A DNA stretch of 64,000 nt from a virus (Duplodnaviria > Caudoviricetes), in the IMG/VR virus record IMGVR_UViG_3300020187_001966. One strand, written 5' to 3'. The translations under genes were made by a program, and so were the position numbers. Below are positions 1 to 64,000 of the stretch, piece after piece. Positions within the stretch are counted from its first letter, which is position 1, and each line of letters begins with the position of its first letter. Below the pieces are notes generated by a model. That model had not been told where the DNA came from. It worked only from the letters and a program-made list of their open reading frames with translations, and did not search any database.

Positions 1-33
1 GACTAAAATGAAAGCTATTAAAACCATTGCCAC
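1..33 (-). CDS. Possible 5' fragment of a small hydrophobic protein running off the window
   Basis: GTG GCA ATG GTT TTA ATA GCT TTC ATT TTA GTC (MAMVLIAFILV...) starts 12 nt after the stop of the 46..249 ORF; only 11 codons are visible. Confidence 0.3.
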   Translation of the reverse strand, partial: MAMVLIAFILV

Positions 34-45
34 GTGCTTGTCTCT

Positions 46-249
46 TTATCTCATCAATTGTGCTAAGACATAGCTCTGTTGGTCTATGATCTTTTCTATC
101 TGAACGTGCGTAAGGCCAACAGTAACTACATCTGTAATTACAAAATCTACCAAGTAGCCAACTGACAGTAAATAAGTCACGATACAGCAGAGTACGCTGA
201 CCAACACTAACAAGGTCGTCAAAGGGTATTTTAGTAAAGTCATATTCAC
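46..249 (-). CDS. Small membrane protein, hypothetical (67 aa)
   Basis: ORF track; long hydrophobic N-terminal stretch; fits the minus-strand gene tiling. Confidence 0.6.
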   Translation of the reverse strand: MNMTLLKYPLTTLLVLVSVLCCIVTYLLSVGYLVDFVITDVVTVGLTHVQIEKIIDQQSYVLAQLMR

Positions 250-263
250 TCCATTTTAAATCG

Positions 264-542
264 TCAGTCATTTAATGTCTTTCTGGAACACTGCATTGTA
301 CATATAGGAACAGGACTAGTTGTTGACCAACTGTCTTCAATATATTTTTCCCATAAGTCCATTATACTATAAGGATTGTTATTTGTCAAAAACAAAAGGT
401 CATAATCATCGCCTAATTTTTCACGTAGATAATCAATACTTTCACGATGTGTGGCTAGCCAACAGCATGGTAAAAACATTCCGTTTATTTCAATATGGTA
501 ATTAACGTCAGTCGTTTGACATTTTGGATCAATATTACTCAC
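264..542 (-). CDS. Stand-alone SPASM/twitch-like Fe-S domain (~92 aa; GTG start at 542 rather than the track's 587)
   Basis: KC...NGMFLPCCWL...ICTMQCS matches the C-terminal domain of 17773..18891 (GLLMPCCW...VCAQKCG); GTG overlaps the TAA of the upstream rSAM gene and follows AAAGGTGGA. Confidence 0.75.
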   Translation of the reverse strand: MSNIDPKCQTTDVNYHIEINGMFLPCCWLATHRESIDYLREKLGDDYDLLFLTNNNPYSIMDLWEKYIEDSWSTTSPVPICTMQCSRKTLND

Positions 543-1209
543 GATGTCCACCTTTCTCTGTAAACAACACCTCAAAATCTGTGCCACGATATGATGGTTC
601 TAGATGTGGATTTTCTTCAACAATAGGATATTTTACTCTAATTACATCAAAGCCTAGTTGTCTACTTTGGTCAATAATTTTAAGAATGTTGTTTTCGTTA
701 TAACTGAATACTAAAAGTTTTTGTACTACTAATGGTCTTGTTTTAGGTGGCATACTGACAAGTGTCTGAACTCCCAACTGTCTGCTCCGAGCATCGTTAT
801 TAACACGATACTGGTCGTCTTCTAATAGACCGTCAATACTAAACAATATTTGGTCCAGTGGTTGTAGTACTGCTCCTAACTGACGCCAAAAGTCAGCATC
901 TTTGTAACTTCCGTTTGTATGAATATAGATAGGCACATCAGTAACAGTTTTAATATAAGCGATAAACTCTATTAGATCAGGATAGTATATTGGATCTCCC
1001 CAATTACCACAAAATAGTATTGATTGGTATGATAAATCTTTAATAACTCCACGATATTGATGCCAATCAATTTGTCGTTGCTCTTTAATATCACGCCATA
1101 ATGTATTAATCGTAGGATTGCTCATTGTACGTACACACTCTGGACAAGACAGAGTGCATTTACTTGTCAGACCAAAATGTAAATAGCTAATATCTTTACT
1201 AAAGGGCAT
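535..1209 (-). CDS. Radical SAM core lacking its C-terminal SPASM domain (likely start ATG 1209)
   Basis: CTLSCPEC motif, CGNWGDP, HTNG, FSIDG, YRVN; paralogue of 17773..18891. Confidence 0.88.
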   Translation of the reverse strand: MPFSKDISYLHFGLTSKCTLSCPECVRTMSNPTINTLWRDIKEQRQIDWHQYRGVIKDLSYQSILFCGNWGDPIYYPDLIEFIAYIKTVTDVPIYIHTNGSYKDADFWRQLGAVLQPLDQILFSIDGLLEDDQYRVNNDARSRQLGVQTLVSMPPKTRPLVVQKLLVFSYNENNILKIIDQSRQLGFDVIRVKYPIVEENPHLEPSYRGTDFEVLFTEKGGHRE

Positions 1210-1756
1210 ACCAATAGGCATCCTGTACAGGGTCAACACTTAATTCATTTATATTAATATGTGCTGGTTGATCTATTATCCATTTAATGTAATCTGCGGC
1301 TGTATCAATCGCCATACATCGTCTATCAGGGTGTTTATGTTCATTATTACTAAGTGTACCAAAACTAATGTAGCTTACTTTGGGCATACGACTCCATACA
1401 CCTCCAATGCTAAGTGTATTACTGTAATCACGTAGTGCTTTCTTTTCAGCGTTGTATAACCAGGCCTTGCCGTTCTTAACACGGTCCGTGGTACTACCAA
1501 TGACTACTATATGTGCTAGTTTCTTGGCATCCTTTAGGCTCTTGTACACTGTATCTAGTAGCACAGTTTGTTGAAACTGCCATAGTGCGCTGTTAACTAT
1601 AATAACATCATGATTGAGTGCTTCAGCGGCAAATGCGTCTCTTCCTGATCTTTCTACCAAGTCATGTCCGGTACTTCTACTCATAAAAGTGGCATCTGGA
1701 TATAACTGGGATAACGATTGCGCTATCCCTTGTGTAGGATTACCTGATATTAGCAT
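1199..1756 (-). CDS. Short-chain dehydrogenase/reductase (SDR)-like protein
   Basis: N-terminal ISGNPTQGIA nucleotide-binding-like motif, IIVNS, IGS, catalytic YNAEK (YxxxK). Confidence 0.75.
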   Translation of the reverse strand: MLISGNPTQGIAQSLSQLYPDATFMSRSTGHDLVERSGRDAFAAEALNHDVIIVNSALWQFQQTVLLDTVYKSLKDAKKLAHIVVIGSTTDRVKNGKAWLYNAEKKALRDYSNTLSIGGVWSRMPKVSYISFGTLSNNEHKHPDRRCMAIDTAADYIKWIIDQPAHININELSVDPVQDAYWYAL

Positions 1757-2858
1757 TTATTATCTCCCATGCTTGTTTATTTACACTAGTAAAATCTGTT
1801 TTTTGATGTCGATCCATAATATTAATATAATCACGAGTTGTGGTTAACTGATTATCAATCGTAATGTCTGCTGTTAGTATGCGGTCTAACTCCGTGTTAC
1901 CAGTTACAAATTGTTCTCTAACTGATAATGGTAATTGATATATACTTAAATGTTTTGGAAACGTTAATTCACTAAACGAAACTTTTATATTGTAACGTTT
2001 AAGATAATCTTGTAATGTCCATAACTTATTAAAATTAAGTATACTTACTGTACAACTGGCGTAAAGATTAATGTCGGTTTCAGCAAAACGTCGAATGTTA
2101 CTGTCAATTGTATTCCAACTTATTCCAAACCTGGTGGTCTCTGCTAGCTCATGAGTGCCATCTAAACTAAATGATATAACACTGTTTGGAAAGTATTTTA
2201 ATTGTTGTATAACTTTTTCATCTGGGTATACACTACCGTTTGTTGTAATATTTAAAAATAGTTTATTAGGGGTCTGTACTTCTTGGTGTAGTTTATCTAT
2301 AAACCAACTTAAATGTTTAGCATAAAAAGGTTCGCCACCTTCTATTTTTATATGTCTGGCTTGACTTAAATCAGTATTACCCAACACCACTCGCATACGT
2401 TCTTGGTAATTACGGTAATTATTGGCTGGGTCATAATTAATACCAGCCGCATCTAACTCCGCCAACAAGCTGGAGTTATTCCATTTACTACTAGCACCAG
2501 GGTTACATATTTGGCATCTCATGTTACAGGTATAATCCAGTGCTATTTCTAAATCTTGTATAGTGGCTGGTTGGAATAAATTATGCTGTCCATAAAACTT
2601 ATTTGACCAAACTCTTCGACTTTCAGCACCACCTTGTTCTGCTAACTGACACATCTGACATCCACTGGGCCATTGCCCATGGTTAAGGTTACGTTTTATA
2701 TTATGATAAGGTGGTGTTTGATGTAACCCGTCTAAACTATCTATGTCAAATATAGTAGGCAAGTCTACAGGGTCTGAAAACTTACAACAAGGACGGACGG
2801 TGCCACCACTATCAACAACGCTAACGCCTACTTGGCTATGTACACAAAAATTAGTCAT
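1740..2858 (-). CDS. Radical SAM protein with N-terminal twitch domain
   Basis: FC...RPCC...CQMC N-terminal Cys set; CNMRCQIC; GGEP; TTNG; SLDG. Confidence 0.9.
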   Translation of the reverse strand: MTNFCVHSQVGVSVVDSGGTVRPCCKFSDPVDLPTIFDIDSLDGLHQTPPYHNIKRNLNHGQWPSGCQMCQLAEQGGAESRRVWSNKFYGQHNLFQPATIQDLEIALDYTCNMRCQICNPGASSKWNNSSLLAELDAAGINYDPANNYRNYQERMRVVLGNTDLSQARHIKIEGGEPFYAKHLSWFIDKLHQEVQTPNKLFLNITTNGSVYPDEKVIQQLKYFPNSVISFSLDGTHELAETTRFGISWNTIDSNIRRFAETDINLYASCTVSILNFNKLWTLQDYLKRYNIKVSFSELTFPKHLSIYQLPLSVREQFVTGNTELDRILTADITIDNQLTTTRDYINIMDRHQKTDFTSVNKQAWEIINANIR

Positions 2859-3979
2859 AATAATTTACTTAAATCTTGATTTTTTATCTGTTGTTTGTCT
2901 AGTATAAAATCTGTAACAGTTGTATGACTAAAACCAGTACCTATTCTATCATGCATACTTTGCAAGTATTGTTCAAATCTTTTAGCATTTTGTAACTTTG
3001 TATGTTGGTTATGGTATCTAGCATAAACTTCTTGTGCTCTTACTATATGTTTTCGATAATCGGTATCTAAGTTCTTTATATCAATTACACTGGGTATGGT
3101 GATATAACTTCCATGCCAACTAAATGACTTATCAGGTGCAACAGTTAACATTGTTTCATGCACCCATTCAATATAATCAGCTAGTCCTCTTATACTAAGT
3201 GCATTAGTAGTAGGTGCTAGTGTAATACTTTCGACTTCTGGTGTGGTTGCATACGTAATAAAATTAGTTTTAAATCTTTCCCAATCTAGTCCATACCTTG
3301 ACAACTCTGCATCAGTACCAAATGTTTCATTACTAATAGCAATATTCCAAGGTTTGCCACTGCCACGTATAGTTTTTAATAATCGTTCCATCATAGGTGC
3401 TTTTGTATTACAATTTGTACAGATTTCAAACTGCGCATCAACAGGCAATGTGTTTATATACTCTACCATTGGAGCGAAACGTTTACTAGCAGTTGGTTCA
3501 CCACCTAAAAAATTAAATACTATACTACCACTAAGTGTTGATACCCAACGTTTAAATGTTTCAAAGTCACGCTCAGTACCGTCATCACGTATAGGCACAC
3601 CTTCTTCTTGAGCTATTTGACTACTAGCATCTGCGGCACAGTATAAACAGCTCTGGTCACATATAGTATCAAGTGTTACGTCAATATAAGTTGTGTGTGG
3701 ATCACGAGTTACTGTACTAAAGTCTTGCCACGTATTTTGTTGTGAACGATAACTGGGTATGCCAGCGTTTTCACTTTCCCAACAGTGTGTACAATCTGGG
3801 TGTTGTTCACCAGACAGTGTGCTAGATCTTCTTTGCTGTATTTGAGGACTGTTATTAAAAAAATCTATGTCGTATTCATCAGGCATTGGGTATGCCTTGG
3901 ACCTACAACAGTTTCTTATTAATCTATTTGCAAAATCTATGTTTACATCAGTCCAGCTTTTGCTGCATGCTGTTTTCAT
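2855..3979 (-). CDS. Radical SAM protein with N-terminal twitch domain (likely start ATG 3979, MKTACSKSW)
   Basis: C...RNCC...CTHC; CDQSCLYC; GGEP; CTN; the track's 4012 start lies inside a terminator-like hairpin. Confidence 0.88.
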   Translation of the reverse strand: MKTACSKSWTDVNIDFANRLIRNCCRSKAYPMPDEYDIDFFNNSPQIQQRRSSTLSGEQHPDCTHCWESENAGIPSYRSQQNTWQDFSTVTRDPHTTYIDVTLDTICDQSCLYCAADASSQIAQEEGVPIRDDGTERDFETFKRWVSTLSGSIVFNFLGGEPTASKRFAPMVEYINTLPVDAQFEICTNCNTKAPMMERLLKTIRGSGKPWNIAISNETFGTDAELSRYGLDWERFKTNFITYATTPEVESITLAPTTNALSIRGLADYIEWVHETMLTVAPDKSFSWHGSYITIPSVIDIKNLDTDYRKHIVRAQEVYARYHNQHTKLQNAKRFEQYLQSMHDRIGTGFSHTTVTDFILDKQQIKNQDLSKLL

Positions 3980-3984
3980 AATAT

Positions 3985-3992
3985 TACTTATA
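3985..3992 (-). promoter_or_regulatory. Late-promoter-like TATAAGTA (1 mismatch to the T4-type TATAAATA)
   Basis: Lies between the hairpin and ATG 3979. Confidence 0.4.
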
Positions 3993-3997
3993 CTCGT

Positions 3998-4024
3998 GAA
4001 AACAGCCGCCATAACGGCGACTGT
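3998..4024 (-). terminator. Putative intrinsic terminator after the nitroreductase gene
   Basis: Minus strand ACAGTCGCC-GTTAT-GGCGGCTGT-TTTC: 9-bp GC-rich stem with one G-U pair and a short U tract, ~20 nt after the stop at 4043. Confidence 0.6.
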
Positions 4025-4042
4025 GTTCTAGTTCTTTAGCTG

Positions 4043-4675
4043 TTAAATGCGATTAACAGCAATATCTTCTTTTTTGTTTGTTGGAAACATAAATCCAGTT
4101 TCGTGATGTAAACGTCTGTTACGTGTTGAGTCTTTAATACCCACACCTTGTAACATTGCTGGACGGTTTTTAAGTCCTAGTACGTCACGAATGGCATCCA
4201 TTTTACCACACTGACAACAACCAGTACTATATCCAAGAATACTTGCTGTTAAGTTAATATATCCACCTGCAATACCAATTGCTGTCGATACATCTCTCTT
4301 AAATACTTCACGGTCAGCAGCATCTTTTTGCTCCCATCGTGCACGACTTTTATCTGTTAAGTCTTCAATTTCGTTTGGCTCAAATACAAATAAGACATTT
4401 GCTAGTACTTGACTGTTTGTACTCTCAATTTGGTTATTGTCTTTGTCATAAGTGTGTGTGCCTGTTGCCAAAGCATGTACTTGTTCAATAAGTGAACGAT
4501 CAGTAATGACGTGTAACTTATAAAAAGCAACATTTTGCTTACTTGGGCAGTTTGTTGCAGCATGTACTAGTGTATCAATATCAGCTTCAGGAATACTTTG
4601 ATCTAAATCAAAGTTTCTTTGACAATGTTGACTGCGTATAACTGCTTTTTTAATATCTACGGTTGTTAATTCCAT
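4043..4675 (-). CDS. Nitroreductase-family flavoprotein
   Basis: RSQHCQRNF...IPEADIDTLVHAATNCPSKQN (R-S-x-R...APS-x-N-like FMN motif); strong AGGAGG RBS. Confidence 0.85.
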   Translation of the reverse strand: MELTTVDIKKAVIRSQHCQRNFDLDQSIPEADIDTLVHAATNCPSKQNVAFYKLHVITDRSLIEQVHALATGTHTYDKDNNQIESTNSQVLANVLFVFEPNEIEDLTDKSRARWEQKDAADREVFKRDVSTAIGIAGGYINLTASILGYSTGCCQCGKMDAIRDVLGLKNRPAMLQGVGIKDSTRNRRLHHETGFMFPTNKKEDIAVNRI

Positions 4676-4702
4676 TGATGTTTTCCTCCTATACGATATA
4701 TG

Positions 4703-4710
4703 TATTTATA
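4703..4710 (-). promoter_or_regulatory. T4-type late promoter TATAAATA
   Basis: Exact motif in the 38-nt gap upstream of the nitroreductase RBS. Confidence 0.7.
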
Positions 4711-4713
4711 CAA

Positions 4714-5916
4714 TTAACCAATAAGTTTATTGTTATAAACATAATCAGCAATTCTTGGTAGTTTTTTCTCACCAGTTTTAAAATAAAGTTGATCTTGCAA
4801 ACGTACAATTGTTTTAAATAGTTCAGCGTCAGCAGTTTGTGGTGTTTGCATGTACTTTATAATAGGATTATCAGGGCCATGCAATTCAGTTAAAAAGCTC
4901 TTGACATTATCTGGTAAATTTGCTATATCTAAACCTGCAGGATAGTGTACAAATGTGGCATCAGTATGAGCTGAAATGCCCATGGCTTGTATTTGGTCTA
5001 CTAATTTGTTTAAGTCGTGAAACGTCTCACTGGCGTAGAATGCATGGTAAGCGGTACTGGTACACACCAAGTATACACCAAGTATATTGCTACTTGCACT
5101 GAGTATTTTAAACAAGTTATCAACAACCTGATCGTAATCGCCACCTTGCCTAAAATAATTAAACAGTTCATGTGTGCCATCCATACTAACTGTTAAGTCT
5201 ACTCCACCAAAGTGGTTCCACAACTCACTTAGTTTATAACTCTTAAACTCTATCATACTCATGTTTGTGTTGTATGCAATAGTAAGTTTACTAGTATCAA
5301 TGTCTGGCTCACTGATAAGTCTCTCTAAAAAGCGATAATGTCCTATATGATATAATGGTTCACCACCACTAAATGTAATCCTTTTAACACCCTGAATTAT
5401 ATTTTGTATAATGTCTTCCAAATGTTCAGCGGTTATTGTTTGTATTGGTGAGTCAGCAGGTCCAATATGATCAAAGCCTGCACGTAACAACATTTCATGT
5501 GTTTCAGTATTTTTCTTGCCTAGTTGTTCAAACTGACTATTACTATCTGCCATACAGTGTCTACAAAAATAATTACAAGTACGACTAAATTTAAGTTCTA
5601 AATCTAGTATACCTGTTGAAACTGGAGTAGTATAGTCTATTGAACTGTCGTCCCAGTGTTTGTTATTGAGACTTTTTTGTCTATAACTTTTTACACCGTT
5701 TTCTTCTTTGTATTGGCAGTCTTCACATCCAGCTGGAAACTCGCCATTAATTAAGCTATTGCGCACTGCTAGCATATTTGGATGATTAACTGCTTCGCTT
5801 GGCAGTGTATCACGCATACTAGCAATAGGCTGACGTTTAACTTTGTATCTAAAGCAAGGTGCGTATTCTCCTTGAAGAAAGTCTAAATGACTCCAAGCAT
5901 ACTTACATTTCAGCAT
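4714..5916 (-). CDS. Radical SAM protein with variant N-terminal twitch domain
   Basis: KCKYAW...APCFR...CEDC (single Cys in place of CC); CNYFCRHC; SGGEP; YNTN; SMDG. Confidence 0.88.
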   Translation of the reverse strand: MLKCKYAWSHLDFLQGEYAPCFRYKVKRQPIASMRDTLPSEAVNHPNMLAVRNSLINGEFPAGCEDCQYKEENGVKSYRQKSLNNKHWDDSSIDYTTPVSTGILDLELKFSRTCNYFCRHCMADSNSQFEQLGKKNTETHEMLLRAGFDHIGPADSPIQTITAEHLEDIIQNIIQGVKRITFSGGEPLYHIGHYRFLERLISEPDIDTSKLTIAYNTNMSMIEFKSYKLSELWNHFGGVDLTVSMDGTHELFNYFRQGGDYDQVVDNLFKILSASSNILGVYLVCTSTAYHAFYASETFHDLNKLVDQIQAMGISAHTDATFVHYPAGLDIANLPDNVKSFLTELHGPDNPIIKYMQTPQTADAELFKTIVRLQDQLYFKTGEKKLPRIADYVYNNKLIG

Positions 5917-7393
5917 CTCTATGCTTCCTCATACCGTTCTTTTCAATTTCTCTAACATGCTTTTTTTGTAACCAACTTGATTCAACTCCACTTAGTTCTT
6001 GTACTAGTTCATGTATTTCTCGATGTCTCTGCAAACGTTCATCAAGAGTATTATCTCGATAACTCCAGTCATTGTCGCCTACACAGTCTATATAATCTGG
6101 ATCGTCCTTGAGCATTTTATATATTTTATAATCAGGTTGTATCAACATTGTATTTCCAAAACTTAAATATGCTGTACTAGTGCTATTTCCTCTAGGAGTT
6201 AAGTAACCTAATTCAGACATACGCTTAATACTAGCTAGTGTATGATGATGATCTTCAAGTGTTTCTGTTGGGTATCCAGTAATCATTAACAGTGTATAAT
6301 GTATGTTATACTTGTGCATCATTTCTAAATTCCACCACAAGTCATCATCAGTAAACTTTTTACCCATATGCCATCTGACACTTTCACTAAAACTTTCTAA
6401 TCCAATGTCTAATTCATTGACATTGCTCTGCTTCATAAGTTCAAAGTCTTCTTCCAACATTTGTCCACGGGCTCGGACAATCCACTGACTCCACCATTTA
6501 ATTTGATCTATGTCATATTTTTTGTCACTATTAAACTTTTTAATCATATCTAAAAATATTCTAAATTGACTCATGCTTCCATTTATTAAGCTATCTGTAA
6601 ATCTAAACATTCGTCTACCATACTCATGGTACAATAGCTCTACTTCACTGAAAAGATGCTCAGCACTCCGCCATTTGTATTTGGGCCACAGTAGTGGAAC
6701 ATCACAAAATGTACAACGCTTAACACATCCACGTGATCCTGTTACATATATAGGTGCATATTGCGCTTCAAATTCATAATGTGTCCAGTTTATATCACTG
6801 TAGTTAGGCATTAATATTGTGTTTAAATCTTCAACTTGATGAGGGTACCGACTATTAACTCCAGGTGCTTGTGTATTACCTTTTAATAATTCCACAATGC
6901 TAAATTCACCGTCACCAAATATAAAATAATCTATCCATCCTTCATCAAGCCACATTTGATTTTCTTTACGCACAGCAGCGCCGCCAATAACTATTTTTAT
7001 TTGTGGTGCATGCTCACGTAATAATTCACACATTTTCCTACCAACGCAAACACTAGCACTACTCAACATACTTAATCCTACCCATGTGGGATTTATATGT
7101 TTAATTTCCTTTATCCAATCCAGCAACTTAGGTTCAATGACATCATACAGTTCATACCATTCTTCAGGGTATACAAATTTGCGATCAAACCAAGTAATAA
7201 ATCCACTATCGTCATCATGAAAATATTGTTCGTGAAGACCTTTCTTTTTAAGCCAGTTATACAAGTCAATATTATAGTCACGTACTGTGGCTGTCAAGCC
7301 ACCAGCTTCACAATGTGATTTTAATAGTGCTGGACCAGTCGTTGGTGCGAATGGTTCTAGCTTGGGTATAATCGCAAATAAAATATCTATCAA
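5903..7393 (-). CDS. Cobalamin-binding radical SAM protein (class B methyltransferase-like)
   Basis: N-terminal B12-binding-like Rossmann region (PTTGPALLK...VGLS...IVIGG...GDGE); SRGCVKRCTFC; GLES; ITGYPTET. Confidence 0.88.
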   Translation of the reverse strand: MIDILFAIIPKLEPFAPTTGPALLKSHCEAGGLTATVRDYNIDLYNWLKKKGLHEQYFHDDDSGFITWFDRKFVYPEEWYELYDVIEPKLLDWIKEIKHINPTWVGLSMLSSASVCVGRKMCELLREHAPQIKIVIGGAAVRKENQMWLDEGWIDYFIFGDGEFSIVELLKGNTQAPGVNSRYPHQVEDLNTILMPNYSDINWTHYEFEAQYAPIYVTGSRGCVKRCTFCDVPLLWPKYKWRSAEHLFSEVELLYHEYGRRMFRFTDSLINGSMSQFRIFLDMIKKFNSDKKYDIDQIKWWSQWIVRARGQMLEEDFELMKQSNVNELDIGLESFSESVRWHMGKKFTDDDLWWNLEMMHKYNIHYTLLMITGYPTETLEDHHHTLASIKRMSELGYLTPRGNSTSTAYLSFGNTMLIQPDYKIYKMLKDDPDYIDCVGDNDWSYRDNTLDERLQRHREIHELVQELSGVESSWLQKKHVREIEKNGMRKHRDAEM

Positions 7394-8073
7394 ACAAGTA
7401 ATTCCTCAACTGTGCCTTCAAAGTTTATAAGTAAACCCATCTTCCATGGACCAACTAACTTTCCAGTACAGTGTAGGTTATTACTGTTAAAAACTACCAT
7501 ATTACCTGGACGCCAATCATATGCTGTGCCAGTTAACCCATGAAATAGTTCTGGTGTGTGGTTATTAAACTCTAAATAGTCACTATAAAACTTTTCGTCT
7601 ATTGGATCTTCAGTACAATCATATACTCTTGGATCTTCGTATGGTGCCATTGGTACTTTTTTATTACGATCAAAATTGTAGTTGTTGATATCTTTGCGTT
7701 TACCATACCAAGTTTGTCCAAACCCATTGTCAGTATACTGGTCAAACACCATGAAGTGTTGTGGTGGATCTGTTACTTCCAGATGTATTGGAATGTTTAC
7801 GTTAATCATTTGTGTGGGCTCATCACTATCAACGTGTAGACTGTACAAGTTGGTGTGCCGGTATATATTACCGCCACTGCCTTTATTTGGATTAAAATAC
7901 TTGCTTACTATTGGTCTTAATAAGTCCTCTAAGTGTCGCCAAGGATGATTAATTTTAATTACATTTGGATTGTTGGGTTTGTGTATCTGTAAATCAGGAT
8001 TATTGTCAAAGAAATCTTTAATCTCTCGACAGACTTCTAAAGGTATAGCATTTTCAAATACTGTGTGTTTCAT
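7390..8073 (-). CDS. 2OG-Fe(II) oxygenase-like protein
   Basis: LHVD (HxD)...NIPI...GNMVVFNSNNLHC (distal His) double-stranded beta-helix pattern. Confidence 0.65.
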   Translation of the reverse strand: MKHTVFENAIPLEVCREIKDFFDNNPDLQIHKPNNPNVIKINHPWRHLEDLLRPIVSKYFNPNKGSGGNIYRHTNLYSLHVDSDEPTQMINVNIPIHLEVTDPPQHFMVFDQYTDNGFGQTWYGKRKDINNYNFDRNKKVPMAPYEDPRVYDCTEDPIDEKFYSDYLEFNNHTPELFHGLTGTAYDWRPGNMVVFNSNNLHCTGKLVGPWKMGLLINFEGTVEELLV

Positions 8074-9193
8074 ATAATTTCTCGTGTAATAAGGGGTTAG
8101 CGTCCTTCAATGGGAGGCTATAATAGTCATCTAGTAGTTTAGTATTATTTAATAACTTTTGCCATTCGTCTTTATTATATACACTATTACTTATATAATT
8201 TTCTATCAGCTTAGTGGCAAATACGTGATCACGATTTTGTTCTAGTACCCAGTCTTTAAAACTTTTAGGTGCTATGCTTAAACTTTGCCATAATGGATCA
8301 CGTACCCAGTCTACACTAACGTCATTGTTTTCCTCATCCATTAAAAATTTGAGTGTTGTTCCAAGTTTGTCTGCTGTATATACACTAACAACTGTGTGAA
8401 AGTTTACATGACTGTTTGACAATTGACCTCGATACCATAGAGCATTTTTATATACATCTGTATATACACCTCCTACACGTTGGTAATCGTTTACAGGATG
8501 CCAAGCATCTAAACTTACATTTATTTCTATTTTACCGAATTGTTTTAATTTATTTAATAACTCTGGTCGTGGTTGTTTACTGCCATTTGTGCTTATTTGT
8601 AGACGTATGTTATCAAACTTGGCTCCTTTAGATGACAAATAGTCCAAGAAAGGTCCAAAGTTTGGACTCATAAATGGCTCGCCACCCAGTAGTTTTATAT
8701 ATTCTAAATTACTTAAATCTTTATCATCAAATTTAGTAAAGTTTGGTTCTAGTTTCTTATGTATACGCTGTCCCATATATGCGTCACGCTTTTGTAATTG
8801 ACTACTAAACTTACTATCACACATACGGCACTGGAAATTACACAGGTTGTCTATGCTCATTTCTATATAACGTATACAGTCTGGGTCATCTGTTAGCGTA
8901 TTTTTATCAATATGTGGAAACAAACTGTTCATCCAGTGACGTAAACTTTTACTACGCTTGTGTCCTTTAAGTACACGCTCTTGTTCATAGCATTTAGTAC
9001 ACTCTGCTCTAGGCTTATTAGATAACATATCACTACGAAGTTGTTGCCAAAATTCTGTACTCATATCAAAGTTGTCTAGTGTTGGAGCAGATTCAGCATC
9101 TCCCTCACTATATTGAAATCTACAACAGGGTTTGATCTGCTCATTGGGACGTACACAAACATGAACCCAAGGTAATACGCACCATGTACTCAT
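8054..9193 (-). CDS. Radical SAM protein with N-terminal twitch domain
   Basis: WCVLPW...KPCC...CTKC; CNFQCRMC; GGEP; STNG; SLDA. Confidence 0.92.
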   Translation of the reverse strand: MSTWCVLPWVHVCVRPNEQIKPCCRFQYSEGDAESAPTLDNFDMSTEFWQQLRSDMLSNKPRAECTKCYEQERVLKGHKRSKSLRHWMNSLFPHIDKNTLTDDPDCIRYIEMSIDNLCNFQCRMCDSKFSSQLQKRDAYMGQRIHKKLEPNFTKFDDKDLSNLEYIKLLGGEPFMSPNFGPFLDYLSSKGAKFDNIRLQISTNGSKQPRPELLNKLKQFGKIEINVSLDAWHPVNDYQRVGGVYTDVYKNALWYRGQLSNSHVNFHTVVSVYTADKLGTTLKFLMDEENNDVSVDWVRDPLWQSLSIAPKSFKDWVLEQNRDHVFATKLIENYISNSVYNKDEWQKLLNNTKLLDDYYSLPLKDANPLLHEKLYETHSI

Positions 9194-9927
9194 CTATCTA
9201 CATCTATACTTGCAAAGCCAATTATACTACGTTTGTATTCAGTACTTACATCTGGCATTCGTTTATCACTAAGGAACCAACTACTACTGTGCCAACGTCT
9301 GGTATCAAATACTATACAACTTCCAAGATCCCATTCGTATGCGCTATGGAATTTTAAGTCTGCATATTCTTTATGATATTGTGTTTCTTTTGGATTGTAT
9401 TTTAATACTTCTGGATCATAATCCCAGTGTGAACGATAATCGTATACACTATTATTATCCAAGTATCGCATTTCGCCTTGGCGGTACATTAACTTACGTG
9501 GCTCATCAGATACAATATCATAATTTACGGTGTATGGTTGCTTACAGTTCCATTCCAATGGAATAATAATACCCAATACAACAAAACAATCGTGAGTAAT
9601 CTTATCCTTATTAGGTTTCCAACTGTTGGGGAAACTTAAATAGTCAGTATGTAATCCAGCTGGCTCCCCACTGTGGAAATATTCCCAGTTCCAGTCATAA
9701 TCTATACCTAGTTGATTATTCCAGTACGTGCGTAACCATTTTTTTGTATCTGGACTAACATTGTTAAACCTATTAAAATTGTTTCTACCACTTGTCTTTG
9801 CTGTCGGGCTATCATATACAGTGTGCGCCTCTGATAAAAATTGGAGTGGATCAAAGTCTAAACTGTAAGTACCAAATTCTGGTCTATCAACATCATAATC
9901 TTCTATACTTTTATAACCTGTTATCAT
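9190..9927 (-). CDS. 2OG-Fe(II) oxygenase-like protein (likely start ATG 9927)
   Basis: LHTD (HxD)...IIPL...GSCIVFDTRRWHS...KRS; paralogue of 7390..8073; TAATG overlap with the upstream gene. Confidence 0.68.
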   Translation of the reverse strand: MITGYKSIEDYDVDRPEFGTYSLDFDPLQFLSEAHTVYDSPTAKTSGRNNFNRFNNVSPDTKKWLRTYWNNQLGIDYDWNWEYFHSGEPAGLHTDYLSFPNSWKPNKDKITHDCFVVLGIIIPLEWNCKQPYTVNYDIVSDEPRKLMYRQGEMRYLDNNSVYDYRSHWDYDPEVLKYNPKETQYHKEYADLKFHSAYEWDLGSCIVFDTRRWHSSSWFLSDKRMPDVSTEYKRSIIGFASIDVDR

Positions 9928-10625
9928 TATACTAACCTTCCAAATGCCCAATATCGTTCTAAACAAAAGAAGCAATAACCACAATGAGTGAGATCACTGT
10001 CTTCTGGGATAACCTTTTCGCAACTATATGTATATGGATAAAGCTCTTGCTGTATATTTTCCAGATCATATAATTGTCTTGTTGCTACTTTATTTAAGTT
10101 AGCAAATGGAATTACTTGCTGTAGTTTGCCATCATATATTGTTAATACCTCTGGCTCAACTTGATCATCTCGTTCTGTATCTCTGTCAATAATATAACTG
10201 TATACTGTCTCCTGATCCAAATTGTGCTTTTTACAAAATTCTGTAGTAAAATATTCTTTCATCTCTTGCGCTGGCGGATTGCAAGTAAGTCCAATATAAA
10301 TTGCATCCAAGTTATATTTTTTATGTGCTTGCTCACTTAAATGGTCAACTGCGTCAACGTAACTTTCATCTGTGTGTGGTGTTTGGTCACGGTACACATA
10401 ATGTTCTGATGTTTTAGTTCCCAGTAATTCATCTACACGATCAATTACTATCTGTGCACCTTTTGCATACCACCAGTTTCGTGGAGTAGTCATTGTTAGT
10501 GGAATTATTTTAGTATCAGTATTTAAAAAATGTCGGCATAATGCGTAATATAATATACTACTATCAGCACCTCCGCTAAGTCGGACGCCTATGCGTTTCC
10601 AGTTATCGTCTATATATAAATCCAC
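9927..10625 (-). CDS. QueC-like PP-loop ATPase #1 (likely GTG start at 10625)
   Basis: LSGGADS PP-loop; TCNPP; TYSCE...HCGYCFFCLER Cys cluster; GAGG upstream of GTG. Confidence 0.78.
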   Translation of the reverse strand: MDLYIDDNWKRIGVRLSGGADSSILYYALCRHFLNTDTKIIPLTMTTPRNWWYAKGAQIVIDRVDELLGTKTSEHYVYRDQTPHTDESYVDAVDHLSEQAHKKYNLDAIYIGLTCNPPAQEMKEYFTTEFCKKHNLDQETVYSYIIDRDTERDDQVEPEVLTIYDGKLQQVIPFANLNKVATRQLYDLENIQQELYPYTYSCEKVIPEDSDLTHCGYCFFCLERYWAFGRLV

Positions 10626-11689
10626 GGAAATACCTCTTTCATTTGTTGTTGACTCGCTCCCCATACAAGTTCATTACGATCTTTTATTTTATTTTTTACT
10701 AGCTGATTGGGCTCTTGATACTCGTACATTAGTTTTTCTTTAAACACTATCCAGTCTGGCGTAGCATTTAACAGTGGCATGTCAGAAAATTCACTCCATA
10801 ATCTTTCACGATCTTCCAGTGGCACATGCCTAAAGTTTAAATAATCTGGTTCAGTTATTTCATTAAATGCAACATGTACTTGTGGATATTGGTTAGCCCA
10901 TTTAAAAAAATCAGGTATCCCTAATAAATTTATACTGCCAATACACGGCACTAACTGTATTGTAATGTTACTATTATATATCCTGTCAAAATTGTTGTGC
11001 ACTGTATCCCAACGAGCTGGTGCCCTTTGAAACTCAAACCATTCACCAACACTGTCAATACTAGCCATAATTAATACTTTACGAAATTGGGTTAGTGTTT
11101 TTATTAAACTAGGTTTAACACTAGTACAGTTAGTAATAATTTCTATCTCAATATCAATACGTCCTAGAATAACAAGTTTATCTAAAAAGTCAATAACTTC
11201 TGGCATAACAAAAGGTTCACCCCCTGCAAAACGTATGCTTTTTAAGTCAGGAAGGTCTATAACTAACTCCATAAGACGCTGAGTATCCCCTACTGGAATG
11301 TCTATACCTTCTATTTTTGCAATTTGACTACTATCATGGGCATTGCACATACGACATGCTAAATTACATTTATTGCTTAGTCGTAAATCAACATGTGTAA
11401 TTTTGGGAGTTAAATCATAAACATTATTAAAGTAAGTGTTCACCTGTCGCATACTTTTAATACCACTATGTTCTGCCGCCCAACATGTATTACACGCTGA
11501 CGGAGTTTTACCTTGCTCAAGTTCAGTTCTTATTTGTGAGAAGTTAGGCAATTGATAGAACTGGTTTAAGTCTGATACATCACTCCAGTCAAGTTTTAGC
11601 TCATCAAACAATGGTGTTTGTAAGCAACATTGTGATATGTTACCTTTGTTATAAAAGAAACTATTATATGCAAACTGACAGTGTGTCAT
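10610..11689 (-). CDS. Radical SAM protein with N-terminal twitch domain
   Basis: HC...SQCC...CNTC; CNLACRMC; AGGEP; ITN; SIDS. Confidence 0.92.
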   Translation of the reverse strand: MTHCQFAYNSFFYNKGNISQCCLQTPLFDELKLDWSDVSDLNQFYQLPNFSQIRTELEQGKTPSACNTCWAAEHSGIKSMRQVNTYFNNVYDLTPKITHVDLRLSNKCNLACRMCNAHDSSQIAKIEGIDIPVGDTQRLMELVIDLPDLKSIRFAGGEPFVMPEVIDFLDKLVILGRIDIEIEIITNCTSVKPSLIKTLTQFRKVLIMASIDSVGEWFEFQRAPARWDTVHNNFDRIYNSNITIQLVPCIGSINLLGIPDFFKWANQYPQVHVAFNEITEPDYLNFRHVPLEDRERLWSEFSDMPLLNATPDWIVFKEKLMYEYQEPNQLVKNKIKDRNELVWGASQQQMKEVFPWIYI

Positions 11690-12618
11690 TTTCTCTCAGC
11701 TCTTTCAATAGCGTTTAATCCAAGATCGGTTCCACGCTCATCAAATATACCTTCTATTAAGTAACGCAGTGGTGTGCGTACACCAAACTGATGTGTTCCA
11801 TTATCATCAGTAATCCAACCAACATGTATACTATTACTCTCAGCTAATCCAAAATCAGCACAAACACGAGTGTATAAGTCTTCATAATTACTCCACCAAT
11901 AATCAACTCCAAAGTGTCGCATTGCCTCAACGCCTAACCACATATCACTTACGTTAGCATAGTTAAAATCATTCATAACACTAATTGGTCCAGGTGTCTT
12001 TTCACGAGTATAACGAATACCTATACGCTGACTGCCCATACCTAATGCTTTACTTAAACTTACACTAACACTTTGTATAGCTGGATGTGTAACATCAAGT
12101 TCGAAGTTACGGCATTGTCCAAACCATGCGCCGTCTATGTGTACTGGTATACTATATTCAGCACAATGATCAAGCAGTTTATCAAATTCGTCGTGTAATC
12201 CAGTTGTAATACAACTAGGATAGCTTGCTATGAAAACATCGCCAGGCTGTAGCTCAGTATAATGACTAATTTGCGATACTTTAAAATCAGTTAAACGTCT
12301 GTGATATTTGTACTCGCCCTTCATTACACTTATACTAAGACCGTACAATTGATGTAGTTCATCTAACTGGTGTGTTGTACCCAGTATTGCGTCACGACGG
12401 CCAAATGTTTCTAAACCTGTATATCTTACTCTAGTGTGTTCGTTAATCCAACGATCAATTTCTGTTAAAAAGGTTTCAGTGTAAGCATGTGGATCTTTTG
12501 GATATGATCGCATATCCAAATTCTGTCTAAACTTAGTAAATTTACTCAAGTACATTGGACGCTGGCGTCTTGTACCCAGCATATCAAATGTTATATCTTC
12601 GTATTGTTTTATATCCAT
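11686..12618 (-). CDS. PLP-dependent enzyme, fold type I (decarboxylase/aldolase/aminotransferase-like)
   Basis: VHIDGAW (PLP-binding Asp) and SLSKALG...RIG (Schiff-base Lys). Confidence 0.75.
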   Translation of the reverse strand: MDIKQYEDITFDMLGTRRQRPMYLSKFTKFRQNLDMRSYPKDPHAYTETFLTEIDRWINEHTRVRYTGLETFGRRDAILGTTHQLDELHQLYGLSISVMKGEYKYHRRLTDFKVSQISHYTELQPGDVFIASYPSCITTGLHDEFDKLLDHCAEYSIPVHIDGAWFGQCRNFELDVTHPAIQSVSVSLSKALGMGSQRIGIRYTREKTPGPISVMNDFNYANVSDMWLGVEAMRHFGVDYWWSNYEDLYTRVCADFGLAESNSIHVGWITDDNGTHQFGVRTPLRYLIEGIFDERGTDLGLNAIERAERK

Positions 12619-13502
12619 TTTTCTACAATCGCATCTAGTTTACAAGGACATGCTGTATAGTTACAAACTATAGGGCTAATAGGTAGTTCATAGTCCTCAA
12701 ATATATTTCCAATAACACCACCTACTCTTTTAGTACACCGTTTGATGTCGCCATTGGGATCTACCATAAAGCGTTTAAGTCCTGCTGTACAGGTATAGCC
12801 TTCAAACTTGTGCATCTCTTTGTCAAGCACTGTCATGAACTTTACTTTCTCACCATCAAAGTGTAAGTTACGTGGTATCTCCCAGTTAATACCAAAGTCA
12901 CGCATACGATGAAAGTAATTGTTTTGTATCCAGTCACGTTGCTCATCAGTGTATTGGAAATATTCAGTTCCGTGAATAGACTTCCTTACAAACTTTGGTG
13001 TTATTTCTACTCGTAGTGTCTTTAATCTTTCGTATAATGTTTTTGCACGTTCAAAGTTATCAGGCACAATCATAAGAGGAATACTAACACTTGCTTTGTC
13101 TTGCATAATTTTAGCAACCTCATAAAAGTGATCGTCATCTGCTTCTTCGTAATGCCAACTTAAAAACACAAATGCTTTACGTGTTTTAAATTCTTCCCAA
13201 TAACGCAATGTACGACTAGCATTAGTACCAAACTCAACAAACGTTCTATCGTCACTGATAGTATCAACAAACTCCTGAAACTTGGGCCATACTGTTGGTT
13301 CACCACCTAATACTTCTACATACAAGTTCTTGTTAGTTTGTTTAACACGATCCAAGAAGTTAATATAGGGTTGCCAGTCGTCTGGCCAACGACTGCTACC
13401 GTCTCTATGAAAGTCACTGCAATAGCTACAATTGTAATTACATACATTATGTATAAACAATGTGACTACGGCACAGTCTAGATTTTCATTTGTTATCCGC
13501 AT
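12609..13502 (-). CDS. Radical SAM protein with C-terminal SPASM/twitch (likely start ATG 13502)
   Basis: CNYNCSYC; GGEP; GTN; C-terminal CTAG...GDIKRC...CNYTACPC. Confidence 0.9.
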   Translation of the reverse strand: MRITNENLDCAVVTLFIHNVCNYNCSYCSDFHRDGSSRWPDDWQPYINFLDRVKQTNKNLYVEVLGGEPTVWPKFQEFVDTISDDRTFVEFGTNASRTLRYWEEFKTRKAFVFLSWHYEEADDDHFYEVAKIMQDKASVSIPLMIVPDNFERAKTLYERLKTLRVEITPKFVRKSIHGTEYFQYTDEQRDWIQNNYFHRMRDFGINWEIPRNLHFDGEKVKFMTVLDKEMHKFEGYTCTAGLKRFMVDPNGDIKRCTKRVGGVIGNIFEDYELPISPIVCNYTACPCKLDAIVEKWI

Positions 13503-14853
13503 CAAATAGCGCCTTGTATTGTGGAACAATATCTAATACGTTTTGTTTACGTATTGTATCTAACTTATTAGTAATTGAGACAAATTCTCCCAGCCATTCC
13601 TCACTATAGTCCTCACTTAGCATAAACTTTTCCACACTGTTTAAATGTTGTACAAAATATTTCTTTACATTATCTATATGATCGCTAGCCATAATCCACG
13701 TTCTGTATTCGGTATAATGTTCTGAAACCATTTGTTTTATATGTGGTGGCAAGACTTTAATATTATAATACTTTGGGCTGTGGCACATATGGTAACTTAC
13801 AAGGGGTCGGTGGCAATGTATAGGATTAAACAATGTTAGATCACTCTCTTCCAATTTCCACTTCATAAACTCAGGAAAGTGAAAAACATTAAACGGTGTA
13901 ATTGTAAATGCGTACCAACCTTTAAAGTTTATTTCATCACGGTGTGCTTCGATCTTTTTTAAATTCTCATATACTTGTGTCCATTTTGCTGGAGCTCGTT
14001 GGTAATCAAATACTTCATTACATGCGTCAATACTTGCGCCAATACGTATTTCTTTAAACTCCTTCCAGAGTTTTAACATTCTAGGTGTAATGTTTGTAAG
14101 GTTAGTATTATACTCAATTTGCATATTTTTAGCTGCGCCACTGTGTATCATTCTTTCTAAACTGTCAACATGCTCTTCGATAATAAGTGGCTCACCACCA
14201 ACTATGTATAACTTTTTTGCATCCTGCGTATATTGTTCAAAATTATTCCAATATGTATTAGATCCTTTAAACCAATCGTATTGGTCAGTACTCCACTTTC
14301 CTTTTTCATTTTTAGTAAGTTGTATTTTTTCGTGAGTATCCTTGTAGTGTGTGCGACCGGTTAGTTTAACATGATCCTCATACCACATATGACTGTCTGT
14401 TGGACCACACATACGACATTTTAAATTACAAAAATTACCATAACGTATATCAAAGAACTCCAGTGGGTGTTCTTCAGGCACAATAGTACCATCATCTTCG
14501 GTTGTAGCGGCGGCTTTTTCTAAATTAACATCCCAATCACTATGTTCCATTTGGCGGCGGCTCAACACACCATTGCTTTCTTCTTGTCTACATCGTTCAC
14601 ACTCACTATGCCATTTATTATCCAGCATCGTTTTACGAACGTCTTTCATTAGTTCGGAATTGCGACTCTCTTTCAAGTCATCAACCGCAGCATTGTACGG
14701 TGTTCCGTCTTCTTTCCTTACAATACCTTTATTTTTAGTATAACTATTGGCATTACAACAAATTCTAATATCACCATTATTTCTAATGTTAATACTATTC
14801 CAAGGTAATGGACAAAATGTTGTTTTTCTATCAAATCCTTCATCTTCACTCAT
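13486..14853 (-). CDS. Radical SAM protein with N-terminal twitch domain
   Basis: FCPLPW...RICC...CERC; CNLKCRMC; GGEP; YNTN; SIDA. Confidence 0.93.
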   Translation of the reverse strand: MSEDEGFDRKTTFCPLPWNSINIRNNGDIRICCNANSYTKNKGIVRKEDGTPYNAAVDDLKESRNSELMKDVRKTMLDNKWHSECERCRQEESNGVLSRRQMEHSDWDVNLEKAAATTEDDGTIVPEEHPLEFFDIRYGNFCNLKCRMCGPTDSHMWYEDHVKLTGRTHYKDTHEKIQLTKNEKGKWSTDQYDWFKGSNTYWNNFEQYTQDAKKLYIVGGEPLIIEEHVDSLERMIHSGAAKNMQIEYNTNLTNITPRMLKLWKEFKEIRIGASIDACNEVFDYQRAPAKWTQVYENLKKIEAHRDEINFKGWYAFTITPFNVFHFPEFMKWKLEESDLTLFNPIHCHRPLVSYHMCHSPKYYNIKVLPPHIKQMVSEHYTEYRTWIMASDHIDNVKKYFVQHLNSVEKFMLSEDYSEEWLGEFVSITNKLDTIRKQNVLDIVPQYKALFDADNK

Positions 14854-14896
14854 TGAATGTAATCCTTTATTTCTAATAATGTGTCAGTTTTTTGTG

Positions 14897-15562
14897 TCAT
14901 AATCGACCAAAGCCCCATTTTCTTTCTCCACAGAACCAACAGTTATTGCAATGCTGTGTAAAATCGTCTGTGTATTGTTCACAACTTCTTGTAAGTGGAA
15001 ACAATGTGTTTTGTAAATCAAAGTAATCATATAGTTCACTCACATGTTGTTTATTAAAATTAATTAATGGCAAGCAACGGTTTGAGTCAACATATATACT
15101 TTTTAAAAATTTTGACGGATCTCTATCTGGTGGTTCAAGAAATCCTTGATCGTATATGCGTTGTTCTATACTGCCTTGTGGTGGGTTTGCTGTAATACCA
15201 GCAAAATGAAACTGTATTTTGTTTTCGGCATATAGGCGTTTTGTAACTTTGTCTTGTGCGATGACATAATTTTCTTCTTCTGGCATAGGACTAAACCCAG
15301 TATAATGTTCTGTATAGATGTCGCCAAACACCGTCTTATAGTATTCAATTACATTCTTCGCAAATTGTATTTGGTATGCTTTACCTTCTTGATCAACTGT
15401 AATCGGAGTAATACCAACATCAGGACGCTCTTCTGTAACATACTTGCTTAGTATATATCCTACAATTGCACTATCTAATCCCCCAGATATTTTCAGTCCA
15501 ACATTAATTACATCTCGTGGAATACGTATATCAAGTTCTTGTTTACTGTGTGGTATAATCAT
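14897..15562 (-). CDS. QueC-like PP-loop ATPase #2
   Basis: ISGGLDS; TANPP; TRSCE...HCNNCWFCGER. Confidence 0.78.
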   Translation of the reverse strand: MIIPHSKQELDIRIPRDVINVGLKISGGLDSAIVGYILSKYVTEERPDVGITPITVDQEGKAYQIQFAKNVIEYYKTVFGDIYTEHYTGFSPMPEEENYVIAQDKVTKRLYAENKIQFHFAGITANPPQGSIEQRIYDQGFLEPPDRDPSKFLKSIYVDSNRCLPLINFNKQHVSELYDYFDLQNTLFPLTRSCEQYTDDFTQHCNNCWFCGERKWGFGRL

Positions 15563-16965
15563 TAAAGTGTTTCCCTTTTAAATATATCTTTCATTTCTGG
15601 GAATGTATCAGTAAAACTATTATTACGTTGTCTATCACATAAACTTAAATATTCTTTTAGTTCAGGTAAACGAACACTCCAGTCTTCGCTTTCCATAAAC
15701 GTTAACATTCCTTGTAATCTTTTAATACCATAATCAGCATTACGCCATTCATCATATGTTACTTTATCTTTGTGCCAAGCTGGTATACATTTCTCCCAGT
15801 TCGCTTCCCACCAGGGATAAAACTCTTCGTATTTTTTACGACACTCAGCTTTAAACCAGTCTGGTAATACTTTAACGTTTAAGTGTCCTGGATGATAAAC
15901 AAAGTGATAGTTAATACCACCAGCACCAAACGGCCACATATTAATTTTATTAAAGTTTTGTTCTAGTTTCCATTTAATAAAGTCCGGCAAGTAGTATACA
16001 TTAAGAGCTTGTACAGCACAAGCAACAGTTATCTCTACATTGTTGGATGTTTGTGTATCTAATATATGGAATACTTCTTGTTGTCGTTTCCATTCACTAG
16101 GGTAACGTATATAATCATTCATAGCGTGTATGCTGTCTACCGAATAATGGAAACGCACCAGCTTGAATTCTCGCCATAGATCAAATAGATCCTCTCGCCA
16201 TTCAACTCCATTTGAGTTATAACGTAACTCAAGGTCTTTTGCGTAACCCATTTTAATTGCGTGTTCAAGTATCTCATAGTGTTCCTCAATGATTAAACTT
16301 TCGCCGCCAGCAAAATATATCTGTTGCATTGTAGGCATTTGTTCATAAAACTGTTGCCAGAATATATCGTTTTGTTTGTGCCAGTTGTAACTGCTTCCGT
16401 TAGTACTACCCTTGTCCTGCCACTGCATTGTTTCTTTGAGAGATTCATTTTTTACTTCAGGAAAGATCTTTTTATAATCTTTAATCCAACCACTGCTGTC
16501 ATGTGGTGAACACATTACACATGCCAACTGACACTTGGTTCCAAAGCGTAAATCAATATATGCCAAGTTGGGTGGCACTTCGCCGTCGGCTTCTGTATTG
16601 GCAATAAGGTTGTCAACATCAACACGCTGGCTCCAGTAAGCAGTCTCCCACTGTCGTTTACTACGGTGTCCTGCGGCTTCTTCTTTAAAACATTTAGTAC
16701 AACTAGCTGGTACTTCGCCATTAAGCATTTGTTTACGAACATTACGCATATACTTTGAATTCCATGCGCTCTGAAAATCTGTTACATTTAAGTTGTTGGG
16801 ACGGCCTAGGTCGTCTTTAAGTACGCCTACCATGCCTCCCCATTCACTTTTATCGTTTGTAGGGCCTACACTACTAGCATTAGCTGTACAGCATACTCGC
16901 ATACTACCGTCTGGTCTTGTACTAAGGTGTACCCAAGGTAAAATACAAAATGTGTCACTCTTCAT
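15562..16965 (-). CDS. Radical SAM protein with N-terminal twitch domain
   Basis: FCILPW...RVCC...CTKC; CQLACVMC; AGGES; YNSNG; SVDS. Confidence 0.93.
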   Translation of the reverse strand: MKSDTFCILPWVHLSTRPDGSMRVCCTANASSVGPTNDKSEWGGMVGVLKDDLGRPNNLNVTDFQSAWNSKYMRNVRKQMLNGEVPASCTKCFKEEAAGHRSKRQWETAYWSQRVDVDNLIANTEADGEVPPNLAYIDLRFGTKCQLACVMCSPHDSSGWIKDYKKIFPEVKNESLKETMQWQDKGSTNGSSYNWHKQNDIFWQQFYEQMPTMQQIYFAGGESLIIEEHYEILEHAIKMGYAKDLELRYNSNGVEWREDLFDLWREFKLVRFHYSVDSIHAMNDYIRYPSEWKRQQEVFHILDTQTSNNVEITVACAVQALNVYYLPDFIKWKLEQNFNKINMWPFGAGGINYHFVYHPGHLNVKVLPDWFKAECRKKYEEFYPWWEANWEKCIPAWHKDKVTYDEWRNADYGIKRLQGMLTFMESEDWSVRLPELKEYLSLCDRQRNNSFTDTFPEMKDIFKRETL

Positions 16966-17776
16966 GTTTAATATCCAAATTCATATAATTTTTATGTGCC
17001 CAATCTCTCTCTAAACACCACCAACACTCGCCACATACCTTTGTAAAGTTTTCAGTTTCAACTGGACCACCTTCACAACTACGAGTCATGTCTAACATAT
17101 CGTCAAGTACACCTTCTTGATCCGCTACCCAAAATACAATTCTTTTATCAGCGTTGCGCCAACACTGGTACTCATTAAAGTCAAACGAAAATTTACCAAC
17201 CTGGCGGCTGCCTTCAAAATAAACAGTAGCTATATCTGGATCGTTTTGCTCTGGGTGTAATTTATCACGATGCTGTTCTTCACTGTCAGGAATACATCCT
17301 GGTGGTGGGTTACGTGTAACACCATTATATGTAGTTATGCTATTATTAAAGTTGTCATTGGAAATAGTAAACGTGTGTTTTTTATGACGCCATACTATAT
17401 ATCTCATGGCTGTGTCTTGTGCTTTTGTGTATGAACTAATATTAGCACCATTTACATTTTCAGCAACCCAATGATAGTTTGCTACTTCTATTACACTATC
17501 TTTTATTGTAACCCTTGGAAACTTTTCTCTTACATATTTTACAATACGTCTAACATAAGGAATAATATGCACCCTGTCATATTCTTTATTAGTAGTAGGG
17601 TTCCCTCGTTGAACAGTGTATGGATAGATAACAGCATCCGAAAATTTGTCATTGAGTGTTTTTGCTAAACAGTATAGTAATACGGCGCTATCAAATCCGC
17701 CACTAAGCGCAATTATATTTTGTTTAGAGTCTGTGTTAATATACCCATCTCCATAAGGTGTTTTATATGTCTTCAT
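16955..17776 (-). CDS. QueC-like PP-loop ATPase #3
   Basis: LSGGFDS; TRNPP; TRSCE...VCGECWWCLER. Confidence 0.78.
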   Translation of the reverse strand: MKTYKTPYGDGYINTDSKQNIIALSGGFDSAVLLYCLAKTLNDKFSDAVIYPYTVQRGNPTTNKEYDRVHIIPYVRRIVKYVREKFPRVTIKDSVIEVANYHWVAENVNGANISSYTKAQDTAMRYIVWRHKKHTFTISNDNFNNSITTYNGVTRNPPPGCIPDSEEQHRDKLHPEQNDPDIATVYFEGSRQVGKFSFDFNEYQCWRNADKRIVFWVADQEGVLDDMLDMTRSCEGGPVETENFTKVCGECWWCLERDWAHKNYMNLDIKHEE

Positions 17777-18891
17777 TTAAATTGCTCCGCAAATGGGTCA
17801 AACTCTGTTCCACATTTTTGTGCACAGACTCCTAGTTTACCTTCTGTAATACTTTGTTTACTCCAACTATCAGTAATACTTTCCAATATTCCGCTGTTGA
17901 ATACTGTTTCAAGTTCAATGTTAATAGCGTCTATTTTGTCTTTGCCGCCAGCCATATCAATATGATCCCATATTTGTTCTACACGGTAATCTTTGTGCCA
18001 CCACTTGTACATACGTCCAGCAGTCCAACAGCAAGGCATTAATAAACCTTCTGCTGTAATAAAGATTTCTTTTTTCTCTACGGCTTTACATCGTATACTA
18101 CAAGTATTATAATATTCAGTCATACTTCCGTATGTTTTTTCAATCTCTTTTTGTTTTAGCAGTGCTAAGTTTTGGTTATCTAACTTTTGTGGCTTTTGTA
18201 GTAGTTGTGTTTCTTGACCTTTACGATTTTGTGCTTGGTGCTTGTCTTTACCTTTGTTACTTGCTGTAAAGAATCTACCGCTTTTCTTACGCTGAAACTT
18301 TTCACATCCCCATTCAGCGGCAAGTGCTTCAGCTTCCGCTACTTGATGCTCGTTGTGTCCGAAGATGATAAAATCCCATCTTGCTCTACCACCGGCTGCA
18401 ATAAAAGCCCGCATGTTTCGTTCCACTTTGTCCCACACCACGTTCTGTCTATAAAGATGATTAGTATCATCAAGGCCATCCACACTAAAAATAACAGCGC
18501 CATGACGACCAATCGTTCCCGCCAGTCCAGTCCACCATTCTTCATTCTTTGCTCCACCATTTGTATTCATACTTAGCCACATTGTGGAGTTGTGTTCACG
18601 GAAGTAACGGAATATTTCTAGGGTGTCACGAGCAACAATAGGATCTCCCAAGTTGCCGCACATGTACATTGTTTTTAATTGACGAATGAATTCAGGCTTA
18701 AAGATACGTTTACAGTCTGCTAAACTTAATTCAGCATTATTAATATGTCTATTGTCGACACCGCCGTTTTCATTACGATCACACATAGGACATGCCGCTT
18801 GGCAGCGTTGTGTAACTTCAAGGTGTACCATTTCTATTTCACTGTAATTATACATTAATTTCCCATTTAGGTATTGATACATCGGCTCCAC
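17773..18891 (-). CDS. Radical SAM protein with C-terminal SPASM-like domain
   Basis: CQAACPMC; CGNLGDP; NTNG; FSVDG; C-terminal C...PCCW...CAQKC. Confidence 0.92.
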   Translation of the reverse strand: MEPMYQYLNGKLMYNYSEIEMVHLEVTQRCQAACPMCDRNENGGVDNRHINNAELSLADCKRIFKPEFIRQLKTMYMCGNLGDPIVARDTLEIFRYFREHNSTMWLSMNTNGGAKNEEWWTGLAGTIGRHGAVIFSVDGLDDTNHLYRQNVVWDKVERNMRAFIAAGGRARWDFIIFGHNEHQVAEAEALAAEWGCEKFQRKKSGRFFTASNKGKDKHQAQNRKGQETQLLQKPQKLDNQNLALLKQKEIEKTYGSMTEYYNTCSIRCKAVEKKEIFITAEGLLMPCCWTAGRMYKWWHKDYRVEQIWDHIDMAGGKDKIDAINIELETVFNSGILESITDSWSKQSITEGKLGVCAQKCGTEFDPFAEQFK

Positions 18892-19765
18892 AACTACAGT
18901 GTTGTCTAGTACATGATATTGGAGCAGTAGGCAACACTACATTATTAATATCATTAACATTACCGTATGGTTCTGTAATATAACATGTTGATCCGTATAT
19001 ATCTCCGTTTGGATTTATACACAATCTATCTATACCAACATTACATTTCCAATTAAGGAATTGATCTTGTTTAGTATTAATTAAATCTTGTGCTGAAATT
19101 TTATCTCCATTGTATAAAACTGTTGATGTATCAATTGTTTTTACTTTATTATACTTAGTACGATTGATTCTTTGTACAGAAAAATCATGGTGTTCAGGCG
19201 TGTACCCGTCAACCAATCCAGTACCATCATGATGTTTTATAAGTTTAGTTGCTACATCTATTTGTAAATCTGATTGTTCTAGTCTATCATAAAACTCTCG
19301 CATTTCAGTTAACCTATTGGGCGGCATCATTAAGAATATTTTTGTATTATAACGCAAATGAAGTGATTTTGCAATCTGATAAAAATGTTCTGTGTCAGCA
19401 TATTCAGTATGAAAGCTAAAAGCCATTTCATCGATCGGGGCGCTAAATCTGTCCCAATATCTTACACTCCTGGATCCGTTTGATGTAAATTGAATACTAG
19501 TTTTGTTTTTATGACTATCAACTAAATCTGTACAGAACGTTTCGAATTCAGGCCACAGTGTAGGCTCTCCGCCAGTAATATCTACTATTAGTGGGTCACC
19601 TTTTCTAAATCTATTAATCATGTCTATTACTGGGTAATAGTTTTCAGGCCATCTATTTTTATTATCGTGTAGGTTTGGCGCACAGTATGTACAATTGTAA
19701 TTACACACAGTAGTAGCAACCCAAACTAATTTTTTCCAAGGTTCACTTAGTGATATTCTACTCAT
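18848..19765 (-). CDS. Radical SAM protein with C-terminal SPASM/twitch
   Basis: CNYNCTYC; TGGEP; TSNG; CNVG...GSTC...CTRQHCSC; paralogue of 12609..13502. Confidence 0.9.
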   Translation of the reverse strand: MSRISLSEPWKKLVWVATTVCNYNCTYCAPNLHDNKNRWPENYYPVIDMINRFRKGDPLIVDITGGEPTLWPEFETFCTDLVDSHKNKTSIQFTSNGSRSVRYWDRFSAPIDEMAFSFHTEYADTEHFYQIAKSLHLRYNTKIFLMMPPNRLTEMREFYDRLEQSDLQIDVATKLIKHHDGTGLVDGYTPEHHDFSVQRINRTKYNKVKTIDTSTVLYNGDKISAQDLINTKQDQFLNWKCNVGIDRLCINPNGDIYGSTCYITEPYGNVNDINNVVLPTAPISCTRQHCSCGADVSIPKWEINV

Positions 19766-19985
19766 TATCCAGCACTAACTTTATGTCTTTACCAGGACCA
19801 TACTTGCTGGGCAAGTCGCCATATTCTTCTACGTACCATTCAATTACAGCACAATACCATTTTTGACTGTCGTGGTGTGCCAATTTGTTAAACTTGTAAA
19901 TGTTGTTATTAGTTGCTGACATTGTACTTAGAGCTCTAGCACTTTCAGTTTGTAACTGTCGCAATGTTAAATCATTTATATCCAA
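19758..19985 (-). CDS. Hypothetical protein (75 aa)
   Basis: ORF tiles between its neighbours with short overlaps. Confidence 0.7.
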   Translation of the reverse strand: MDINDLTLRQLQTESARALSTMSATNNNIYKFNKLAHHDSQKWYCAVIEWYVEEYGDLPSKYGPGKDIKLVLDNE

Positions 19986-21042
19986 TTAACATAAACCTTT
20001 TGTATTTGGGCAGGTCTAAATTGCCTGCGTATAACGTATTTGACATAGGTGACATATTACTAAACTCAGTAATGTCTTTAACACAGTTAACATGCTCCAG
20101 GACATCAAAAAAGTTATTACTTTGTAGTATTACTAGTTTACCATCTGGTATCTTGGCATACCATTCAGCAAAGTTTTCTATATGCTCACAACTTGTGTTT
20201 ATAATTGTATCAGGATTATCTGCTATAGGTCGACTCATTCGATTATTAGCATTGCTCCAGAACTGCCATGTGTGTTCGTTATAATCTATGTCCATTATAT
20301 CTTGTGTAATACTTTTGAATCGCCATTGTTCCATAAACCACGGCTTGTTGAATGTTTCAGCAATGTCTACACAAGTAGGATCAATATCAAAACTTCTAAC
20401 TTTATCTACTTTAATGTCACTTTCAAATAACATTGTAGCAAGGGTAGCATACCATCCGGCGCACAAGAATACTGTGCCTAGTTCTACATCAAGTTTTCCT
20501 AGTTCAGTTACTAACCATTGTTTGCTTTGTAGTTGTCCTCTACTAAAACAGTCAGTGTCAATAACTGTATTGTTTATAAAGAAACTTTTAAACGCACTAG
20601 TAAATTGTGTATCTACATAACTGTTGAGGATAGGCCATAATTTATATATATTATCTTCTGTAATTAGTTTGCGTAAGTCTTCGTTGTCCACTAACTTAAA
20701 AATACTTCGAATATTTTTGTTTACTATAGCAGTTCTATATAGCTGTATTGTTTCGTCTTCTTCTGAAAACAATCTAAACAAACTGTATAAATTGTTTTCA
20801 ACAATAGCTCGCCTTAAATCGTCACTATGTCCGCTTACATCCCATTCACTAGCTATTCTAAAGATACTGTGTAAATTTTCTTCTAATACTGCGCTGCGTA
20901 AGTCACTGTCTATATCGTCACATAATCTAAAAATACTGCTTAAATCTTGATCAATAACCGCACGTCTTAGATCAGCAAGCTCATCTATTTGTGGATACAG
21001 TATTTCGTATCTGTCTAATATTTCGTGTAATTCTAAACTCAT
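19972..21042 (-). CDS. Class I SAM-dependent methyltransferase-like protein with N-terminal helical repeats
   Basis: VFLCAGWYA (motif I-like), SFDIDP (motif II), IINTSCEH; five DLRRAxxxxNLxSIFRL-like repeats. Confidence 0.7.
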   Translation of the reverse strand: MSLELHEILDRYEILYPQIDELADLRRAVIDQDLSSIFRLCDDIDSDLRSAVLEENLHSIFRIASEWDVSGHSDDLRRAIVENNLYSLFRLFSEEDETIQLYRTAIVNKNIRSIFKLVDNEDLRKLITEDNIYKLWPILNSYVDTQFTSAFKSFFINNTVIDTDCFSRGQLQSKQWLVTELGKLDVELGTVFLCAGWYATLATMLFESDIKVDKVRSFDIDPTCVDIAETFNKPWFMEQWRFKSITQDIMDIDYNEHTWQFWSNANNRMSRPIADNPDTIINTSCEHIENFAEWYAKIPDGKLVILQSNNFFDVLEHVNCVKDITEFSNMSPMSNTLYAGNLDLPKYKRFMLIGYK

Positions 21043-21752
21043 TATGTTTTTGTTGCATCGTCAAACATAGTATGTAGCCATGTAAAATCATTAATTTTGT
21101 TTAATACATTAATATTTTTAGCATAGTGTGTGCCAAACTCTCGACCCTGATTGGCTCCCATCATACAGTATTCACCATATGGTCGAGATTTGCCACGAGT
21201 ACACCAAATATCTAAACGATATTCGTTATCAATGTTATCGCCATATTCAATAATACTACTAGATAGTTTTGTACATTCTCTAAAGGCGCTTTTCCAAGCA
21301 TCAAATGGGCTAGTATTAAAGGCAGTAATATTACTAATCTGAAACTTTGGTACAAAAGTACAACCAATACTAGTAGTCATATCTACTCGCCAGTCTTTGG
21401 CATCAAGTAGTGCTTTACGTGGAAACAACTTTGCTCCGCCATATCCATATACTAAATCATTAACTGGGTTACGGCTACGCCACACATAAACACACTCTGT
21501 TTGTGGTATGGAATCGTATTCTAATTTATTTGCCATTGGCTTAAAGCGAAAACTAAACTCTTCTTCAATTACAGCATCAGCATCAATCACATAAAAGTGA
21601 CTAGTTTCACTAAGTTCAGCCGCAGCTTTATGAGCATTGAATATACCCTTTACTCCTTGTACACGTTTAGCATGTGGTGCGTGGTGTTGTAGGATCTCAA
21701 AGTTTTCATCAGCATCAGCTTCATTATAGCTGATTTGTATTACGTCTAGCAA
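21042..21752 (-). CDS. GT-A-like glycosyltransferase (TTG start)
   Basis: ISYNE...AHKAAA...YVIDADA (DxD motif); AGGAG RBS upstream of TTG; paralogue of 42345..43325. Confidence 0.65.
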   Translation of the reverse strand: MLDVIQISYNEADADENFEILQHHAPHAKRVQGVKGIFNAHKAAAELSETSHFYVIDADAVIEEEFSFRFKPMANKLEYDSIPQTECVYVWRSRNPVNDLVYGYGGAKLFPRKALLDAKDWRVDMTTSIGCTFVPKFQISNITAFNTSPFDAWKSAFRECTKLSSSIIEYGDNIDNEYRLDIWCTRGKSRPYGEYCMMGANQGREFGTHYAKNINVLNKINDFTWLHTMFDDATKT

Positions 21753-21780
21753 TCGGTATTCTCCTGTGGTGTTCTGTATA

Positions 21781-21809
21781 ATAATATACGATTATATACG
21801 ATTTGTCAA
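21781..21809 (-). promoter_or_regulatory. Sigma70-type promoter TTGACA-17-TATTAT
   Basis: -35 at 21809..21804, -10 at 21786..21781, intergenic, upstream of the AGGAG RBS. Confidence 0.75.
21784..21803. repeat. Perfect 10-bp tandem repeat (ATATACGATT x2) filling the promoter spacer
   Basis: 21784..21793 is identical to 21794..21803. Confidence 0.85.
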
Positions 21810-21812
21810 TAG

Positions 21813-21902
21813 TTATTCGTATATAAAAGGATCACGTTTACGTAATTCTTCTAATCGTTTTTTTATCTTCTTTTTTTGTTGATAACGATCCCATGGATAC
21901 AT
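21813..21902 (-). CDS. Small basic protein, 29 aa (MYPWDRYQQKKKIKKRLEELRKRDPFIYE), not in the ORF track
   Basis: ATG overlaps the carbamoyltransferase stop (TAATG); fills the gap up to the promoter. Confidence 0.7.
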   Translation of the reverse strand: MYPWDRYQQKKKIKKRLEELRKRDPFIYE

Positions 21903-23413
21903 TATAAAATTTCTAATTCTGGTAAGCATACCTTTACTCCATATTGTTGTTCCCAACGTAGCGCATCTTGTTTAGTATTTACTAGGGGTTCGCCTTTGAT
22001 GTTTAAACTTGTGTTAAGCAACATAGGACAACCTGTTTTCATTGCCCAACTCTTTAGTAAGGTATAAATCCAGCCATTTGACTCATCCACTGTTTGTACT
22101 CTTGATGTATCATCATAATGTACAATAGCAGGAAATAAATGTGGTTGACGACATTTAAGTGTGTACTGCATAAATGGTGACTCAGTAAAGTTTTTGGGTA
22201 ACTCAAAGTAATCTGACAAATGCTCTTTTAATATCATAGGAGCAAATGGTCTAAATGCTTCACGATGCTTGATTGTATTAACACGGTCCTTTACATCTAC
22301 TCCCCTAGGATCAGCAAAAATGCTTCTGTTTCCGAGAGACCTTGGGCCAAATTCACTTCTACCGCTGGCAACGGCGCAGATTTTTTTGTTTGTAAGCTCG
22401 TTAATAATAGCTTTGACGGGGTATTCTCCGTCGATGTCGTGTCCGGTGTAGGCATGTGTAAACTCCATAAATTGTTTCTTGTGTGCTAGTACACATCCTA
22501 TTGCGCTACCAGCATCACCAGGATTAGGCATAATCCATACGCTATCAAAATATTTATAAGCAATGGGATTAGCTACACAATTGAGCGCACAGCCTCCCAT
22601 TAGTACTAAATTTTTACACTTAGTTTTGTTGGCTGTTATTAAACAATATGCTTCAAATATTTCTTCGTATATACGTTGGGTGGCCGCAGCGATATCAGCA
22701 TAGTCTTGTACACTATTCAAGTCAGTACGCCAATCTTGACATCCTCTGTGACAGTTACGCTTGAATATAATACGTGGATCTTTTAAACTAGGCATCTGTT
22801 TGATAAAGTCATGTTTAATAAGATCATAATACTTGCTGGAATCGCCTATAGCAGCCATGCCCATGAGGATGTATTCGTGTTCCTGTGGCTTTAGTCCTAT
22901 ACGCTGTGTCATAGCACTGTACCATATACCCACACTGTGTGGATAGTTCTGGCTCCAACGCTTACGTAGTTTACCACCAGTGCCTTGCCATATACTGATA
23001 GTATTCCATTCTCCGATACTATCTAATACAAGTATAGCACTGTCTTTCTCACCTGGATTGGTGTAATAACCTGCGGCTGCATGACTTAAATGATGACTAA
23101 CTGTAGTGCTTCTAGGGGCATCTGGCAAGTATCTGCGCATATATCTAGTAGGTGATTCCTTGCCAAGTAGTGTGTATTGCTTTGCGTATAACTGTCGTGT
23201 TTTTTTAAGTAACGGACGTTCATAGTAGTATATACGGTCTGGTTTACCAAACTCTAGTGCTTCAGCGATTAAATCAGGATGTAAGTTTTTGTCGTTTTTA
23301 ATGCGACTATAGCGTTCACTATGACTGGCGAACTCTAATCCAGTTTTACTAAACACTGCTAAACTAGCATCATGTGCTTGTCCTGTCCATCCCCAAGTTA
23401 TATTATTTTTCAT
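21902..23413 (-). CDS. O-carbamoyltransferase, NodU/CmcH/NovN family (likely start ATG 23413)
   Basis: HDAS, ERYSRIKND, HHLSHAA, DSIGE, GGCALN, PGDAG, EFGPRSLGNRS, REAFRPFAP, SRVQTV, LLNTSLN..GEP. Confidence 0.95.
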   Translation of the reverse strand: MKNNITWGWTGQAHDASLAVFSKTGLEFASHSERYSRIKNDKNLHPDLIAEALEFGKPDRIYYYERPLLKKTRQLYAKQYTLLGKESPTRYMRRYLPDAPRSTTVSHHLSHAAAGYYTNPGEKDSAILVLDSIGEWNTISIWQGTGGKLRKRWSQNYPHSVGIWYSAMTQRIGLKPQEHEYILMGMAAIGDSSKYYDLIKHDFIKQMPSLKDPRIIFKRNCHRGCQDWRTDLNSVQDYADIAAATQRIYEEIFEAYCLITANKTKCKNLVLMGGCALNCVANPIAYKYFDSVWIMPNPGDAGSAIGCVLAHKKQFMEFTHAYTGHDIDGEYPVKAIINELTNKKICAVASGRSEFGPRSLGNRSIFADPRGVDVKDRVNTIKHREAFRPFAPMILKEHLSDYFELPKNFTESPFMQYTLKCRQPHLFPAIVHYDDTSRVQTVDESNGWIYTLLKSWAMKTGCPMLLNTSLNIKGEPLVNTKQDALRWEQQYGVKVCLPELEIL

Positions 23414-25529
23414 TATGATTATTAACAAAATCGTAGAGATTAGTATCACAAAACGATATAGTATCACGTTCAAAACTTGCGTTATGATACTGTCCTAGTC
23501 CTGTGCGCATCTCTGTTTCTGCTTTCTCTGTATATTCATGTACCAAGTCAAAATTCATAATACCCTGGTCATTGACTGACGCATAGAATCTTGCATTATA
23601 GTTATTAGTCAAACTTGGTCCAAACTCTGCCATATCTCTTATTTTATCAAAATTTAAATCTATACTAAATGCTCCAAACACACTATATAATGCCCAAACA
23701 AATGCTATATACTCATGAGTTAAACCATATTTAATTCTTGTTGGAGTATCTACCATAGAGTCAATAAAATAGTCAAAGTCAGCATCCATTTGTTCTACAA
23801 ATTCATTAGGCGTATCATTTTCAAATTCTATACTATAAAAGTCTTTAATATTTTTATATGATTGTGTATTAATTACATATGAATTATGATCTTTCATAAG
23901 ATCTAGGAAAATTGCCATAAACTTAATACGCAATGAACGGTGTAATATAGTATTACGATAATCTTCAGTATACCATTCATCTTCAAAATAACTTTTATTA
24001 ACGTCGACTATCTGATATCTTTCGTATCCATTGGCTTCAATATCACTAAATTGTGCTATCCCACATCCAAATCCAGGACTTATAGCATATAAATCATTAC
24101 GTATATTCCATAAAAACTGCAAGCTCTGAGCAGCATGTATATTATGCTCACTAGGGAATCCAACAATCCAATTCCCATGACAATTTACACCAGCTAGTTT
24201 TGAATCTTTAAGGTTTGCTACCATTGATTCAATCTTTACATTTTTTTTCATACTATCTAATACTTTTTGGCTTCCGCTTTCTAAACCAAAACTCAAACTC
24301 ATACATCCGCTTTGTTTTAATTTGTGAAAGAAATCTAAATCCATACGGGCGTCACATCTAGCATAACTATTCCAGCGAATCCGCATACCACTTTCGATAA
24401 TGCCGTCAACTAGATCTTTAAACTCTTTCATATTACCGTTAACTAAACTGTCAACAAACCAGAAGCGCCGTGTACCATATTTGTTGTATTGATATTTCAT
24501 TTCTTCTACAACTCGGTTAGGTTCTCTCCAACGAAACTTCCAAAAATGTGTCTCACTACAAAACGTACATTTCGCAACGCATCCACGGCTAGTTTCTAGA
24601 CTTACTCCATCACTATAGTCATACCAACTGAGATCGTAATCATCATAGTCAGGAAATGGCAATTTGTTTAAGTCCAAGTTGCCTTTAAACCCACCATATA
24701 TTTGTGTTGTAGTGGATTTAGGTGTTGATCTATAATTTTCCATTATTGTAAGAAGTTCTTGTTCACCTTCGCCAGTAATAGCATAATCAAACAACAGAAT
24801 ATCTGTATTGTTTTGTTTGTTATACCAATTCTGTTCATGTGTTAATCTATTGTGGTCAAAGGCTCCAGGGCCGCCTACTACTACAGTAACATCTGGACAT
24901 TGTAGTTTAAGTTGGTGTACAAAATACATAGTAGGCTGTAGATTTGTCCAATATACACTTAACCCAACAATGTTGGGTCGACGTTTAGCAATAACTGCTA
25001 CGTGTCGATCAATTATTGGCTTTAAACTTTCGTGAATATGTTGCCAATATTGTTCTTCTACCCAGTATTCAGTTTTAGTACTATTCCACCAGTCTGGGTG
25101 TTCTTGATCTGGTGATGCAATTTTTTTCTGATTAAAATGTCTATACGAGTTGATATTAATGTCAGTGACACTGACTTGATAATCATACGATCTCAACAAC
25201 CCAGACAGTCTAGCAATATTGTAAGGAGGAAAAATTACTCCCCAACTTGGCAGTATTACTAGCTCAATACTGTCTTTAAATATAGTTTGTGTTTTACTTT
25301 TAAAATCACTATAATACGATGGTCGCCGTTCGCTATTATTATAAATTTCACTCCAGTACCCCACACGAGTACTTTTTGCGTCAATCCCACCTAAATGACT
25401 GCTGTCATGCTTAATAACATCACGAGCCATCATTTTCTTTAAAACCATATCTCGGTCAGCTGTAAAATCTTCATCATCGTCATGAATTACAACACCGCCG
25501 GTTGAGATTTTAATATCAGGTTCATTCAT
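23403..25529 (-). CDS. Cobalamin-binding radical SAM protein with long extensions (708 aa)
   Basis: PPYNIARL...VGLSVY...VVVGGP...GEGE B12-binding-like region; SRGCVAKCTFC; GLESGS; IVGFPSE. Confidence 0.9.
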   Translation of the reverse strand: MNEPDIKISTGGVVIHDDDEDFTADRDMVLKKMMARDVIKHDSSHLGGIDAKSTRVGYWSEIYNNSERRPSYYSDFKSKTQTIFKDSIELVILPSWGVIFPPYNIARLSGLLRSYDYQVSVTDININSYRHFNQKKIASPDQEHPDWWNSTKTEYWVEEQYWQHIHESLKPIIDRHVAVIAKRRPNIVGLSVYWTNLQPTMYFVHQLKLQCPDVTVVVGGPGAFDHNRLTHEQNWYNKQNNTDILLFDYAITGEGEQELLTIMENYRSTPKSTTTQIYGGFKGNLDLNKLPFPDYDDYDLSWYDYSDGVSLETSRGCVAKCTFCSETHFWKFRWREPNRVVEEMKYQYNKYGTRRFWFVDSLVNGNMKEFKDLVDGIIESGMRIRWNSYARCDARMDLDFFHKLKQSGCMSLSFGLESGSQKVLDSMKKNVKIESMVANLKDSKLAGVNCHGNWIVGFPSEHNIHAAQSLQFLWNIRNDLYAISPGFGCGIAQFSDIEANGYERYQIVDVNKSYFEDEWYTEDYRNTILHRSLRIKFMAIFLDLMKDHNSYVINTQSYKNIKDFYSIEFENDTPNEFVEQMDADFDYFIDSMVDTPTRIKYGLTHEYIAFVWALYSVFGAFSIDLNFDKIRDMAEFGPSLTNNYNARFYASVNDQGIMNFDLVHEYTEKAETEMRTGLGQYHNASFERDTISFCDTNLYDFVNNHNEK

Positions 25530-26913
25530 CTAATAAATTCCATTCATTAATTAATTCTGCTAGTCTAGGGTGTAGTGTATCATTAAATGATTCAATTCTA
25601 ATGCCATCGAACGCTATAGTTCTTTTAGCACATTGCTTACGTAATCGGTTAACATCATTAGGATCTACCAGTGGGTTACGCAACCTATCCAATAACAAAT
25701 GTATTCTAGTGCTTGCCATATAATTATCAAAGTCTTGATAAACATCAATTACACGACCCTTGTACTCAGCAGAATTAATATACTCATCAATTTCATCTGC
25801 AATTTGTAATCTATCCGACTCTGGTAATATTTCAATATTAAATTCATGTGGGTGTTCGATTAAATTTATTACTGGCTTGCCATGACGTTGTTGCATACCG
25901 TAATCATACCAATATTTTAGTGTATTTTTAATATTAAAAATATTATATATTCCAACTGCGCTCAAATAGTTCACAGTACAGTTTGGCAAATCCATAAATG
26001 CTAACATGTTATTATGCATAACTTCACTATTGGCATTCTTACGTTGATATTCATTTACTTTAGGATCTAAAACTAAATTACTATCACCACTAAAATCTAT
26101 TCTTACTTCAGTGAAATATTTAAGTAATCTAATAATTTTACCCTTCCCAATACTTCCATTTGTAGTAATAGCTAAAACAAAATCAGTGTTACCAGTTTCT
26201 ACACACCACTGTATTAATTGTATACATCCAGGGGTACTTAATGGTTCTCCTCCAACAAGTTTTAAAACAACAAAGTTATTATGACTGAGCCAGTTGTGTA
26301 AACTATTCTGTGTTTCTGGATTATTAACCCATTTGCTCATATCTTTAAATGTAAGTCCAGTAGTTGCTTTAGGATCAGCTGGATCAACTCCTGTTACATA
26401 AGCGCCAGTTTCTTTGTATACTTCTGTGTGTTCTATCTGTTCGTTATCAATACTATCACTAACACCAGGAGTACACATTCTACATTTGTAGTTACATATA
26501 TGTCCAGGACGGACGTCTGCCCACATTGGGGTATTATAGCTATTACCAGTTTCTACATTAATATCCCAATCATCATCAATGTGACCAGATACTGCCCAGT
26601 GTTGTGATATCATTTTATTTGCTATAGCTCTATCACTACCCGGACCTTGCGCATCCTGTTTCCAACATGTTCTACATTCTGGTAGTGCTTCACCATCTAG
26701 CATACGCTGTCGTCGTTCTTTATACCAATCACCAGTCCAATGTTTTTGTAAATCAGGTTCATCACGAACATTAGGACGATATCCTAACTCATGCCGGTAT
26801 GCTGCCAAACAACAAAGTGCTACTTCACCTTCAGTTGTGATATGTCCTTGAGTAAATGGTATTGAACAAAATCTAGGATTTTCTTCTATTTGTGTTTGAT
26901 ATAATTTTTTCAT
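25522..26913 (-). CDS. Radical SAM protein with N-terminal twitch domain
   Basis: FCSIPF...ALCC...CRTC; CNYKCRMC; GGEP; TTNG. Confidence 0.92.
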   Translation of the reverse strand: MKKLYQTQIEENPRFCSIPFTQGHITTEGEVALCCLAAYRHELGYRPNVRDEPDLQKHWTGDWYKERRQRMLDGEALPECRTCWKQDAQGPGSDRAIANKMISQHWAVSGHIDDDWDINVETGNSYNTPMWADVRPGHICNYKCRMCTPGVSDSIDNEQIEHTEVYKETGAYVTGVDPADPKATTGLTFKDMSKWVNNPETQNSLHNWLSHNNFVVLKLVGGEPLSTPGCIQLIQWCVETGNTDFVLAITTNGSIGKGKIIRLLKYFTEVRIDFSGDSNLVLDPKVNEYQRKNANSEVMHNNMLAFMDLPNCTVNYLSAVGIYNIFNIKNTLKYWYDYGMQQRHGKPVINLIEHPHEFNIEILPESDRLQIADEIDEYINSAEYKGRVIDVYQDFDNYMASTRIHLLLDRLRNPLVDPNDVNRLRKQCAKRTIAFDGIRIESFNDTLHPRLAELINEWNLLDE

Positions 26914-27947
26914 TTTTTAACTTTTTTCTTCTTCTTCTCAACATTTGATAATGTAACAGTAGTATCAGTAATTTGCAAAGTATCTGCGTATTCTAGTATA
27001 CGTTTTAATTCTGGAAAATAATCTTTCCAGTATTGGACTTGCTTGTCTCCTTGTAAAACAATATCTTTCTTAAATTGTAACATAGCCATCTTATCAGTAT
27101 CAATTGTAGTATTTAAATCTTCACTAATCTCTGCTAGTAATAGTTTAATACTGTTATCAGAATCTGTCCATACCTTTCGGTAATCATTATAAAATGCTGT
27201 GTACTGCGCATTTATATAGTCTACAATCTCACTCTCTAGTGGTACAATATCAATGTTTGATATAGAAAATTTGATATCAATATCTAATCGTTCTTTAAGG
27301 AACCAAATCAAATCCAATATATGTAAGATGTTCATTGTATTAACTGAAATAACAATACCAACTTCTGTGTTAGGCAAATCATAAGCATATTTAATAATAC
27401 TAAAAAGAGCAAACTCTTTGTCACTAGACCAAGTATTTGGATATTCCATGAAGTCAAAATGCTCATAAATTCCTGATAACTCTACTACAAATCTGATACT
27501 ATAGAATTTATCAAGTAATTCGTTACCAATTTCTGTTAGTGTAATATCAATATCATGTGTTGTGTTAACACGGAATACTAAAATAGTAGTGAGACTATCA
27601 GCAGACTCCACCATTTTTTCAAGTAATGACATTAATTTTTTAGTATCATGTAGTACATCATTGGGTACCACATATTCACAATCTTTCCAAAATGATTGCT
27701 TCATTTCAATTAGTTCTTGCTCAGTACTGCCTGTAATGTTAACTAATTTGTCTAGAAAGTAATCGCCTACTTCACGATTAAAGAAGCATCCAGTTTGAAC
27801 TTTTACATCACTATCATATCTAAATGTGCGGGCAATTAATTCTGTATGTTGACTATATCCGTATCCCATACTGCTTGCTCTAGCAACCATTGGTTTAACT
27901 CTGTCATCAGCAGCGCCAGCAAGTAATTTTGTTACATTTTTATTCAT
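26910..27947 (-). CDS. Degenerate rSAM-barrel paralogue lacking all Fe-S motifs
   Basis: C-terminal half aligns by eye with the neighbouring twitch-rSAMs; only two scattered Cys. Confidence 0.55.
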   Translation of the reverse strand: MNKNVTKLLAGAADDRVKPMVARASSMGYGYSQHTELIARTFRYDSDVKVQTGCFFNREVGDYFLDKLVNITGSTEQELIEMKQSFWKDCEYVVPNDVLHDTKKLMSLLEKMVESADSLTTILVFRVNTTHDIDITLTEIGNELLDKFYSIRFVVELSGIYEHFDFMEYPNTWSSDKEFALFSIIKYAYDLPNTEVGIVISVNTMNILHILDLIWFLKERLDIDIKFSISNIDIVPLESEIVDYINAQYTAFYNDYRKVWTDSDNSIKLLLAEISEDLNTTIDTDKMAMLQFKKDIVLQGDKQVQYWKDYFPELKRILEYADTLQITDTTVTLSNVEKKKKKVKK

Positions 27948-28981
27948 ATTAATTCTACTATAGGTTTAATTTTGGTTAATAAGTTATAATCAGTTATTGT
28001 ATTTTCTACTATCTTACCCAATGGAGGAGATAGTACTTGAACGTCAGCAAGGCCATATCCTTTAGCCCATTTACTAAATGAGCTGTCAGTAAACGAAGAA
28101 TGAGCATTTCCAAAATGTAAAGTCATACATCCATTAATATGCTCTATATTACGTATATCTGCTTCACTGGCATCATCATACTGAGTATAACATGTTTCAT
28201 AATCTTTGCCGCCAATACTTTTATGAACTACAACATCGTATTCACTGTGATTTTCTGGAAAACTATCTAATAATTCTTGATAGGTAATAGTTCCTAAGAA
28301 GTTATCGTTACAGAATTCATCACGTAAACATACTTTATCTTCTGTAAATGTAAAGTCCTTGTCCCACTTTATATTAAATCTACTATTGGTTAAGGTATCT
28401 GATCCCATATCATTTAATACTTGCTGAGCAGCTAAACTGTGTCGGCGATCTTCGTAAATATGTACGTTAGCATTAATAATATGTATTTCTCGGTCAAATG
28501 CTGCCATATCAATTACAGTGTAATCTCGTGGAGCATGTTTTCTAACATACTGCCTTACTTCTATACTACTAAGTGTTTTGCATTCTAGTAATTGTTCTTC
28601 TGTTAATCCATGATGCCAACATGATGCGGTGAAAGAAGCTGTAGTAAAGCATCTATGAATTCGATTAGTTTGCATCCAACTCATACCTTCATATGCTCGA
28701 TATGGATACTTTTCACCATGTATTATCTGATTAACTTTGTCAATTGACTGGTTAATTTTTATAACTGCGTTTCGTTGTTGCTCAATAGCATCATCACATT
28801 GTGAATCATGTATTTTTCCAGTTTCCCCATAGCTAAACATATTTACAGGTTCTGCTACTGAGGGGATATTTAAATCTGTGTATCTGTTAAAAATAGTTAA
28901 CCATTTTTTTACTAGCGGTGTATCTAATAATTCAATGAGCAAATGCTCAGTGTTAAATGTTATCTTTACATATTGTGTCAT
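27944..28981 (-). CDS. Hypothetical protein, His/Glu family member A
   Basis: IELLDTPLVKKW, NRIH, NANVHIYE, GKDYETC, PLGKI motifs shared with 31510 and 33077. Confidence 0.75.
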   Translation of the reverse strand: MTQYVKITFNTEHLLIELLDTPLVKKWLTIFNRYTDLNIPSVAEPVNMFSYGETGKIHDSQCDDAIEQQRNAVIKINQSIDKVNQIIHGEKYPYRAYEGMSWMQTNRIHRCFTTASFTASCWHHGLTEEQLLECKTLSSIEVRQYVRKHAPRDYTVIDMAAFDREIHIINANVHIYEDRRHSLAAQQVLNDMGSDTLTNSRFNIKWDKDFTFTEDKVCLRDEFCNDNFLGTITYQELLDSFPENHSEYDVVVHKSIGGKDYETCYTQYDDASEADIRNIEHINGCMTLHFGNAHSSFTDSSFSKWAKGYGLADVQVLSPPLGKIVENTITDYNLLTKIKPIVELI

Positions 28982-30174
28982 CCAATTACCTCAAATTTTG
29001 GTGTACAGAAGATTAGTTTTCCGCCATCAGCAATCCAATCTTTCATTATACGATTGACAAATAAGTCTTTGAAATGGAATGGAAATACCAAAAAGTAATC
29101 AGCATCAGCTTTAGCATCATCTTCGTGTACAATTGGAATACTACTGCCTACTAGATACTTATCTATCTTATCTGGATGTATTTCTGCTGCTCCAGTAATG
29201 GTGTTACTGTCTAATCCATAATACTGCATAATAGTATTACCTTTAGTACTTGCGCCCATAATATAGATTTTTTTACCAGCTTCTACTTCTTGATTAATAA
29301 AATCCATAGTGCGTTGTCGATTTTCATCAATATTATCAGCCCATTCAGCTATACGAGTAGATGTAATATCTTCCGCATATTCAATACTACCAGTAGTATA
29401 GTGCCTAATGAATAACTGATAACTGCCGCCATTGATATCATTCTCACGTACTTTATATATTTCAAGACCATGTCTTTCCATTAATACTACTAAACTACGA
29501 TAGCTATAGTATTCAATATGTTCGTGAATTACATTACCCAAGTCGTTTGTTGATAGCATTGGCGCTGCAGTCATTAATTGACAAAGCCAAATTCCTTTGT
29601 CACTGAGTACTTGTTTAATGTCAGCAACAAAGCTATTAGGATCATCCAAGTCATAAAACATGGCAACTGTAGTAATAGCATCTGCTTTCTGTGCGCCTAC
29701 ATACTTGGACCAATTGTCGTAGTTAAAAAAGTCACCAATCATAGTATCACAATGGTTTTCTAGTTCACTGTGTATATTTTTAGCAGGGTCACAACCAACT
29801 CTCATATATAAATCACTATCATAATTACTAAGTAGTGTTCCGTCGTTTGCTCCAATATCTAATACAACTGAGTTAGGTTTTAAATCCGCTTCTTGTGTAA
29901 TATCTTGTACAATGCTTGCTAAATTGTCAACAATTTTTTTGTTTAGTCTTGACAGATACCAATAGTTCTCGTATAGTTCTTGCTCACGTACTGTATGACT
30001 TAATTGTATTAGGTCACATTCTTCACAGTGCATTAGTGTTAGTGGAGCGCTGCCCACATCTGTATTTGGTAATTTAGTAAACGCATTTATCTTTAGCTCA
30101 CCAATATCAAAAATAGTTTTATGTAAAGTTGCTGAACAGCTTCTACACTCTTTAACTTTTTTAACTTGTCTCAT
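28978..30174 (-). CDS. NDP-sugar C-methyltransferase (NovU/TylC3/EryBIII-like)
   Basis: N-terminal Zn motif CRSC...CEEC.LIQL; VLDIGANDGTLL; HEHIEYYS; GASTKGNT C-terminal domain. Confidence 0.9.
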   Translation of the reverse strand: MRQVKKVKECRSCSATLHKTIFDIGELKINAFTKLPNTDVGSAPLTLMHCEECDLIQLSHTVREQELYENYWYLSRLNKKIVDNLASIVQDITQEADLKPNSVVLDIGANDGTLLSNYDSDLYMRVGCDPAKNIHSELENHCDTMIGDFFNYDNWSKYVGAQKADAITTVAMFYDLDDPNSFVADIKQVLSDKGIWLCQLMTAAPMLSTNDLGNVIHEHIEYYSYRSLVVLMERHGLEIYKVRENDINGGSYQLFIRHYTTGSIEYAEDITSTRIAEWADNIDENRQRTMDFINQEVEAGKKIYIMGASTKGNTIMQYYGLDSNTITGAAEIHPDKIDKYLVGSSIPIVHEDDAKADADYFLVFPFHFKDLFVNRIMKDWIADGGKLIFCTPKFEVIG

Positions 30175-30877
30175 GTGCTTTATCTCCTGTTATGTGTTCG
30201 TATATACTGTGTGCGTAATGAAAGTGAGCTTGTTCGTTAGGATGATTATCATCTTTGCTTACTTTACCGTATTTCTCACGAAATTCTAAAATATATATAG
30301 ATGGCACTTGTACTCTATTAAACACTTCTTTGTCTGCTATATGGTCAGGGTATGTAACAAAATGATATACCTGCGGACACTTAAAAATATGCTTTATCAT
30401 TAGATCAATATGATTCATCATCATTGACATATCAACTATAGCATCATACTCATCATAAAGCAAGTTGTAATATGCGTCAGCTTGCTTTACTAGATGCTTA
30501 CTTATATTTCTTTTTGTACGTTCTTGTTTTGAATGTTTTTTCATAAGCCAAGGACGTAGTGTAGGGTTTTTCCTAATTTGTTTTCTATTACTACATTCTA
30601 TTTTATCATATTCAGCTTTGTCATGATCTACTGGGTTTGTTATTATAGTATGTCTTCCTATATGTGTCCAATTGAACACTACTATGTCTGATTCAGTAAA
30701 GTTTTGGTAGTTACATGCTGTATACCAAATTTGTTTATTACTACTTCCGCCATCACCTTGGTTATCTAAATCCAAACTAAGCAATTTGCTTAGTATACTA
30801 GGCCAAGGTTTATTAGGATCAGTAAATGTTCCCTGTGTATAACTACACCCAAATGTAACTAACTTAGTCAATGGCAC
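30161..30877 (-). CDS. SGNH/GDSL-fold protein (acyl-esterase or acyltransferase-like)
   Basis: TFGCSYTQG (block I, GCS variant), GDGGSSN (block II), DDNHPN (block V DxxH). Confidence 0.65.
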   Translation of the reverse strand: MPLTKLVTFGCSYTQGTFTDPNKPWPSILSKLLSLDLDNQGDGGSSNKQIWYTACNYQNFTESDIVVFNWTHIGRHTIITNPVDHDKAEYDKIECSNRKQIRKNPTLRPWLMKKHSKQERTKRNISKHLVKQADAYYNLLYDEYDAIVDMSMMMNHIDLMIKHIFKCPQVYHFVTYPDHIADKEVFNRVQVPSIYILEFREKYGKVSKDDNHPNEQAHFHYAHSIYEHITGDKAHETS

Positions 30878-30904
30878 ACTCTCGATAAACTTTAATTATC
30901 TGTC

Positions 30905-31519
30905 TCACAATAGTTCCCAATCTGTTAATACTTGTTCAGCACGTTGTAATAGTTCTGGAGTATAGTGATTTAATTTTGTTGGCATATCATCTGTTTGTAC
31001 CAATCCCCATGGATTATTATCAATTAAGTCTTCATATTTAATCTGATAATCAAACATATGGTTGTACTTACGATATGTACACTGCTCATGAATTAAAATT
31101 GCTTCATAAGAAATTAAAGTATCTTCTTCAAACTTTAAATCAGTAGGAGTAGTATACGTTTCACCAGCGTTAGGGTACCATTGTCCTTTATGCCATGCGA
31201 TTGCGTTACTTAAAAAATGTTCTACTCTATTTTCTCTGTACAACCATACAAACTCAATTTTATCACGGTAAGGTTGAAATTTATTAAGATCAACATTTTC
31301 GTCAGTAAATATTTTAGTAACAAATGGATCGTGCTTAAACAAATCAACTATACGAGTATCTAAATCATATGTGTCATTTTTATTATTACTTTCACTTAAA
31401 CTAAGTGGTGCTCCAATATATCCAGTTCTTTCAAATGCGGAGACTAACCAACTGCTGCCAGACCTAGCTGGTGTTACAATGATTTTATTTTTGTAGTTAT
31501 CAATTATATTCATTTCCAT
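30905..31519 (-). CDS. Sulfotransferase-like protein (Stf0-like P-loop fold)
   Basis: TPARSGSSWL (5'-PSB-like), LYRENRVEHFLS (3'-PB-like), IKYEDL. Confidence 0.65.
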   Translation of the reverse strand: MEMNIIDNYKNKIIVTPARSGSSWLVSAFERTGYIGAPLSLSESNNKNDTYDLDTRIVDLFKHDPFVTKIFTDENVDLNKFQPYRDKIEFVWLYRENRVEHFLSNAIAWHKGQWYPNAGETYTTPTDLKFEEDTLISYEAILIHEQCTYRKYNHMFDYQIKYEDLIDNNPWGLVQTDDMPTKLNHYTPELLQRAEQVLTDWELL

Positions 31520-32475
31520 TCCACTCTCAATACTGGTTCTTGTAATACACTATCCCAGTCAATATCTGCCTTGTTTGTACAAGTACCCAATGGTATTTTA
31601 CCAATACAAAAAGGATCAGTTGGTACTCCATGATCAATTAGCCATTTTTGAAATTCTGGGTGTTTTAATACTTCAACAGTCATACTGTTAGGTTGTAATT
31701 CCCAACCTGGACAGTAAGTTTTGTCAATATTTGTTATATCAAATTGAGCAGGATTATCCATATTTACCCAACATGTATAATACTCTTTACCTAGTACAGC
31801 AAATGGTAACCAAAGATCAGGTTCTGTATCGTAAGTACATAAACTACGCAATGTGTTGTCAATTTCGAATACATCAAAAGCAGTATCTTTGCCACTAGTA
31901 TATCTTTGAATGATGTGCCGGCCATCATTAATATCATAACCCCATGCCCGTAATTCATTAACTCTTGGACTATTGACCGTTTCTTCATACCAATGTATAT
32001 CACAGTTCATTTCAAATAGTATTCTTGTAACATCAGCATTTGTATCTTGTGGTACTACAAACTCAGGAGTATGATCTTTATCAGGATTATAATTTTGCCA
32101 GTGATTCCATTTACTATCAATAATAGATTCTAGACTAGCATTAGGTAATTCCCAATTAGTTTTAGTAAACGCACCATGTGTTATCCACATGTGTAATTGA
32201 TTTAATCGTTGTTGCGATACTACACTTGATCCCATTTTACCAGGAAAGTTTATATTGTATTTCAGTTTAAGCTCGTCAACATGCGCATCAAATTTTGCGC
32301 TATACTTGTTTCTAATCTGGTCAACTTCTGCTTGTGGCATTGTAACTTCAGGGAATACATTTTCATTCCAGGTAGATATAGGATCAAGATTACTCACAGT
32401 GTCAAGCCAACTATCCACAAATTTGTTTCGAATAAGTTCAATCTCAACAACACCACTTTTAAAATGTATTTTCAT
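31510..32475 (-). CDS. Hypothetical protein, His/Glu family member B
   Basis: IELIRNKFVDSW, NQLH, NCDIHWYE, GKEYYTC..MDNP, IPLG. Confidence 0.75.
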   Translation of the reverse strand: MKIHFKSGVVEIELIRNKFVDSWLDTVSNLDPISTWNENVFPEVTMPQAEVDQIRNKYSAKFDAHVDELKLKYNINFPGKMGSSVVSQQRLNQLHMWITHGAFTKTNWELPNASLESIIDSKWNHWQNYNPDKDHTPEFVVPQDTNADVTRILFEMNCDIHWYEETVNSPRVNELRAWGYDINDGRHIIQRYTSGKDTAFDVFEIDNTLRSLCTYDTEPDLWLPFAVLGKEYYTCWVNMDNPAQFDITNIDKTYCPGWELQPNSMTVEVLKHPEFQKWLIDHGVPTDPFCIGKIPLGTCTNKADIDWDSVLQEPVLRVEWK

Positions 32476-33080
32476 TTAAAGTCCTTTACATAACTAATGT
32501 CAGGATATGTATGACTTCCAGCGCAATCTGCGTTGTTGTCTGATAGTACTTGTAGTCTACTTAATCCAAGTTCAGCAGTTTCTGGTGTCATAAAATAATG
32601 CCACCCAGCGAACGTTATATTATCATCTTCATAAGGCACACTCATATCTCTACCATCATGTACTGCCCGTTGGCACCAATCATAAAAGTTTTTATCATCA
32701 GTTAGTATCATTCCACCACGTATTGTACTTAATATCTTCTTAAACTGGAAACTTAAACACTGACTGTTACCAGACTGGTAACAATTACGGTAAAGTCTAG
32801 CTGCGCTATCCACAACATTAGTATTACCGATATTATAGCACCCACTCCACACTTTGTCAATAAAATTTACGTCTAGATCTAAATGAAGTGCTTGCATTGC
32901 TACACTAACATATGTGTTTTTAGGTAGAGATATATAGTTTAGATCTGGGTTTTGCTGTTTATAGTAATACAGACTTAGATAAATTGCGTGTGAACAACAA
33001 TCAGTTGCTGTGGCATACGGCGCACCTGTATACTCTGCAATCTGAGATTCAAACTCATGTACTAAATCAAACGGATTCAT
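32472..33080 (-). CDS. DegT/DnrJ/EryC1/StrS sugar aminotransferase, short form
   Basis: FESQIAEYTG...A.DCCSHAIYLSL, DSAA, SFQFKKILSTIRGGMILTDD. Confidence 0.85.
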   Translation of the reverse strand: MNPFDLVHEFESQIAEYTGAPYATATDCCSHAIYLSLYYYKQQNPDLNYISLPKNTYVSVAMQALHLDLDVNFIDKVWSGCYNIGNTNVVDSAARLYRNCYQSGNSQCLSFQFKKILSTIRGGMILTDDKNFYDWCQRAVHDGRDMSVPYEDDNITFAGWHYFMTPETAELGLSRLQVLSDNNADCAGSHTYPDISYVKDFK

Positions 33081-33901
33081 ATGCTTACTCTTTGTATAAC
33101 TTTATTACGTAATATTTGTTCCATATGGTCAGGTTTATTTCTAATATTGCCAATTGGTATTCTTCCTATATTATTTGCTGTAGGCTCTACTGGCAAATGA
33201 TGTATGAAATCTGGTAGTTGCCACAAATCTTTCCATTGATTTAGTGGATCTATTTCCATTGCTAATGGGATGCGATTGCCAATTGGTTTCATTTCACTGT
33301 GATTAGGATTATCATTGTCCCTGTAAGTCTCTCTATAATCTTTACCAAGTATACGTTTAGCAAGATATACATCGTGTTTTTCTAATGTCATTAATTGTAA
33401 CCATTCATCTGTCATCTTAAGAGCATACTGCCCTGCATTTTTAACTTGTTGATCCCAGTAAATGTTACTACAACTATCAGGTAATTTTCTAGTACCACCT
33501 ATAAGTAATGCTTCACACTGATGGCACAGGCTGTTAAGTTTTCCTATGTACTGAACATCTTTAGCATAATCAGGATAATTTTGATTAGCATGTTTACTTT
33601 CTACTAGCTCTACACACCAATGATGTAAGTTATTCATAAGTTGCTGTAAAATATCAGGTTTATTATAGTCTGACACTTGTATTTCTGTACCATTATAATA
33701 ACGTATACCTTCCATCAATTCAGCATATAGTGTAGTAAATTTTTGTTGATCAAACTCAGTGCTTCTATTTTCTATTGAACTTATTTCTGTTACATTTAAC
33801 TCATGCTTAGAAAATTCAGTTGCCCAATTATGTATAAGTGGACTATCAATTAGCTCTATAACAAGTTGTGTATCATCGTTAAGATGTAATATCATTTCCA
33901 T
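33077..33901 (-). CDS. Hypothetical protein, His/Glu family member C
   Basis: IELIDSPLIHNW, NNLH, NSLCHQCE, GKDYRET..DNDNP, IPIG. Confidence 0.75.
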   Translation of the reverse strand: MEMILHLNDDTQLVIELIDSPLIHNWATEFSKHELNVTEISSIENRSTEFDQQKFTTLYAELMEGIRYYNGTEIQVSDYNKPDILQQLMNNLHHWCVELVESKHANQNYPDYAKDVQYIGKLNSLCHQCEALLIGGTRKLPDSCSNIYWDQQVKNAGQYALKMTDEWLQLMTLEKHDVYLAKRILGKDYRETYRDNDNPNHSEMKPIGNRIPLAMEIDPLNQWKDLWQLPDFIHHLPVEPTANNIGRIPIGNIRNKPDHMEQILRNKVIQRVSI

Positions 33902-34259
33902 CTTTATCTACCTTTACAATTGGCGGGTTGCTATCGTGCCATCTTTTTGTAAGCATACTAACAAACTTAAAGTCAGTCAGTGCTATAAATGTGTGTGCTG
34001 TTCCAATTGGTATACGTATACTATCACCAGTTGTTAATACTATTTCATGTATAGTGTCACTATACTCTTTAAATAAACACTCGCCGTCTACAATAACCAT
34101 ATACTCATCAAAATGAGGATGGTAATGATAACCACGAGCATCTCCCTGTTTTGTAATCATTAAGTTGTATTCTACTATGTTGTCATCTGGATAGAAACTA
34201 CGAATAGTACCTCTGTGATCTTCAAACAGTTCTGCTTCAAGTACTTTACACTTATCCAT
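33879..34259 (-). CDS. Cupin, RmlC/FdtA/WxcM-like sugar epimerase or isomerase
   Basis: FEDHRG, RGYHYH...E, IPIGTAHTF cupin motifs. Confidence 0.8.
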   Translation of the reverse strand: MDKCKVLEAELFEDHRGTIRSFYPDDNIVEYNLMITKQGDARGYHYHPHFDEYMVIVDGECLFKEYSDTIHEIVLTTGDSIRIPIGTAHTFIALTDFKFVSMLTKRWHDSNPPIVKVDKDGNDITS

Positions 34260-35050
34260 TATAATCGCATGCCTTTAAATACAGTTTTCTTAAATAGTTT
34301 ATTTTCTTTATCAATATACTCAAACAGTTTACTTGGTATTCCTAGTTTCTTACATGCGTTGTTCATTGCTAATACATCCTTGGGTAAACAAGCACCGCCA
34401 TATCCTCTGAGTTCTGGCTTAACATCTAAATATTCATCTGGTAAATCACTATTACGCAGAAATGCTGACTTAACATTGTCATAGTTAGCGCCTAAACTGT
34501 TACTTATTTCAAACATAACATTAGAAAATACTACCCGCAACGCATTGAATGTATTGTGATAATATTTCATTAGTTCTGCTTCCGTGGGAGTAACTCTCAT
34601 TATATCTTCTGGCAGTTTTCCATGCGATCGTTGAACAAGATAATAGTGATTAACATTTTCAGTACCCACTAATAATAATCTATGGTCAAACACAAAGTCA
34701 TATTCCGCACTGCGTTCCTTTAGAAACTCTGGTACAAACACAATTCTATCATCATACTGCGCAATTAATCTTTGAGTTGTTCCAGGTGATACTGTTGACT
34801 TGATACCGATAACACCTTCGTAATTTGCTTGTTGTAATTCAGCAATAACACTTTCTACGATACGTGTGTCGCACTCTCCTTGATCGTTAGTAGGTGTAGG
34901 CACACACAGATACACAATCTCTGCTTCTAACAAATCTTCTATCTTTGTGCCGAGTGTAATGTCATGTGGTATAACTGTGTACCCACAATGTTCAAAGCCT
35001 GTCTTACATGCTTTGCCTACTACTCCTAAACCTACTATTCCTATTTTCAT
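34259..35050 (-). CDS. UDP-glucose/GDP-mannose 6-dehydrogenase family, short form
   Basis: GLGVVG, CVPTP, KSTVSPG, PEFLKE, AELMKY, GYGGACLPKD (catalytic Cys). Confidence 0.9.
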   Translation of the reverse strand: MKIGIVGLGVVGKACKTGFEHCGYTVIPHDITLGTKIEDLLEAEIVYLCVPTPTNDQGECDTRIVESVIAELQQANYEGVIGIKSTVSPGTTQRLIAQYDDRIVFVPEFLKERSAEYDFVFDHRLLLVGTENVNHYYLVQRSHGKLPEDIMRVTPTEAELMKYYHNTFNALRVVFSNVMFEISNSLGANYDNVKSAFLRNSDLPDEYLDVKPELRGYGGACLPKDVLAMNNACKKLGIPSKLFEYIDKENKLFKKTVFKGMRL

Positions 35051-35796
35051 TTTATCATGTGCCTAACTGTATAATTTATTTCTGCTAATTTAATTGAATC
35101 ATTCTTGAAATAATCATCAACTGTTGCCTTTACCATTGGGAAGTGTCCATAATCATCTAAAATCAGATGTCCGTTTTTTACTAGTTTTGGATAAAAGTGA
35201 TTTAATACATGTCTAGTTGGTTTAGCTAAATCTACATCTATACGTAAAAGAGCAATACTAACAGGAGAATTAGCAGGAATAGTATCTTCTACTATACCTT
35301 CTATAAATCTGACTTGGCCTAGATAGTTACATTCAGCAAAGTTTTGCTTAACATCTTGTAATGAACTATAGCACCAGTTACTGTTACCAAAGCTATCTAC
35401 TTTTTGTTCCACATACCAATCTCTTAAATTTTCGTTCTCTTTTGTAAGTTCGTTGGCTTCAGGAATAGGCACACCACTAAACGTATCATACATCCATATA
35501 TCACGCTCTTGCTTGTAGTGTTTTAAAACTTCAGCCATAATCATACAACTGCCGCCCATAAAGACTCCGCATTCTACAAAATCTCCTGGTATATCATTCA
35601 AAATAATATTTTCAACTGTATCTATTAAATCTAAAACTACTGACAACTTCGTAACAGTAAATGGGCTACACTGGTAAGCAATTTCTTTCTTCCACTGTTC
35701 AATACTTAAAGGTGTTAGCTCGTCTTGCCAACGGTAACTTACATCTCTATAATCATTTTTATACTTACGACTTTGTCTTTCCATTATGATTTCCAT
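35047..35796 (-). CDS. TylF/MycF/NovP-family sugar O-methyltransferase
   Basis: GDFVECGVFMGGS, YDTFSG, LRIDVD, LILDDYG. Confidence 0.9.
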   Translation of the reverse strand: MEIIMERQSRKYKNDYRDVSYRWQDELTPLSIEQWKKEIAYQCSPFTVTKLSVVLDLIDTVENIILNDIPGDFVECGVFMGGSCMIMAEVLKHYKQERDIWMYDTFSGVPIPEANELTKENENLRDWYVEQKVDSFGNSNWCYSSLQDVKQNFAECNYLGQVRFIEGIVEDTIPANSPVSIALLRIDVDLAKPTRHVLNHFYPKLVKNGHLILDDYGHFPMVKATVDDYFKNDSIKLAEINYTVRHMIK

Positions 35797-36305
35797 TTTA
35801 CACTACATCCAAAACTAGGGTTAGGTTCCCATGTAATAGGTTTATCTATTAATGTCAAGTCTAATGCGTGTCGTAAACTACTGCCAGTTGGCATTAAATC
35901 ATTACTAGTATGACTAGGATCTAATTCGCCATGATAAACAACTATGCTTTTTTTGTCTAATATGTAAAACTCAGGAGTACATACTGCGCCGTAAGCACGA
36001 GCAATACTTTGATCTTCATCAAATATATAATCGCACTGTAGGTCATACTTTTCACTAAACGCTGGCATGTATTCAGGCGCATCTTGTAAATTGCTATCAT
36101 CGGTTGTTGGACTTGCGTCATTACTATTAACTGCTACAATGTTTACACGATCCCGATAGTCTTTAACAAGCTGACTAATAGCTGGCATTCTGAATAGCAC
36201 ATAAGGACAATGATTACATATAATCATAATTAAATTAATCTCGTCAGGCTCGCAAAGTGTGCTAATGCGATGCCCCATCATACTGTCGCTAATTTCTAAA
36301 GACAT
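35784..36305 (-). CDS. Thioredoxin-fold/AhpC-TSA redoxin (likely start ATG 36305)
   Basis: CNHCPYV, VNSND, YGAVCTPEFY, GCSVKW. Confidence 0.85.
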   Translation of the reverse strand: MSLEISDSMMGHRISTLCEPDEINLIMIICNHCPYVLFRMPAISQLVKDYRDRVNIVAVNSNDASPTTDDSNLQDAPEYMPAFSEKYDLQCDYIFDEDQSIARAYGAVCTPEFYILDKKSIVVYHGELDPSHTSNDLMPTGSSLRHALDLTLIDKPITWEPNPSFGCSVKWKS

Positions 36306-37138
36306 GTCTTTAATCCTGTTCTCAAATCTGTCCATTCAAAGTCGGGAACAAATTTGTGTAGTTTAGTTAAGTCGGGTGCTCTGCGTGGAGTGCTTCCTGG
36401 AGGACTATCGAGTAATTCAAACTGGTTGCTTAACTCTAATAGATCTACAATAATGTTAGCAACATCTACAATTTTACTCTCTGTTGGAGATCCAATATTT
36501 ACAATTTGATTTTTTTGTTCTAGCATTTCAATTGTAAGTTTTACCGCATCGTCTATATAACAAAAGCTTCTAGTATCGTCCCATCCATATAGACGGTTAT
36601 CGCCTTGTTGTATACGTTCAATAAACTCTGGAATAAAATGATTCTCTTGTCCAGGCCCATATATATTATGAAAGCGTAATATAGTATATGTATTACTATA
36701 CTGTGCGCTATGACTAATAACAGCACTCTCCATGGCAATTTTGCCACTGGCATAACACCAACGTGGATTTGTAATATCGTCTATTGACAGCGCAACATCT
36801 TCAGGAGTAGGTACACTAGCCCATCCACGATTAACTGTTCCAGCATACTCTTCACTGCTACCAGCATATACAAAATGTGCGTGTGGGTAACGTTTGAGTA
36901 AGTTCATTGTGGGTGTAACAATACTGTCAATAACACTAAATGGTGTGCTATAAAAGTTCTTTGTGCTGTTAAATGCCGCTAAGTGTATTACTGTATCTAC
37001 ATCTGGTAACGAGTTTACAAATGTAGGGTCACTTAGATCGCCATTGTAATCACATCCATTATAGTCTACAGTAATACACTTAATGTTTTTTTGCAAATGC
37101 TTGCCGATAAAGCCATTTGCTCCAGTGAGTAATATCAT
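36296..37138 (-). CDS. NAD-dependent nucleotide-sugar epimerase/dehydratase
   Basis: TGANGFIG, HLAA, SSEEY, YASGK (YxxxK), RFHNIYGP, RSFCYIDD. Confidence 0.9.
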   Translation of the reverse strand: MILLTGANGFIGKHLQKNIKCITVDYNGCDYNGDLSDPTFVNSLPDVDTVIHLAAFNSTKNFYSTPFSVIDSIVTPTMNLLKRYPHAHFVYAGSSEEYAGTVNRGWASVPTPEDVALSIDDITNPRWCYASGKIAMESAVISHSAQYSNTYTILRFHNIYGPGQENHFIPEFIERIQQGDNRLYGWDDTRSFCYIDDAVKLTIEMLEQKNQIVNIGSPTESKIVDVANIIVDLLELSNQFELLDSPPGSTPRRAPDLTKLHKFVPDFEWTDLRTGLKTCL

Positions 37139-37165
37139 GGTAACCTCTTTAATTAAGTACTATGT

Positions 37166-38386
37166 TTATTTATTAACAATATCATTCAGCATTTCCATAA
37201 ACCTTTGCTGTTGTCCAATTTTAAATTCACCTTGAAGGTGATTCCAATTGTAAATATTTTGTTGGTGTATACGTTCTAATAATTCTGGAGTTCGAGGTAT
37301 ATTGATTAAATCCTCTAAACTATCTTTACACTTGTGTAGTCTATCAATCATATAAGGTTCATTATCATAATCTTCACTAATTAACCAATCCCAAGTTTTA
37401 AATCCCCATTCGTTTAATTGTTTGACTATACCTTGCTGACCAATCCATATACACGGCTGTTGATATACAAATGATCTAAACGTAGCCTCACTAATAAAAA
37501 GTCCGCCACTTTGTATATCTGTTTCCGTAATTACACTGGCAAAACTAGTATTATACCATGGTAAACTACTAACAGTTGTATCAGATCCAGCGCACCAATT
37601 ACTATTATGATCAGGTACATCAAGTATGCGTGGTGTATTTAATCCAATGTCTGCCAAATCATGCCAGATTTTTTTTATTTCTGATGCTGTAATATTTTTA
37701 CTAGATATGTGCTTACCATATTGATCTAAGATATATATAAATGCTCGAGCTTTATCTAAAAACCCCCAGCCATGTATTCTGTCTGCGATACTAACAAAGT
37801 TAGAATCTAACAATTGGTTACTGTGTAGTAACCAAGTCCAAAATATTCGACCTGGTTTCATATAGCGTTGTAAACAAATAAAGTTAGCATCAAAACTACG
37901 TTGTGTTATTGGTAAAAGATCCCATTGATCCTTCATTTCATGTACATGTCGTAATATATCATGTCCATAACAAGTAAACCCAAACGATCTTATTTTTTTG
38001 CTTTTCTGTCGTTGTTGTACACGTAAATCACCACTAACCCATACTACATTACTATAAGGTATTTGTGCTTGTTCACAAAATGTTTCTAATGTTAAATCAA
38101 AGTCATGACAGTGTTCAATTGGATACTCGCCTATTGGATTTGTACTTTCTTGGAATGTACTAAAAACAATACAAGCATCACCAACTTGCGCATCACGTAT
38201 TACGTTTTCTGGTATATATGGTATAATATCACCCAGTGTTGCTGGATGTGAATCTGGATCACAATTTATTTCACACCAATGAATATACACACCAGTATTA
38301 CGTTGGGGTAAGTTGTATAGTGTATCTATTAATTCTGGAACAAGAGGGCATCGCCAATCTTTGTTTCTATCAATTCGTGGTATCAT
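37166..38386 (-). CDS. Hypothetical protein (406 aa), possibly glycosyltransferase-related
   Basis: C-terminal ITET...FISEAT...QP.IWIG...GFKT..DYD pattern that I associate with uncharacterised phage proteins; fold call uncertain. Confidence 0.6.
   Translation of the reverse strand: MIPRIDRNKDWRCPLVPELIDTLYNLPQRNTGVYIHWCEINCDPDSHPATLGDIIPYIPENVIRDAQVGDACIVFSTFQESTNPIGEYPIEHCHDFDLTLETFCEQAQIPYSNVVWVSGDLRVQQRQKSKKIRSFGFTCYGHDILRHVHEMKDQWDLLPITQRSFDANFICLQRYMKPGRIFWTWLLHSNQLLDSNFVSIADRIHGWGFLDKARAFIYILDQYGKHISSKNITASEIKKIWHDLADIGLNTPRILDVPDHNSNWCAGSDTTVSSLPWYNTSFASVITETDIQSGGLFISEATFRSFVYQQPCIWIGQQGIVKQLNEWGFKTWDWLISEDYDNEPYMIDRLHKCKDSLEDLINIPRTPELLERIHQQNIYNWNHLQGEFKIGQQQRFMEMLNDIVNK
37167..37174 (-). 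promoter_or_regulatory. Late-promoter-like AATAAATA
   Basis: Overlaps the stop of 37166..38386; upstream of a GAGG RBS and ATG 37138. Confidence 0.45.
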
Positions 38387-39671
38387 CCCAATAGTTCTCC
38401 CAAATGTAGCTTAATTCTGGAAACACGGAACGAGTATCTTCTCCGTGTAGATCGTCTAAAATTTTATTATGTTTACACATTTCTCGTAAACTATCCTCAT
38501 TACATGACACACTATTCATCCATTTAATGGAAGCATGTATTGTGCTGTACACTTTACTATGTGGTTTAACATTAAGATGCTTTAAATGATCTATCCAAAT
38601 TTGTTCTACTTCCTGTTTCATATGATCTGGGAAATTTTGAACATTATAAAAGTCTGGGTTATTTAATATATTCCAGAACATATTGTGGGGCTCAACCCAT
38701 CCATTTTCTATCCATTGTCGATTAAGTTCGCACACTGTATACGCATTAAGTATTTGTATAGTTGGACTTATGCCAACTTTAACATGCGGTGTTTCACTTT
38801 TTATAAGTGCCATATGATCCTGTATATCGCTCCATACAGTATCTTTGCGTATGTTTTCTGCTCGAGTTCCGAATGTATCAATACTACCTGCGCAATATAC
38901 ATTACTAAAATGCTTCCATATGTCAACAATTTTTGTTTTCTTAAATTTCATAATACTTAGGTTAGTACTATATCTAATATGTACGTCAGTTAGTTTTAAT
39001 TCAATCAACTTATTTAAAAGTTTGTAATGCTCTTCCATAAACAATGGTTCACCACCAGCAAAATAAATCTCTTTCATATGTGGCAAATATTCCTCTAGTC
39101 TATCAAGTAGGGTATCACTGTCTTCTACCCCTTTGATGATAGCTATATTCGAATCTGTACCATAATTATAGATACCTTTTTCTTTTAGTTTTTTACTATC
39201 CCCAAACCATTTACTACTACTAAAATGTCCACACATCTTGCATCGCATATTACAAATATTGCTAAATCTTATATCTAAATATACTGGCTTTGCGTTTGGT
39301 GATGTTCCATCCTCTTGTGTAGTTATAACCATGTCTTTTGCTGTCTCATGAAACTTGGCAATTGCATCATGTCGCAAACTAAACCCACTTTGTTGTTCTT
39401 TAACATAGCACGTTCTACAATGCGGTACCTTTTTATCTTGAATTAGTGCTTTTCTTAACTTTTTAAATTCTGGGCCTGCCCATATATCATCAAAACTTTG
39501 CTTATTAATGTTTCCCATTGGGCGTTCCCAATCGCCGATACAACATGGTAATACTTTGCCATCTGCAGCAACATGTAAATGATTCCATAACAATGGGCAA
39601 TAGCTGTCTGTTTTTTCAATTATATCGCTAGCAGACGCATTGTTTTGTATTAAGTCTATAATCTTATTCAT
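38370..39671 (-). CDS. Radical SAM protein with N-terminal twitch domain (likely start ATG 39671)
   Basis: YCPLLW...LPCC...CRTC; CNMRCKMC; AGGEP; YSTN; SIDT. Confidence 0.93.
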   Translation of the reverse strand: MNKIIDLIQNNASASDIIEKTDSYCPLLWNHLHVAADGKVLPCCIGDWERPMGNINKQSFDDIWAGPEFKKLRKALIQDKKVPHCRTCYVKEQQSGFSLRHDAIAKFHETAKDMVITTQEDGTSPNAKPVYLDIRFSNICNMRCKMCGHFSSSKWFGDSKKLKEKGIYNYGTDSNIAIIKGVEDSDTLLDRLEEYLPHMKEIYFAGGEPLFMEEHYKLLNKLIELKLTDVHIRYSTNLSIMKFKKTKIVDIWKHFSNVYCAGSIDTFGTRAENIRKDTVWSDIQDHMALIKSETPHVKVGISPTIQILNAYTVCELNRQWIENGWVEPHNMFWNILNNPDFYNVQNFPDHMKQEVEQIWIDHLKHLNVKPHSKVYSTIHASIKWMNSVSCNEDSLREMCKHNKILDDLHGEDTRSVFPELSYIWENYWDDTTN

Positions 39672-41133
39672 AACATTTCCTATAATATTCTTCAAGTTCA
39701 GGAAACACGTCTACAAATTTCGTGTTTCGCCTGGCATCTATTGTGTCAATAAATTTTCTAAAGTTGGCCCGGTGTACTTTATTATCTTCATCTGAGCTAT
39801 AGTAACAAGAATCGACAACTCTTCCCATCTTCTCTGCTTCGTAATCATAAAACGCTCGGTTGTCTTGACCTGACGTAAGATTTTCCATCATAAAATTATA
39901 TTGGTCCCAGGCATATGGCATAACTAATTCCTTTGGGGGAGTTGCTAAACTTAAAAACGGAGGAAACGTGATAGGGCTAATATCCACGTGAACAGCACAC
40001 GGCTTATCGCCTCGTACAAAATTGTCTATTAAATTATTTTTCAAGAAAAACTCTGAGTACTGTGTGAATCTACCGTTATATCTGTTTTTAGATTTTTTAA
40101 CTTCTAATATTTTTTCTAGGAACTGACCATAGCTAGGTACACTTAATACACTATACGCTGACATTATTGTATTGTCAACTGTTGGATGTGTTTCTATTAG
40201 ATACATTAACCTATCCCACAACATATTAAAGTCTAGTCCACTACGAATGTATTCTGCTTGTTCGCCCCAACCGTCTAAACTAGTGTATAGTGTAATTTTC
40301 TTTACTAGGTTCTCTTGCTCATTCTTCTTGATAAATTCAATCAGTTTTTGCCATGCTTGCTCTGGAGCGTTTAAGTTAGTGTTAATACCTAGCTCAAGAT
40401 CTGGCATTGGGTGTTTTTCAATTTCATTTAGCAGTTTAAAAGTGTCTTTACTCATTAGCGGTTCACCGCCAGTAACTCTAAGAGTTTTTAAAGTTGTCCT
40501 GAGATCAGGCCACCATTTCCAAAATGCTTCAACATATGGATTATTTTGGTTGTGTGGTATTGGCAATTCGTTTATTGACTCTAAATATCCTAGACTATGG
40601 TAGTCCCAAGTAGGTTCTTTAGATTGAGCGTCAGTAAGCATAATAGATTCATTTTGTTGTTGTTCCTGTTGCCATTTACTGCTAAAGTGTGGACCACAGT
40701 ATGTACATTTTAAATTACATGCGTTACTAAAACTAACTTCTACGTATTGTGGAGTATGGTCATCTCCTGTACCGCTTTGTACAATTGTATCAAAACGATC
40801 TTCAAACAAGTTAGCACTTTTTAAATATCGATCGCTAACTGCTTCTTTATTACTATCTTCCATTTTATAACAAAAGTTACATGGGCTAGGACGTTCACCA
40901 TTTAACATAGCCTTACGTTGAGCTATTTTTTCACGACTATTATGAATTGCTTTATAATTTTGTGATATTTCTTCTAATGAAATTTTATGAGGCGCTGGAT
41001 GGTGACAACTGTGTGTCATACCGTTATGCAAATGCATAGTTACTTGATCCCATTTAGCTAAACAAAATCCACTTCCAACCTTGTTTAACTTGTCCTTCAT
41101 ATCTAATGCTCGTTGTAATTCATTTTCATTCAT
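39664..41133 (-). CDS. Radical SAM protein with variant N-terminal twitch domain
   Basis: FCLAKW...HSCHHP...CNFC; CNLKCTYC; TGGEP; NTN; SLDG. Confidence 0.9.
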   Translation of the reverse strand: MNENELQRALDMKDKLNKVGSGFCLAKWDQVTMHLHNGMTHSCHHPAPHKISLEEISQNYKAIHNSREKIAQRKAMLNGERPSPCNFCYKMEDSNKEAVSDRYLKSANLFEDRFDTIVQSGTGDDHTPQYVEVSFSNACNLKCTYCGPHFSSKWQQEQQQNESIMLTDAQSKEPTWDYHSLGYLESINELPIPHNQNNPYVEAFWKWWPDLRTTLKTLRVTGGEPLMSKDTFKLLNEIEKHPMPDLELGINTNLNAPEQAWQKLIEFIKKNEQENLVKKITLYTSLDGWGEQAEYIRSGLDFNMLWDRLMYLIETHPTVDNTIMSAYSVLSVPSYGQFLEKILEVKKSKNRYNGRFTQYSEFFLKNNLIDNFVRGDKPCAVHVDISPITFPPFLSLATPPKELVMPYAWDQYNFMMENLTSGQDNRAFYDYEAEKMGRVVDSCYYSSDEDNKVHRANFRKFIDTIDARRNTKFVDVFPELEEYYRKCYE

Positions 41134-42341
41134 TGTTGTAAGGCTTTCTGCCGCATAGACGAAAGGTTACCGAGACTAACATTTGGTCTATCAAAAATAG
41201 GATCTTTAAGATGATCTAAAAATGTTTGATGATCTGGATGCATGTCTTTCCAAATACATTTTTCATTATACTCTTCAGGGTTCCACGTTCCCCAATCACT
41301 AACCATGCTAAAACAAATTTGATGATGGTTCGGATACATTTCTGTCACTAATTCAATATACTGTTTCATTTCTTTATAGTTGTCATATTGTACAACAAAA
41401 TCATATATAATCCTAAAGTTTGGAAACTCTGCTCTTTTTCCATCTAAAAAAGTACAGTTACTAAGTAGAAGATCCCAGTCGCCATTTAACCGAGTTTTAT
41501 TTTCATACGTGTCTTTAGTGGCTGCATCAAAACTAATTCTACAGTCAGTTAAATTATTATGTATATTACTAATACGATTCCATAATTTAGGAGTATACAT
41601 AACACCATTTGTTTGCATAGAGATAGATAAGTTTGGAAAATCTTTGCCGTTTAAATTGTAAAGCATATCCCTATAAATCTTACTAGCCCATGGATCACCA
41701 CTACCAGTTACAAATATGCCAAAGTGTCTATCTGTAGGAGTAGTTAAAAACATCTCAACCATTTTATCATTGATTGCTTTTCTTTTTTCATACAGTGGTC
41801 CACTAGTGTATAGTAATTTAGTAGTTCTACAGCTTGGACATTTTAAATTACAACTTTCATCATTACTAAAATTAATATACGTTGGCATTGCTGTACTTTT
41901 TAAGTCTTTTGTTTTAAGAGCAACTAATTCATGCTGATGTACTGTATGTTTTTCATCTAGAATATCTTGAATGTTTGGTAGATTGTTACTTTGTATTACA
42001 GGACAAAAACTAGCTTGACAATAGTTCCATTCGCCGTTAAATATTTGCTTACGTAACTCTTGAGCTCTAGGCCCATTCCATATTTCTTCTAAAGTATCTT
42101 CTAATACATTACCAATTGGATAAGGTAACCAACTTGGACAACACATCCAGCATCTACCATGCATATCTACTTCTAGCCATGTATATAGTTTATTACAGTA
42201 TTTTCCTTTTAGATTATGTTTGCCATAATCTAAACCTTGAGTATCTTTAATCCACACATTTCCAAATAGTGGATGATGCATATGTCCAGACGCTTTAGAC
42301 GACCATGGTTGATGATGTGGTGATGTCATTTTTTGTTCCAA
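41130..42341 (-). CDS. Radical SAM protein with variant N-terminal Fe-S domain (alternative start ATG 42329)
   Basis: YC...CWMCCP...CQASFCP; CNLKCPSC; GSGDP; QTNG; SFDA. Confidence 0.88.
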   Translation of the reverse strand: MEQKMTSPHHQPWSSKASGHMHHPLFGNVWIKDTQGLDYGKHNLKGKYCNKLYTWLEVDMHGRCWMCCPSWLPYPIGNVLEDTLEEIWNGPRAQELRKQIFNGEWNYCQASFCPVIQSNNLPNIQDILDEKHTVHQHELVALKTKDLKSTAMPTYINFSNDESCNLKCPSCRTTKLLYTSGPLYEKRKAINDKMVEMFLTTPTDRHFGIFVTGSGDPWASKIYRDMLYNLNGKDFPNLSISMQTNGVMYTPKLWNRISNIHNNLTDCRISFDAATKDTYENKTRLNGDWDLLLSNCTFLDGKRAEFPNFRIIYDFVVQYDNYKEMKQYIELVTEMYPNHHQICFSMVSDWGTWNPEEYNEKCIWKDMHPDHQTFLDHLKDPIFDRPNVSLGNLSSMRQKALQQ

Positions 42342-42344
42342 ATA

Positions 42345-43325
42345 TTATTCTATAGTATCTTGTACTTGATCTTCACGTACTTGTGGTCCTAGTCTACTAG
42401 GATTGCGATATACTGTTTTCCAAAAACGTGATCCTGGTACACCAATGTCTGCTAGTTCAAGATCAAGTGTGCTACGTAACTGATCACCTAGCTCAACTGT
42501 TTTTGCTTTTAGTTTATCCATATCCCAACTATAGCCAGTACGTGGACATAGCTCATCACCGTCAGCAAACTGTGGTGCTAGTTCATCTTCAAAGTATTTT
42601 GTTAACCAATCAAAGTCACGTACATTTTTCCAATCCCATTCTTTTCTAGTAACATTAGTCATGTATGCGCCTAGTCTAGCACCATATATTGCCCAAAGTC
42701 CGTTGGTAGTATCCTCACCAACAGTCATCCATACCATAAGACGTCTATAATTTTCTCTATGAATACGTTTTATTGCGCTAGGATCAACAACGTCACCATT
42801 TTCTAATCCCATCTTAACACCTTCACGAAAGCCAGCACGCCATGCTTGTAGTGGAGATCCATTATTGTGTACCCAACTATACCAGTTATTCATTTGGATG
42901 TATTGAATGTTCCAACAAAAGTCTACTTGCGCTCTTTTGTCTGTGGCAGGTGCCGCTTCATGTGTACGCATACGATTAACAACGTCAACTGGCCACATTT
43001 TAATACCACCGTTGCCGTACACTAATCCGTTAATTTTATTTTTAGCAGCAAAACTAATAACATGTTTCTCTCCAATTTTATCCATGTCTAACTCGACATT
43101 GAAAAAATCTTCAGTAACAATATTATCAGCATCTACTGTAATAAAACGTTCTGTTTCGCTCATTGCGGCGGCGGCTTTGTGTGCGGCATCACTACCCCAC
43201 ACACCATGGCTTCGTTTGGCCCATGGACATTTGTCTAACAGGTCTGCATAGTTTTCATCAGCATTTGGTTCGTCGTAGCTAATGTAAACTATGTCAAAAT
43301 CGTTAATACTTACCAGGTTTGACAT
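42345..43325 (-). CDS. GT-A-like glycosyltransferase
   Basis: ISYDEPNADENY...AHKAAA...VDADN (DxD); GNGG; AWRAGFREG; paralogue of 21042..21752. Confidence 0.68.
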   Translation of the reverse strand: MSNLVSINDFDIVYISYDEPNADENYADLLDKCPWAKRSHGVWGSDAAHKAAAAMSETERFITVDADNIVTEDFFNVELDMDKIGEKHVISFAAKNKINGLVYGNGGIKMWPVDVVNRMRTHEAAPATDKRAQVDFCWNIQYIQMNNWYSWVHNNGSPLQAWRAGFREGVKMGLENGDVVDPSAIKRIHRENYRRLMVWMTVGEDTTNGLWAIYGARLGAYMTNVTRKEWDWKNVRDFDWLTKYFEDELAPQFADGDELCPRTGYSWDMDKLKAKTVELGDQLRSTLDLELADIGVPGSRFWKTVYRNPSRLGPQVREDQVQDTIE

Positions 43326-44307
43326 ATTCTAATTCCTCATATTTGAATGACACATTTTTTCCTTCTTCACCAATTAGTAACTTGGACGTTAAGAGTTCAG
43401 CATCTGTGTGTATATTAAACTCTTTGTACTCGCCCATTTCACTAAATGGTATTACGATACTTTCTTTTAAATCAAAAGGCGTATCTCCAGTAATATAAAT
43501 TTTCATATCGCTGTAGATTTTTGCCTCATGTGGGTCTTTAAAATTACTTTTAAATATCCAACCATTAGTACTATTGCTGATAGTAAATGTTGCTTCATCA
43601 TCAGTACTATAAATTTCTTTGTGATTTCGTCGGCTATTCTTTCTTTTAATATACTCTACTGTAGTATACTTAGTCTTAGTTTTTAACCCATAACTTTTAA
43701 AAATTCTACGAGTTAGTATATCAATATTGTTCAATCCAATAACGTTTGTGTATTCACTAAGATCATAAAGCATATATCCTTTGTTGATAAGATCAATAGG
43801 ATCAAGTTTAATAGTATGTATAAGGCGTAACGGGTTATTCTTTTCAGTGATGTAAAAGTATAGTACACTGTTATTTGTGTTTAGCGCCTTACTAAATTTT
43901 TGATTGAATCTTTTGCCTGTCATACGATATAGTGTATCACCACTAATGTTAATTTCTAACTTCATACTTTCAATATAGCGTATAATGTTAATTTCCATAT
44001 CAACTGATAAAGATGTTTCAGCAATTTTACTAAGCTGGTCTTCATGACTTTTTATCACTAATGCTTCAGATTTAGACATAATAAAAGTACCATTACTAGT
44101 ATCATTTACTACATATTTCTTTGGATTTAAATGTCCAATAAGAATTTCTGCAGCGGTGTTATCCTCTGTTAGTAAGTATGGATTCTTCGATTCCCTGTAC
44201 TTGCTTGATACATTTATGATCTCTCCAGACCATTCATCGTAATAAACATAGTACTTAGGAAGCGGTTTTTCTCCGACTACTGATATCAATATTGGTTCTG
44301 TATTCAT
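43303..44307 (-). CDS. Hypothetical protein (334 aa)
   Basis: Long ORF within the gene tiling; no motif recognised. Confidence 0.75.
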   Translation of the reverse strand: MNTEPILISVVGEKPLPKYYVYYDEWSGEIINVSSKYRESKNPYLLTEDNTAAEILIGHLNPKKYVVNDTSNGTFIMSKSEALVIKSHEDQLSKIAETSLSVDMEINIIRYIESMKLEINISGDTLYRMTGKRFNQKFSKALNTNNSVLYFYITEKNNPLRLIHTIKLDPIDLINKGYMLYDLSEYTNVIGLNNIDILTRRIFKSYGLKTKTKYTTVEYIKRKNSRRNHKEIYSTDDEATFTISNSTNGWIFKSNFKDPHEAKIYSDMKIYITGDTPFDLKESIVIPFSEMGEYKEFNIHTDAELLTSKLLIGEEGKNVSFKYEELEYVKPGKY

Positions 44308-45130
44308 TAATTATTTCTTCTGTGATAAAATTTTCGTCTCTGTAGTGTACTATTCCTGATGAAATAATACTATTTTCAATTATTAGTCGGTTGTTTTCTG
44401 GAAACCAATAATTAAGTATGACAGTCCAATTGTCTGGAATGTCGTTGTTCCATAGGTGTTGACTGTGAGCGTGTAAATCATATAGATTGTTAAGCGACAT
44501 ACTAACTTCATGTTTAACATCAAGTAAGTGAGTAACAATATTACACAACACATTTTTGTTAAACGATTGTGGTTTTTTATCGTTCATTAGTTGTGTATAA
44601 ACATCACGCCAGTTTTGAAACACTGGATCTGCCATCTTAAACCATTCGATTGCTAATTTGCTATCTTTCTTAAAGTAGATAAAATTACTGTAAAGTGTGG
44701 GAAATTTATAATGATTCTCAAACTCAAAAAGTTGTCTTCTATTCAACGGTTGATTTCTAAATGATCTTGATATATTAGGCATAGCAATATCATAGACTTC
44801 AAGATTTTCCCATAGTTGATTAATATCTGTGTTTAAGAATAATGTATCATAATCTACGTAAATTGTTTCGTCATATGGTGTTGCTTCTCGTAGTTGCCAA
44901 ATATTTGATCCGTGGAACCCGTCTTTGTATGCTGTATTACCAAATGGTAACTCAATAATGTAATCAAATACGTTTTCATATCCACTGATTAAATCTTTTT
45001 CTATGTCGGCAACAATCAAACAAATACTTGCTTCTGGATCACATGTTTTAATACTTAACGCAGTGGTGTACGCATATTTAATTTGATCTTGATCAGTATC
45101 AATACCAAGTAGTAGAAATCCTTTACTCAT
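44255..45130 (-). CDS. GT8-like glycosyltransferase
   Basis: Y..A..LSIK, ATPYDETIYVDYDTLF (DxD), SNFIYFKK. Confidence 0.7.
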   Translation of the reverse strand: MSKGFLLLGIDTDQDQIKYAYTTALSIKTCDPEASICLIVADIEKDLISGYENVFDYIIELPFGNTAYKDGFHGSNIWQLREATPYDETIYVDYDTLFLNTDINQLWENLEVYDIAMPNISRSFRNQPLNRRQLFEFENHYKFPTLYSNFIYFKKDSKLAIEWFKMADPVFQNWRDVYTQLMNDKKPQSFNKNVLCNIVTHLLDVKHEVSMSLNNLYDLHAHSQHLWNNDIPDNWTVILNYWFPENNRLIIENSIISSGIVHYRDENFITEEIINEYRTNIDISSRRKTAS

Positions 45131-46038
45131 TGATATTCTCCATCAGTCAGTTTACTAATAATAGTATTAGTGTGTCTAGCTATCGACATCTTGTTCATCA
45201 AGTGTAAGTTGGTATCAGTTTGTCGAGTTAAAATATTCTTCCAGGCTTCATTTCTGTTATGACTTAACATAACGTAGTCATTAACATCTTTAACTTCAAT
45301 GATATCGTCTTTTTGGTCCATGTTAATTAATGGCATGCCACCAAAATCATTCATAAAGTTATTTTCATTAAAGCCATTCATCACATGGTTTGCTATACTC
45401 ACGCAAAAGTCTGTTCTAAATAGACCTGGTGGGAATTGGTATAGTAAGTGATAATAATCCCAGTTGTCTTTAACATGTTCCCATGTATCAAAAAATATGC
45501 GGCTCTCTTCACTTTGGTCAAAGTATACTACTGTACTCCACCAGTGATGAATTCCTGCTTCATTAAGTGTTTGTTCATTTAGGTATGGTGGTTGATGCTC
45601 CATATAACGAGCATATTTGTGCATTGCTATTGGCACGTCAGTTTCAAAGATATGATCATAAAAGTCGTTCATTATAAAGTAATCAGTATCAATTAGCATT
45701 GTTTTTTCAAACGGTGTTAAATTAATAACATTATGCTTGTTACTATTACTAAACTGTGTGCTAAACTCTGTCCACGGACTATCAAAATGTCTACGTGGGT
45801 TTGATTGGTGTTCTACATCTTGTATCACAACATGGTCAAAACAACTCTCGTGAAACTCTACAGGTATAGAATCTTTAAGATACCCATACGACCCATTATC
45901 AGTGATGAGACAAGTTTTGTTATTTTTCATATTACGCTTTACATATGCGGCTGCAATATGCGCAAACTTAATATAATCCATCTTTTCGTTGTTGTATGCG
46001 AACATACAAATACCAGATTCTTCTTTATTTTCTGTCAT
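45127..46038 (-). CDS. GT8-like glycosyltransferase
   Basis: LTPFEKTMLIDTDY (DxD), WSTVVYFD, RTDF, HLMNK; paralogue of 44255..45130. Confidence 0.72.
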   Translation of the reverse strand: MTENKEESGICMFAYNNEKMDYIKFAHIAAAYVKRNMKNNKTCLITDNGSYGYLKDSIPVEFHESCFDHVVIQDVEHQSNPRRHFDSPWTEFSTQFSNSNKHNVINLTPFEKTMLIDTDYFIMNDFYDHIFETDVPIAMHKYARYMEHQPPYLNEQTLNEAGIHHWWSTVVYFDQSEESRIFFDTWEHVKDNWDYYHLLYQFPPGLFRTDFCVSIANHVMNGFNENNFMNDFGGMPLINMDQKDDIIEVKDVNDYVMLSHNRNEAWKNILTRQTDTNLHLMNKMSIARHTNTIISKLTDGEYQ

Positions 46039-46385
46039 TACCAGTCCATAATTTTCTTAATATTTCTAGACTTCTTAAGTTTATCCATTTGTACTTTGTA
46101 CTCGTTAACACCTTCAGTATACGCACCAACTAACAGATCTAAAAAGTCTGATAGGTTAGCGATTTCAATTGGGTTTTCTTTAGTGTCTAGTATAACACTA
46201 CTAGTTTTCCCTACTGAAATAAGGGCTTGTACAAAGCTAATTGTTTGTGGATTTGCTGTAAATGAACCACTATTATGATGAACTAGCTGTAATGTTTGCA
46301 TACGTGCGATTACATTTTTCTTTTGATTACTAAGTGTTGTGCGGTAATTACCGAACTCCAGCGCCTTTTCAAGCCTATCATCCAT
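46038..46385 (-). CDS. Hypothetical protein (115 aa)
   Basis: AGGAG RBS; first gene after the promoter at 46413..46440. Confidence 0.8.
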   Translation of the reverse strand: MDDRLEKALEFGNYRTTLSNQKKNVIARMQTLQLVHHNSGSFTANPQTISFVQALISVGKTSSVILDTKENPIEIANLSDFLDLLVGAYTEGVNEYKVQMDKLKKSRNIKKIMDW

Positions 46386-46412
46386 ATGATGTTCTCCTAT
46401 AAGTTAACTACT

Positions 46413-46440
46413 ATTATAATTATTTATGAGGGAATGTCAA
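46413..46440 (-). promoter_or_regulatory. Sigma70 consensus promoter TTGACA-16-TATAAT with embedded CATAAATA
   Basis: -35 at 46440..46435, -10 at 46418..46413, late-like box at 46428..46421, all in the 65-nt intergenic gap. Confidence 0.8.
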
Positions 46441-46450
46441 GTGTTTATTT

Positions 46451-47548
46451 TTAGCTGTCGTCAACTGTATCAAAATTATTGGTTATTGCGAATACTGGGT
46501 CTGGATTAACATCAAAGGTAGCATCATTGAGTGTTATAATATCTGGCATTAGATAACTTACATTTGTTTCAAACGTTCCATCAGTAAATTGAGCAAATGC
46601 GGTATCATCTAATTCAATTTTAAGATCAACGTCTTTGCCGTTATCTGCCCATTTTCCATAAAGTTTCATGTAACGGTTAGCATAACTACTATAGCCATAA
46701 CCGTACCCGTATCCACTAGCATCGCCTAATGGGTAAGCACTTTCAAAAGCATTCTCATGTATATACAACCCTGCGGCTGCATAACCATACCCATAACCAC
46801 TAGGTGGTGCGGTAACACCACTACTAGTAAACAGTAGTTGATATGAATTTGTTAAGTCATAAAATCCTTTACCTTCACTAGTACCTTGTGTAATACTACT
46901 ACTTTGTACTACGTTGTCCCAAGTTAAACTTAGCACACCAATTTCATTAATGATATCTGCCCAGTTGTTGTATCCAGCAGTACTACCGCCAGTCATTTCC
47001 ATATTTAGACGCAGTTGTCCACCACTGTTAAAGAAATAACGAGCATGATTATAACTACCAAATGTCCATTTATGCTCACCAACTAACTTGTTATTCCAAG
47101 GAGTTGCTCTAGTATATGCTGTACTTGGAGTAATTACAAAAGAACTAGCGTTTGTTGGGTCTATTGATAAGTGAGCATTACTTGAAAGTATACTGTTGTT
47201 AACTTTAGTTTCAACTACATTTAAATCTTCAGCACGTATAGGTGTTCTAGCAAGTATGTCTGTACGGCTTGATGGAATACTAAACACCAAGATAGTATCA
47301 TTGATGTTAACGTGATCTATCATAATATTAGTACGATTAACCATACCTTGTAGTCGTTCAGCAGTAATTAGTGTACCAATAGCTAGCGCATCTTCAACGT
47401 TAACAGCCCCCCAACCAAACTTATGATTGGATCTGTCAGCATCAGTAACAAGTACAGCACTGTATTTGTCACCAAAAATTTTGTTGACAAGTTCAGCTAC
47501 CGCATTGTACTCTGAAGCTAATACTGTTGTACCTGCTGATGCTGGCAT
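46451..47548 (-). CDS. Putative virion structural protein with (Gly-Tyr)n blocks
   Basis: Position in the tail module; Thr/Ser/Asn-rich; RYFFNSGG segment; GYGYGY and GYGYGYGY. Confidence 0.7.
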   Translation of the reverse strand: MPASAGTTVLASEYNAVAELVNKIFGDKYSAVLVTDADRSNHKFGWGAVNVEDALAIGTLITAERLQGMVNRTNIMIDHVNINDTILVFSIPSSRTDILARTPIRAEDLNVVETKVNNSILSSNAHLSIDPTNASSFVITPSTAYTRATPWNNKLVGEHKWTFGSYNHARYFFNSGGQLRLNMEMTGGSTAGYNNWADIINEIGVLSLTWDNVVQSSSITQGTSEGKGFYDLTNSYQLLFTSSGVTAPPSGYGYGYAAAGLYIHENAFESAYPLGDASGYGYGYGYSSYANRYMKLYGKWADNGKDVDLKIELDDTAFAQFTDGTFETNVSYLMPDIITLNDATFDVNPDPVFAITNNFDTVDDS

Positions 47549-47549
47549 A

Positions 47550-48467
47550 TTACTTCACTCCTACCACTACTTCAATTAGACCTTCGCCATCGTCGGTCTT
47601 ATCAGCAAGAGCTCTCCCTATAATAATTCTATAATCTAATATATCTGTCATATGCGCAATTCTAGCATGACCTGGTATACTACTAGACACTAGTCTGTCG
47701 CCTTTGTTTATTTTTCCTGTAACTTTACAAGGTACACGCCCAGCTAATGCTACAAACGGATGTGTCTCGTCTGTACCTGCTGCGCTGTTCATTTCAAATC
47801 CTGGAGCGGTGGATATAATGCCAAATACATTTTCATCACATTCTGTAAGTGTTTGTGTTATCTCATTATCTCCGCCAATTTTTACTATAGTGCCTGGTTG
47901 ATATACTTCGTCTGCGTGATATCGTTCTGCAAGGTCAGCATACTCAGCACTTGTAGCAAGGCCTCTAAATTTAAAATTAGTTGTTGTGTTCATGTTAACA
48001 CCAGCTTGTATAACTGGAAACTGTGATGTTAGTACTGTGACGCCGTCTTCTAAATATTCCGTTGCCGCAGGTGTCCACGCAACAGTATCATCTACAAGTA
48101 TGGTAACAATAACACTATCAACAATATTTTCTATAGTATAGTGTGAAACTCCATTGGTGTCAAGCCTTGTTCTTACTTCCATTCTAGTATTACCAGCTGG
48201 TGAGCCAATTGTATACCATTCAGGAGCTTCATATATCTTTAAATAGCTGTCACTTGTATCATACCAAAGTTGTCCTTCAGTTGGGTTGTCTGGTGCTACA
48301 GGTCCAGCAAAGTTTTCTAATAAGTGTAGCAAGTCTTCGTTAAGATACTCGCCAAACCTGTTATAGTTCTTACCAATTAGTTTTAAACTGGTACTAGTAT
48401 CGACGGTACCGTCGTTTACTACTATTGGCGTCTTGCCGCTTTCTGAATAATCTATTGTATATGGCAT
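47550..48467 (-). CDS. Short tail fibre/spike-like protein with C-terminal intramolecular chaperone (autoproteolytic) domain
   Basis: ENFA...P.NPTEGQLWYD N-terminal fibre motif; ADLAERY...PGTIVKIGG...GIIST.P...VALAGRVPCKV...KGD.LVSS...IIGRAL. Confidence 0.75.
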   Translation of the reverse strand: MPYTIDYSESGKTPIVVNDGTVDTSTSLKLIGKNYNRFGEYLNEDLLHLLENFAGPVAPDNPTEGQLWYDTSDSYLKIYEAPEWYTIGSPAGNTRMEVRTRLDTNGVSHYTIENIVDSVIVTILVDDTVAWTPAATEYLEDGVTVLTSQFPVIQAGVNMNTTTNFKFRGLATSAEYADLAERYHADEVYQPGTIVKIGGDNEITQTLTECDENVFGIISTAPGFEMNSAAGTDETHPFVALAGRVPCKVTGKINKGDRLVSSSIPGHARIAHMTDILDYRIIIGRALADKTDDGEGLIEVVVGVK

Positions 48468-48476
48468 ATTTGTTCC

Positions 48477-49076
48477 TTAAACATCACTATACGATGTGCG
48501 TAGTCTGAGTGTGTATATTACTTGTATTTTTCTGTTGGCGCTTTTTTGTACTGGATGGAAAATTACATGTGTTAGCAAATCATCATTAGCTGAAAAAAGT
48601 GCTAGCTCGTCAAATACATATGTTCCATCCATGTTTGTGGCTGTATCAGTAGCATCTTGTCCTGCTGGCTCTCCGTAGTCTAGTGTACATGTAACAACAA
48701 CATCACTGTATAGGTTTGTACTTGTATGTACTGCTTCTACACTATTTAATGCCGATCCACTAACTGCTTCATCTACTACCTTACTAAACGTTTGGTTGTA
48801 TAGTACACCACTTGACAAACTTGTATTAGTTGCTTTATATGTTACAGCACCTAGTCCGTCAATTGTTGTACCAGCATTACCAAATCTCATTGTACCAATG
48901 TGATGTGATCCAGTTGACCCTGCTTCATTTGCTAATAAGTTAGCAAGAGCAACACTCATGTTCTCAAAGTTAACGGCGTTGCGGCGCTTTGTTAATATTT
49001 CACCACTTTCAGGATCCCATATTGTAATGTGACCTTCTACACCTATCATTGTTTTTTCAGTTTTATTTACACTCAT
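48477..49076 (-). CDS. Putative baseplate/tail structural protein (likely start ATG 49076)
   Basis: C-terminal FDELALF...LLTHVIFHPVQKSANRKIQVIYTLR; position in the structural module. Confidence 0.7.
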   Translation of the reverse strand: MSVNKTEKTMIGVEGHITIWDPESGEILTKRRNAVNFENMSVALANLLANEAGSTGSHHIGTMRFGNAGTTIDGLGAVTYKATNTSLSSGVLYNQTFSKVVDEAVSGSALNSVEAVHTSTNLYSDVVVTCTLDYGEPAGQDATDTATNMDGTYVFDELALFSANDDLLTHVIFHPVQKSANRKIQVIYTLRLRTSYSDV

Positions 49077-49095
49077 AATTTTTTTCCATTTATAA

Positions 49096-49103
49096 TATTT
49101 ATA
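49096..49103 (-). promoter_or_regulatory. T4-type late promoter TATAAATA
   Basis: Exact motif overlapping the stop of the giant gene, 20 nt before ATG 49076. Confidence 0.65.
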
Positions 49104-52100
49104 TAGATCCAGAACCCGCATTTCTAATGAAAGTGTGTTCGGGTGTTATTCCTGCTGAAGCAAGGCTTACACCACTATCGTTATAGGCTAATCTTAGATT
49201 GTCACCGTAATGTCCAAAGTTTTCTAACACTGGTATTGTTGGTTCATATCTTACTGTAGTACCAACTGGTGTATTAGTTAATACTGGTGTTCCGTATGTG
49301 CCTCGAGTACAGTAAAATAATGTTGTACCAAGTTTAGCACCGTATTCTACTCTTTCGTTGCCTACCCAAACTACACCGCTATCAGGGAAGCCAGTAGCAT
49401 TATCTACTATAATAGTATTATCATCACTAGCAATAACTGATGTTGCTGTTACAGTTGATGTTGCGTCAACAACGGCTGTGCTTTCTTGTATGCGATATTG
49501 TTCCCAAATATTCATACGGAACGAACGTGTATCAGTAGTTTCTGTAGATCCACTAGCATTAGTTTGTACTAGTATACTAACATTCTCATGTACATCCATT
49601 GGATAAAGTTCGTTACCCCAACCTTCTGTTACAGCCTGTTGGAATACATTAGCGTCATAAATGTATTCTATGTCACCATCTACTGTTGTAAATGTTATAG
49701 CATCCACATTATCAGGTGCTGTAGTAAACGTACCACCAGTTAGTATAGTATCTCCAGCCCAAGTTCTTTCAGTGTGATCTTCATACTTCATTGTGATAAC
49801 ACTATTGCGACTTAGTTCACTAATTTCATTTTCCCATGAATCAGTATGTGTATTGCGATCTGTTATACTATGTAATTTAGTATGGAACGGTTTAATTGTG
49901 TTAAAGAATTCTTCAACAACATTTACATTAAAGTTTCCATATCTTTCTTTATTCGTTAGTAATGGATGATCAACATTTAGTTTTACAAACGTAGTTTTAA
50001 ACGCAAAGTCATCTGCTGTATTATCAGCAATTGCTTGATACAAACACTTAAACCAAAGTTTGTTATATTTAACTTGATGTCTACCAACAAATATATGGCT
50101 ACGTAAACCATCAAATATAGTGCTTAGTATTCCATCAACTGAATTGTCAAATCCGTCTATATCAAATCCACTAATATCATAACCTAATCCAAACTTCTGA
50201 GAATTCCAAAGTTCTTCGCTTAATTGTATTGTGCCTTTTACTTTGTGTTCAAGAACCCATTCGTCATTTATACGACTGTAAGTTTCAGGTCTATTAATGT
50301 CATCACTGTGCATCACTGTTGTAATTTTCAGTGTATCACCATTTACATAAGGGAAAGGCACACCTAGTTCACCATATAGTTCATCTTTACTATCTGCTGT
50401 ATATTTTGGAGAAATACTAGTATTGTACTCGTATACCAAACTATCATTGTTGTCATAAGTTTTTCTAGTATAATCAACATAACTCCAATATGGTGATATG
50501 TCATATGACACCACGCCTTCAATACTAATCTTATTCATGACAGTTTCCCATGAATCACCACCATCAATTAGCGGAATGTCTGCTAGTAAATTATTAGCAG
50601 TTTCAATAAAGTTCTGTCTTGCTATTGGAAGTTCTCTTACCAAACTCTGTCTTGGACGTACTAAGTGTCCATAACGGTTGTATGGATGTAAGTTTAAATC
50701 TGGCAATGCGTGAGGACGAGCAACATCTATATCAGATTCTGGTGTTCCATCTGGTAAGTTATAATCATAAATTCTAACCCATTTTTCCATAGCAGTATCT
50801 AAACTTGGTTGATTGCCTGTGTTGTCTGCTAGTAAGTTAATATAAAAGTTATCACCATCTTGTACAACAGCATCCACCGCATATACTGTACCAGTACTCC
50901 AGGTTGTGTATGTATATCTTTCAGTATGTCTATTGTATCCAGTTAAACTGTCACGCATTTTAATATGTAACTGTTCTGGAATAATACTAGCAGAATCGTT
51001 TTCTGATAACAATGTCCACTCATTTAATGGTAGTGCGTTACTATCTACTCTTTGATTAACTTGTACAACTGTATTGTTTGTAATATATAATTCAACATTT
51101 GATAATAATAATTCACTACTGCCAGCAGCCGCTGCCCAGCTAATATTAAACGCACTTGGATTTTCTAATAGTCTGGCTAATTGGTATGTATTGTAGTTTC
51201 GTTTACTAGTATTATTTTGTTTTCCTTTAACCCAGAAGAAGTAATTTTTTTCTGTACGTTTGGATTGACTATTGTAAAACTTTTCCTCTGTCCAGTTGTA
51301 CACAGTTTCATTATCAATGTCAACACTTAGTGGAGTTCCACTTGCTGGGCTTCCATCAATATATCCACCTCGGTCAACTAATGTTTTCCATTCTTCAGGA
51401 GGAACACTACTGCGAGTCCATTCATATACATCAATGCTTGCGCCGTCAAATAATCTACCCCAGTATGCTTGCTTGTAGTCAATACTACTTTGTTCATAGT
51501 CTACATAAATTGCCGTGTTAATATCCCACCAACGCATGCCAATTTGTTCAGTTGCCCATGATTTAGTGTTTTCATTAAATCCATCAACTGTATTATAGTT
51601 ATAACTTGCTATATCAGCAGTTAGTATAAGGTCAATTTCTTCATCAATAAATCCAGGGATAATACCTTTAGCTGGATCAAATATCTCAAGTTGTGTAATA
51701 GTACTTTTTGTATAAGCATCATAAAGTTTTACACTTTCAATAAGGTCATTACGTGCTTGTGTGGCACTTTCTCTAACTTTAGTCCAACCAGTACCAGTAT
51801 GCCCAGTACTATTGGTGTAGTTTCCTACCCATTTATAAACTGCTGGACTACCATTTCCATCATCGTCAACAAACGCATACTTTGGTGTTTGTTGATTATT
51901 TTGTCTAAGTCCATTAAAATTATATTTGAAAACGCCATTTACTGTAGCATTAGTATTATTATCAAGTGTATTAAAGTCTGAGAATCTAACATTACGTAAC
52001 GGGTAAATATTTCCAACTGTTCCTTCTTCTTGAATATATTCATCAATATAAAATACAAGTGTATTATCTGGATTAACTGCAGTAACACGATGTATTCCAT

Positions 52101-55100
52101 CAATATTAGGTACTGTATTACTACCCACAATGAATACATAATCATCAGTAACAAGGTTGTGTGCTTGTGTATTTCCATCACTAAGATTAACTGAAATCAG
52201 CGCATCGTCTGCGTCATTGTTACCAGCACAGGCTTTACTAATGCTCATACCAAAGTCCATTGTTTGATACACCGCATACCCACTGTTACTGTCGTTATCA
52301 CCAACATTGTCAGCAAGCCAAATACTAAAAATATGTGGATCATTAGTCATTTCTTGGAAAACTTGATTACCATCACTACCAACAAACGCATTAAAGACGT
52401 TACTTATTTGTGTTTGTACAGCACTGAGTGTTCCTGCTGTTAACCCTAGTGTAGTATTAGCAGTACCTGCTCCTATAACTAATGTAGAGTTAGTACTTGT
52501 TAATTTAAGTCTGTTGCTACTATTAGTAGCACCAATGCCACTAAGTGATGCGCTGTTAATAATGTTAATTATTGAGTTAAGATCAACTGTAGTTGAAACT
52601 GATGTAGTTGATATTGGTGCGTTTGTAATACCAGAACTTATCCCAACTATAGTATTAGCTGATCCTGCTCCAATAAAAAGTGTTTCCAAATTACTATTAA
52701 TTTGTAATACGTTACTACTTGCTCCACCTGCTAGGGCAGTAATACCAGTAATATTTGCGTTGTTAATTTGTTGAACTACTTGAGCAATAGTTAAGTTTGG
52801 ACTATCTGATATAATTGATCCACTACTTGTTTCAGTAGTTGGCCCAACATCACTAAACCCAACCTCGAGATTTGCTGTACCAACACCTACTGTTAATGTA
52901 AACTCAGTATTTGGTGTAGTAGTTGTTTTTGTGATAACAAGTCTATTACTACTACTGCTTGCTGTTACATTTGCGATACTTTCATCGTTAATTTTATCAA
53001 TAATCTCTGCTAAGTTATATGTTTTATATCCTGTAACAGTAGTTGTACTAACAATTTGGCTTGTTGTAAATGTTGTACCACTGTTGCTTTGTAGCCAATC
53101 TCGAATAGCTTCTGGCAAAGAACTATCATCTAAGTCAGCTTGGGCACTACTAATATTTGCTTGTGTTACTGTTTCAGTACCAGCAATTACATTTAACGCA
53201 TTATAAGTTGTTCCAATACTGTTGTTTACTAAGTCAACATCATTTGTAATAAGTGCGTGTAACTCTGATTGGTATGCTGGTGTTCCAGCATCTAATGCTA
53301 ATAACACACTAAATTCTAAACCAACTGGTGAGTTAGCAAAATAATTAGATAACAGTGTATCCCAAGCAGCTTGGCTCGAAGCAGCAATGTATGCTGTCCT
53401 AAGTGCTTCAATACGTTGTACTCTAGCTGTAGCAACATTCGCTCTTATTGTTGGTGTATTAACTCCAGATTCAAATGCGTCAAAGAACATTTGTTCAAAT
53501 GCTGTTTGCGCAGTAATATTATTACTTAAATTTTCTGTTTCATTAAAGTTAATAGTAGTGCTTTCAATGATTAAAGTACTAGTTGCACTGCCTTCAATTT
53601 GTGGACTTATAGTATTACCAACAATACTAACATCATTAAATACTGTACTTGTGGATGTACTGTCAAATGTAATTGTTCTAGCATTTGCGCTAGTTGAGCC
53701 TATCACAAGCGTTGAATTATCAACAACAACATCAGTAGTACCAATGTCTTGCGTACCTGTTAAATTAATAATACTAAAAGTAGTTGTGTTAGTTGATTGT
53801 ACTAAATTAATAGTTGTTCCATCAATAATAAGAGTTTGTCCTGAATTAGGAATAACTGGAAGTGTAACTGAAGCAGTTGTTTCAATAGGATCATTTGGTT
53901 TTGTAAGACCACTTGTTCCGTCAGGGTCTAACACTTCCCATACTCTACCAGCATATATTACACGATCTTTATATTTGTATGCTGTCTTGTTATCCCATTG
54001 TTCAATATCTTTCCAATTACCATCAAAGTTGTATGCTTCTTTTACTTCTGTTGGAAATTGTACAAAATCATTTTTGTTTAACACACGATAATCTGTTTCC
54101 GTTAACAAAGGAAGTCCTGCTGTAACAAAATCATTTGCATAAGTATTTTCTTGTTCTATAGTTGTGTAGTTAAATGTTTTTGCTAGTCTAGTTGTAAAGT
54201 TATTTCCTGGTGTTCCATTAACTAGCAGTGGACTATTGAAGTCTACATCAATAACAATATCACTCAAGACATCGTTTAGCTCCGTGGAGCTAAAGCGAAC
54301 TGGCTGTGGATTTGTTTTTATTAAATCTGTTGTTAGTTCAAATTCTAGTGTATTTCTACTACGTGTGTCACCATAATCTGCTGTACGTATTGCCCATTCT
54401 TCATGTACTTTTGCTGTTGATAGTGTACCAAATAATGCTGTGTTACGCATAAATGCGTTTAATGCGTGACGTGTACCTCTATACTTACGAGTACCCTTAA
54501 CAAAGTTAAACAGGGTATCATCATCTAGTCCAACAATATCATTCCATGCTGGCTTGTTGTATCCAGTATTAAATCTTGCGGCATCTACTTGCTGTTGGTT
54601 ACTTAATGTATTACCAGGACCATAGTACTGATCAATTTCATTAGCTACTGTGTCAAAGTTAGGTGTAACACCATCTCTATTTACAATATAGCCTGGAGCA
54701 AATAATTTACCATTCCAGTTTTTACTGCGGCTACCTCTCCAGATAACTCTTTTATGACGTACACCAAGTGCTGGGTTGTAAATCAAATCATCAAAGTTTG
54801 ATTCATTATCAATAACCATTATATGTTCTATTTCAACACGATACAAACGAATACCATATATTTCTGTACCAGCGTTGGCTTCAATTATAGTAACAGCATC
54901 GTCTTCACCAATTACATCACGAGTAATGATAAGTTTGTTGTTTAGTATTTGAAGTCCAGCTTTGCTTACTACATTGTGTTGTCCATCAAATTTGTTATTA
55001 ATATTGCTAAAGTATCCATTTGAGCTTTCTTTAACTTCTATCTTTGTAGTGCTTGGTGTAGCATAATGTATATCAGCTAATTCTGCTGTTTCAGACCAAA

Positions 55101-58100
55101 TTACAGTGTTACTGCCAGTACTTGCCCAAGTTGCAGTCCAGCCTTGGCTCTCTAAGTATTCACCATACCCAAGTATAAATTCATATAAGTCTTGTAAACT
55201 ACTTAATACTGTATTGTAATCTAATGAACTACTAGCACTTTCATAATATTTGTATTTGTCAACTGTTGTATTACCAGCGTTAACCATTACTCTTCCAGCA
55301 TCTTTATTTGGTTTAAAGTATGTAAAGTTTTGATTGGTAGTATCATAACCCGCTACCTGATATCCATCAGCTACTTTTGTTATCTTAATAGCACTGAAAA
55401 ACAATTCTTCTTTTGGTTGACTAGTGTATAGTAATGTGTTAATATTTTCTTCTGGGATATTAACACGGCCTTTGTCTTGGCTACTCTCAAGAATGACTTC
55501 TTGATTACTACTAATGAACCCACCAGCTTTAATAATTGGATTAGTCATATAATTTTTAAAGCGATCTTCAACTGTTGAAACTGTAGTGTTATTATATTGT
55601 GCGAAGTTAACTAGTGCGTTGTTTAATCCAGCAGTATAACGCCTAGCACCAGAAGATAATAATACACTAAACGTTGCTGATCCAGTAACTGGCACTACTG
55701 AAGGTACTGTTTGGTAATTTCCACCTGGATTAGTAACCGCAACTGCTGTAATCACTCCACCATCTACTATTGCTTGTAGTGATGCGCCACTGCCAAAGTT
55801 ACTAAACACACTAAGCGGCGGCGCACTTGTGTATCCACTGCCACCATTTTTAATATTAACTAATTCTACAATGTTATCTTCATAATCTTTATTTGACAGT
55901 TGTACTAACTTATTGTTACCTAACATTTGAGTATCAGTAAACAATGTTTGTACTGTATTAAAGTTTGCTTGAGATCTTGTATTACTACGGAAATAATCAT
56001 TTGTTACTTTTAGTGGACGTAATTTTAGTAGCGCATAAAATAACGCAACTTTATATTCACTTGACTGACGCCAGTTGTTCTCAATACTACCCCAATCACC
56101 AAATACTATTTCAGCCATTGCTTGTGCTGATGTTGGCGATGTAACAACATTTGCTGTTACTGGATCATTTAATACCATAGCGTTAGTTACAAGTGTGTCT
56201 GTTTGCCAGTCATAAGCACTATAAGAATATGTTAGATTATATTTTTTTGGACTCAATGCTGGATCGTTATAATGTCCAGTTTCTAACGCAGTAATTAATG
56301 CTGTGCGTTTACTAACATCTATCCAACTATAATTTGTATCCCACCAACTTGGTTTTGTATTGTAACCAAACATTTCCCAAGGATGTGTATGTGGTCTATC
56401 TGTATTAAAGTAGTAAGTATAGATACCTCTCCATCCACCAATTTTAGGACCAACACTACTGTAATTCCAAGTAAACTTGTCACCAACACTGTATTCTGTT
56501 GAATCGTGTGTGCTAGTAATTTTGTTTCTAGTTTTCCACTTAGTAAAGCTACTACGTAATGCGGTTGTTAAGTCATTCCAATTGTATAAATTTGGACGAC
56601 TTGCTAGTGGCATAATATGTTTATAATCAGTAGTTGTTGTATTATCTAGGTTATTATATATACGAGTTTCTAGTTCAAATAATACAGCGTCTTCAATATT
56701 AAATGCGGCGGCAGATCGTGTATAAAGATCGCTACCTTTACGGGCTGTTACACTACCGTCGTGTCCGTATATATTATTTGCGTCTATTTCTAAACTATAC
56801 TTGTCTAATAATCCTAGTTTAACTGCGCTTGGTGGCACAAAACTAGGACTTGTTAATGGATACCATTTAGCATTAACTAATACTTTACCAGTACTATCAT
56901 ACATAACACTAGCAGTAATAGTTAGTTTATTTTGTGTAATAGTATAGTCTTGATCTTTAACAAGAGAACGCCAAACAAGCCCAGTATATCCATCGCCTTC
57001 ACGTATACTTACTTGTATGTGATTACTAGTGTCATCATATGTATTAATAGTTTGTGGTAAATTAAATACAGGTGAATCACTTGCTGTCCAACTACTGTTA
57101 ATTTCTTCGTACTCTTTATATTTTACCATTTCGCTATTAGCATATAAATCGTTACGTGTTTTACCAATATTCATACTAGTTAATGCTTGCTCAACTAACT
57201 CTATAACACTGACTGTAATATCAAGTGTTTTGTGTAGTTGAACACATTTTTGTATGAATTGTTGTTTAAAGTTGCTGTAACTATTCATAGCAAACTTAAT
57301 ACTACTAAACATATTTGTATCAGTAAACATTGATGTTTGGTTTACAAGTTCTGTTGAGTATGGTTGCTGACGAATAGTACCGCCAAATTCGTGTACATGT
57401 GGCAAATGTCTATAGTTGTTAACGCCAAAGAAACTACCAGTAAATCCAGGTATACTTTGTATTTGTTGCTTCATGTGTGTTAGTATATCACCAAAACTAA
57501 CATCAGTTAACACTTCATTCTGTGGGTTTAATACATGCGTATCAGCTGGCATGTTAGTACCTTGTGTGATATTATCGTTAGTGTGCCAAACTACATCAAA
57601 AAGATCATCAATAGGAAATCCACCTGGAATAGTTATCTTATTATCAGCTAATGTATATACAGTATACGGTTCACCATTTTTTGTAACTACTAAGTTGTCT
57701 GGTATTGAATATGCTTCGTTTACATATATTAATCCGCTTACACTATTATCACTAATAAGTCGATATAGGATTGCTGCGTCAAAAAAGGCATTAGTTACAG
57801 TTAATGTACGAGTATTACCAACAGGTGCGCCAAGGGTTACATTAGTTAACGCTGAGCCGTTTATGTTTAAAAACTCCAAGTCGTTAATGTCAAAGATTGT
57901 TGATATATTATATGTGTTTGTTCTATCAACAAATAGTGCTGGGTTCAATCCATTTATAAGATTTGGTTCTGCTGTAGTATGTGTACTGTTCCACTGGAAT
58001 ACTTCTAGCTTGTCGTTACGCTTTGATATTTTAAATGTATCTGGAGCTTCAATATCAGTTGTTCCAATATCAATTACAATTGGGTTCGTATCTGTTACAA

Positions 58101-59868
58101 CTTTTTGTATATGTTTTTTAACAGGCTGTTGTCCACGTACTGTTACCCAACCATTATGATAAGAACTGTCACTAAGTTTTTTATAGTAGTAATAGCCTAG
58201 TACTTCTGAAGTATTAGCGGCATCACTGTTTGCTGTTGTGTCTGTTGAATTTAGAGTAATATAATTATAGCGTTTACTTCCAAGTTCAATATCAAAACTT
58301 AGCCCTGGCTCATTACCATAATCTACATATCTTGGACTAAATCCAAGAGCAGTGTCAATAGTTGTAGTACTAGTACCATAATTAAAAATATGATCACCAG
58401 CAAAGTCATTGTTTGGATATACTGTAGTATTAGTTAAAGGAATACTATTACTGTCATATAAGTTAAACTTAATACCTTGACTGCGACCTGTTTTTTGTTG
58501 TGAGTAAATCCAAGCACTCCCATTCCAATGCCATTCACTACCGCTATAATTTTCAGTTACACTAATACGAATGTTTACGCCATTGTCAGCAACTATTGGC
58601 GTTGAGCTAGGTCCATAAATTTGAGTAAGAGCAGTAACTACATTACTTCCATTTACAGATGCTCTATAGATATTATTGTTATATGGTGATGTGGCATTTA
58701 AAAATAAAACAGTATCATTGTCTTGTAAGTTAAAGTCATTGGATTGTCCAATTATCCCACTAGAAGGATCAGTAACAGTATCAATTAATTGTGTTACACT
58801 ACCTAAACTACTTTTAGCAAAGTTGTATTTCTCAATACCAGCTCTAAATGCTATGATTGGTCGAATACCACGAAACTTATCTAAAGTATAATCACTTGCT
58901 GTTACACCGTTAAATGTACAAATAGTAGTTACAGTTTCTTCGTGTATCCATAAGTTACGTCTACTCCAAACACTTTGGTCTGGAGAGTGGCGTTCTTCAA
59001 CTACATAATCTCTACTCAATACTTCGTATTCAGTGAGGTCATAATTTGGATAAACAAAATTAGTTTCACTGCCATCCCATTGACTTGGTTCTTGTACACC
59101 ATATATAGTATCGTTAAACCATACTCTTTTTCCATAACCAGTGCCGGTGTTTTCAAACTGTCGAGTAAGTTGAATACTAGTACCAACACCATCTACAATG
59201 TAGATATCATCAACAGTGTAATCACTATTTCCTGTTGCATTAGCACCAGTAAACTTAACTCTCATACCATTTAATAAAGGTAGTTGTTCATTATTTGCTA
59301 ATGTTGGTGTCTTATAATATGGCTGTCCAACAATACTAGTAATATCAATTGGATCGCTAGCTGTTGGTTCAGCTACACAAACTGGAAGGAAATCTACTAA
59401 CCAAAAGTAATGATGATAGTTAATAAACATATCATAGTCAATTGGCAAATCTAATGTATAACCAGGCTCGTTAAAAATACGGTTTGTATTAGCAGTATCT
59501 ACTTCATTGTATTTTAATATATCAATCAAGTCGTCATATGTCATTGCTTCAGTAATATTTTGATCTTGATCACGAACTACTCCGCCAGGAACAAATTGAT
59601 AGTCAGTTGCCGCTCTATTGTCAGATATAAATCTGTCAGCAGCTACATTTTTATTTTGTGTGTCACCTAAATAGTAGTTAACAGCTTCCATACTACCACT
59701 TGACATTAACTGCTCAAGAGTGCTATTTAAAAACTTCTTGTTAACAGTTGTTTGAAAAATTGCTGGAAGTAAATCTACAGTATTGCGTGTTCCCACATAC
59801 TCTAAACTTTCTCCAGGCCTAGTAGCATGTGCTGCTATAATTGGATTGGCGTGATACTTTTGGCTCAT
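49099..59868 (-). CDS. Giant virion structural protein (3589 aa), possibly baseplate wedge initiator/fibre-like
   Basis: Uninterrupted ORF coupled (ATGA-type overlap) to the gp6-like gene; Thr/Asn/Ser-rich beta domains, GSGYT repeat, IN-type repeats, two CBM5/12-like motifs. Confidence 0.8.
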   Translation of the reverse strand: MSQKYHANPIIAAHATRPGESLEYVGTRNTVDLLPAIFQTTVNKKFLNSTLEQLMSSGSMEAVNYYLGDTQNKNVAADRFISDNRAATDYQFVPGGVVRDQDQNITEAMTYDDLIDILKYNEVDTANTNRIFNEPGYTLDLPIDYDMFINYHHYFWLVDFLPVCVAEPTASDPIDITSIVGQPYYKTPTLANNEQLPLLNGMRVKFTGANATGNSDYTVDDIYIVDGVGTSIQLTRQFENTGTGYGKRVWFNDTIYGVQEPSQWDGSETNFVYPNYDLTEYEVLSRDYVVEERHSPDQSVWSRRNLWIHEETVTTICTFNGVTASDYTLDKFRGIRPIIAFRAGIEKYNFAKSSLGSVTQLIDTVTDPSSGIIGQSNDFNLQDNDTVLFLNATSPYNNNIYRASVNGSNVVTALTQIYGPSSTPIVADNGVNIRISVTENYSGSEWHWNGSAWIYSQQKTGRSQGIKFNLYDSNSIPLTNTTVYPNNDFAGDHIFNYGTSTTTIDTALGFSPRYVDYGNEPGLSFDIELGSKRYNYITLNSTDTTANSDAANTSEVLGYYYYKKLSDSSYHNGWVTVRGQQPVKKHIQKVVTDTNPIVIDIGTTDIEAPDTFKISKRNDKLEVFQWNSTHTTAEPNLINGLNPALFVDRTNTYNISTIFDINDLEFLNINGSALTNVTLGAPVGNTRTLTVTNAFFDAAILYRLISDNSVSGLIYVNEAYSIPDNLVVTKNGEPYTVYTLADNKITIPGGFPIDDLFDVVWHTNDNITQGTNMPADTHVLNPQNEVLTDVSFGDILTHMKQQIQSIPGFTGSFFGVNNYRHLPHVHEFGGTIRQQPYSTELVNQTSMFTDTNMFSSIKFAMNSYSNFKQQFIQKCVQLHKTLDITVSVIELVEQALTSMNIGKTRNDLYANSEMVKYKEYEEINSSWTASDSPVFNLPQTINTYDDTSNHIQVSIREGDGYTGLVWRSLVKDQDYTITQNKLTITASVMYDSTGKVLVNAKWYPLTSPSFVPPSAVKLGLLDKYSLEIDANNIYGHDGSVTARKGSDLYTRSAAAFNIEDAVLFELETRIYNNLDNTTTTDYKHIMPLASRPNLYNWNDLTTALRSSFTKWKTRNKITSTHDSTEYSVGDKFTWNYSSVGPKIGGWRGIYTYYFNTDRPHTHPWEMFGYNTKPSWWDTNYSWIDVSKRTALITALETGHYNDPALSPKKYNLTYSYSAYDWQTDTLVTNAMVLNDPVTANVVTSPTSAQAMAEIVFGDWGSIENNWRQSSEYKVALFYALLKLRPLKVTNDYFRSNTRSQANFNTVQTLFTDTQMLGNNKLVQLSNKDYEDNIVELVNIKNGGSGYTSAPPLSVFSNFGSGASLQAIVDGGVITAVAVTNPGGNYQTVPSVVPVTGSATFSVLLSSGARRYTAGLNNALVNFAQYNNTTVSTVEDRFKNYMTNPIIKAGGFISSNQEVILESSQDKGRVNIPEENINTLLYTSQPKEELFFSAIKITKVADGYQVAGYDTTNQNFTYFKPNKDAGRVMVNAGNTTVDKYKYYESASSSLDYNTVLSSLQDLYEFILGYGEYLESQGWTATWASTGSNTVIWSETAELADIHYATPSTTKIEVKESSNGYFSNINNKFDGQHNVVSKAGLQILNNKLIITRDVIGEDDAVTIIEANAGTEIYGIRLYRVEIEHIMVIDNESNFDDLIYNPALGVRHKRVIWRGSRSKNWNGKLFAPGYIVNRDGVTPNFDTVANEIDQYYGPGNTLSNQQQVDAARFNTGYNKPAWNDIVGLDDDTLFNFVKGTRKYRGTRHALNAFMRNTALFGTLSTAKVHEEWAIRTADYGDTRSRNTLEFELTTDLIKTNPQPVRFSSTELNDVLSDIVIDVDFNSPLLVNGTPGNNFTTRLAKTFNYTTIEQENTYANDFVTAGLPLLTETDYRVLNKNDFVQFPTEVKEAYNFDGNWKDIEQWDNKTAYKYKDRVIYAGRVWEVLDPDGTSGLTKPNDPIETTASVTLPVIPNSGQTLIIDGTTINLVQSTNTTTFSIINLTGTQDIGTTDVVVDNSTLVIGSTSANARTITFDSTSTSTVFNDVSIVGNTISPQIEGSATSTLIIESTTINFNETENLSNNITAQTAFEQMFFDAFESGVNTPTIRANVATARVQRIEALRTAYIAASSQAAWDTLLSNYFANSPVGLEFSVLLALDAGTPAYQSELHALITNDVDLVNNSIGTTYNALNVIAGTETVTQANISSAQADLDDSSLPEAIRDWLQSNSGTTFTTSQIVSTTTVTGYKTYNLAEIIDKINDESIANVTASSSSNRLVITKTTTTPNTEFTLTVGVGTANLEVGFSDVGPTTETSSGSIISDSPNLTIAQVVQQINNANITGITALAGGASSNVLQINSNLETLFIGAGSANTIVGISSGITNAPISTTSVSTTVDLNSIINIINSASLSGIGATNSSNRLKLTSTNSTLVIGAGTANTTLGLTAGTLSAVQTQISNVFNAFVGSDGNQVFQEMTNDPHIFSIWLADNVGDNDSNSGYAVYQTMDFGMSISKACAGNNDADDALISVNLSDGNTQAHNLVTDDYVFIVGSNTVPNIDGIHRVTAVNPDNTLVFYIDEYIQEEGTVGNIYPLRNVRFSDFNTLDNNTNATVNGVFKYNFNGLRQNNQQTPKYAFVDDDGNGSPAVYKWVGNYTNSTGHTGTGWTKVRESATQARNDLIESVKLYDAYTKSTITQLEIFDPAKGIIPGFIDEEIDLILTADIASYNYNTVDGFNENTKSWATEQIGMRWWDINTAIYVDYEQSSIDYKQAYWGRLFDGASIDVYEWTRSSVPPEEWKTLVDRGGYIDGSPASGTPLSVDIDNETVYNWTEEKFYNSQSKRTEKNYFFWVKGKQNNTSKRNYNTYQLARLLENPSAFNISWAAAAGSSELLLSNVELYITNNTVVQVNQRVDSNALPLNEWTLLSENDSASIIPEQLHIKMRDSLTGYNRHTERYTYTTWSTGTVYAVDAVVQDGDNFYINLLADNTGNQPSLDTAMEKWVRIYDYNLPDGTPESDIDVARPHALPDLNLHPYNRYGHLVRPRQSLVRELPIARQNFIETANNLLADIPLIDGGDSWETVMNKISIEGVVSYDISPYWSYVDYTRKTYDNNDSLVYEYNTSISPKYTADSKDELYGELGVPFPYVNGDTLKITTVMHSDDINRPETYSRINDEWVLEHKVKGTIQLSEELWNSQKFGLGYDISGFDIDGFDNSVDGILSTIFDGLRSHIFVGRHQVKYNKLWFKCLYQAIADNTADDFAFKTTFVKLNVDHPLLTNKERYGNFNVNVVEEFFNTIKPFHTKLHSITDRNTHTDSWENEISELSRNSVITMKYEDHTERTWAGDTILTGGTFTTAPDNVDAITFTTVDGDIEYIYDANVFQQAVTEGWGNELYPMDVHENVSILVQTNASGSTETTDTRSFRMNIWEQYRIQESTAVVDATSTVTATSVIASDDNTIIVDNATGFPDSGVVWVGNERVEYGAKLGTTLFYCTRGTYGTPVLTNTPVGTTVRYEPTIPVLENFGHYGDNLRLAYNDSGVSLASAGITPEHTFIRNAGSGSI
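52441..53025 (-). repeat. Three ~55-aa 'IN'-type protein repeats in the giant protein
   Basis: LAEIIDKIN...SNRLVI...GVGTAN; IAQVVQQIN...SNVLQI...GAGSAN; LNSIINIIN...SNRLKL...GAGTAN. Confidence 0.7.
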
Positions 59869-62800
59869 GTAATGCTAACTCCGCTGTTTGCTGCTATTGA
59901 TGTAGGATTATAAACTGTACTCTTACTTACAGTAATGTTACTGGTTGTTATAACTGGTAAAAATAATTCGTCACTGTCACTAATTATTTCAAATAATGCG
60001 TTTGGTTTTGCTTGGTTGTCCACTGATTCGATATTAATCTGCGCTACTTGACCAACTGTATTATTGTGAATAAACGCTGCTAGTTCAGTAAAATAAAATG
60101 TTTCTCCAAAGTCCCAATTATCAATACCAAAGTATGCGTTAACTAAGCGTATTACTTCTTGCTTAATTTCAGTATCACTTAGTGTACAGTTAGCAGTTTT
60201 TGTTACGTTAAATTTAGCTTGTAATTCACTACTTGCCAAATCACCAAAAAGTATTTTGTACTTAACTGGGCGATATATAACTTGATCACTGATTGATTTT
60301 TTATTGTCTAAACTTTTAAATAAGTCGTTTAGTGATGAGATAGTAGGTGGGTTTGGTTTAGTATATCCTCTGCCATCATATCTTGCCCATGTTCTAAAAC
60401 TATTTTCGTATGTTGACAACAATACATATGTATCAATAATGTTAGTTGTTGCTGGATCAATAACTTGATTAACGTCAGCAATTCTTGTATACTTGCTTGC
60501 CAAGCCACTACGTCCAGTTACAGATGTTCCACTACTAGCATCATGTACTGTGTAAGTAAATCCATCAATAACTTTTGTATTAAGTGTGATTGTTTCATCT
60601 CCAACAATGTCATGGAAAGCACTTGGATTTACTGGAAATCCATCATTAGTAGGACTTGATAATGTTAATCTAATCTTATTAGGATCAGTATATCCATCTG
60701 GGTATGTAAAGTATCCAGATGCGTTCATGGTGTAATCTGATCCAATTGGTAAACTGTTTGATTTACTTTTACTATTAATGCCTAGTACTTTAATATTATC
60801 CATACTTGGCTTTAGTGTTTCACTACTAAATGTTTCAGCAAAGTTTAAGTTAGCAAATTTAATTTGTTCATCACTACCAAATATATAACGTGTCTTACGT
60901 GTTACAATTTCCCACTGTGATGACGTATAGTTTAGTCTAATAATCCAACTGTTGTCAAGACCTGTACCGTTTGTGTCGCCTTCATACGTTCTATTCCAAC
61001 TACTTGGATTGTTATTTGTAAGTGAACTAGTAACTAAGTTACTACCAGTAACTACTACCCAAGCCTGTGTTGTGGCATCATAACGTAAGCCAAAACTGTT
61101 ATTGTTTGTAATAAGATTAAGTACGTCTGTTTTGACAGTGCTAGTTAAGTCGTTAGCCCAACTTGGTATAATACGCTTAATACGTGCACCACTTGGAATA
61201 ACTTCACTAAGTGTAACACTACCTCGACCAATTTGGTCAATACCAGTTTGTGTTCCAGCACTGTTATCAATTCCTAGTCCGTCATTATAAATTCCTGTTA
61301 CTCTTACCCATTTTGTGTCAGCACTTGATACTACGGCTGTTGCTGTAGCACCTGACCCGCCACCGCCAGTAATTGTAACACTAGTAGCACTATCATAACT
61401 TAGTCCAGAGTCTGTAATAGTAATACTGACTAAAGCACCACTACCATCAATATTTGCTGTACCAGTTGCTCCTGTTCCAGCACCAGTAATTGATACTGTT
61501 GGATCTGATGTATATCCACTACCAGCAGAAGTTATCTTAATACTGCTGATGTATCCAATTTTATAAGGAGGAGTTACAAACTCAATGATTGAGTTTATAT
61601 CAATTTTATTCATTGGAGCAATGCCATTAGCCTTAACACGTTGTATAATACTAGCATCGTTAGTTAAGTATCCTGTACTTGTGTTTCCGCCTTTGGTAAC
61701 TTGGTTCCAACGGAATGTATTTGTTTCTGTGCCATCTGCGTTGTGATAAACAATGTTAGCAGTTGTATCAGTATATTGGCTAGCTGGTGTATACGAACCA
61801 TCTGGTCCATAATACTGTCTATCATAAAAGAAGTTTTTAACTTCTGGGTTGTCCAACAGCGGCTTAATAAATCTACTGTATGTTTGCTCACTGTTTAAAT
61901 TTGTTGGCAAACTAACTACACTGCGGGCTGCTACGTCTTCTCTATATAGATAACCATCATCTAAAAATTGTATAGCATCGCTGTAACTACCAGTTGGGTC
62001 ATTAAAATCTCTAAAGCGGCTGTGTCCACTGTGTACACGGTTGACACTTTTAATCTTGCGAATGTTTTCGCTTACTGTTAATGGGAAAATACTATAATCT
62101 TCTGCTGTAACAAGTCTATCTTGTGTGCTATGGAATCTACCAGCATTGTCTTTAATACTTTGTAGACTTTCACGTTGACTAGCATTACTTACTCTAGATT
62201 TTAAACTTGCTGTAAATGTAGCACGATATGTATTCCCATCACTGCCTAGATAGTTAAATGAATATGATGTTGTACCAAAACTTTCAGGGTTTAGTGTATA
62301 ACTAAGGTTCAATCCAGTTCTATACCAAACACGAATAATACCACGTGGGATATTACCAAAATCTCCATCACCAAACACAATACTAATTTTGTCATCTTCT
62401 CTGCTTGACACAGTATAAATGTTTCTAAAGTTGTTGTCAAGATTATTGTATATTGCGTTTAGACCAAATATACGATCTACTGACATCCAGTCTGTTAATA
62501 CTTGTCCAACTTCGTCAACAGTTTGTACCCAAATGTTTCCGTTTGCTACGTTAATATCGTCTATATCAAGTACAAGGTTTGGTAATCCATCAGCAATACC
62601 AAAGTCTTTAAACTGTAGTGTACCTTGTTTAAATCCAAAAAAGAATCCTGTGTCAGGACTACTAAATCCGCCATTGTCATTTCTATATATTATGTCAAGT
62701 GCGCCGAATGGATCAGGAGTTTTTTCTTGAATGCGGTTTAAACTACTATTAAGATATACACTATGTGCGCCAAATACTGCTCGGCTTCCACTAACATTTG

Positions 62801-63404
62801 CGTTAAACTCAGATGATGGTTCAGCTCCTATACTAGATGTTCTATAAATTTCATTTGTAATACCATCACGTACACCTCTACTAAATGGTGTGCCAAATTG
62901 ATTACTACTATTAAACGTACTATTCATTACAGTAATAAAATTTTGGTATGCTGTTGGATCAGTAACATCTTCAAACTGTAAGTCAACATTCGCAAGACTG
63001 TTTCCGTCTACATCGTATACTGTTTCAGTTGTTTTGATACTGTCAATTTTTAAATATCCACTAGCTACTACATTACGTGTTGGGTTATAACCTAAAAATT
63101 CAGCAATGCGGAGGGCGCTATCTCTGCGTTCTGCTGTACTTAGATAATTTTCACGTGAGTTAAGATCGTTTCTAAATGCTAAGTTGTGTCCTAAGAATGC
63201 CATTAATTCTAGTAAACTTGTAAACTCACTTGAGCTAATCCAGTCATTAAAATTTTCTGGGTAGTTGGTATCTATATACTCTACCATTGCGTTCTTGATA
63301 GTGTCAAAGTCGTATGCTTGGAAGTTTGCTTGAGCAAAACTTTCGTATACTACACTAAAATCTTCAGCAGCAAATAAACTGCTCTGTCTTGCGCCTTGTG
63401 CCAT
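59865..63404 (-). CDS. Baseplate wedge subunit, T4 gp6-like
   Basis: DFDTIK..M..YI...F.D...S...LLELMAF...R.D...E.YL.TA.RR.S..R.A..LGY.P; FGDG.FG..P; ESLQSIK..A...Q.RLVT.EDY. Confidence 0.88.
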   Translation of the reverse strand: MAQGARQSSLFAAEDFSVVYESFAQANFQAYDFDTIKNAMVEYIDTNYPENFNDWISSSEFTSLLELMAFLGHNLAFRNDLNSRENYLSTAERRDSALRIAEFLGYNPTRNVVASGYLKIDSIKTTETVYDVDGNSLANVDLQFEDVTDPTAYQNFITVMNSTFNSSNQFGTPFSRGVRDGITNEIYRTSSIGAEPSSEFNANVSGSRAVFGAHSVYLNSSLNRIQEKTPDPFGALDIIYRNDNGGFSSPDTGFFFGFKQGTLQFKDFGIADGLPNLVLDIDDINVANGNIWVQTVDEVGQVLTDWMSVDRIFGLNAIYNNLDNNFRNIYTVSSREDDKISIVFGDGDFGNIPRGIIRVWYRTGLNLSYTLNPESFGTTSYSFNYLGSDGNTYRATFTASLKSRVSNASQRESLQSIKDNAGRFHSTQDRLVTAEDYSIFPLTVSENIRKIKSVNRVHSGHSRFRDFNDPTGSYSDAIQFLDDGYLYREDVAARSVVSLPTNLNSEQTYSRFIKPLLDNPEVKNFFYDRQYYGPDGSYTPASQYTDTTANIVYHNADGTETNTFRWNQVTKGGNTSTGYLTNDASIIQRVKANGIAPMNKIDINSIIEFVTPPYKIGYISSIKITSAGSGYTSDPTVSITGAGTGATGTANIDGSGALVSITITDSGLSYDSATSVTITGGGGSGATATAVVSSADTKWVRVTGIYNDGLGIDNSAGTQTGIDQIGRGSVTLSEVIPSGARIKRIIPSWANDLTSTVKTDVLNLITNNNSFGLRYDATTQAWVVVTGSNLVTSSLTNNNPSSWNRTYEGDTNGTGLDNSWIIRLNYTSSQWEIVTRKTRYIFGSDEQIKFANLNFAETFSSETLKPSMDNIKVLGINSKSKSNSLPIGSDYTMNASGYFTYPDGYTDPNKIRLTLSSPTNDGFPVNPSAFHDIVGDETITLNTKVIDGFTYTVHDASSGTSVTGRSGLASKYTRIADVNQVIDPATTNIIDTYVLLSTYENSFRTWARYDGRGYTKPNPPTISSLNDLFKSLDNKKSISDQVIYRPVKYKILFGDLASSELQAKFNVTKTANCTLSDTEIKQEVIRLVNAYFGIDNWDFGETFYFTELAAFIHNNTVGQVAQINIESVDNQAKPNALFEIISDSDELFLPVITTSNITVSKSTVYNPTSIAANSGVSIT

Positions 63405-63769
63405 TATGTTATCTCACTTGTGTATGTTAAATATAGTTCTTCAGCTAATCCAGTATCATCGTAAACAACACGTACTCGTATATCAAGTTGATGATCTGTT
63501 GGCTTACTTAGATTTACTTCACTAAAAATCCATCTCGGGTCGCTATCAATAATATTTTGTACATCATCTCTTGCGGCCTGTTCTGTAATATCGTCCAAAG
63601 GTTCAAAAACTAAATCTGGTAGTATTGATCCAAAATTTGGGTTCATAACTCTTTCGCCTTTACGTGTGTAAAAGTGATTCATTAAGTCGCGAACAGCTAA
63701 GTCCTTGTCTACAAGGACTGTATTAATGTCTGTTCTATCAATTGTGCTATATCCAACGTATGTAACCAT
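63404..63769 (-). CDS. Baseplate protein, T4 gp25-like
   Basis: DLMNHFYTRKGERVMNPNFGS...FEPL...DPR gp25/GPW signature. Confidence 0.9.
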   Translation of the reverse strand: MVTYVGYSTIDRTDINTVLVDKDLAVRDLMNHFYTRKGERVMNPNFGSILPDLVFEPLDDITEQAARDDVQNIIDSDPRWIFSEVNLSKPTDHQLDIRVRVVYDDTGLAEELYLTYTSEIT

Positions 63770-63774
63770 ACTGA

Positions 63775-63782
63775 TATTTATA
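63775..63782 (-). promoter_or_regulatory. T4-type late promoter TATAAATA
   Basis: Exact motif 5 nt upstream of the gp25-like ATG. Confidence 0.65.
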
Positions 63783-63802
63783 GCAAAATTAACTGCTATG
63801 TT

Positions 63803-64000
63803 TTAAATTTTAGTGGTAAATCGAACAATATCACCAGTTTTTAATGATTTAGTTATAGTAATAACGTTATTAAGTAATGTAAAGTCAAAATAATGCTGGA
63901 TTGCTTCACCATTTACTTCTACTCTAAGTTTTTCCATTGGTTCCATACTTGGACTATCTGTTATTGTAAATACATTGGTGTCACTATACGTAAAGTTTTC
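63803..64000 (-). CDS. 3' end of a probable structural protein (partial)
   Basis: Open frame from the window edge: ENFTYSDTNVFTIT...VEVNGE...NNVITITKSLKTGDIVRFTTKI*, a beta-sandwich-like tail. Confidence 0.65.
   Translation of the reverse strand, partial: ENFTYSDTNVFTITDSPSMEPMEKLRVEVNGEAIQHYFDFTLLNNVITITKSLKTGDIVRFTTKI

Follow-up and report, generated by a model that had tools for sequence, protein, structure and literature searches.

Enzyme sets comparable in part to the one considered here have been described in pelagimyophages, whose host-recognition clusters carry GT8s, UDP-glucose dehydrogenase and radical-SAM cassettes, and for which O-chain modification was favored (Zaragoza-Solas 2020; PMC7029224). 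The present locus lies in a window of 64,000 nucleotides, with every gene on the minus strand, from an uncultured marine jumbo phage of the Rak2/Atu_ph07 structural type, and it has a six-gene core in common with predatory Bdellovibrio-like bacteria. Two Bdellovibrionota genomes were examined; in both, GT2 glycosyltransferases surround the homologous core, near which are an FAD amine oxidase and up to 10 radical SAM enzymes (rSAMs), with a weak PMT_2 (GT-C) match in one locus and a QueC-like gene in the other. On one of these chromosomes, G011, it stands beside a 623-aa GT2 protein (Glyco_transf_21/GT2 matches) that we read as synthase-like. Of 151 Bdellovibrionota genomes, 31 have a match to the N-terminal-twitch rSAM family NF033640 above its cut-off, versus 0 of 14 model genomes.

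The phage locus was initially annotated as a cluster of about 46 kb; the block is real, but its size was understated. It spans about 55 kb (contig 42,836-97,540) and encodes about 63 soluble enzymes; the window carries the first 46 kb, and the cluster ends at contig 97,540, 8.3 kb past the window start. The genes are co-oriented, mostly with overlapping stop and start codons as first noted, 42 of 49 junctions overlapping or abutting, and no membrane segment was found in any cluster protein. Immediately beyond the window are an AMP-binding fragment and a gene for an Asp/Asn hydroxylase-like protein, and a thymidylate-synthase-family gene is located 4 kb past the cluster end. The enzyme block is phage DNA, neither host DNA nor a chimera, because contigs from independent runs and assemblies bridge its junction with the structural genes at 46.4 kb and the order from baseplate to cluster is kept in distant relatives: three related IMG/VR records (G003, G004 and G005) contain both the baseplate wedge and the cluster, and in each of them the cluster comes downstream. 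The synteny comparison proposed in the initial annotation shows a cluster that adjoins the tail module in relatives and varies strongly around a conserved core.

The claimed junction with baseplate and fiber genes is borne out. Ahead of the cluster come a gp25-like baseplate wedge gene (63404-63769; Pfam GPW_gp25, 37.7 bits), preceded by the late-promoter motif TATAAATA (63775-63782); a 1179-aa gp6-like wedge subunit (59865-63404; phrog_10646, 870 bits) with 38-41% identity to Atu_ph07 and Rak2-like jumbo phages; a giant virion structural protein of 3589 aa (49099-59868; phrog_10938, 791 bits), whose counterparts in G004 and G003 have 4572-4581 aa; and, at 46451-49121 and syntenic with G003 and G004, a phrog_11259 protein, a fiber-like 305-aa protein and a 365-aa protein without assigned function (PHROG matches). 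The further claim that the cluster continues directly from this module fares less well, as conserved consensus sigma70 promoters heading the cluster, the core and the best-kept rSAM argue against a simple late tail operon. A perfect TTGACA-16-TATAAT (46413-46440, minus strand, like the next two) occupies the gap before the first cluster gene, and the homologous gap in G003 and G004 holds TTGACA plus TATAAT-like hexamers. An 11/12 match (21781-21809) lies in the 149-bp gap before the core; G004 has a similar promoter at the corresponding position, and its upstream genes there run in the opposite direction. A perfect match (361-389) precedes rSAM-370, and the equivalent sites in G003 and G004 again carry the perfect consensus. 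These predicted promoters point to expression from early infection, with host RNA polymerase probably starting transcription; a few genes may also have T4-type late promoters.

The CxxxCxxC motif occurs in 18 minus-strand ORFs, against about 0.15 expected by chance (a rough estimate from cysteine frequency). All 18 have Pfam or NCBIfam radical-SAM support, with PF04055 at or near cut-off in 16. Where 17 intact genes had been counted, 16 are whole; the ORF at 535-1239 is the N-terminal part of a frameshift-split paralog of core rSAM2, whose halves (535-1239 and 264-587) cover residues 18-225 and 278-360 of rSAM2 (372 aa) in alignment, and the eighteenth (2-271) is truncated by the start of the window but whole in the contig. 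By type, 11 are NF033640 members (161-413 bits for ten, 61 bits for one), two are B12-dependent methylase-like and five are others. The rSAM scores against NCBIfam equivalogs are all far below cut-offs, and no cluster enzyme has a characterized ortholog.

Defined over 42 close viral, 38 far viral and 25 bacterial loci, the core comprises two GT-A-like transferases, a class I methyltransferase and three rSAMs; it recurs in two phage clades and in Bdellovibrionota, and the remainder of the block is variable. The most conserved gene encodes rSAM-370 (5' part at 1-271, the rest beyond the window; contig 88950-90062), which is 370 aa when whole (PF04055, 56.5 bits), with 87% identity in G003/G004 and 59-65% in Bdellovibrionota. 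Second in the lineage is the 467-aa N-terminal-twitch rSAM (15562-16965; NF033640, 413 bits), which shares 82-84% identity in G003/G004 and 51-62% in 25 Bdellovibrionota loci and has more than 2,800 homologs, the best 120 at 77-94% identity. These two rSAMs are 82-87% identical between phages with a baseplate wedge only 33% identical. The third, rSAM2 (17773-18891; 372 aa; PF04055, 37.6 bits), has a C-terminal PCCW...C..C cluster and is 65-67% identical in G003/G004 and 42-47% in Bdellovibrionota.

One core transferase (42345-43325; 326 aa) is 41-44% identical to Bdellovibrionota genes, and its Atlas neighbors include a cluster auto-named "Glycosyltransferase family 2 protein." Its 236-aa paralog (21042-21752), which keeps the DxD motif and lies near the N-terminal-twitch ortholog in phage and bacterial loci, yields a model (pLDDT 85) matching SunS, RmlT, WrtF and PBCV-1 A64R in Foldseek (TM 0.35-0.47) and GT-A enzymes in VIA (Z 11.9-9). 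A profile search of PDB sequences gave no match, the similarity being at fold level only, in a fold class that also includes nucleotidyltransferases. The 356-aa core methyltransferase (19972-21042) has five N-terminal repeats of about 17 aa and a C-terminal class I SAM-MTase domain; a Pfam search found no family, and its model (pLDDT 93; Coq5, NodS and RebM at E 1e-8, TM 0.6-0.68) predicts a fold nearest those of small-molecule and sugar methyltransferases. Beside the core are a 75-aa ORF without assigned function (19758-19985) and a small 305-aa rSAM (18848-19765; PF04055, 41 bits) grouped as a paralog of rSAM-370. The ORF is 72-79% identical to its counterparts in G003 and G004; of the 42 close viral loci, 31 have it, and all far viral and bacterial loci lack it.

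The first cluster gene encodes 115 aa without assigned function (46038-46385; 33-36% identity, same place in G003 and G004). It adjoins two paralogous GT8-like glycosyltransferases of 303 and 291 aa (44255-46038), in which alignment shows a DxD motif and whose profile matches glycogenin (E 7e-4); three tandem N-terminal-twitch rSAMs of 403, 489 and 441 aa (NF033640, 61, 304 and 367 bits) occupy 38370-42341. In the sugar block (28978-37138), Pfam recognizes an SDR epimerase/dehydratase, an AhpC-type redoxin, a TylF-like O-methyltransferase, UDP-glucose dehydrogenase, a cupin, a DegT-like protein, an NDP-hexose C-methyltransferase-like protein and a weak Stf0-like P-loop protein, alongside four proteins without assigned function; the dehydrogenase (263 aa) and the DegT-like protein (202 aa) are truncated. 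Next to it lie two 345-aa proteins without assigned function (26910-28981), of which one (26910-27947) aligns with NF033640 over the C-terminal half only and has no CxxxCxxC, a 463-aa N-terminal-twitch rSAM (25522-26913; NF033640, 225 bits), a 708-aa class B, methylase-like B12-binding rSAM (23403-25529; Pfam B12-binding 32.1 bits, Radical_SAM 53.2 bits), whose top NCBIfam matches, under cut-off, are PhpK- and RiPP-type C/P-methyltransferases, and a NodU/CmcH-type carbamoyltransferase (21902-23473; Carbam_trans_C 173 bits, Carbam_trans_N 123 bits).

Within 9927-17776, three PP-loop ATPases (16955-17776, 14897-15562 and 9927-10664), with weak QueC, NAD-synthase and PP-loop matches and a fourth counterpart outside the window, are interleaved with rSAMs, among them two N-terminal-twitch enzymes (13486-14853 and 10610-11689, from paralog groups) and a small one (12609-13529); a PLP-like 310-aa protein is at 11686-12618. 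The variable shell (1740-9193) contains four N-terminal-twitch rSAMs matching NF033640 (8054-9193, 4714-5916, 2855-4012 and 1740-2858), a B12-rSAM (5903-7393), a protein without assigned function (7390-8073) and a nitroreductase (4043-4675) with a late-type TATAAATA at 4703-4710; the motif precedes both nitroreductase genes. An SDR-like 185-aa protein (1199-1756) was recognized from YxxxK and glycine motifs in its sequence. Much of the initial inventory holds: the carbamoyltransferase, the three PP-loop ATPases (SGGxDS motifs), the nucleotide-sugar enzymes (UDP-glucose dehydrogenase, SDR epimerase and cupin) and the three non-radical methyltransferases (TylF-like, 130 bits; TylC3-like NDP-hexose C-methyltransferase, 83 bits; and the 356-aa class I fold). 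Its four glycosyltransferase-like genes, two GT8-like and two GT-A-like with DxD motifs, are supported at fold or weak level. One of its two PLP enzymes is the truncated DegT-like protein and the second is weak (E 0.006), an SGNH protein (E 0.26) and an in-window sulfotransferase (E 0.03) were not confirmed, and in place of two oxygenase-like proteins we found the nitroreductase, the cupin and the AhpC-type redoxin.

We think it somewhat more probable than otherwise that the block is a cytoplasmic, early-expressed pathway that builds and radically edits sugars, and the initial proposal of a dedicated, uncharacterized, glycan-type tailoring pathway encoded by a phage is supported. Nucleotide-sugar enzymes (UDP-glucose dehydrogenase, SDR epimerase/dehydratase, DegT-like protein, cupin, C- and O-methyltransferases) would make activated uronic, amino and methylated sugars, which four GT-A-type transferases with DxD motifs would place on an acceptor. 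The 18 rSAMs would then edit unactivated C-H positions by epimerization, oxidation, deoxygenation, C-methylation or C-C bond formation, and PP-loop ATPases might amidate carboxylates while carbamoyl-, methyl- and probable sulfotransferases cap hydroxyls. Sugar substrate, reaction types, step order and acceptor we infer from what is directly visible, namely gene families, folds, paralogy, synteny, conservation and promoter motifs. We favor sugars because of the sugar-nucleotide and tailoring set (TylF, TylC3-like, DegT, UDP-glucose dehydrogenase, NodU-type carbamoyltransferase), the DxD motifs in GT-A and GT8 folds, the likeness of the core methyltransferase to NodS, RebM and Coq5, and the GT2 surroundings of the core in two Bdellovibrionota genomes. 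Further support comes from the paralog groups, the recurrence of the core and of NF033640, the lack of transmembrane proteins, the promoters, and core rSAMs so much better kept than the wedge. Against this reading stand the want of characterized orthologs, the truncated "sugar" proteins, GT-A similarity at the level of a fold shared with nucleotidyltransferases, and the fact that no nucleotidyltransferase or sugar kinase was identified within the cluster; the rSAM, PP-loop, nitroreductase and hydroxylase sets fit RiPP chemistry too.

Since all the enzymes are soluble, the acceptor has to be accessible from the cytoplasm, and the phage particle proteins encoded next door and a host envelope glycan are about equally likely. 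Virion decoration, the reading of the initial annotation and a sub-case of the sugar pathway, would put a glycan on tail-fiber, baseplate or capsid proteins, altering adsorption or shielding the particle. It is a tentative possibility. Virions assemble in the cytoplasm, and the GT-A-like fold neighbors include PBCV-1 A64R (major-capsid glycosylation), STIV A197, Mimivirus R655/R699 and SunS (a peptide S-glycosyltransferase); the order from gp25, gp6-like wedge, giant virion protein and fiber-like gene to cluster also fits, although adjacency alone is weak evidence. TATAAATA before both nitroreductase genes agrees with late use, but the conserved sigma70 promoters argue for early expression, Bdellovibrionota keep a homologous core in cells without a virion, and no glycosylation-site motif or carrier was identified. 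Those early-type promoters favor instead a remodeling of the host surface, in which lipid-linked O-antigen, capsule or glycoprotein precursors would be re-tailored at the cytoplasmic face, changing the receptor and excluding competing phages, a role already suggested for the glycosyltransferases of the pelagimyophage clusters. The pelagimyophage clusters, the hypervariable shell, which fits a surface arms race, and the G011 GT2 neighbor with the weak PMT_2-type match, pointing to an envelope glycan in cells, agree with this. It is nonetheless doubtful, as membrane proteins of any kind are missing from the phage cluster, as are an initiating transferase, a flippase and a polymerase, and host-specific glycans fail to explain extreme core conservation across phages with very different structural proteins.

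Early promoters, soluble enzymes and no evident acceptor gene would also suit a free small molecule resembling an aminoglycoside, nucleoside or cofactor, produced during infection as a poison or a means of manipulating host metabolism or competitors; natural-product sugar pathways have a similar tailoring set (TylF, TylC3-like, DegT, carbamoyltransferase, class B rSAM), and phages and predatory bacteria, which both kill bacteria, have the core in common. We consider this unlikely: no exporter, resistance gene or scaffold-forming enzyme (cyclitol synthase, NRPS/PKS, nucleoside-forming enzyme) was recognized, and the presence of four glycosyltransferase-like genes speaks for a polymer or conjugate. 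Sugar-free, RiPP-like protein or peptide modification, with rSAMs, B12-rSAMs, PP-loop ATPases, nitroreductase-fold dehydrogenases and the Asp/Asn hydroxylase-like protein acting on a peptide or a structural protein and the conserved 75-aa ORF serving as substrate or helper, appears quite improbable. SagB-type azoline dehydrogenases have the nitroreductase fold found in the cluster, many weak NCBIfam matches are to peptide maturases, and the hydroxylase-like gene and AMP-binding fragment lie close by. However, the 75-aa ORF is absent from the far viral and bacterial core and does not look like a Cys-rich or repeated core peptide, the bacterial loci examined hold no precursor-like small ORF, Pfam found no RRE/PqqD, YcaO or leader peptidase in the cluster, and GT-A-like genes are always part of the core. 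Hypermodification of phage DNA with sugars or 7-deazapurine-type groups is very unlikely. Early-type promoters would suit a replication-time function, the PP-loop ATPases have weak QueC C-terminal similarity, a thymidylate-synthase-family gene is nearby, and phages are known to glycosylate hydroxymethylated bases, as Pyle et al. reportedly describe. Across the contig, however, QueC stays under cut-off everywhere and TGT/DpdA has no Pfam match; no hydroxymethylase, TET/JBP or DNA-GT family was recognized in the cluster; and the same core occurs in GT2-rich loci of bacterial chromosomes. To our knowledge, 18 rSAMs is far above the number in any known DNA-modification pathway.

Immune evasion or host recognition as the purpose of the sugar pathway is speculation. 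We read the six-gene core as an invariant chemistry, around which the remainder of the block would form a fast-changing tailoring shell.

The radical SAM (rSAM)-rich island described by the initial annotation is real, subject to small corrections, and its reading as a virion-decoration pathway is borne out in part. The window corresponds to positions 25,221-89,220 (reversed) of a 150,961-bp IMG/VR viral contig whose CheckV completeness of 41% implies a phage genome of about 370 kb. GC content is even across the window (33-38%), and the minus strand carries every notable open reading frame (ORF). At the right end lies a baseplate module with a gp25-like protein (Pfam, 37.7 bits), a gp6-like wedge of 1179 aa (phrog_10646, 870 bits; 38-41% identity to the wedges of Agrobacterium phage Atu_ph07 and Rak2-like jumbo phages) and, by PHROG matches, a phrog_11259 protein and a fiber-like 305-aa protein. 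A virion protein of 3589 aa (phrog_10938) occupies 49099-59868 on the minus strand; its counterparts in the related IMG/VR phage records G004 and G003 have 4572-4581 aa, with identity of just 25-30% over ~530 residues.

That the cluster might be host DNA or an assembly chimera can be ruled out, as independent contigs, from a study that is not the likely source, span the boundary at 46.4 kb without differences, and marine copies and relatives agree. At least 17 marine metagenome runs, drawn from about 11 studies, contain the stretch 12001-22000 in near-identical form. One DNA contig showed a 6.4-kb "joint" that was set aside, as one of its sides has only 22 letters. The whole 34-54 kb stretch is also present in two runs filed as metatranscriptomes, and we rejected these contigs as proof of transcription or its timing because their flat depth resembles that of the DNA run; a third RNA run yielded nothing.

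Eighteen ORFs carry CxxxCxxC, the motif for the SAM-cleaving 4Fe-4S cluster, in the partial TIM-barrel domain of the radical SAM superfamily; PF04055 scores above its cut-off for most, and NF033640 covers the remainder. The earlier count of 17 rSAM genes stands, but not all are intact, as one is split into two ORFs, and an 18th, truncated at the window start, is complete in the contig. The two ORFs of the split gene (535-1239 and 264-587, minus strand) overlap in different frames and align to residues 18-225 and 278-360 of a 372-aa rSAM2 paralogue, which argues for a single gene broken by frameshift, pseudogenization or assembly error. Its C-terminal half (264-587) bears a PCCW...C..C auxiliary-cluster motif. 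All-against-all BLAST sorts the 18 into 11 N-terminal-twitch rSAMs, 3 small rSAMs, 2 of the "rSAM2" type and 2 B12-binding rSAMs. The latter pair (5903-7393 and 23403-25529) matches PF02310 at 34.5 and 32.1 bits (cut-off, 32.1) and PF04055 at 72.5 and 53.2 bits, and the order of domains, an N-terminal cobalamin-binding domain and then the rSAM domain, fits that of class B rSAM enzymes, making both putative methylases.

The twitch family dominates the cluster. Nine of its 11 paralogues score 197-413 bits against NF033640 (N_Twi_rSAM), for which membership requires a whole-protein score of 170 bits; the other two, at 161 and 61 bits, are by this rule relatives and not members. In the 467-aa member (N_Twi-467, 15562-16965), the N-terminal auxiliary cysteines C7, C25/26, C89 and C92 precede CxxxCxxC; C7, C89 and C92 are invariant and C25/C26 nearly invariant in the alignment of all 11. 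Pfam SPASM matches fall at residues ~7-109, with CxxxCxxC following at 108-164, the layout of an N-terminal twitch-type cluster. NF033640 is a naming model only, and our literature search turned up no member with a known substrate or reaction. A 345-aa ORF at 26910-27947 (minus strand) aligns only to model positions 187-397 and, lacking CxxxCxxC, resembles either a relic without a cluster or an accessory paralogue of the family.

Much of the enzyme complement claimed alongside the rSAMs was also recovered: three PP-loop ATPases, a carbamoyltransferase (173 bits), three non-radical methyltransferases (a TylF-like protein, 130 bits; a C-methyltransferase, Methyltransf_14, 83 bits; and a 356-aa protein of class I fold) and, as nucleotide-sugar enzymes, a UDP-glucose dehydrogenase and an SDR epimerase, with a cupin and a DegT-like protein (57 bits) also present. 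The four glycosyltransferase (GT)-like genes hold at the level of fold. Relaxed Pfam searches gave no adequate support for the SGNH protein and the in-window sulfotransferase, and only weak hints for ten unknown ORFs. The DegT-like protein (202 aa; 32472-33080, minus strand) and the UDP-glucose dehydrogenase (263 aa; 34259-35050, minus strand) are both much below typical family length; the former is probably a functional short form, since its length is kept in G003 and G004 (200-202 aa). The genes are co-oriented as described, with overlap or abutment at 42 of 49 junctions. The cluster runs 8.3 kb past the window start, to contig position 97,540, and this extension adds a second nitroreductase, an Asp/Asn-hydroxylase-like protein, an AMP-binding fragment, sulfotransferase-like proteins and a fourth PP-loop ATPase. 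At position 97,540 the cluster gives way to a convergent operon, which encodes a 10-transmembrane protein and a thymidylate-synthase-family protein (334 bits) at contig positions 99553-101004 and 101789-102676.

Comparison with G003 and G004 reveals a conserved core within a variable shell. Structural proteins of the contig are 25-52% identical to those of the two relatives (33% for the wedge); the corresponding values are 87% for rSAM-370 (1-271, running past the window start), 82-84% for N_Twi-467, 72-79% for a 75-aa ORF (19758-19985), 65-67% for rSAM2 (372 aa, 17773-18891), 59% for the 356-aa methyltransferase (19972-21042) and 46-49% for a 236-aa GT-A-like protein (21042-21752). The core proteins and the 75-aa ORF are the best-kept proteins common to the three records, whereas most other cluster genes find no counterpart or only paralogue-level matches, in agreement with the expectation that the cluster varies between relatives. 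The genes that recur across 42 close viral, 38 far viral and 25 bacterial loci are N_Twi-467, rSAM2 and rSAM-370, together with the methyltransferase domain and either one or two genes of GT-A-like type; the 75-aa ORF is restricted to the close viral group. The predicted linkage to the tail/baseplate module is likewise kept: each of the three large IMG/VR relatives with a wedge gene has 10-22 rSAM genes 25-30 kb downstream of it, oriented alike. Clustered homologues of N_Twi-467 number more than 2800; the best 120, at 77-94% identity, come from marine metagenomes, including Tara, on contigs of up to 353 kb. Members of the far viral group (41-45% identity; also ~360-kb genomes by CheckV) have 6-11 rSAMs per fragment. 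Megablast with 25 kb of the window gave no DNA-level match to GenBank phages, and tblastn with three cluster rSAMs gave at best 21-25% matches (Vibrio phages K566/K567, Ralstonia phage RsoM2USA and one marine SAG virus); as judged by these searches, the core is carried by no isolate phage.

Structure models helped to classify the core proteins that lack rSAM motifs. The 236-aa protein (pLDDT 85) matches GT-A enzymes over its first 150 residues (Z 9-11.9), with B4GALNT1, a Leptospira GT, SpsA, SunS, WrtF and PBCV-1 A64R as fold neighbors, and the D-x-D of its family is kept in seven of eight homologues. The model thus combines a nucleotide-diphospho-sugar transferase fold with a DxD metal site, as in GT-A enzymes, and sugar transfer is predicted; matches to nucleotidyltransferases, which share the fold class, were also found. 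At the sequence level, a profile search of the PDB found nothing for this family. The GT8-like pair (303 and 291 aa; 44255-46038) consists of paralogues with invariant D117 and D119 (DxD) and a glycogenin profile match (E 7e-4). For the core methyltransferase, the conserved C-terminal 195 of 356 aa give a class I SAM methyltransferase model (pLDDT 93), nearest to the small-molecule and sugar methyltransferases Coq5, NodS and RebM (E ~1e-8, TM 0.6-0.68); this domain had no PDB-sequence match by profile search, and no Pfam family was found among 18 homologues. On its N-terminal side (19972-21042, minus strand) are five ~17-aa repeats (LRRAVIDQDLSSIFRL-like), absent from the far viral homologues (~200 aa) and most bacterial ones.

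The core is also cellular. Relatives of N_Twi-467 (51-62% identity) occur in 25 prokaryotic loci, every one from Bdellovibrionota and some on complete chromosomes (2.9 and 1.56 Mb); the scan used one genome per species and detects only near relatives sharing exact 8-residue words with the query, so phyla beyond Bdellovibrionota are not excluded. The neighboring genes belong to the same core families (two GT-A-like genes, the methyltransferase, rSAM-370 and rSAM2), joined by N_Twi-455-like and PLP-like 300-aa genes, and the smallest version consists of two GT-A-like genes, the methyltransferase and three rSAMs. In two genomes the core has GT2 glycosyltransferases and an FAD amine oxidase around it, in loci with up to ten rSAMs; one of the two adds a weak PMT_2-type GT-C match and the other a QueC-like gene. 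Two Bdellovibrionota genomes (loci L126:5808-9956 and L127:3906-8121) have a MoxR-type AAA ATPase, a DUF58 protein and a ~620-aa protein immediately adjacent to the rSAM core. Of 151 Bdellovibrionota genomes sampled, 31 have NF033640 matches above cut-off, as many as 11 in a single genome; 14 model genomes have none. The bacterial loci differ from the phage cluster in having GT2 glycosyltransferases, one of 623 aa, and in lacking the 75-aa ORF and the GT8-like pair, while the phage version is larger and entirely soluble. A quick maximum-likelihood tree places the viral clade of the window (99% support) inside a Bdellovibrionota grade (85-88% support), with the far viral group separate; the long outgroup branches are compatible with transfer in either direction.

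Promoter motifs bear on when the cluster would be read. The T4-type late promoter TATAAATA is rarer in the window than expected (4 versus 14); in the window and the contig it precedes the gp25 gene as well as the first gene of the block and both nitroreductase genes, lying 24-28 nt ahead of each nitroreductase paralogue (window 4703-4710 and contig 90058-90065). Upstream of gp25 in G003 and G004 (loci L096 and L087), GGTAAATA stands in place of TATAAATA, so the late-promoter motif varies within the lineage. Sigma70-type promoters stand at three places: a perfect TTGACA-16-TATAAT at 46413-46440, in the gap ahead of the first cluster gene; an 11/12 match at 21781-21809, ahead of the core; and a perfect match at 361-389, ahead of rSAM-370. 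At these places the relatives retain the hexamers within differing flanks. G003 and G004 combine TTGACA with TATAAT or TATACT ahead of the first cluster gene, the promoter of the core GT-A gene in G004 consists of TTGACA and TATACT, and rSAM-370 is preceded by a perfect consensus in both. The genes upstream of the core lie on the opposite strand in G004, making the core its own transcription unit there. We infer from these motifs that host sigma70 polymerase would read the cluster from an early stage of infection and that some genes would be read more strongly late.

Large hypervariable islands in the structural region of marine T4-type phages are known from the host-recognition cluster (HRC) of pelagimyophages and cyanomyophages (mean, 44.6 kb), bounded by VrlC and gp14 and with tail fibers inside (Zaragoza-Solas et al. 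2020, mSystems, PMC7029224). That study notes radical-SAM cassettes in HRCs, neither counts nor analyzes the rSAMs, and defines no core and no Bdellovibrionota link. The window island is hypervariable and adjoins baseplate and fiber-like genes, but VrlC and gp14 were not identified; it instead lies behind the baseplate wedge and giant protein, carries sigma70 promoters of its own and ends at the convergent nonstructural operon. HRC phages infect SAR11 or cyanobacteria, whereas the window phage is of ~370 kb (estimated), with a wedge nearest those of Atu_ph07 and Rak2-like phages. Glycosylation of capsid and tail tube has been described in mycobacteriophages (Freeman et al. 2023, as cited in PMC12619734). 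The Moraphages are a different lineage, and rSAM enzymes are never mentioned for them in what PMC12619734 reports. Our searches of the literature on jumbo and huge phages, the twitch rSAM family and Bdellovibrio rSAMs found no description of the cluster. Phage glycan and host-recognition islands are already known; what is new is an rSAM-dominated version, with a six-gene core common to predatory bacteria and its own early-type promoters.

Sugar chemistry is the most likely activity of the cluster, and four lines of evidence converge on it: the gene set itself, with nucleotide-sugar enzymes, four GT-A-type transferases and C-, O- and carbamoyl-transferases; the sugar-type fold neighbors of the core methyltransferase; the fact that the core rSAMs are always accompanied by GT-A-like genes; and the GT2-rich surroundings of the core in cells. 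The rSAMs would edit unactivated positions of sugars, and the PP-loop ATPases may amidate carboxylates such as those of uronic acids. In its enzymes the cluster resembles natural-product and Nod-factor sugar tailoring (TylF, TylC3, DegT/EryC1, NodS, NodU, NodH), given the TylF (130 bits), Methyltransf_14 (83), DegT (57) and carbamoyltransferase (173) matches, the NodS-like fold and the B12-rSAMs (compare the class B methylases GenK and Fom3). Unlike those sets, the cluster contains no recognized scaffold-forming enzyme, all its equivalog scores are far under cut-offs, and its number of rSAMs is far above that of any such pathway we know of. RiPP-like chemistry, a free metabolite or DNA modification is less likely. 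For a RiPP, no RRE, YcaO or peptidase Pfam match was found in the cluster; small precursors can escape ORF calling, and the 75-aa ORF, alone among the small ORFs in being conserved, does not occur in the far viral and bacterial core versions. Other small ORFs, of the phage and of Bdellovibrionota locus L125, were rejected as precursors, as they look membrane-type or unrelated. As to the 7-deazaguanine pathway of DNA modification, QueC (PF06508) reached at best 17 bits (cut-off, 22) over the C-terminal 50 residues only, and TGT/DpdA (PF01702) had no match in the 151-kb contig, ~41% of the genome.

Evidence on the acceptor points two ways. A Kyte-Doolittle scan found no credible transmembrane segment in any ORF of contig 42,836-97,540, so the pathway would be cytoplasmic and without its own flippase, polymerase or exporter; nor does this region encode the membrane proteins (initiating transferase, flippase/transporter, polymerase) of a Wzx/Wzy- or ABC-dependent O-antigen or capsule locus. 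This solubility, together with conserved adjacency to baseplate and fiber genes, favors virion proteins. The cluster resembles virus-encoded virion glycosylation such as that of PBCV-1 in its predicted viral GT-A-type transferases, A64R being among the fold neighbors. In such systems, GT-A-type transferases work in the cytoplasm on structural proteins. To our knowledge, PBCV-1- and mycobacteriophage-type systems comprise a few glycosyltransferases and methyltransferases, and no rSAM enzymes. The early promoters and the cellular context of the core favor host lipid-linked envelope glycans, the target also proposed for pelagimyophage HRC glycosyltransferases (Zaragoza-Solas et al., PMC7029224).

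A fuller scheme, speculative and in its entirety rather unlikely, would make the N_Twi rSAMs and their two partner rSAMs a new carbohydrate-editing system, in which radical chemistry converts, step by step, a simple sugar attached by a GT-A enzyme into a lineage-specific, hypermodified decoration. The core would be common to giant phages and predatory Bdellovibrionota because both need the resulting structure to attack or occupy Gram-negative cells, and the shell, with up to ~15 further rSAMs, would diversify the decoration in an arms race. If the favored reading of sugar chemistry is right, a widespread marine phage lineage gives ~15% of an estimated 370-kb genome to uncharacterized radical sugar chemistry. 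The most conserved genes of this lineage are enzymes of unknown reaction rather than structural or replication proteins. Eleven paralogues of one rSAM family within one operon set amount to a natural experiment in substrate diversification, and the core in Bdellovibrionota may offer a genetic handle, if some culturable strain has it. The identity of the acceptor would tell whether ocean phages glyco-engineer themselves or their hosts.

Follow-up and report, generated by a model that had tools for sequence, protein, structure and literature searches.

The radical SAM array

The window analysed here is a 64,000-nucleotide stretch of viral DNA (IMGVR_UViG_3300020187_001966). Its source is a widespread uncultured marine T4-like giant phage. 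Eleven radical SAM (rSAM) ORFs of 359–489 aa, all intact and all on the minus strand, were found within one co-directional 43-kb block, where several adjoin with overlapping stop and start codons. They are named below by their low coordinates, which are their stop ends. Scores in bits are those against the NCBIfam model NF033640 (N_Twi_rSAM), for which the curated cut-off is 170 bits.

1740..2858, minus strand: N_Twi_rSAM copy, 372 aa (197 bits)
2855..4012, minus strand: N_Twi_rSAM-like copy, 385 aa (161 bits, over the whole model length; all seven Cys)
4714..5916, minus strand: N_Twi_rSAM copy, 400 aa, single-Cys PCF variant (224 bits; PCFR aligns with BtrN LPCF)
8054..9193, minus strand: N_Twi_rSAM copy, 379 aa (236 bits; sister representative P0035, 88% identity)
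10610..11689, minus strand: N_Twi_rSAM copy, 359 aa (219 bits)
13486..14853, minus strand: N_Twi_rSAM copy, 455 aa (365 bits)
15562..16965, minus strand: N_Twi_rSAM copy, 467 aa, conserved anchor of the array (413 bits)
25522..26913, minus strand: N_Twi_rSAM copy, 463 aa (225 bits)
38370..39695, minus strand: N_Twi_rSAM copy, 441 aa, most canonical twitch (367 bits; Pfam SPASM at residues 33–97, E 1e-16)
39664..41133, minus strand: N_Twi_rSAM copy, 489 aa, single-Cys variant SCHH, the CC pair without its second Cys (307 bits; sister representative P0049)
41130..42341, minus strand: divergent relative of 403 aa, with a SPASM-like N-terminal module ahead of the rSAM core (61 bits, model positions 3–335; Pfam SPASM at residues 49–109, E 3e-10)
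26910..27947, minus strand: Cys-less twelfth paralogue, 345 aa, overlapping the start of 25522–26913 (33 bits, C-terminal half only, positions 187–397)

The twelfth paralogue retains the FPEL tail, is devoid of every cluster Cys and returned no match in a Pfam search. The eleven copies are an undercount of the local radical SAM load, being accompanied by eight more radical enzymes. Besides the twelfth paralogue, the same 43 kb holds four rSAM genes devoid of a twitch domain and two B12-binding rSAM genes, and one further rSAM gene lies just beyond the window edge.

535..1239, minus strand: short twitch-less rSAM, 234 aa (Pfam Radical_SAM 28.6 bits, below the gathering cut-off of 29.5; weak NCBIfam matches only)
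5903..7393, minus strand: second B12-binding rSAM, 496 aa (precomputed Pfam B12-binding and Radical_SAM; NCBIfam sub-threshold)
12609..13529, minus strand: twitch-less rSAM, 306 aa (Pfam Radical_SAM; top NCBIfam match STM4011-like, 63 bits, below cut-off)
17773..18891, minus strand: twitch-less rSAM, 372 aa, conserved partner of 15562 (Pfam Radical_SAM)
18848..19765, minus strand: twitch-less rSAM, 305 aa (Pfam Radical_SAM, E 3e-10; no NCBIfam equivalog)
23403..25529, minus strand: B12-binding rSAM, 708 aa, probable methyltransferase class (Pfam B12-binding and Radical_SAM)

Family membership and the N-terminal twitch domain

Each of the eleven ORFs has the GGE motif for SAM binding and, in CxxxCxxC, the ligands of the [4Fe-4S] cluster that cleaves SAM. 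Upstream of CxxxCxxC, a Cys-x(14–18)-C(C) ... CxxC pattern was observed in every ORF but 41130, in which the pattern is CxxCC ... CxxxxC. ORF translations and a motif scan thereby confirmed the eleven paralogues with N-terminal Cys sets reported in a preliminary description, and the ligand variants listed there are real (PCFR in 4714, SCHH in 39664 and CWMCC in 41130). The same description had named N_Twi_rSAM as the relevant family, and the NCBIfam HMM search identified the ORFs as members of it or nearest to it: nine of the eleven exceeded the cut-off, in matches extending over the whole model, while 2855 fell just under and 41130 far under. Pfam SPASM (PF13186) was assigned to the N-terminus of six copies, with E values down to 1e-16. 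The model and the phage copies share their architecture from end to end, namely an N-terminal four-Cys twitch, a CxxxCxxC core and a helical C-terminal region; the model itself bears a "subfamily" label with no function attached. The products of the eleven genes are two-cluster radical SAM enzymes, predicted to be functional, that belong to the N-terminal-twitch family. That this family is uncharacterised and mainly known from uncultured aquatic sequences was upheld, and a literature search found no paper naming it.

Across 539 family sequences, the seven Cys were kept in 91%, GGE, N252, S275 and R287 in 99–100%, and the D, R and P positions of the C-terminal motif in 85–87%. Within the window, the full D..R...FPEL form of this motif was present in about five of the eleven copies and its Pro was retained in eight, so that the C-terminal helix motif proposed for most copies is general only in part. 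About 30 family representatives consist of two complete N_Twi modules fused together, and one joins an N_Twi module to two twitch-less cores; these fusions were counted in favour of a shared pathway of radical enzymes.

BtrN, the butirosin 2-deoxy-scyllo-inosamine dehydrogenase (PDB 4M7S/4M7T), is the founding twitch enzyme, and its substrate is an aminocyclitol, which is carbohydrate-like. In a sequence search with residues 25–115 of 38370, BtrN was the sole match in the whole PDB (E 3.3e-4); all four Cys ligands matched the BtrN C...PC...CxxC pattern, the second Cys of the "CC" falling on a BtrN Phe. The N-terminal domain was modelled alone with a pLDDT of 87, and BtrN residues 163–248 were the only match with Z of at least 2 to this model among 48,161 chains, albeit a weak one (Z 3.5). 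BtrN also stood in the top row of a Foldseek search with the same model. The AF2 model of 15562 reached a pLDDT of 88.9 and a pTM of 0.89. With BtrN the only PDB match by both sequence and fold, and with the four ligands aligned, the N-terminal module of the copies is a real twitch domain, as had been claimed, and is of the BtrN type. Its four Cys should ligate a complete auxiliary [4Fe-4S] cluster, as predicted from this alignment.

The two twitch domains are homologous and share a C-x17-C ... CxxC ligand pattern, and 4714 retains the BtrN "PCF". However, the twitch of BtrN follows the core (residues 163–248 of about 250) whereas that of the phage copies precedes it, and the phage proteins are 100–240 aa longer, with an additional helical C-terminal region. 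The cores are not specially alike, BtrN lying outside the top 50 core matches. The auxiliary cluster of BtrN is ligated by four Cys, and it probably takes up the electron in a sugar-like alcohol oxidation (PMC9012708).

The gene island and candidate substrates

Genes for sugar building surround the array, and the co-directional run leads back to the baseplate genes.

16955..17776, minus strand: PP-loop ATPase-like protein (weak Pfam QueC, PP-loop and NAD_synthase matches)
19972..21042, minus strand: conserved partner, 356 aa, five N-terminal repeats of about 20 aa (homologue survey)
21042..21752, minus strand: divergent GT2-like (GT-A) glycosyltransferase, conserved partner (assigned via family member L141:11382-12929)
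21902..23473, minus strand: carbamoyltransferase, NodU/CmcH type (Pfam Carbam_trans_N E 3e-35, Carbam_trans_C E 5e-51)
28978..37138, minus strand: NDP-sugar tailoring block (Pfam matches to a sugar C-methyltransferase, DegT fragment, cupin/3,5-epimerase-like protein, UDP-Glc/GDP-Man dehydrogenase, TylF O-methyltransferase, AhpC-like protein and NAD epimerase/dehydratase)
49096..49103, minus strand: T4 late-promoter-type motif TATAAATA at the head of the island (putative promoter)
63404..63769, minus strand: baseplate wedge gp25, upstream anchor of the co-directional run (Pfam GPW_gp25, E 2e-9)

Homologues of 17773 with at least 60% identity were detected in 33 phage loci, and 45 cell-labelled loci have one at 35% or above. 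Of 80 phage loci, 70 contain a homologue of 19972 (in 23 of them with identity of at least 40%) and 50 contain one of 21042; in cell-labelled loci, 19972 has homologues in 25, and 21042 likewise in 25 of 80. The protein encoded by 19972 had no Pfam match, and a PDB search gave no credible match. The window protein 21042 and its paralogue at 42345–43325 likewise returned no Pfam match, GT included; the family member used for assignment matched Pfam Glycos_transf_2 over the DxD region (29.8 bits, cut-off 23.3).

The motif TATAAATA also occurs at 63775–63782, just upstream of gp25, and at 22551–22558 and 4703–4710. With the one at 49096–49103 this makes four sites in the whole 64 kb, each on the coding strand, where 14 would be expected by chance. 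Since the island is a continuation of the baseplate gene run and has these T4-type late motifs, it is probably expressed late, as judged from the motifs only, and its product would be destined for the virion or the surface of the infected cell. The arrangement, in which the island comes after gp25 and two giant structural-type proteins, was likened to the host recognition cluster, a hypervariable island known from pelagimyophages and cyanomyophages, both marine and T4-like; neither the rSAM family nor its copy number or permuted architecture was identified in that work (PMC7029224).

Sugar or glycan tailoring is the best reading of the eleven enzymes, and we hold it with about even confidence. 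Their position in a sugar-building island behind baseplate genes suggests that they most likely edit sugars by radical chemistry; because no family member has a known substrate, the assignment was drawn from the neighbourhood alone. Among neighbours in the 80 cell-labelled loci, only two rSAM families were commoner than GT2, which occurred in 23. Two N_Twi genes of the cultured Bdellovibrio sp. HCB2-146 overlap with GT2 genes, and a fusion to an FkbM methyltransferase was observed in one family representative. Against sugars, the well-annotated sugar genes are 12–20 kb away from the conserved 15562 core and were not seen in the ±10 kb loci of other phages. Further points against sugars are a tie in core fold, the weak twitch fold match and the lack of a Pfam GT match in 21042 and 42345, together with the TPR or Sel1 repeats fused to five family representatives and the Asp/Asn beta-hydroxylase-like genes common in phage loci.

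The last two observations support a real rival, that the enzymes modify a peptide or protein, whether a RiPP-like product or a protein of the virion fibres or baseplate, which we regard as possible but unlikely. TPR and Sel1 repeats usually bind proteins, and most SPASM/twitch enzymes make peptide or protein epimerisations, thioether or C–C crosslinks, or oxidations. Such chemistry would be performed here, with C-methyl groups added by the B12-rSAMs, OH by the hydroxylase-like neighbours (Asp_Arg_Hydrox-type in several phage clusters) and sugars by the sugar genes acting on the same target. In the core fold search, the peptide maturases CteB (5WGG/5WHY), SkfB (6EFN), SuiB (5V1Q) and anSME (4K36) were the best overall matches (Z about 11, rmsd about 4 Å, about 220 residues), EpeE also being among the top neighbours, and Pfam SPASM matches the phage N-terminal module. 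They tied, however, with the sugar and nucleotide enzymes BlsE, DesII and viperin. DesII (8HZV) and BlsE (7VOB), at Z 11.5–11.6, act on NDP-sugars or nucleoside-sugars like those the island should make, but share just 12–18% sequence identity with the phage copies and have no N-terminal twitch. The auxiliary domain of the maturases is C-terminal, and CteB, SuiB and anSME bind two auxiliary clusters via 7–8 Cys whereas the phage copies offer only 4–5. The best NCBIfam matches of the two B12-rSAMs include RiPP C-methyltransferase models beside PhpK and lipid models (for 23403, PhpK-type and RiPP models at the top, all below cut-offs); a nitroreductase-fold gene lies inside the array, and giant 3589-aa and 1179-aa proteins are encoded just upstream. 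RiPP maturases carry an N-terminal RRE, yet no copy gave a Pfam PqqD or RRE match. No precursor gene or conserved small ORF was found, the sole candidate (75 aa, 19758–19985) having no homologue in 160 related loci, and neither a leader peptidase nor an exporter was seen. The twitch moreover matches BtrN specifically, an aminocyclitol enzyme, and GT2 genes are the commonest non-rSAM neighbours of assignable family.

A role in nucleotide or DNA/RNA base chemistry, in which a hypermodified base would be the joint product of the enzymes and the QueC-like PP-loop proteins, much as QueE and QueC act in 7-deazaguanine synthesis, is very improbable. The three PP-loop-like genes (16955–17776, 14897–15562 and 9927–10664) each adjoin an N_Twi gene, rSAM and QueC-like genes alternate at 9927–17776, and one QueC-like family was found as a neighbour in 33 of the 80 phage loci. 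Weak secondary matches included MoaA, viperin and QueE models, and the invariant Arg residues (R104, R287) could bind phosphates. The PP-loop matches are nevertheless weak and partial, with none in an NCBIfam search, and the chromosomal context in Bdellovibrionota is one of glycosyltransferases. DNA modification must act during replication, and the position behind baseplate genes with late-promoter motifs therefore fits it poorly.

Origin of the copies and proposed function

The copies are 15–34% identical to one another, 13486 and 15562 being the closest pair in the window (34%), and the family is very large, with about 8,000 clusters at 50% identity. In the family tree the window copies were scattered among non-window representatives, six having a close sister of their own there (one 88% identical), and 15562, 13486, 38370 and 4714 fell in different well-supported clades. 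A single clade for the window copies was rejected (AU p 3e-5), in a test helped by near-orthologue representatives in the tree. Only 15562 is widely shared, with orthologues at 40–88% identity in 97 IMG/VR contigs, at 51–64% mostly in Bdellovibrionota genomes, and also in CPR genomes. In related phages whose 15562 orthologue is 80–88% identical, most of the accompanying family members are not orthologous to the window copies. A set of 160 loci centred on the 15562 orthologue contained 113 subfamily clusters, and for eight of the eleven copies it yielded no relative at 40% identity or more; at that threshold 13486 clustered with genes of 23 phage loci and 21 cell-labelled ones. Low identity, the scattered tree and the non-orthologous sets of related phages thus indicate that the array was assembled from old, separate subfamilies. 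The preliminary description had instead proposed repeated duplication and divergence within the phage lineage, which we dismiss as having next to no probability, as the contiguous co-directional block with its overlapping codons and the 13486/15562 pair are its only support against all of the above.

Pseudogenisation, raised as a concern at the same time, was not seen where it could be tested. The dN/dS was about 0.05 for 15562 and 0.15 for 25522 against its L070 orthologue, with no value near 1, and 13486 had a pN of 0.17–0.26 against a saturated pS of about 0.79.

The array is accordingly a mosaic in which old subfamilies are grouped about a conserved core (GT2-like 21042, 19972, rSAM 17773 and N_Twi 15562) common to other marine T4-like phages, Bdellovibrionota and CPR genomes, the other copies having been exchanged between lineages. 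For sugar tailoring, the substrate suggested by this context would be a sugar, nucleotide-activated or already in a glycan, built by NDP-sugar dehydratase/epimerase, dehydrogenase, aminotransferase, C- and O-methyltransferases, carbamoyltransferase and divergent GT2 transferases, together with the PP-loop ATPases, the two B12-rSAM methylases and the four twitch-less rSAMs. By analogy with BtrN, the 5'-deoxyadenosyl radical would abstract one H from a substrate C–H and the auxiliary cluster would accept an electron from the substrate radical, so that the substrate would be oxidised to a ketone. Where a copy has the additional Cys of the "CC" pair, quenching of the radical from the other face could take the place of this oxidation and bring about epimerisation; dehydration or C–C chemistry are possible next steps. 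Each paralogue would have its own sugar or position, and one substrate or position per copy is plausible. If the sugar reading is true, the array would represent sugar editing by radical chemistry from an enzyme family that has been catalogued but never assayed.

Family membership and domain architecture

All genes of note lie on the minus strand of the window, which covers bases 25221-89220, in reverse orientation, of a 150,961-bp IMG/VR record (CheckV completeness 41%). The coordinates by which the eleven radical SAM (rSAM) copies are named are their stop ends, and the ORFs are intact at 359-489 aa. As claimed in the preliminary description, a cysteine module precedes the CxxxCxxC core in each of the eleven translations, with the pattern Cys-x(14-18)-C(C) ... 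CxxC. The ligand variants named there were also recovered: PCFR in 4714, SCHH in 39664 and CWMCC in 41130, the last of which deviates further by a CxxxxC replacing CxxC. The proposed assignment to N_Twi_rSAM, the N-terminal-twitch family NCBIfam NF033640, was upheld by HMM search, in which nine of the eleven copies reached the curated cut-off of 170 bits (whole-protein HMM score) with 197-413 bits. NF033640 was by far the best NCBIfam match, covered over the whole model, for ten ORFs. Based on these scores, 2855 and 41130 are filed as family-like proteins that are non-members by the curated rule.

Table. NF033640 scores of the eleven copies.
15562: 413 bits
38370: 367 bits
13486: 365 bits
39664: 307 bits
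8054: 236 bits
25522: 225 bits
4714: 224 bits
10610: 219 bits
1740: 197 bits
2855: 161 bits, under the 170 cut-off
41130: 61 bits, under the 170 cut-off; match still covers model positions 3-335

The Pfam SPASM model was placed at the N-terminus (residues ~7-110) in six of the eleven copies. With four or five conserved cysteines before the core, these modules are not full SPASM domains, which have seven or eight cysteines and two auxiliary clusters, and cysteines after the core showed no conservation between copies. CxxxCxxC is present throughout, and GGE in ten copies (without variation across the aligned ten strong copies), with SGD at the aligned position of 41130. Pfam Radical_SAM (PF04055) scored above cut-off in nine of the eleven; 25522 and 41130 had no PF04055 match and keep CxxxCxxC. 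A search of the whole record returned 17 matches, each within or touching the rSAM block of the window. Together with the eleven copies, the block holds the following genes, for a total of about nineteen of the radical SAM superfamily per 43 kb.

26910-27947, minus strand: Cys-less twelfth paralogue
17773, 18848, 12609 and 535, minus strand: four twitch-less rSAM genes
23403 and 5903, minus strand: two B12-binding rSAM genes
Just past the window edge: one more rSAM gene

The twelfth paralogue is full-length and retains the C-terminal 'YFPELKRIL', having lost all seven cluster cysteines. Its stop overlaps the start of 25522-26913, and a role as non-catalytic partner is conceivable; modelling the pair as a complex returned a score of 0.00, which is uninformative either way.

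In the literature, SPASM and twitch domains are C-terminal extensions (PMC9012708); the preliminary description had the twitch at the N-terminus. This was supported by a phmmer search of all PDB sequences, in which residues 25-115 of 38370 matched BtrN alone (E 3.3e-4). All four ligand cysteines were aligned, the first falling on the first cysteine of the BtrN twitch, with 'LPCC' on 'LPCF' and 'CRTC' on 'CKNC'. This alignment suggests that the first cysteine of the CC pair is a ligand and that the second, which falls on a phenylalanine, is not needed as one, so that 4714 (PCF) and 39664 (SCH) can drop it. The four-Cys ligand pattern C-x(~17)-C ... CxxC is common to BtrN and the phage copies, with the CxxxxC of 41130 as a deviation. 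The second cysteine of the CC pair, near-universal in the N_Twi family, is absent in BtrN, 4714 and 39664. In BtrN, the auxiliary cluster has four cysteine ligands and is thought to be the electron acceptor in a two-electron alcohol oxidation (PMC9012708).

A PDB profile search with the N-terminal domain of the 15562 clade gave no match, although the single 38370 domain did reach BtrN. AF2 modelled full-length 15562 with pLDDT 88.9 and pTM 0.89, and the first 130 residues alone with pLDDT 87. Strands were placed between the first two cysteines, at 13-16 and 21-23 by full-model numbering, and were followed by helices running to C89/C92. The sole match of the isolated domain at Z>=2 among 48,161 PDB representatives was BtrN 163-248, a weak one (Z 3.5, rmsd 4.2 A, 83 aligned), and BtrN was also the top Foldseek row (E 0.8). 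The structural score alone is weak; the fold search with 15562 and the sequence search with 38370, different copies, converge on one protein, BtrN. The 15562 core (residues ~132-427) is a generic radical SAM barrel, with PDB fold matches to CteB, BlsE, DesII, SkfB, viperins, SuiB and anSME tied at Z ~11; no solved structure is a close match.

Of the 539 family sequences surveyed for conservation, 434 came from related loci and 105 were database representatives. The full set of seven cysteines was present in 91% and the CC doublet in 92%. The four twitch cysteines were individually conserved at 94-99%, the three core cysteines and the E of GGE at 99%, and both G of GGE at 100%. GGE, N252, S275 and R287 occurred in 99-100% of the sequences, and S102, R104, R77 and E96 in 92-95%. 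Compared with orthologous DNA, dN/dS was ~0.05 for 15562 and 0.15 for 25522; for 13486, pN was 0.17-0.26 with pS saturated at ~0.79.

Origin and distribution of the array

Repeated duplication within the phage, as originally proposed, was not supported. Pairwise identity among the eleven copies is 15-34%, and in a tree of the window copies with 105 single-domain representatives the copies were dispersed, with 15562, 13486, 38370 and 4714 in separate well-supported clades and six copies each paired with a sister from outside the window (8054, for instance, with cluster representative P0035 at 88%). Forcing the eleven copies together cost 2,160 log-likelihood units (AU p 3e-5), a rejection eased by the near-orthologue representatives in the tree. 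Among 1.84 billion representatives, the profile of the ten strong copies matched 7,980 clusters with E<=1e-30, rising to 15,825 when E<=1e-10 was allowed. All of the nearest 100 ESM Atlas clusters listed were in sets whose listed rows were 97-100% viral.

Orthologues of 15562 (40-88% identity) were found on 97 IMG/VR contigs, with up to seven family genes within 21 kb that were mostly 22-45% identical to any window copy. In 160 loci anchored on this orthologue, 434 family genes (423 from the loci and the eleven of the window) formed 113 clusters at 40% identity, in which eight of the eleven window copies had no partner. The low identity, the dispersed tree and the differing sets in relatives indicate that the array is a mosaic of old subfamilies, with no local duplication burst.

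Orthologues at 51-64% identity were also detected on contigs of 0.2-3 Mb, mostly from Bdellovibrionota, and in CPR genomes; these loci had between one and seven family genes in 21 kb. The cultured Bdellovibrio sp. HCB2-146 is among the carriers. A tblastn search with 15562 found no cultured close phage relative, returning only Ralstonia phage RsoM2USA and Vibrio phages K566 and K567 at 21-22%. The exact 15562 protein was present in 40 blocks of the assembly collection, showing that the phage is widespread.

Gene neighbourhood and probable substrates

The genes of the window are arranged in transcription order as follows, all on the minus strand.

1. gp25 (63404-63769), then a 1179-aa protein and a 3589-aa protein
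2. A group of genes without assignment
3. 41130, 39664, 38370
4. NDP-sugar block: epimerase/dehydratase, AhpC-like, TylF O-methyltransferase, UDP-Glc/GDP-Man dehydrogenase, cupin, DegT fragment, sugar C-methyltransferase
5. Cys-less copy, 25522, B12-rSAM, carbamoyltransferase
6. Core block, 21042 to 15562
7. rSAM alternating with PP-loop genes down to 535, with a nitroreductase-fold gene between 4714 and 2855

When all window proteins were compared with the 160 loci, the conserved core around 15562 consisted of the twitch-less rSAM 17773, the partner protein 19972 and the family of the paralogues 21042/42345. As judged from sequence matches, the latter is a divergent GT2 family. A member in a Bdellovibrionales MAG (L141:11382-12929, minus strand, 516 aa) carries tandem 21042/42345-type domains, of which Pfam recognises the second copy only (Glycos_transf_2, 29.8 bits against a cut-off of 23.3, over the DxD region); three further members gave sub-threshold GT2 matches. 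An Atlas look-up with 21042 yielded weak GT-A leads only (0.83-0.87), and neither this family nor that of 19972 had a credible match among PDB sequences. Protein 19972-21042 (minus strand, 356 aa) opens with five copies of a ~20-aa repeat (LRxAxxxxNLxSxFRL), and its C-terminal domain is conserved, D219/D221, N282-T-S-x-E-H287 and Q307/N309 being invariant. It accompanies the 15562 orthologue in phages and Bdellovibrionota and matched no Pfam or PDB family.

Two ORFs of the NDP-sugar block may be truncated, split or unusually short forms: the DegT aminotransferase ORF (32472-33080, minus strand, 202 aa) matches the N-terminal part of the Pfam model only, and the UDP-Glc/GDP-Man dehydrogenase ORF (34259-35050, minus strand, 263 aa) is without the C-terminal domain. 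A nitroreductase-fold flavoprotein (4043-4675, minus strand) and an AhpC/peroxiredoxin-like protein (35784-36335, minus strand) sit in this island of oxygen-sensitive Fe-S enzymes, where the former may supply electrons to the rSAM set and the latter may protect it from oxidative stress.

Elsewhere, the commonest neighbours in cell-labelled loci were two twitch-less rSAM families (45/80 and 41/80) followed by GT2 (23/80). In phage loci they were twitch-less rSAM (75/80), an unassigned 219-aa family (34) and a QueC-like PP-loop family (33), and several Asp/Asn-hydroxylase-like clusters also adjoined family genes in these 80 loci. In HCB2-146 the orthologue lies amid four GT2 genes, two of which overlap N_Twi genes. 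A giant protein with a Peptidase_S74 domain adjoins this N_Twi/GT2 cluster (L164 17278-21377, minus strand, 1959 aa as called); it is related to proteins in loci L114 and L162 only, and a general 'fibre-associated' link was dropped. Fusions occur among the database representatives (P0001-P0032): in about 30, one ORF of 770-1200 aa encodes two complete N_Twi modules, and P0009 joins one N_Twi module to two twitch-less cores. Five representatives are fused to TPR or Sel1 repeats and one to an FkbM methyltransferase. Some of the fusions may be gene-calling artefacts.

The BtrN-specific twitch, the NDP-sugar genes and the GT2 partners that recur in phages and bacteria favour a sugar substrate. The copies would then be BtrN-like two-cluster enzymes that tailor sugars or glycan made by the island, late in infection, each with its own substrate or position, a reading to which we assign roughly an even chance.

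The timing was considered from TATAAATA, the T4 late-promoter consensus, of which 64 kb contain four sites against 14 expected, all on the coding strand; each of 100 shuffled sequences had at least four.

63775-63782, minus strand: TATAAATA before gp25
49096-49103, minus strand: TATAAATA at the end of the 3589-aa gene
22551-22558, minus strand: TATAAATA inside the carbamoyltransferase gene
4703-4710, minus strand: TATAAATA 28 nt before the nitroreductase gene

The depletion and strand bias would fit a motif kept for late promoters. Two metatranscriptomic-labelled libraries covered window positions 1-20000 flatly (depth ~25, contigs reaching 8.7 kb), a pattern that resembles DNA carry-over; in a third RNA run, four fragments of 154-185 nt fell on 15562 and 17773. 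Neither result amounts to evidence of transcription.

Modification of a protein or peptide is a serious rival, possible if rather doubtful. It draws support from the TPR/Sel1 fusions and the hydroxylase-like neighbours, from the presence of peptide maturases among the core fold matches, and from the B12-rSAMs, whose best matches include RiPP-type models. Against a RiPP pathway, none of the ten scanned copies had a Pfam PqqD/RRE match, the eleventh (41130) matching SPASM only, and the sole small ORF (19758-19985, 75 aa) is not conserved in the 160 related loci, although the substrate may be a distant precursor or a large protein. Nucleotide or base modification, suggested by the alternation of rSAM with PP-loop genes, fits the island position and the bacterial context poorly and is very improbable.

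Returning to sugar tailoring, radical SAM epimerases use a hydrogen-atom donor, and by analogy the second cysteine of the CC pair could be such a donor. A broader reading, which we consider unlikely as a whole, is that N_Twi_rSAM, as a very large and mostly viral family (~8,000 clusters at 50% identity), is a combinatorial radical toolkit that writes lineage-specific edited glycans. Marine T4-like phages, predatory Bdellovibrionota and episymbiotic CPR, all living on bacteria, would swap single members as cassettes, with a core of GT2-like, 19972-like, twitch-less rSAM and 15562-type genes staying fixed. The glycans would be epimerised, oxidised and C-branched and placed on the bearer's own attack surface (virion, fibres or envelope). 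With the second cysteine as hydrogen-atom donor, most members would be epimerases, and dehydrogenase activity would fall to the rare 'CF' members that resemble BtrN, 4714 among them.

Significance of the family and the window

N_Twi_rSAM is already catalogued as NF033640, and we rate the window as a new member set of a known, uncharacterised kind. A literature search found no paper naming the NF033640 family or an N-terminal twitch, and two phage papers mention rSAM genes in passing only. The window adds a direct sequence link between the twitch and BtrN with a ligand assignment, family-wide conservation figures, a conserved four-gene core with GT2 identification, and fusion evidence that cuts both ways between the sugar and protein readings.

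Radical SAM enzymes carry out chemistry beyond that of ordinary enzymes, and this large family, mostly in phages, is without one characterised member. The window is one of its richest natural sets, with eleven intact, mutually distant members and likely partner enzymes, and gives a compact set of expressible proteins in which to look for new radical chemistry on sugars (or proteins). The link to Bdellovibrionota, a cultured strain included, provides a tractable organism for knock-outs. Exact proteins of this phage recur in many ocean samples, and the array bears on the question of why a phage of the aerobic ocean devotes ~43 kb to oxygen-sensitive enzymes.
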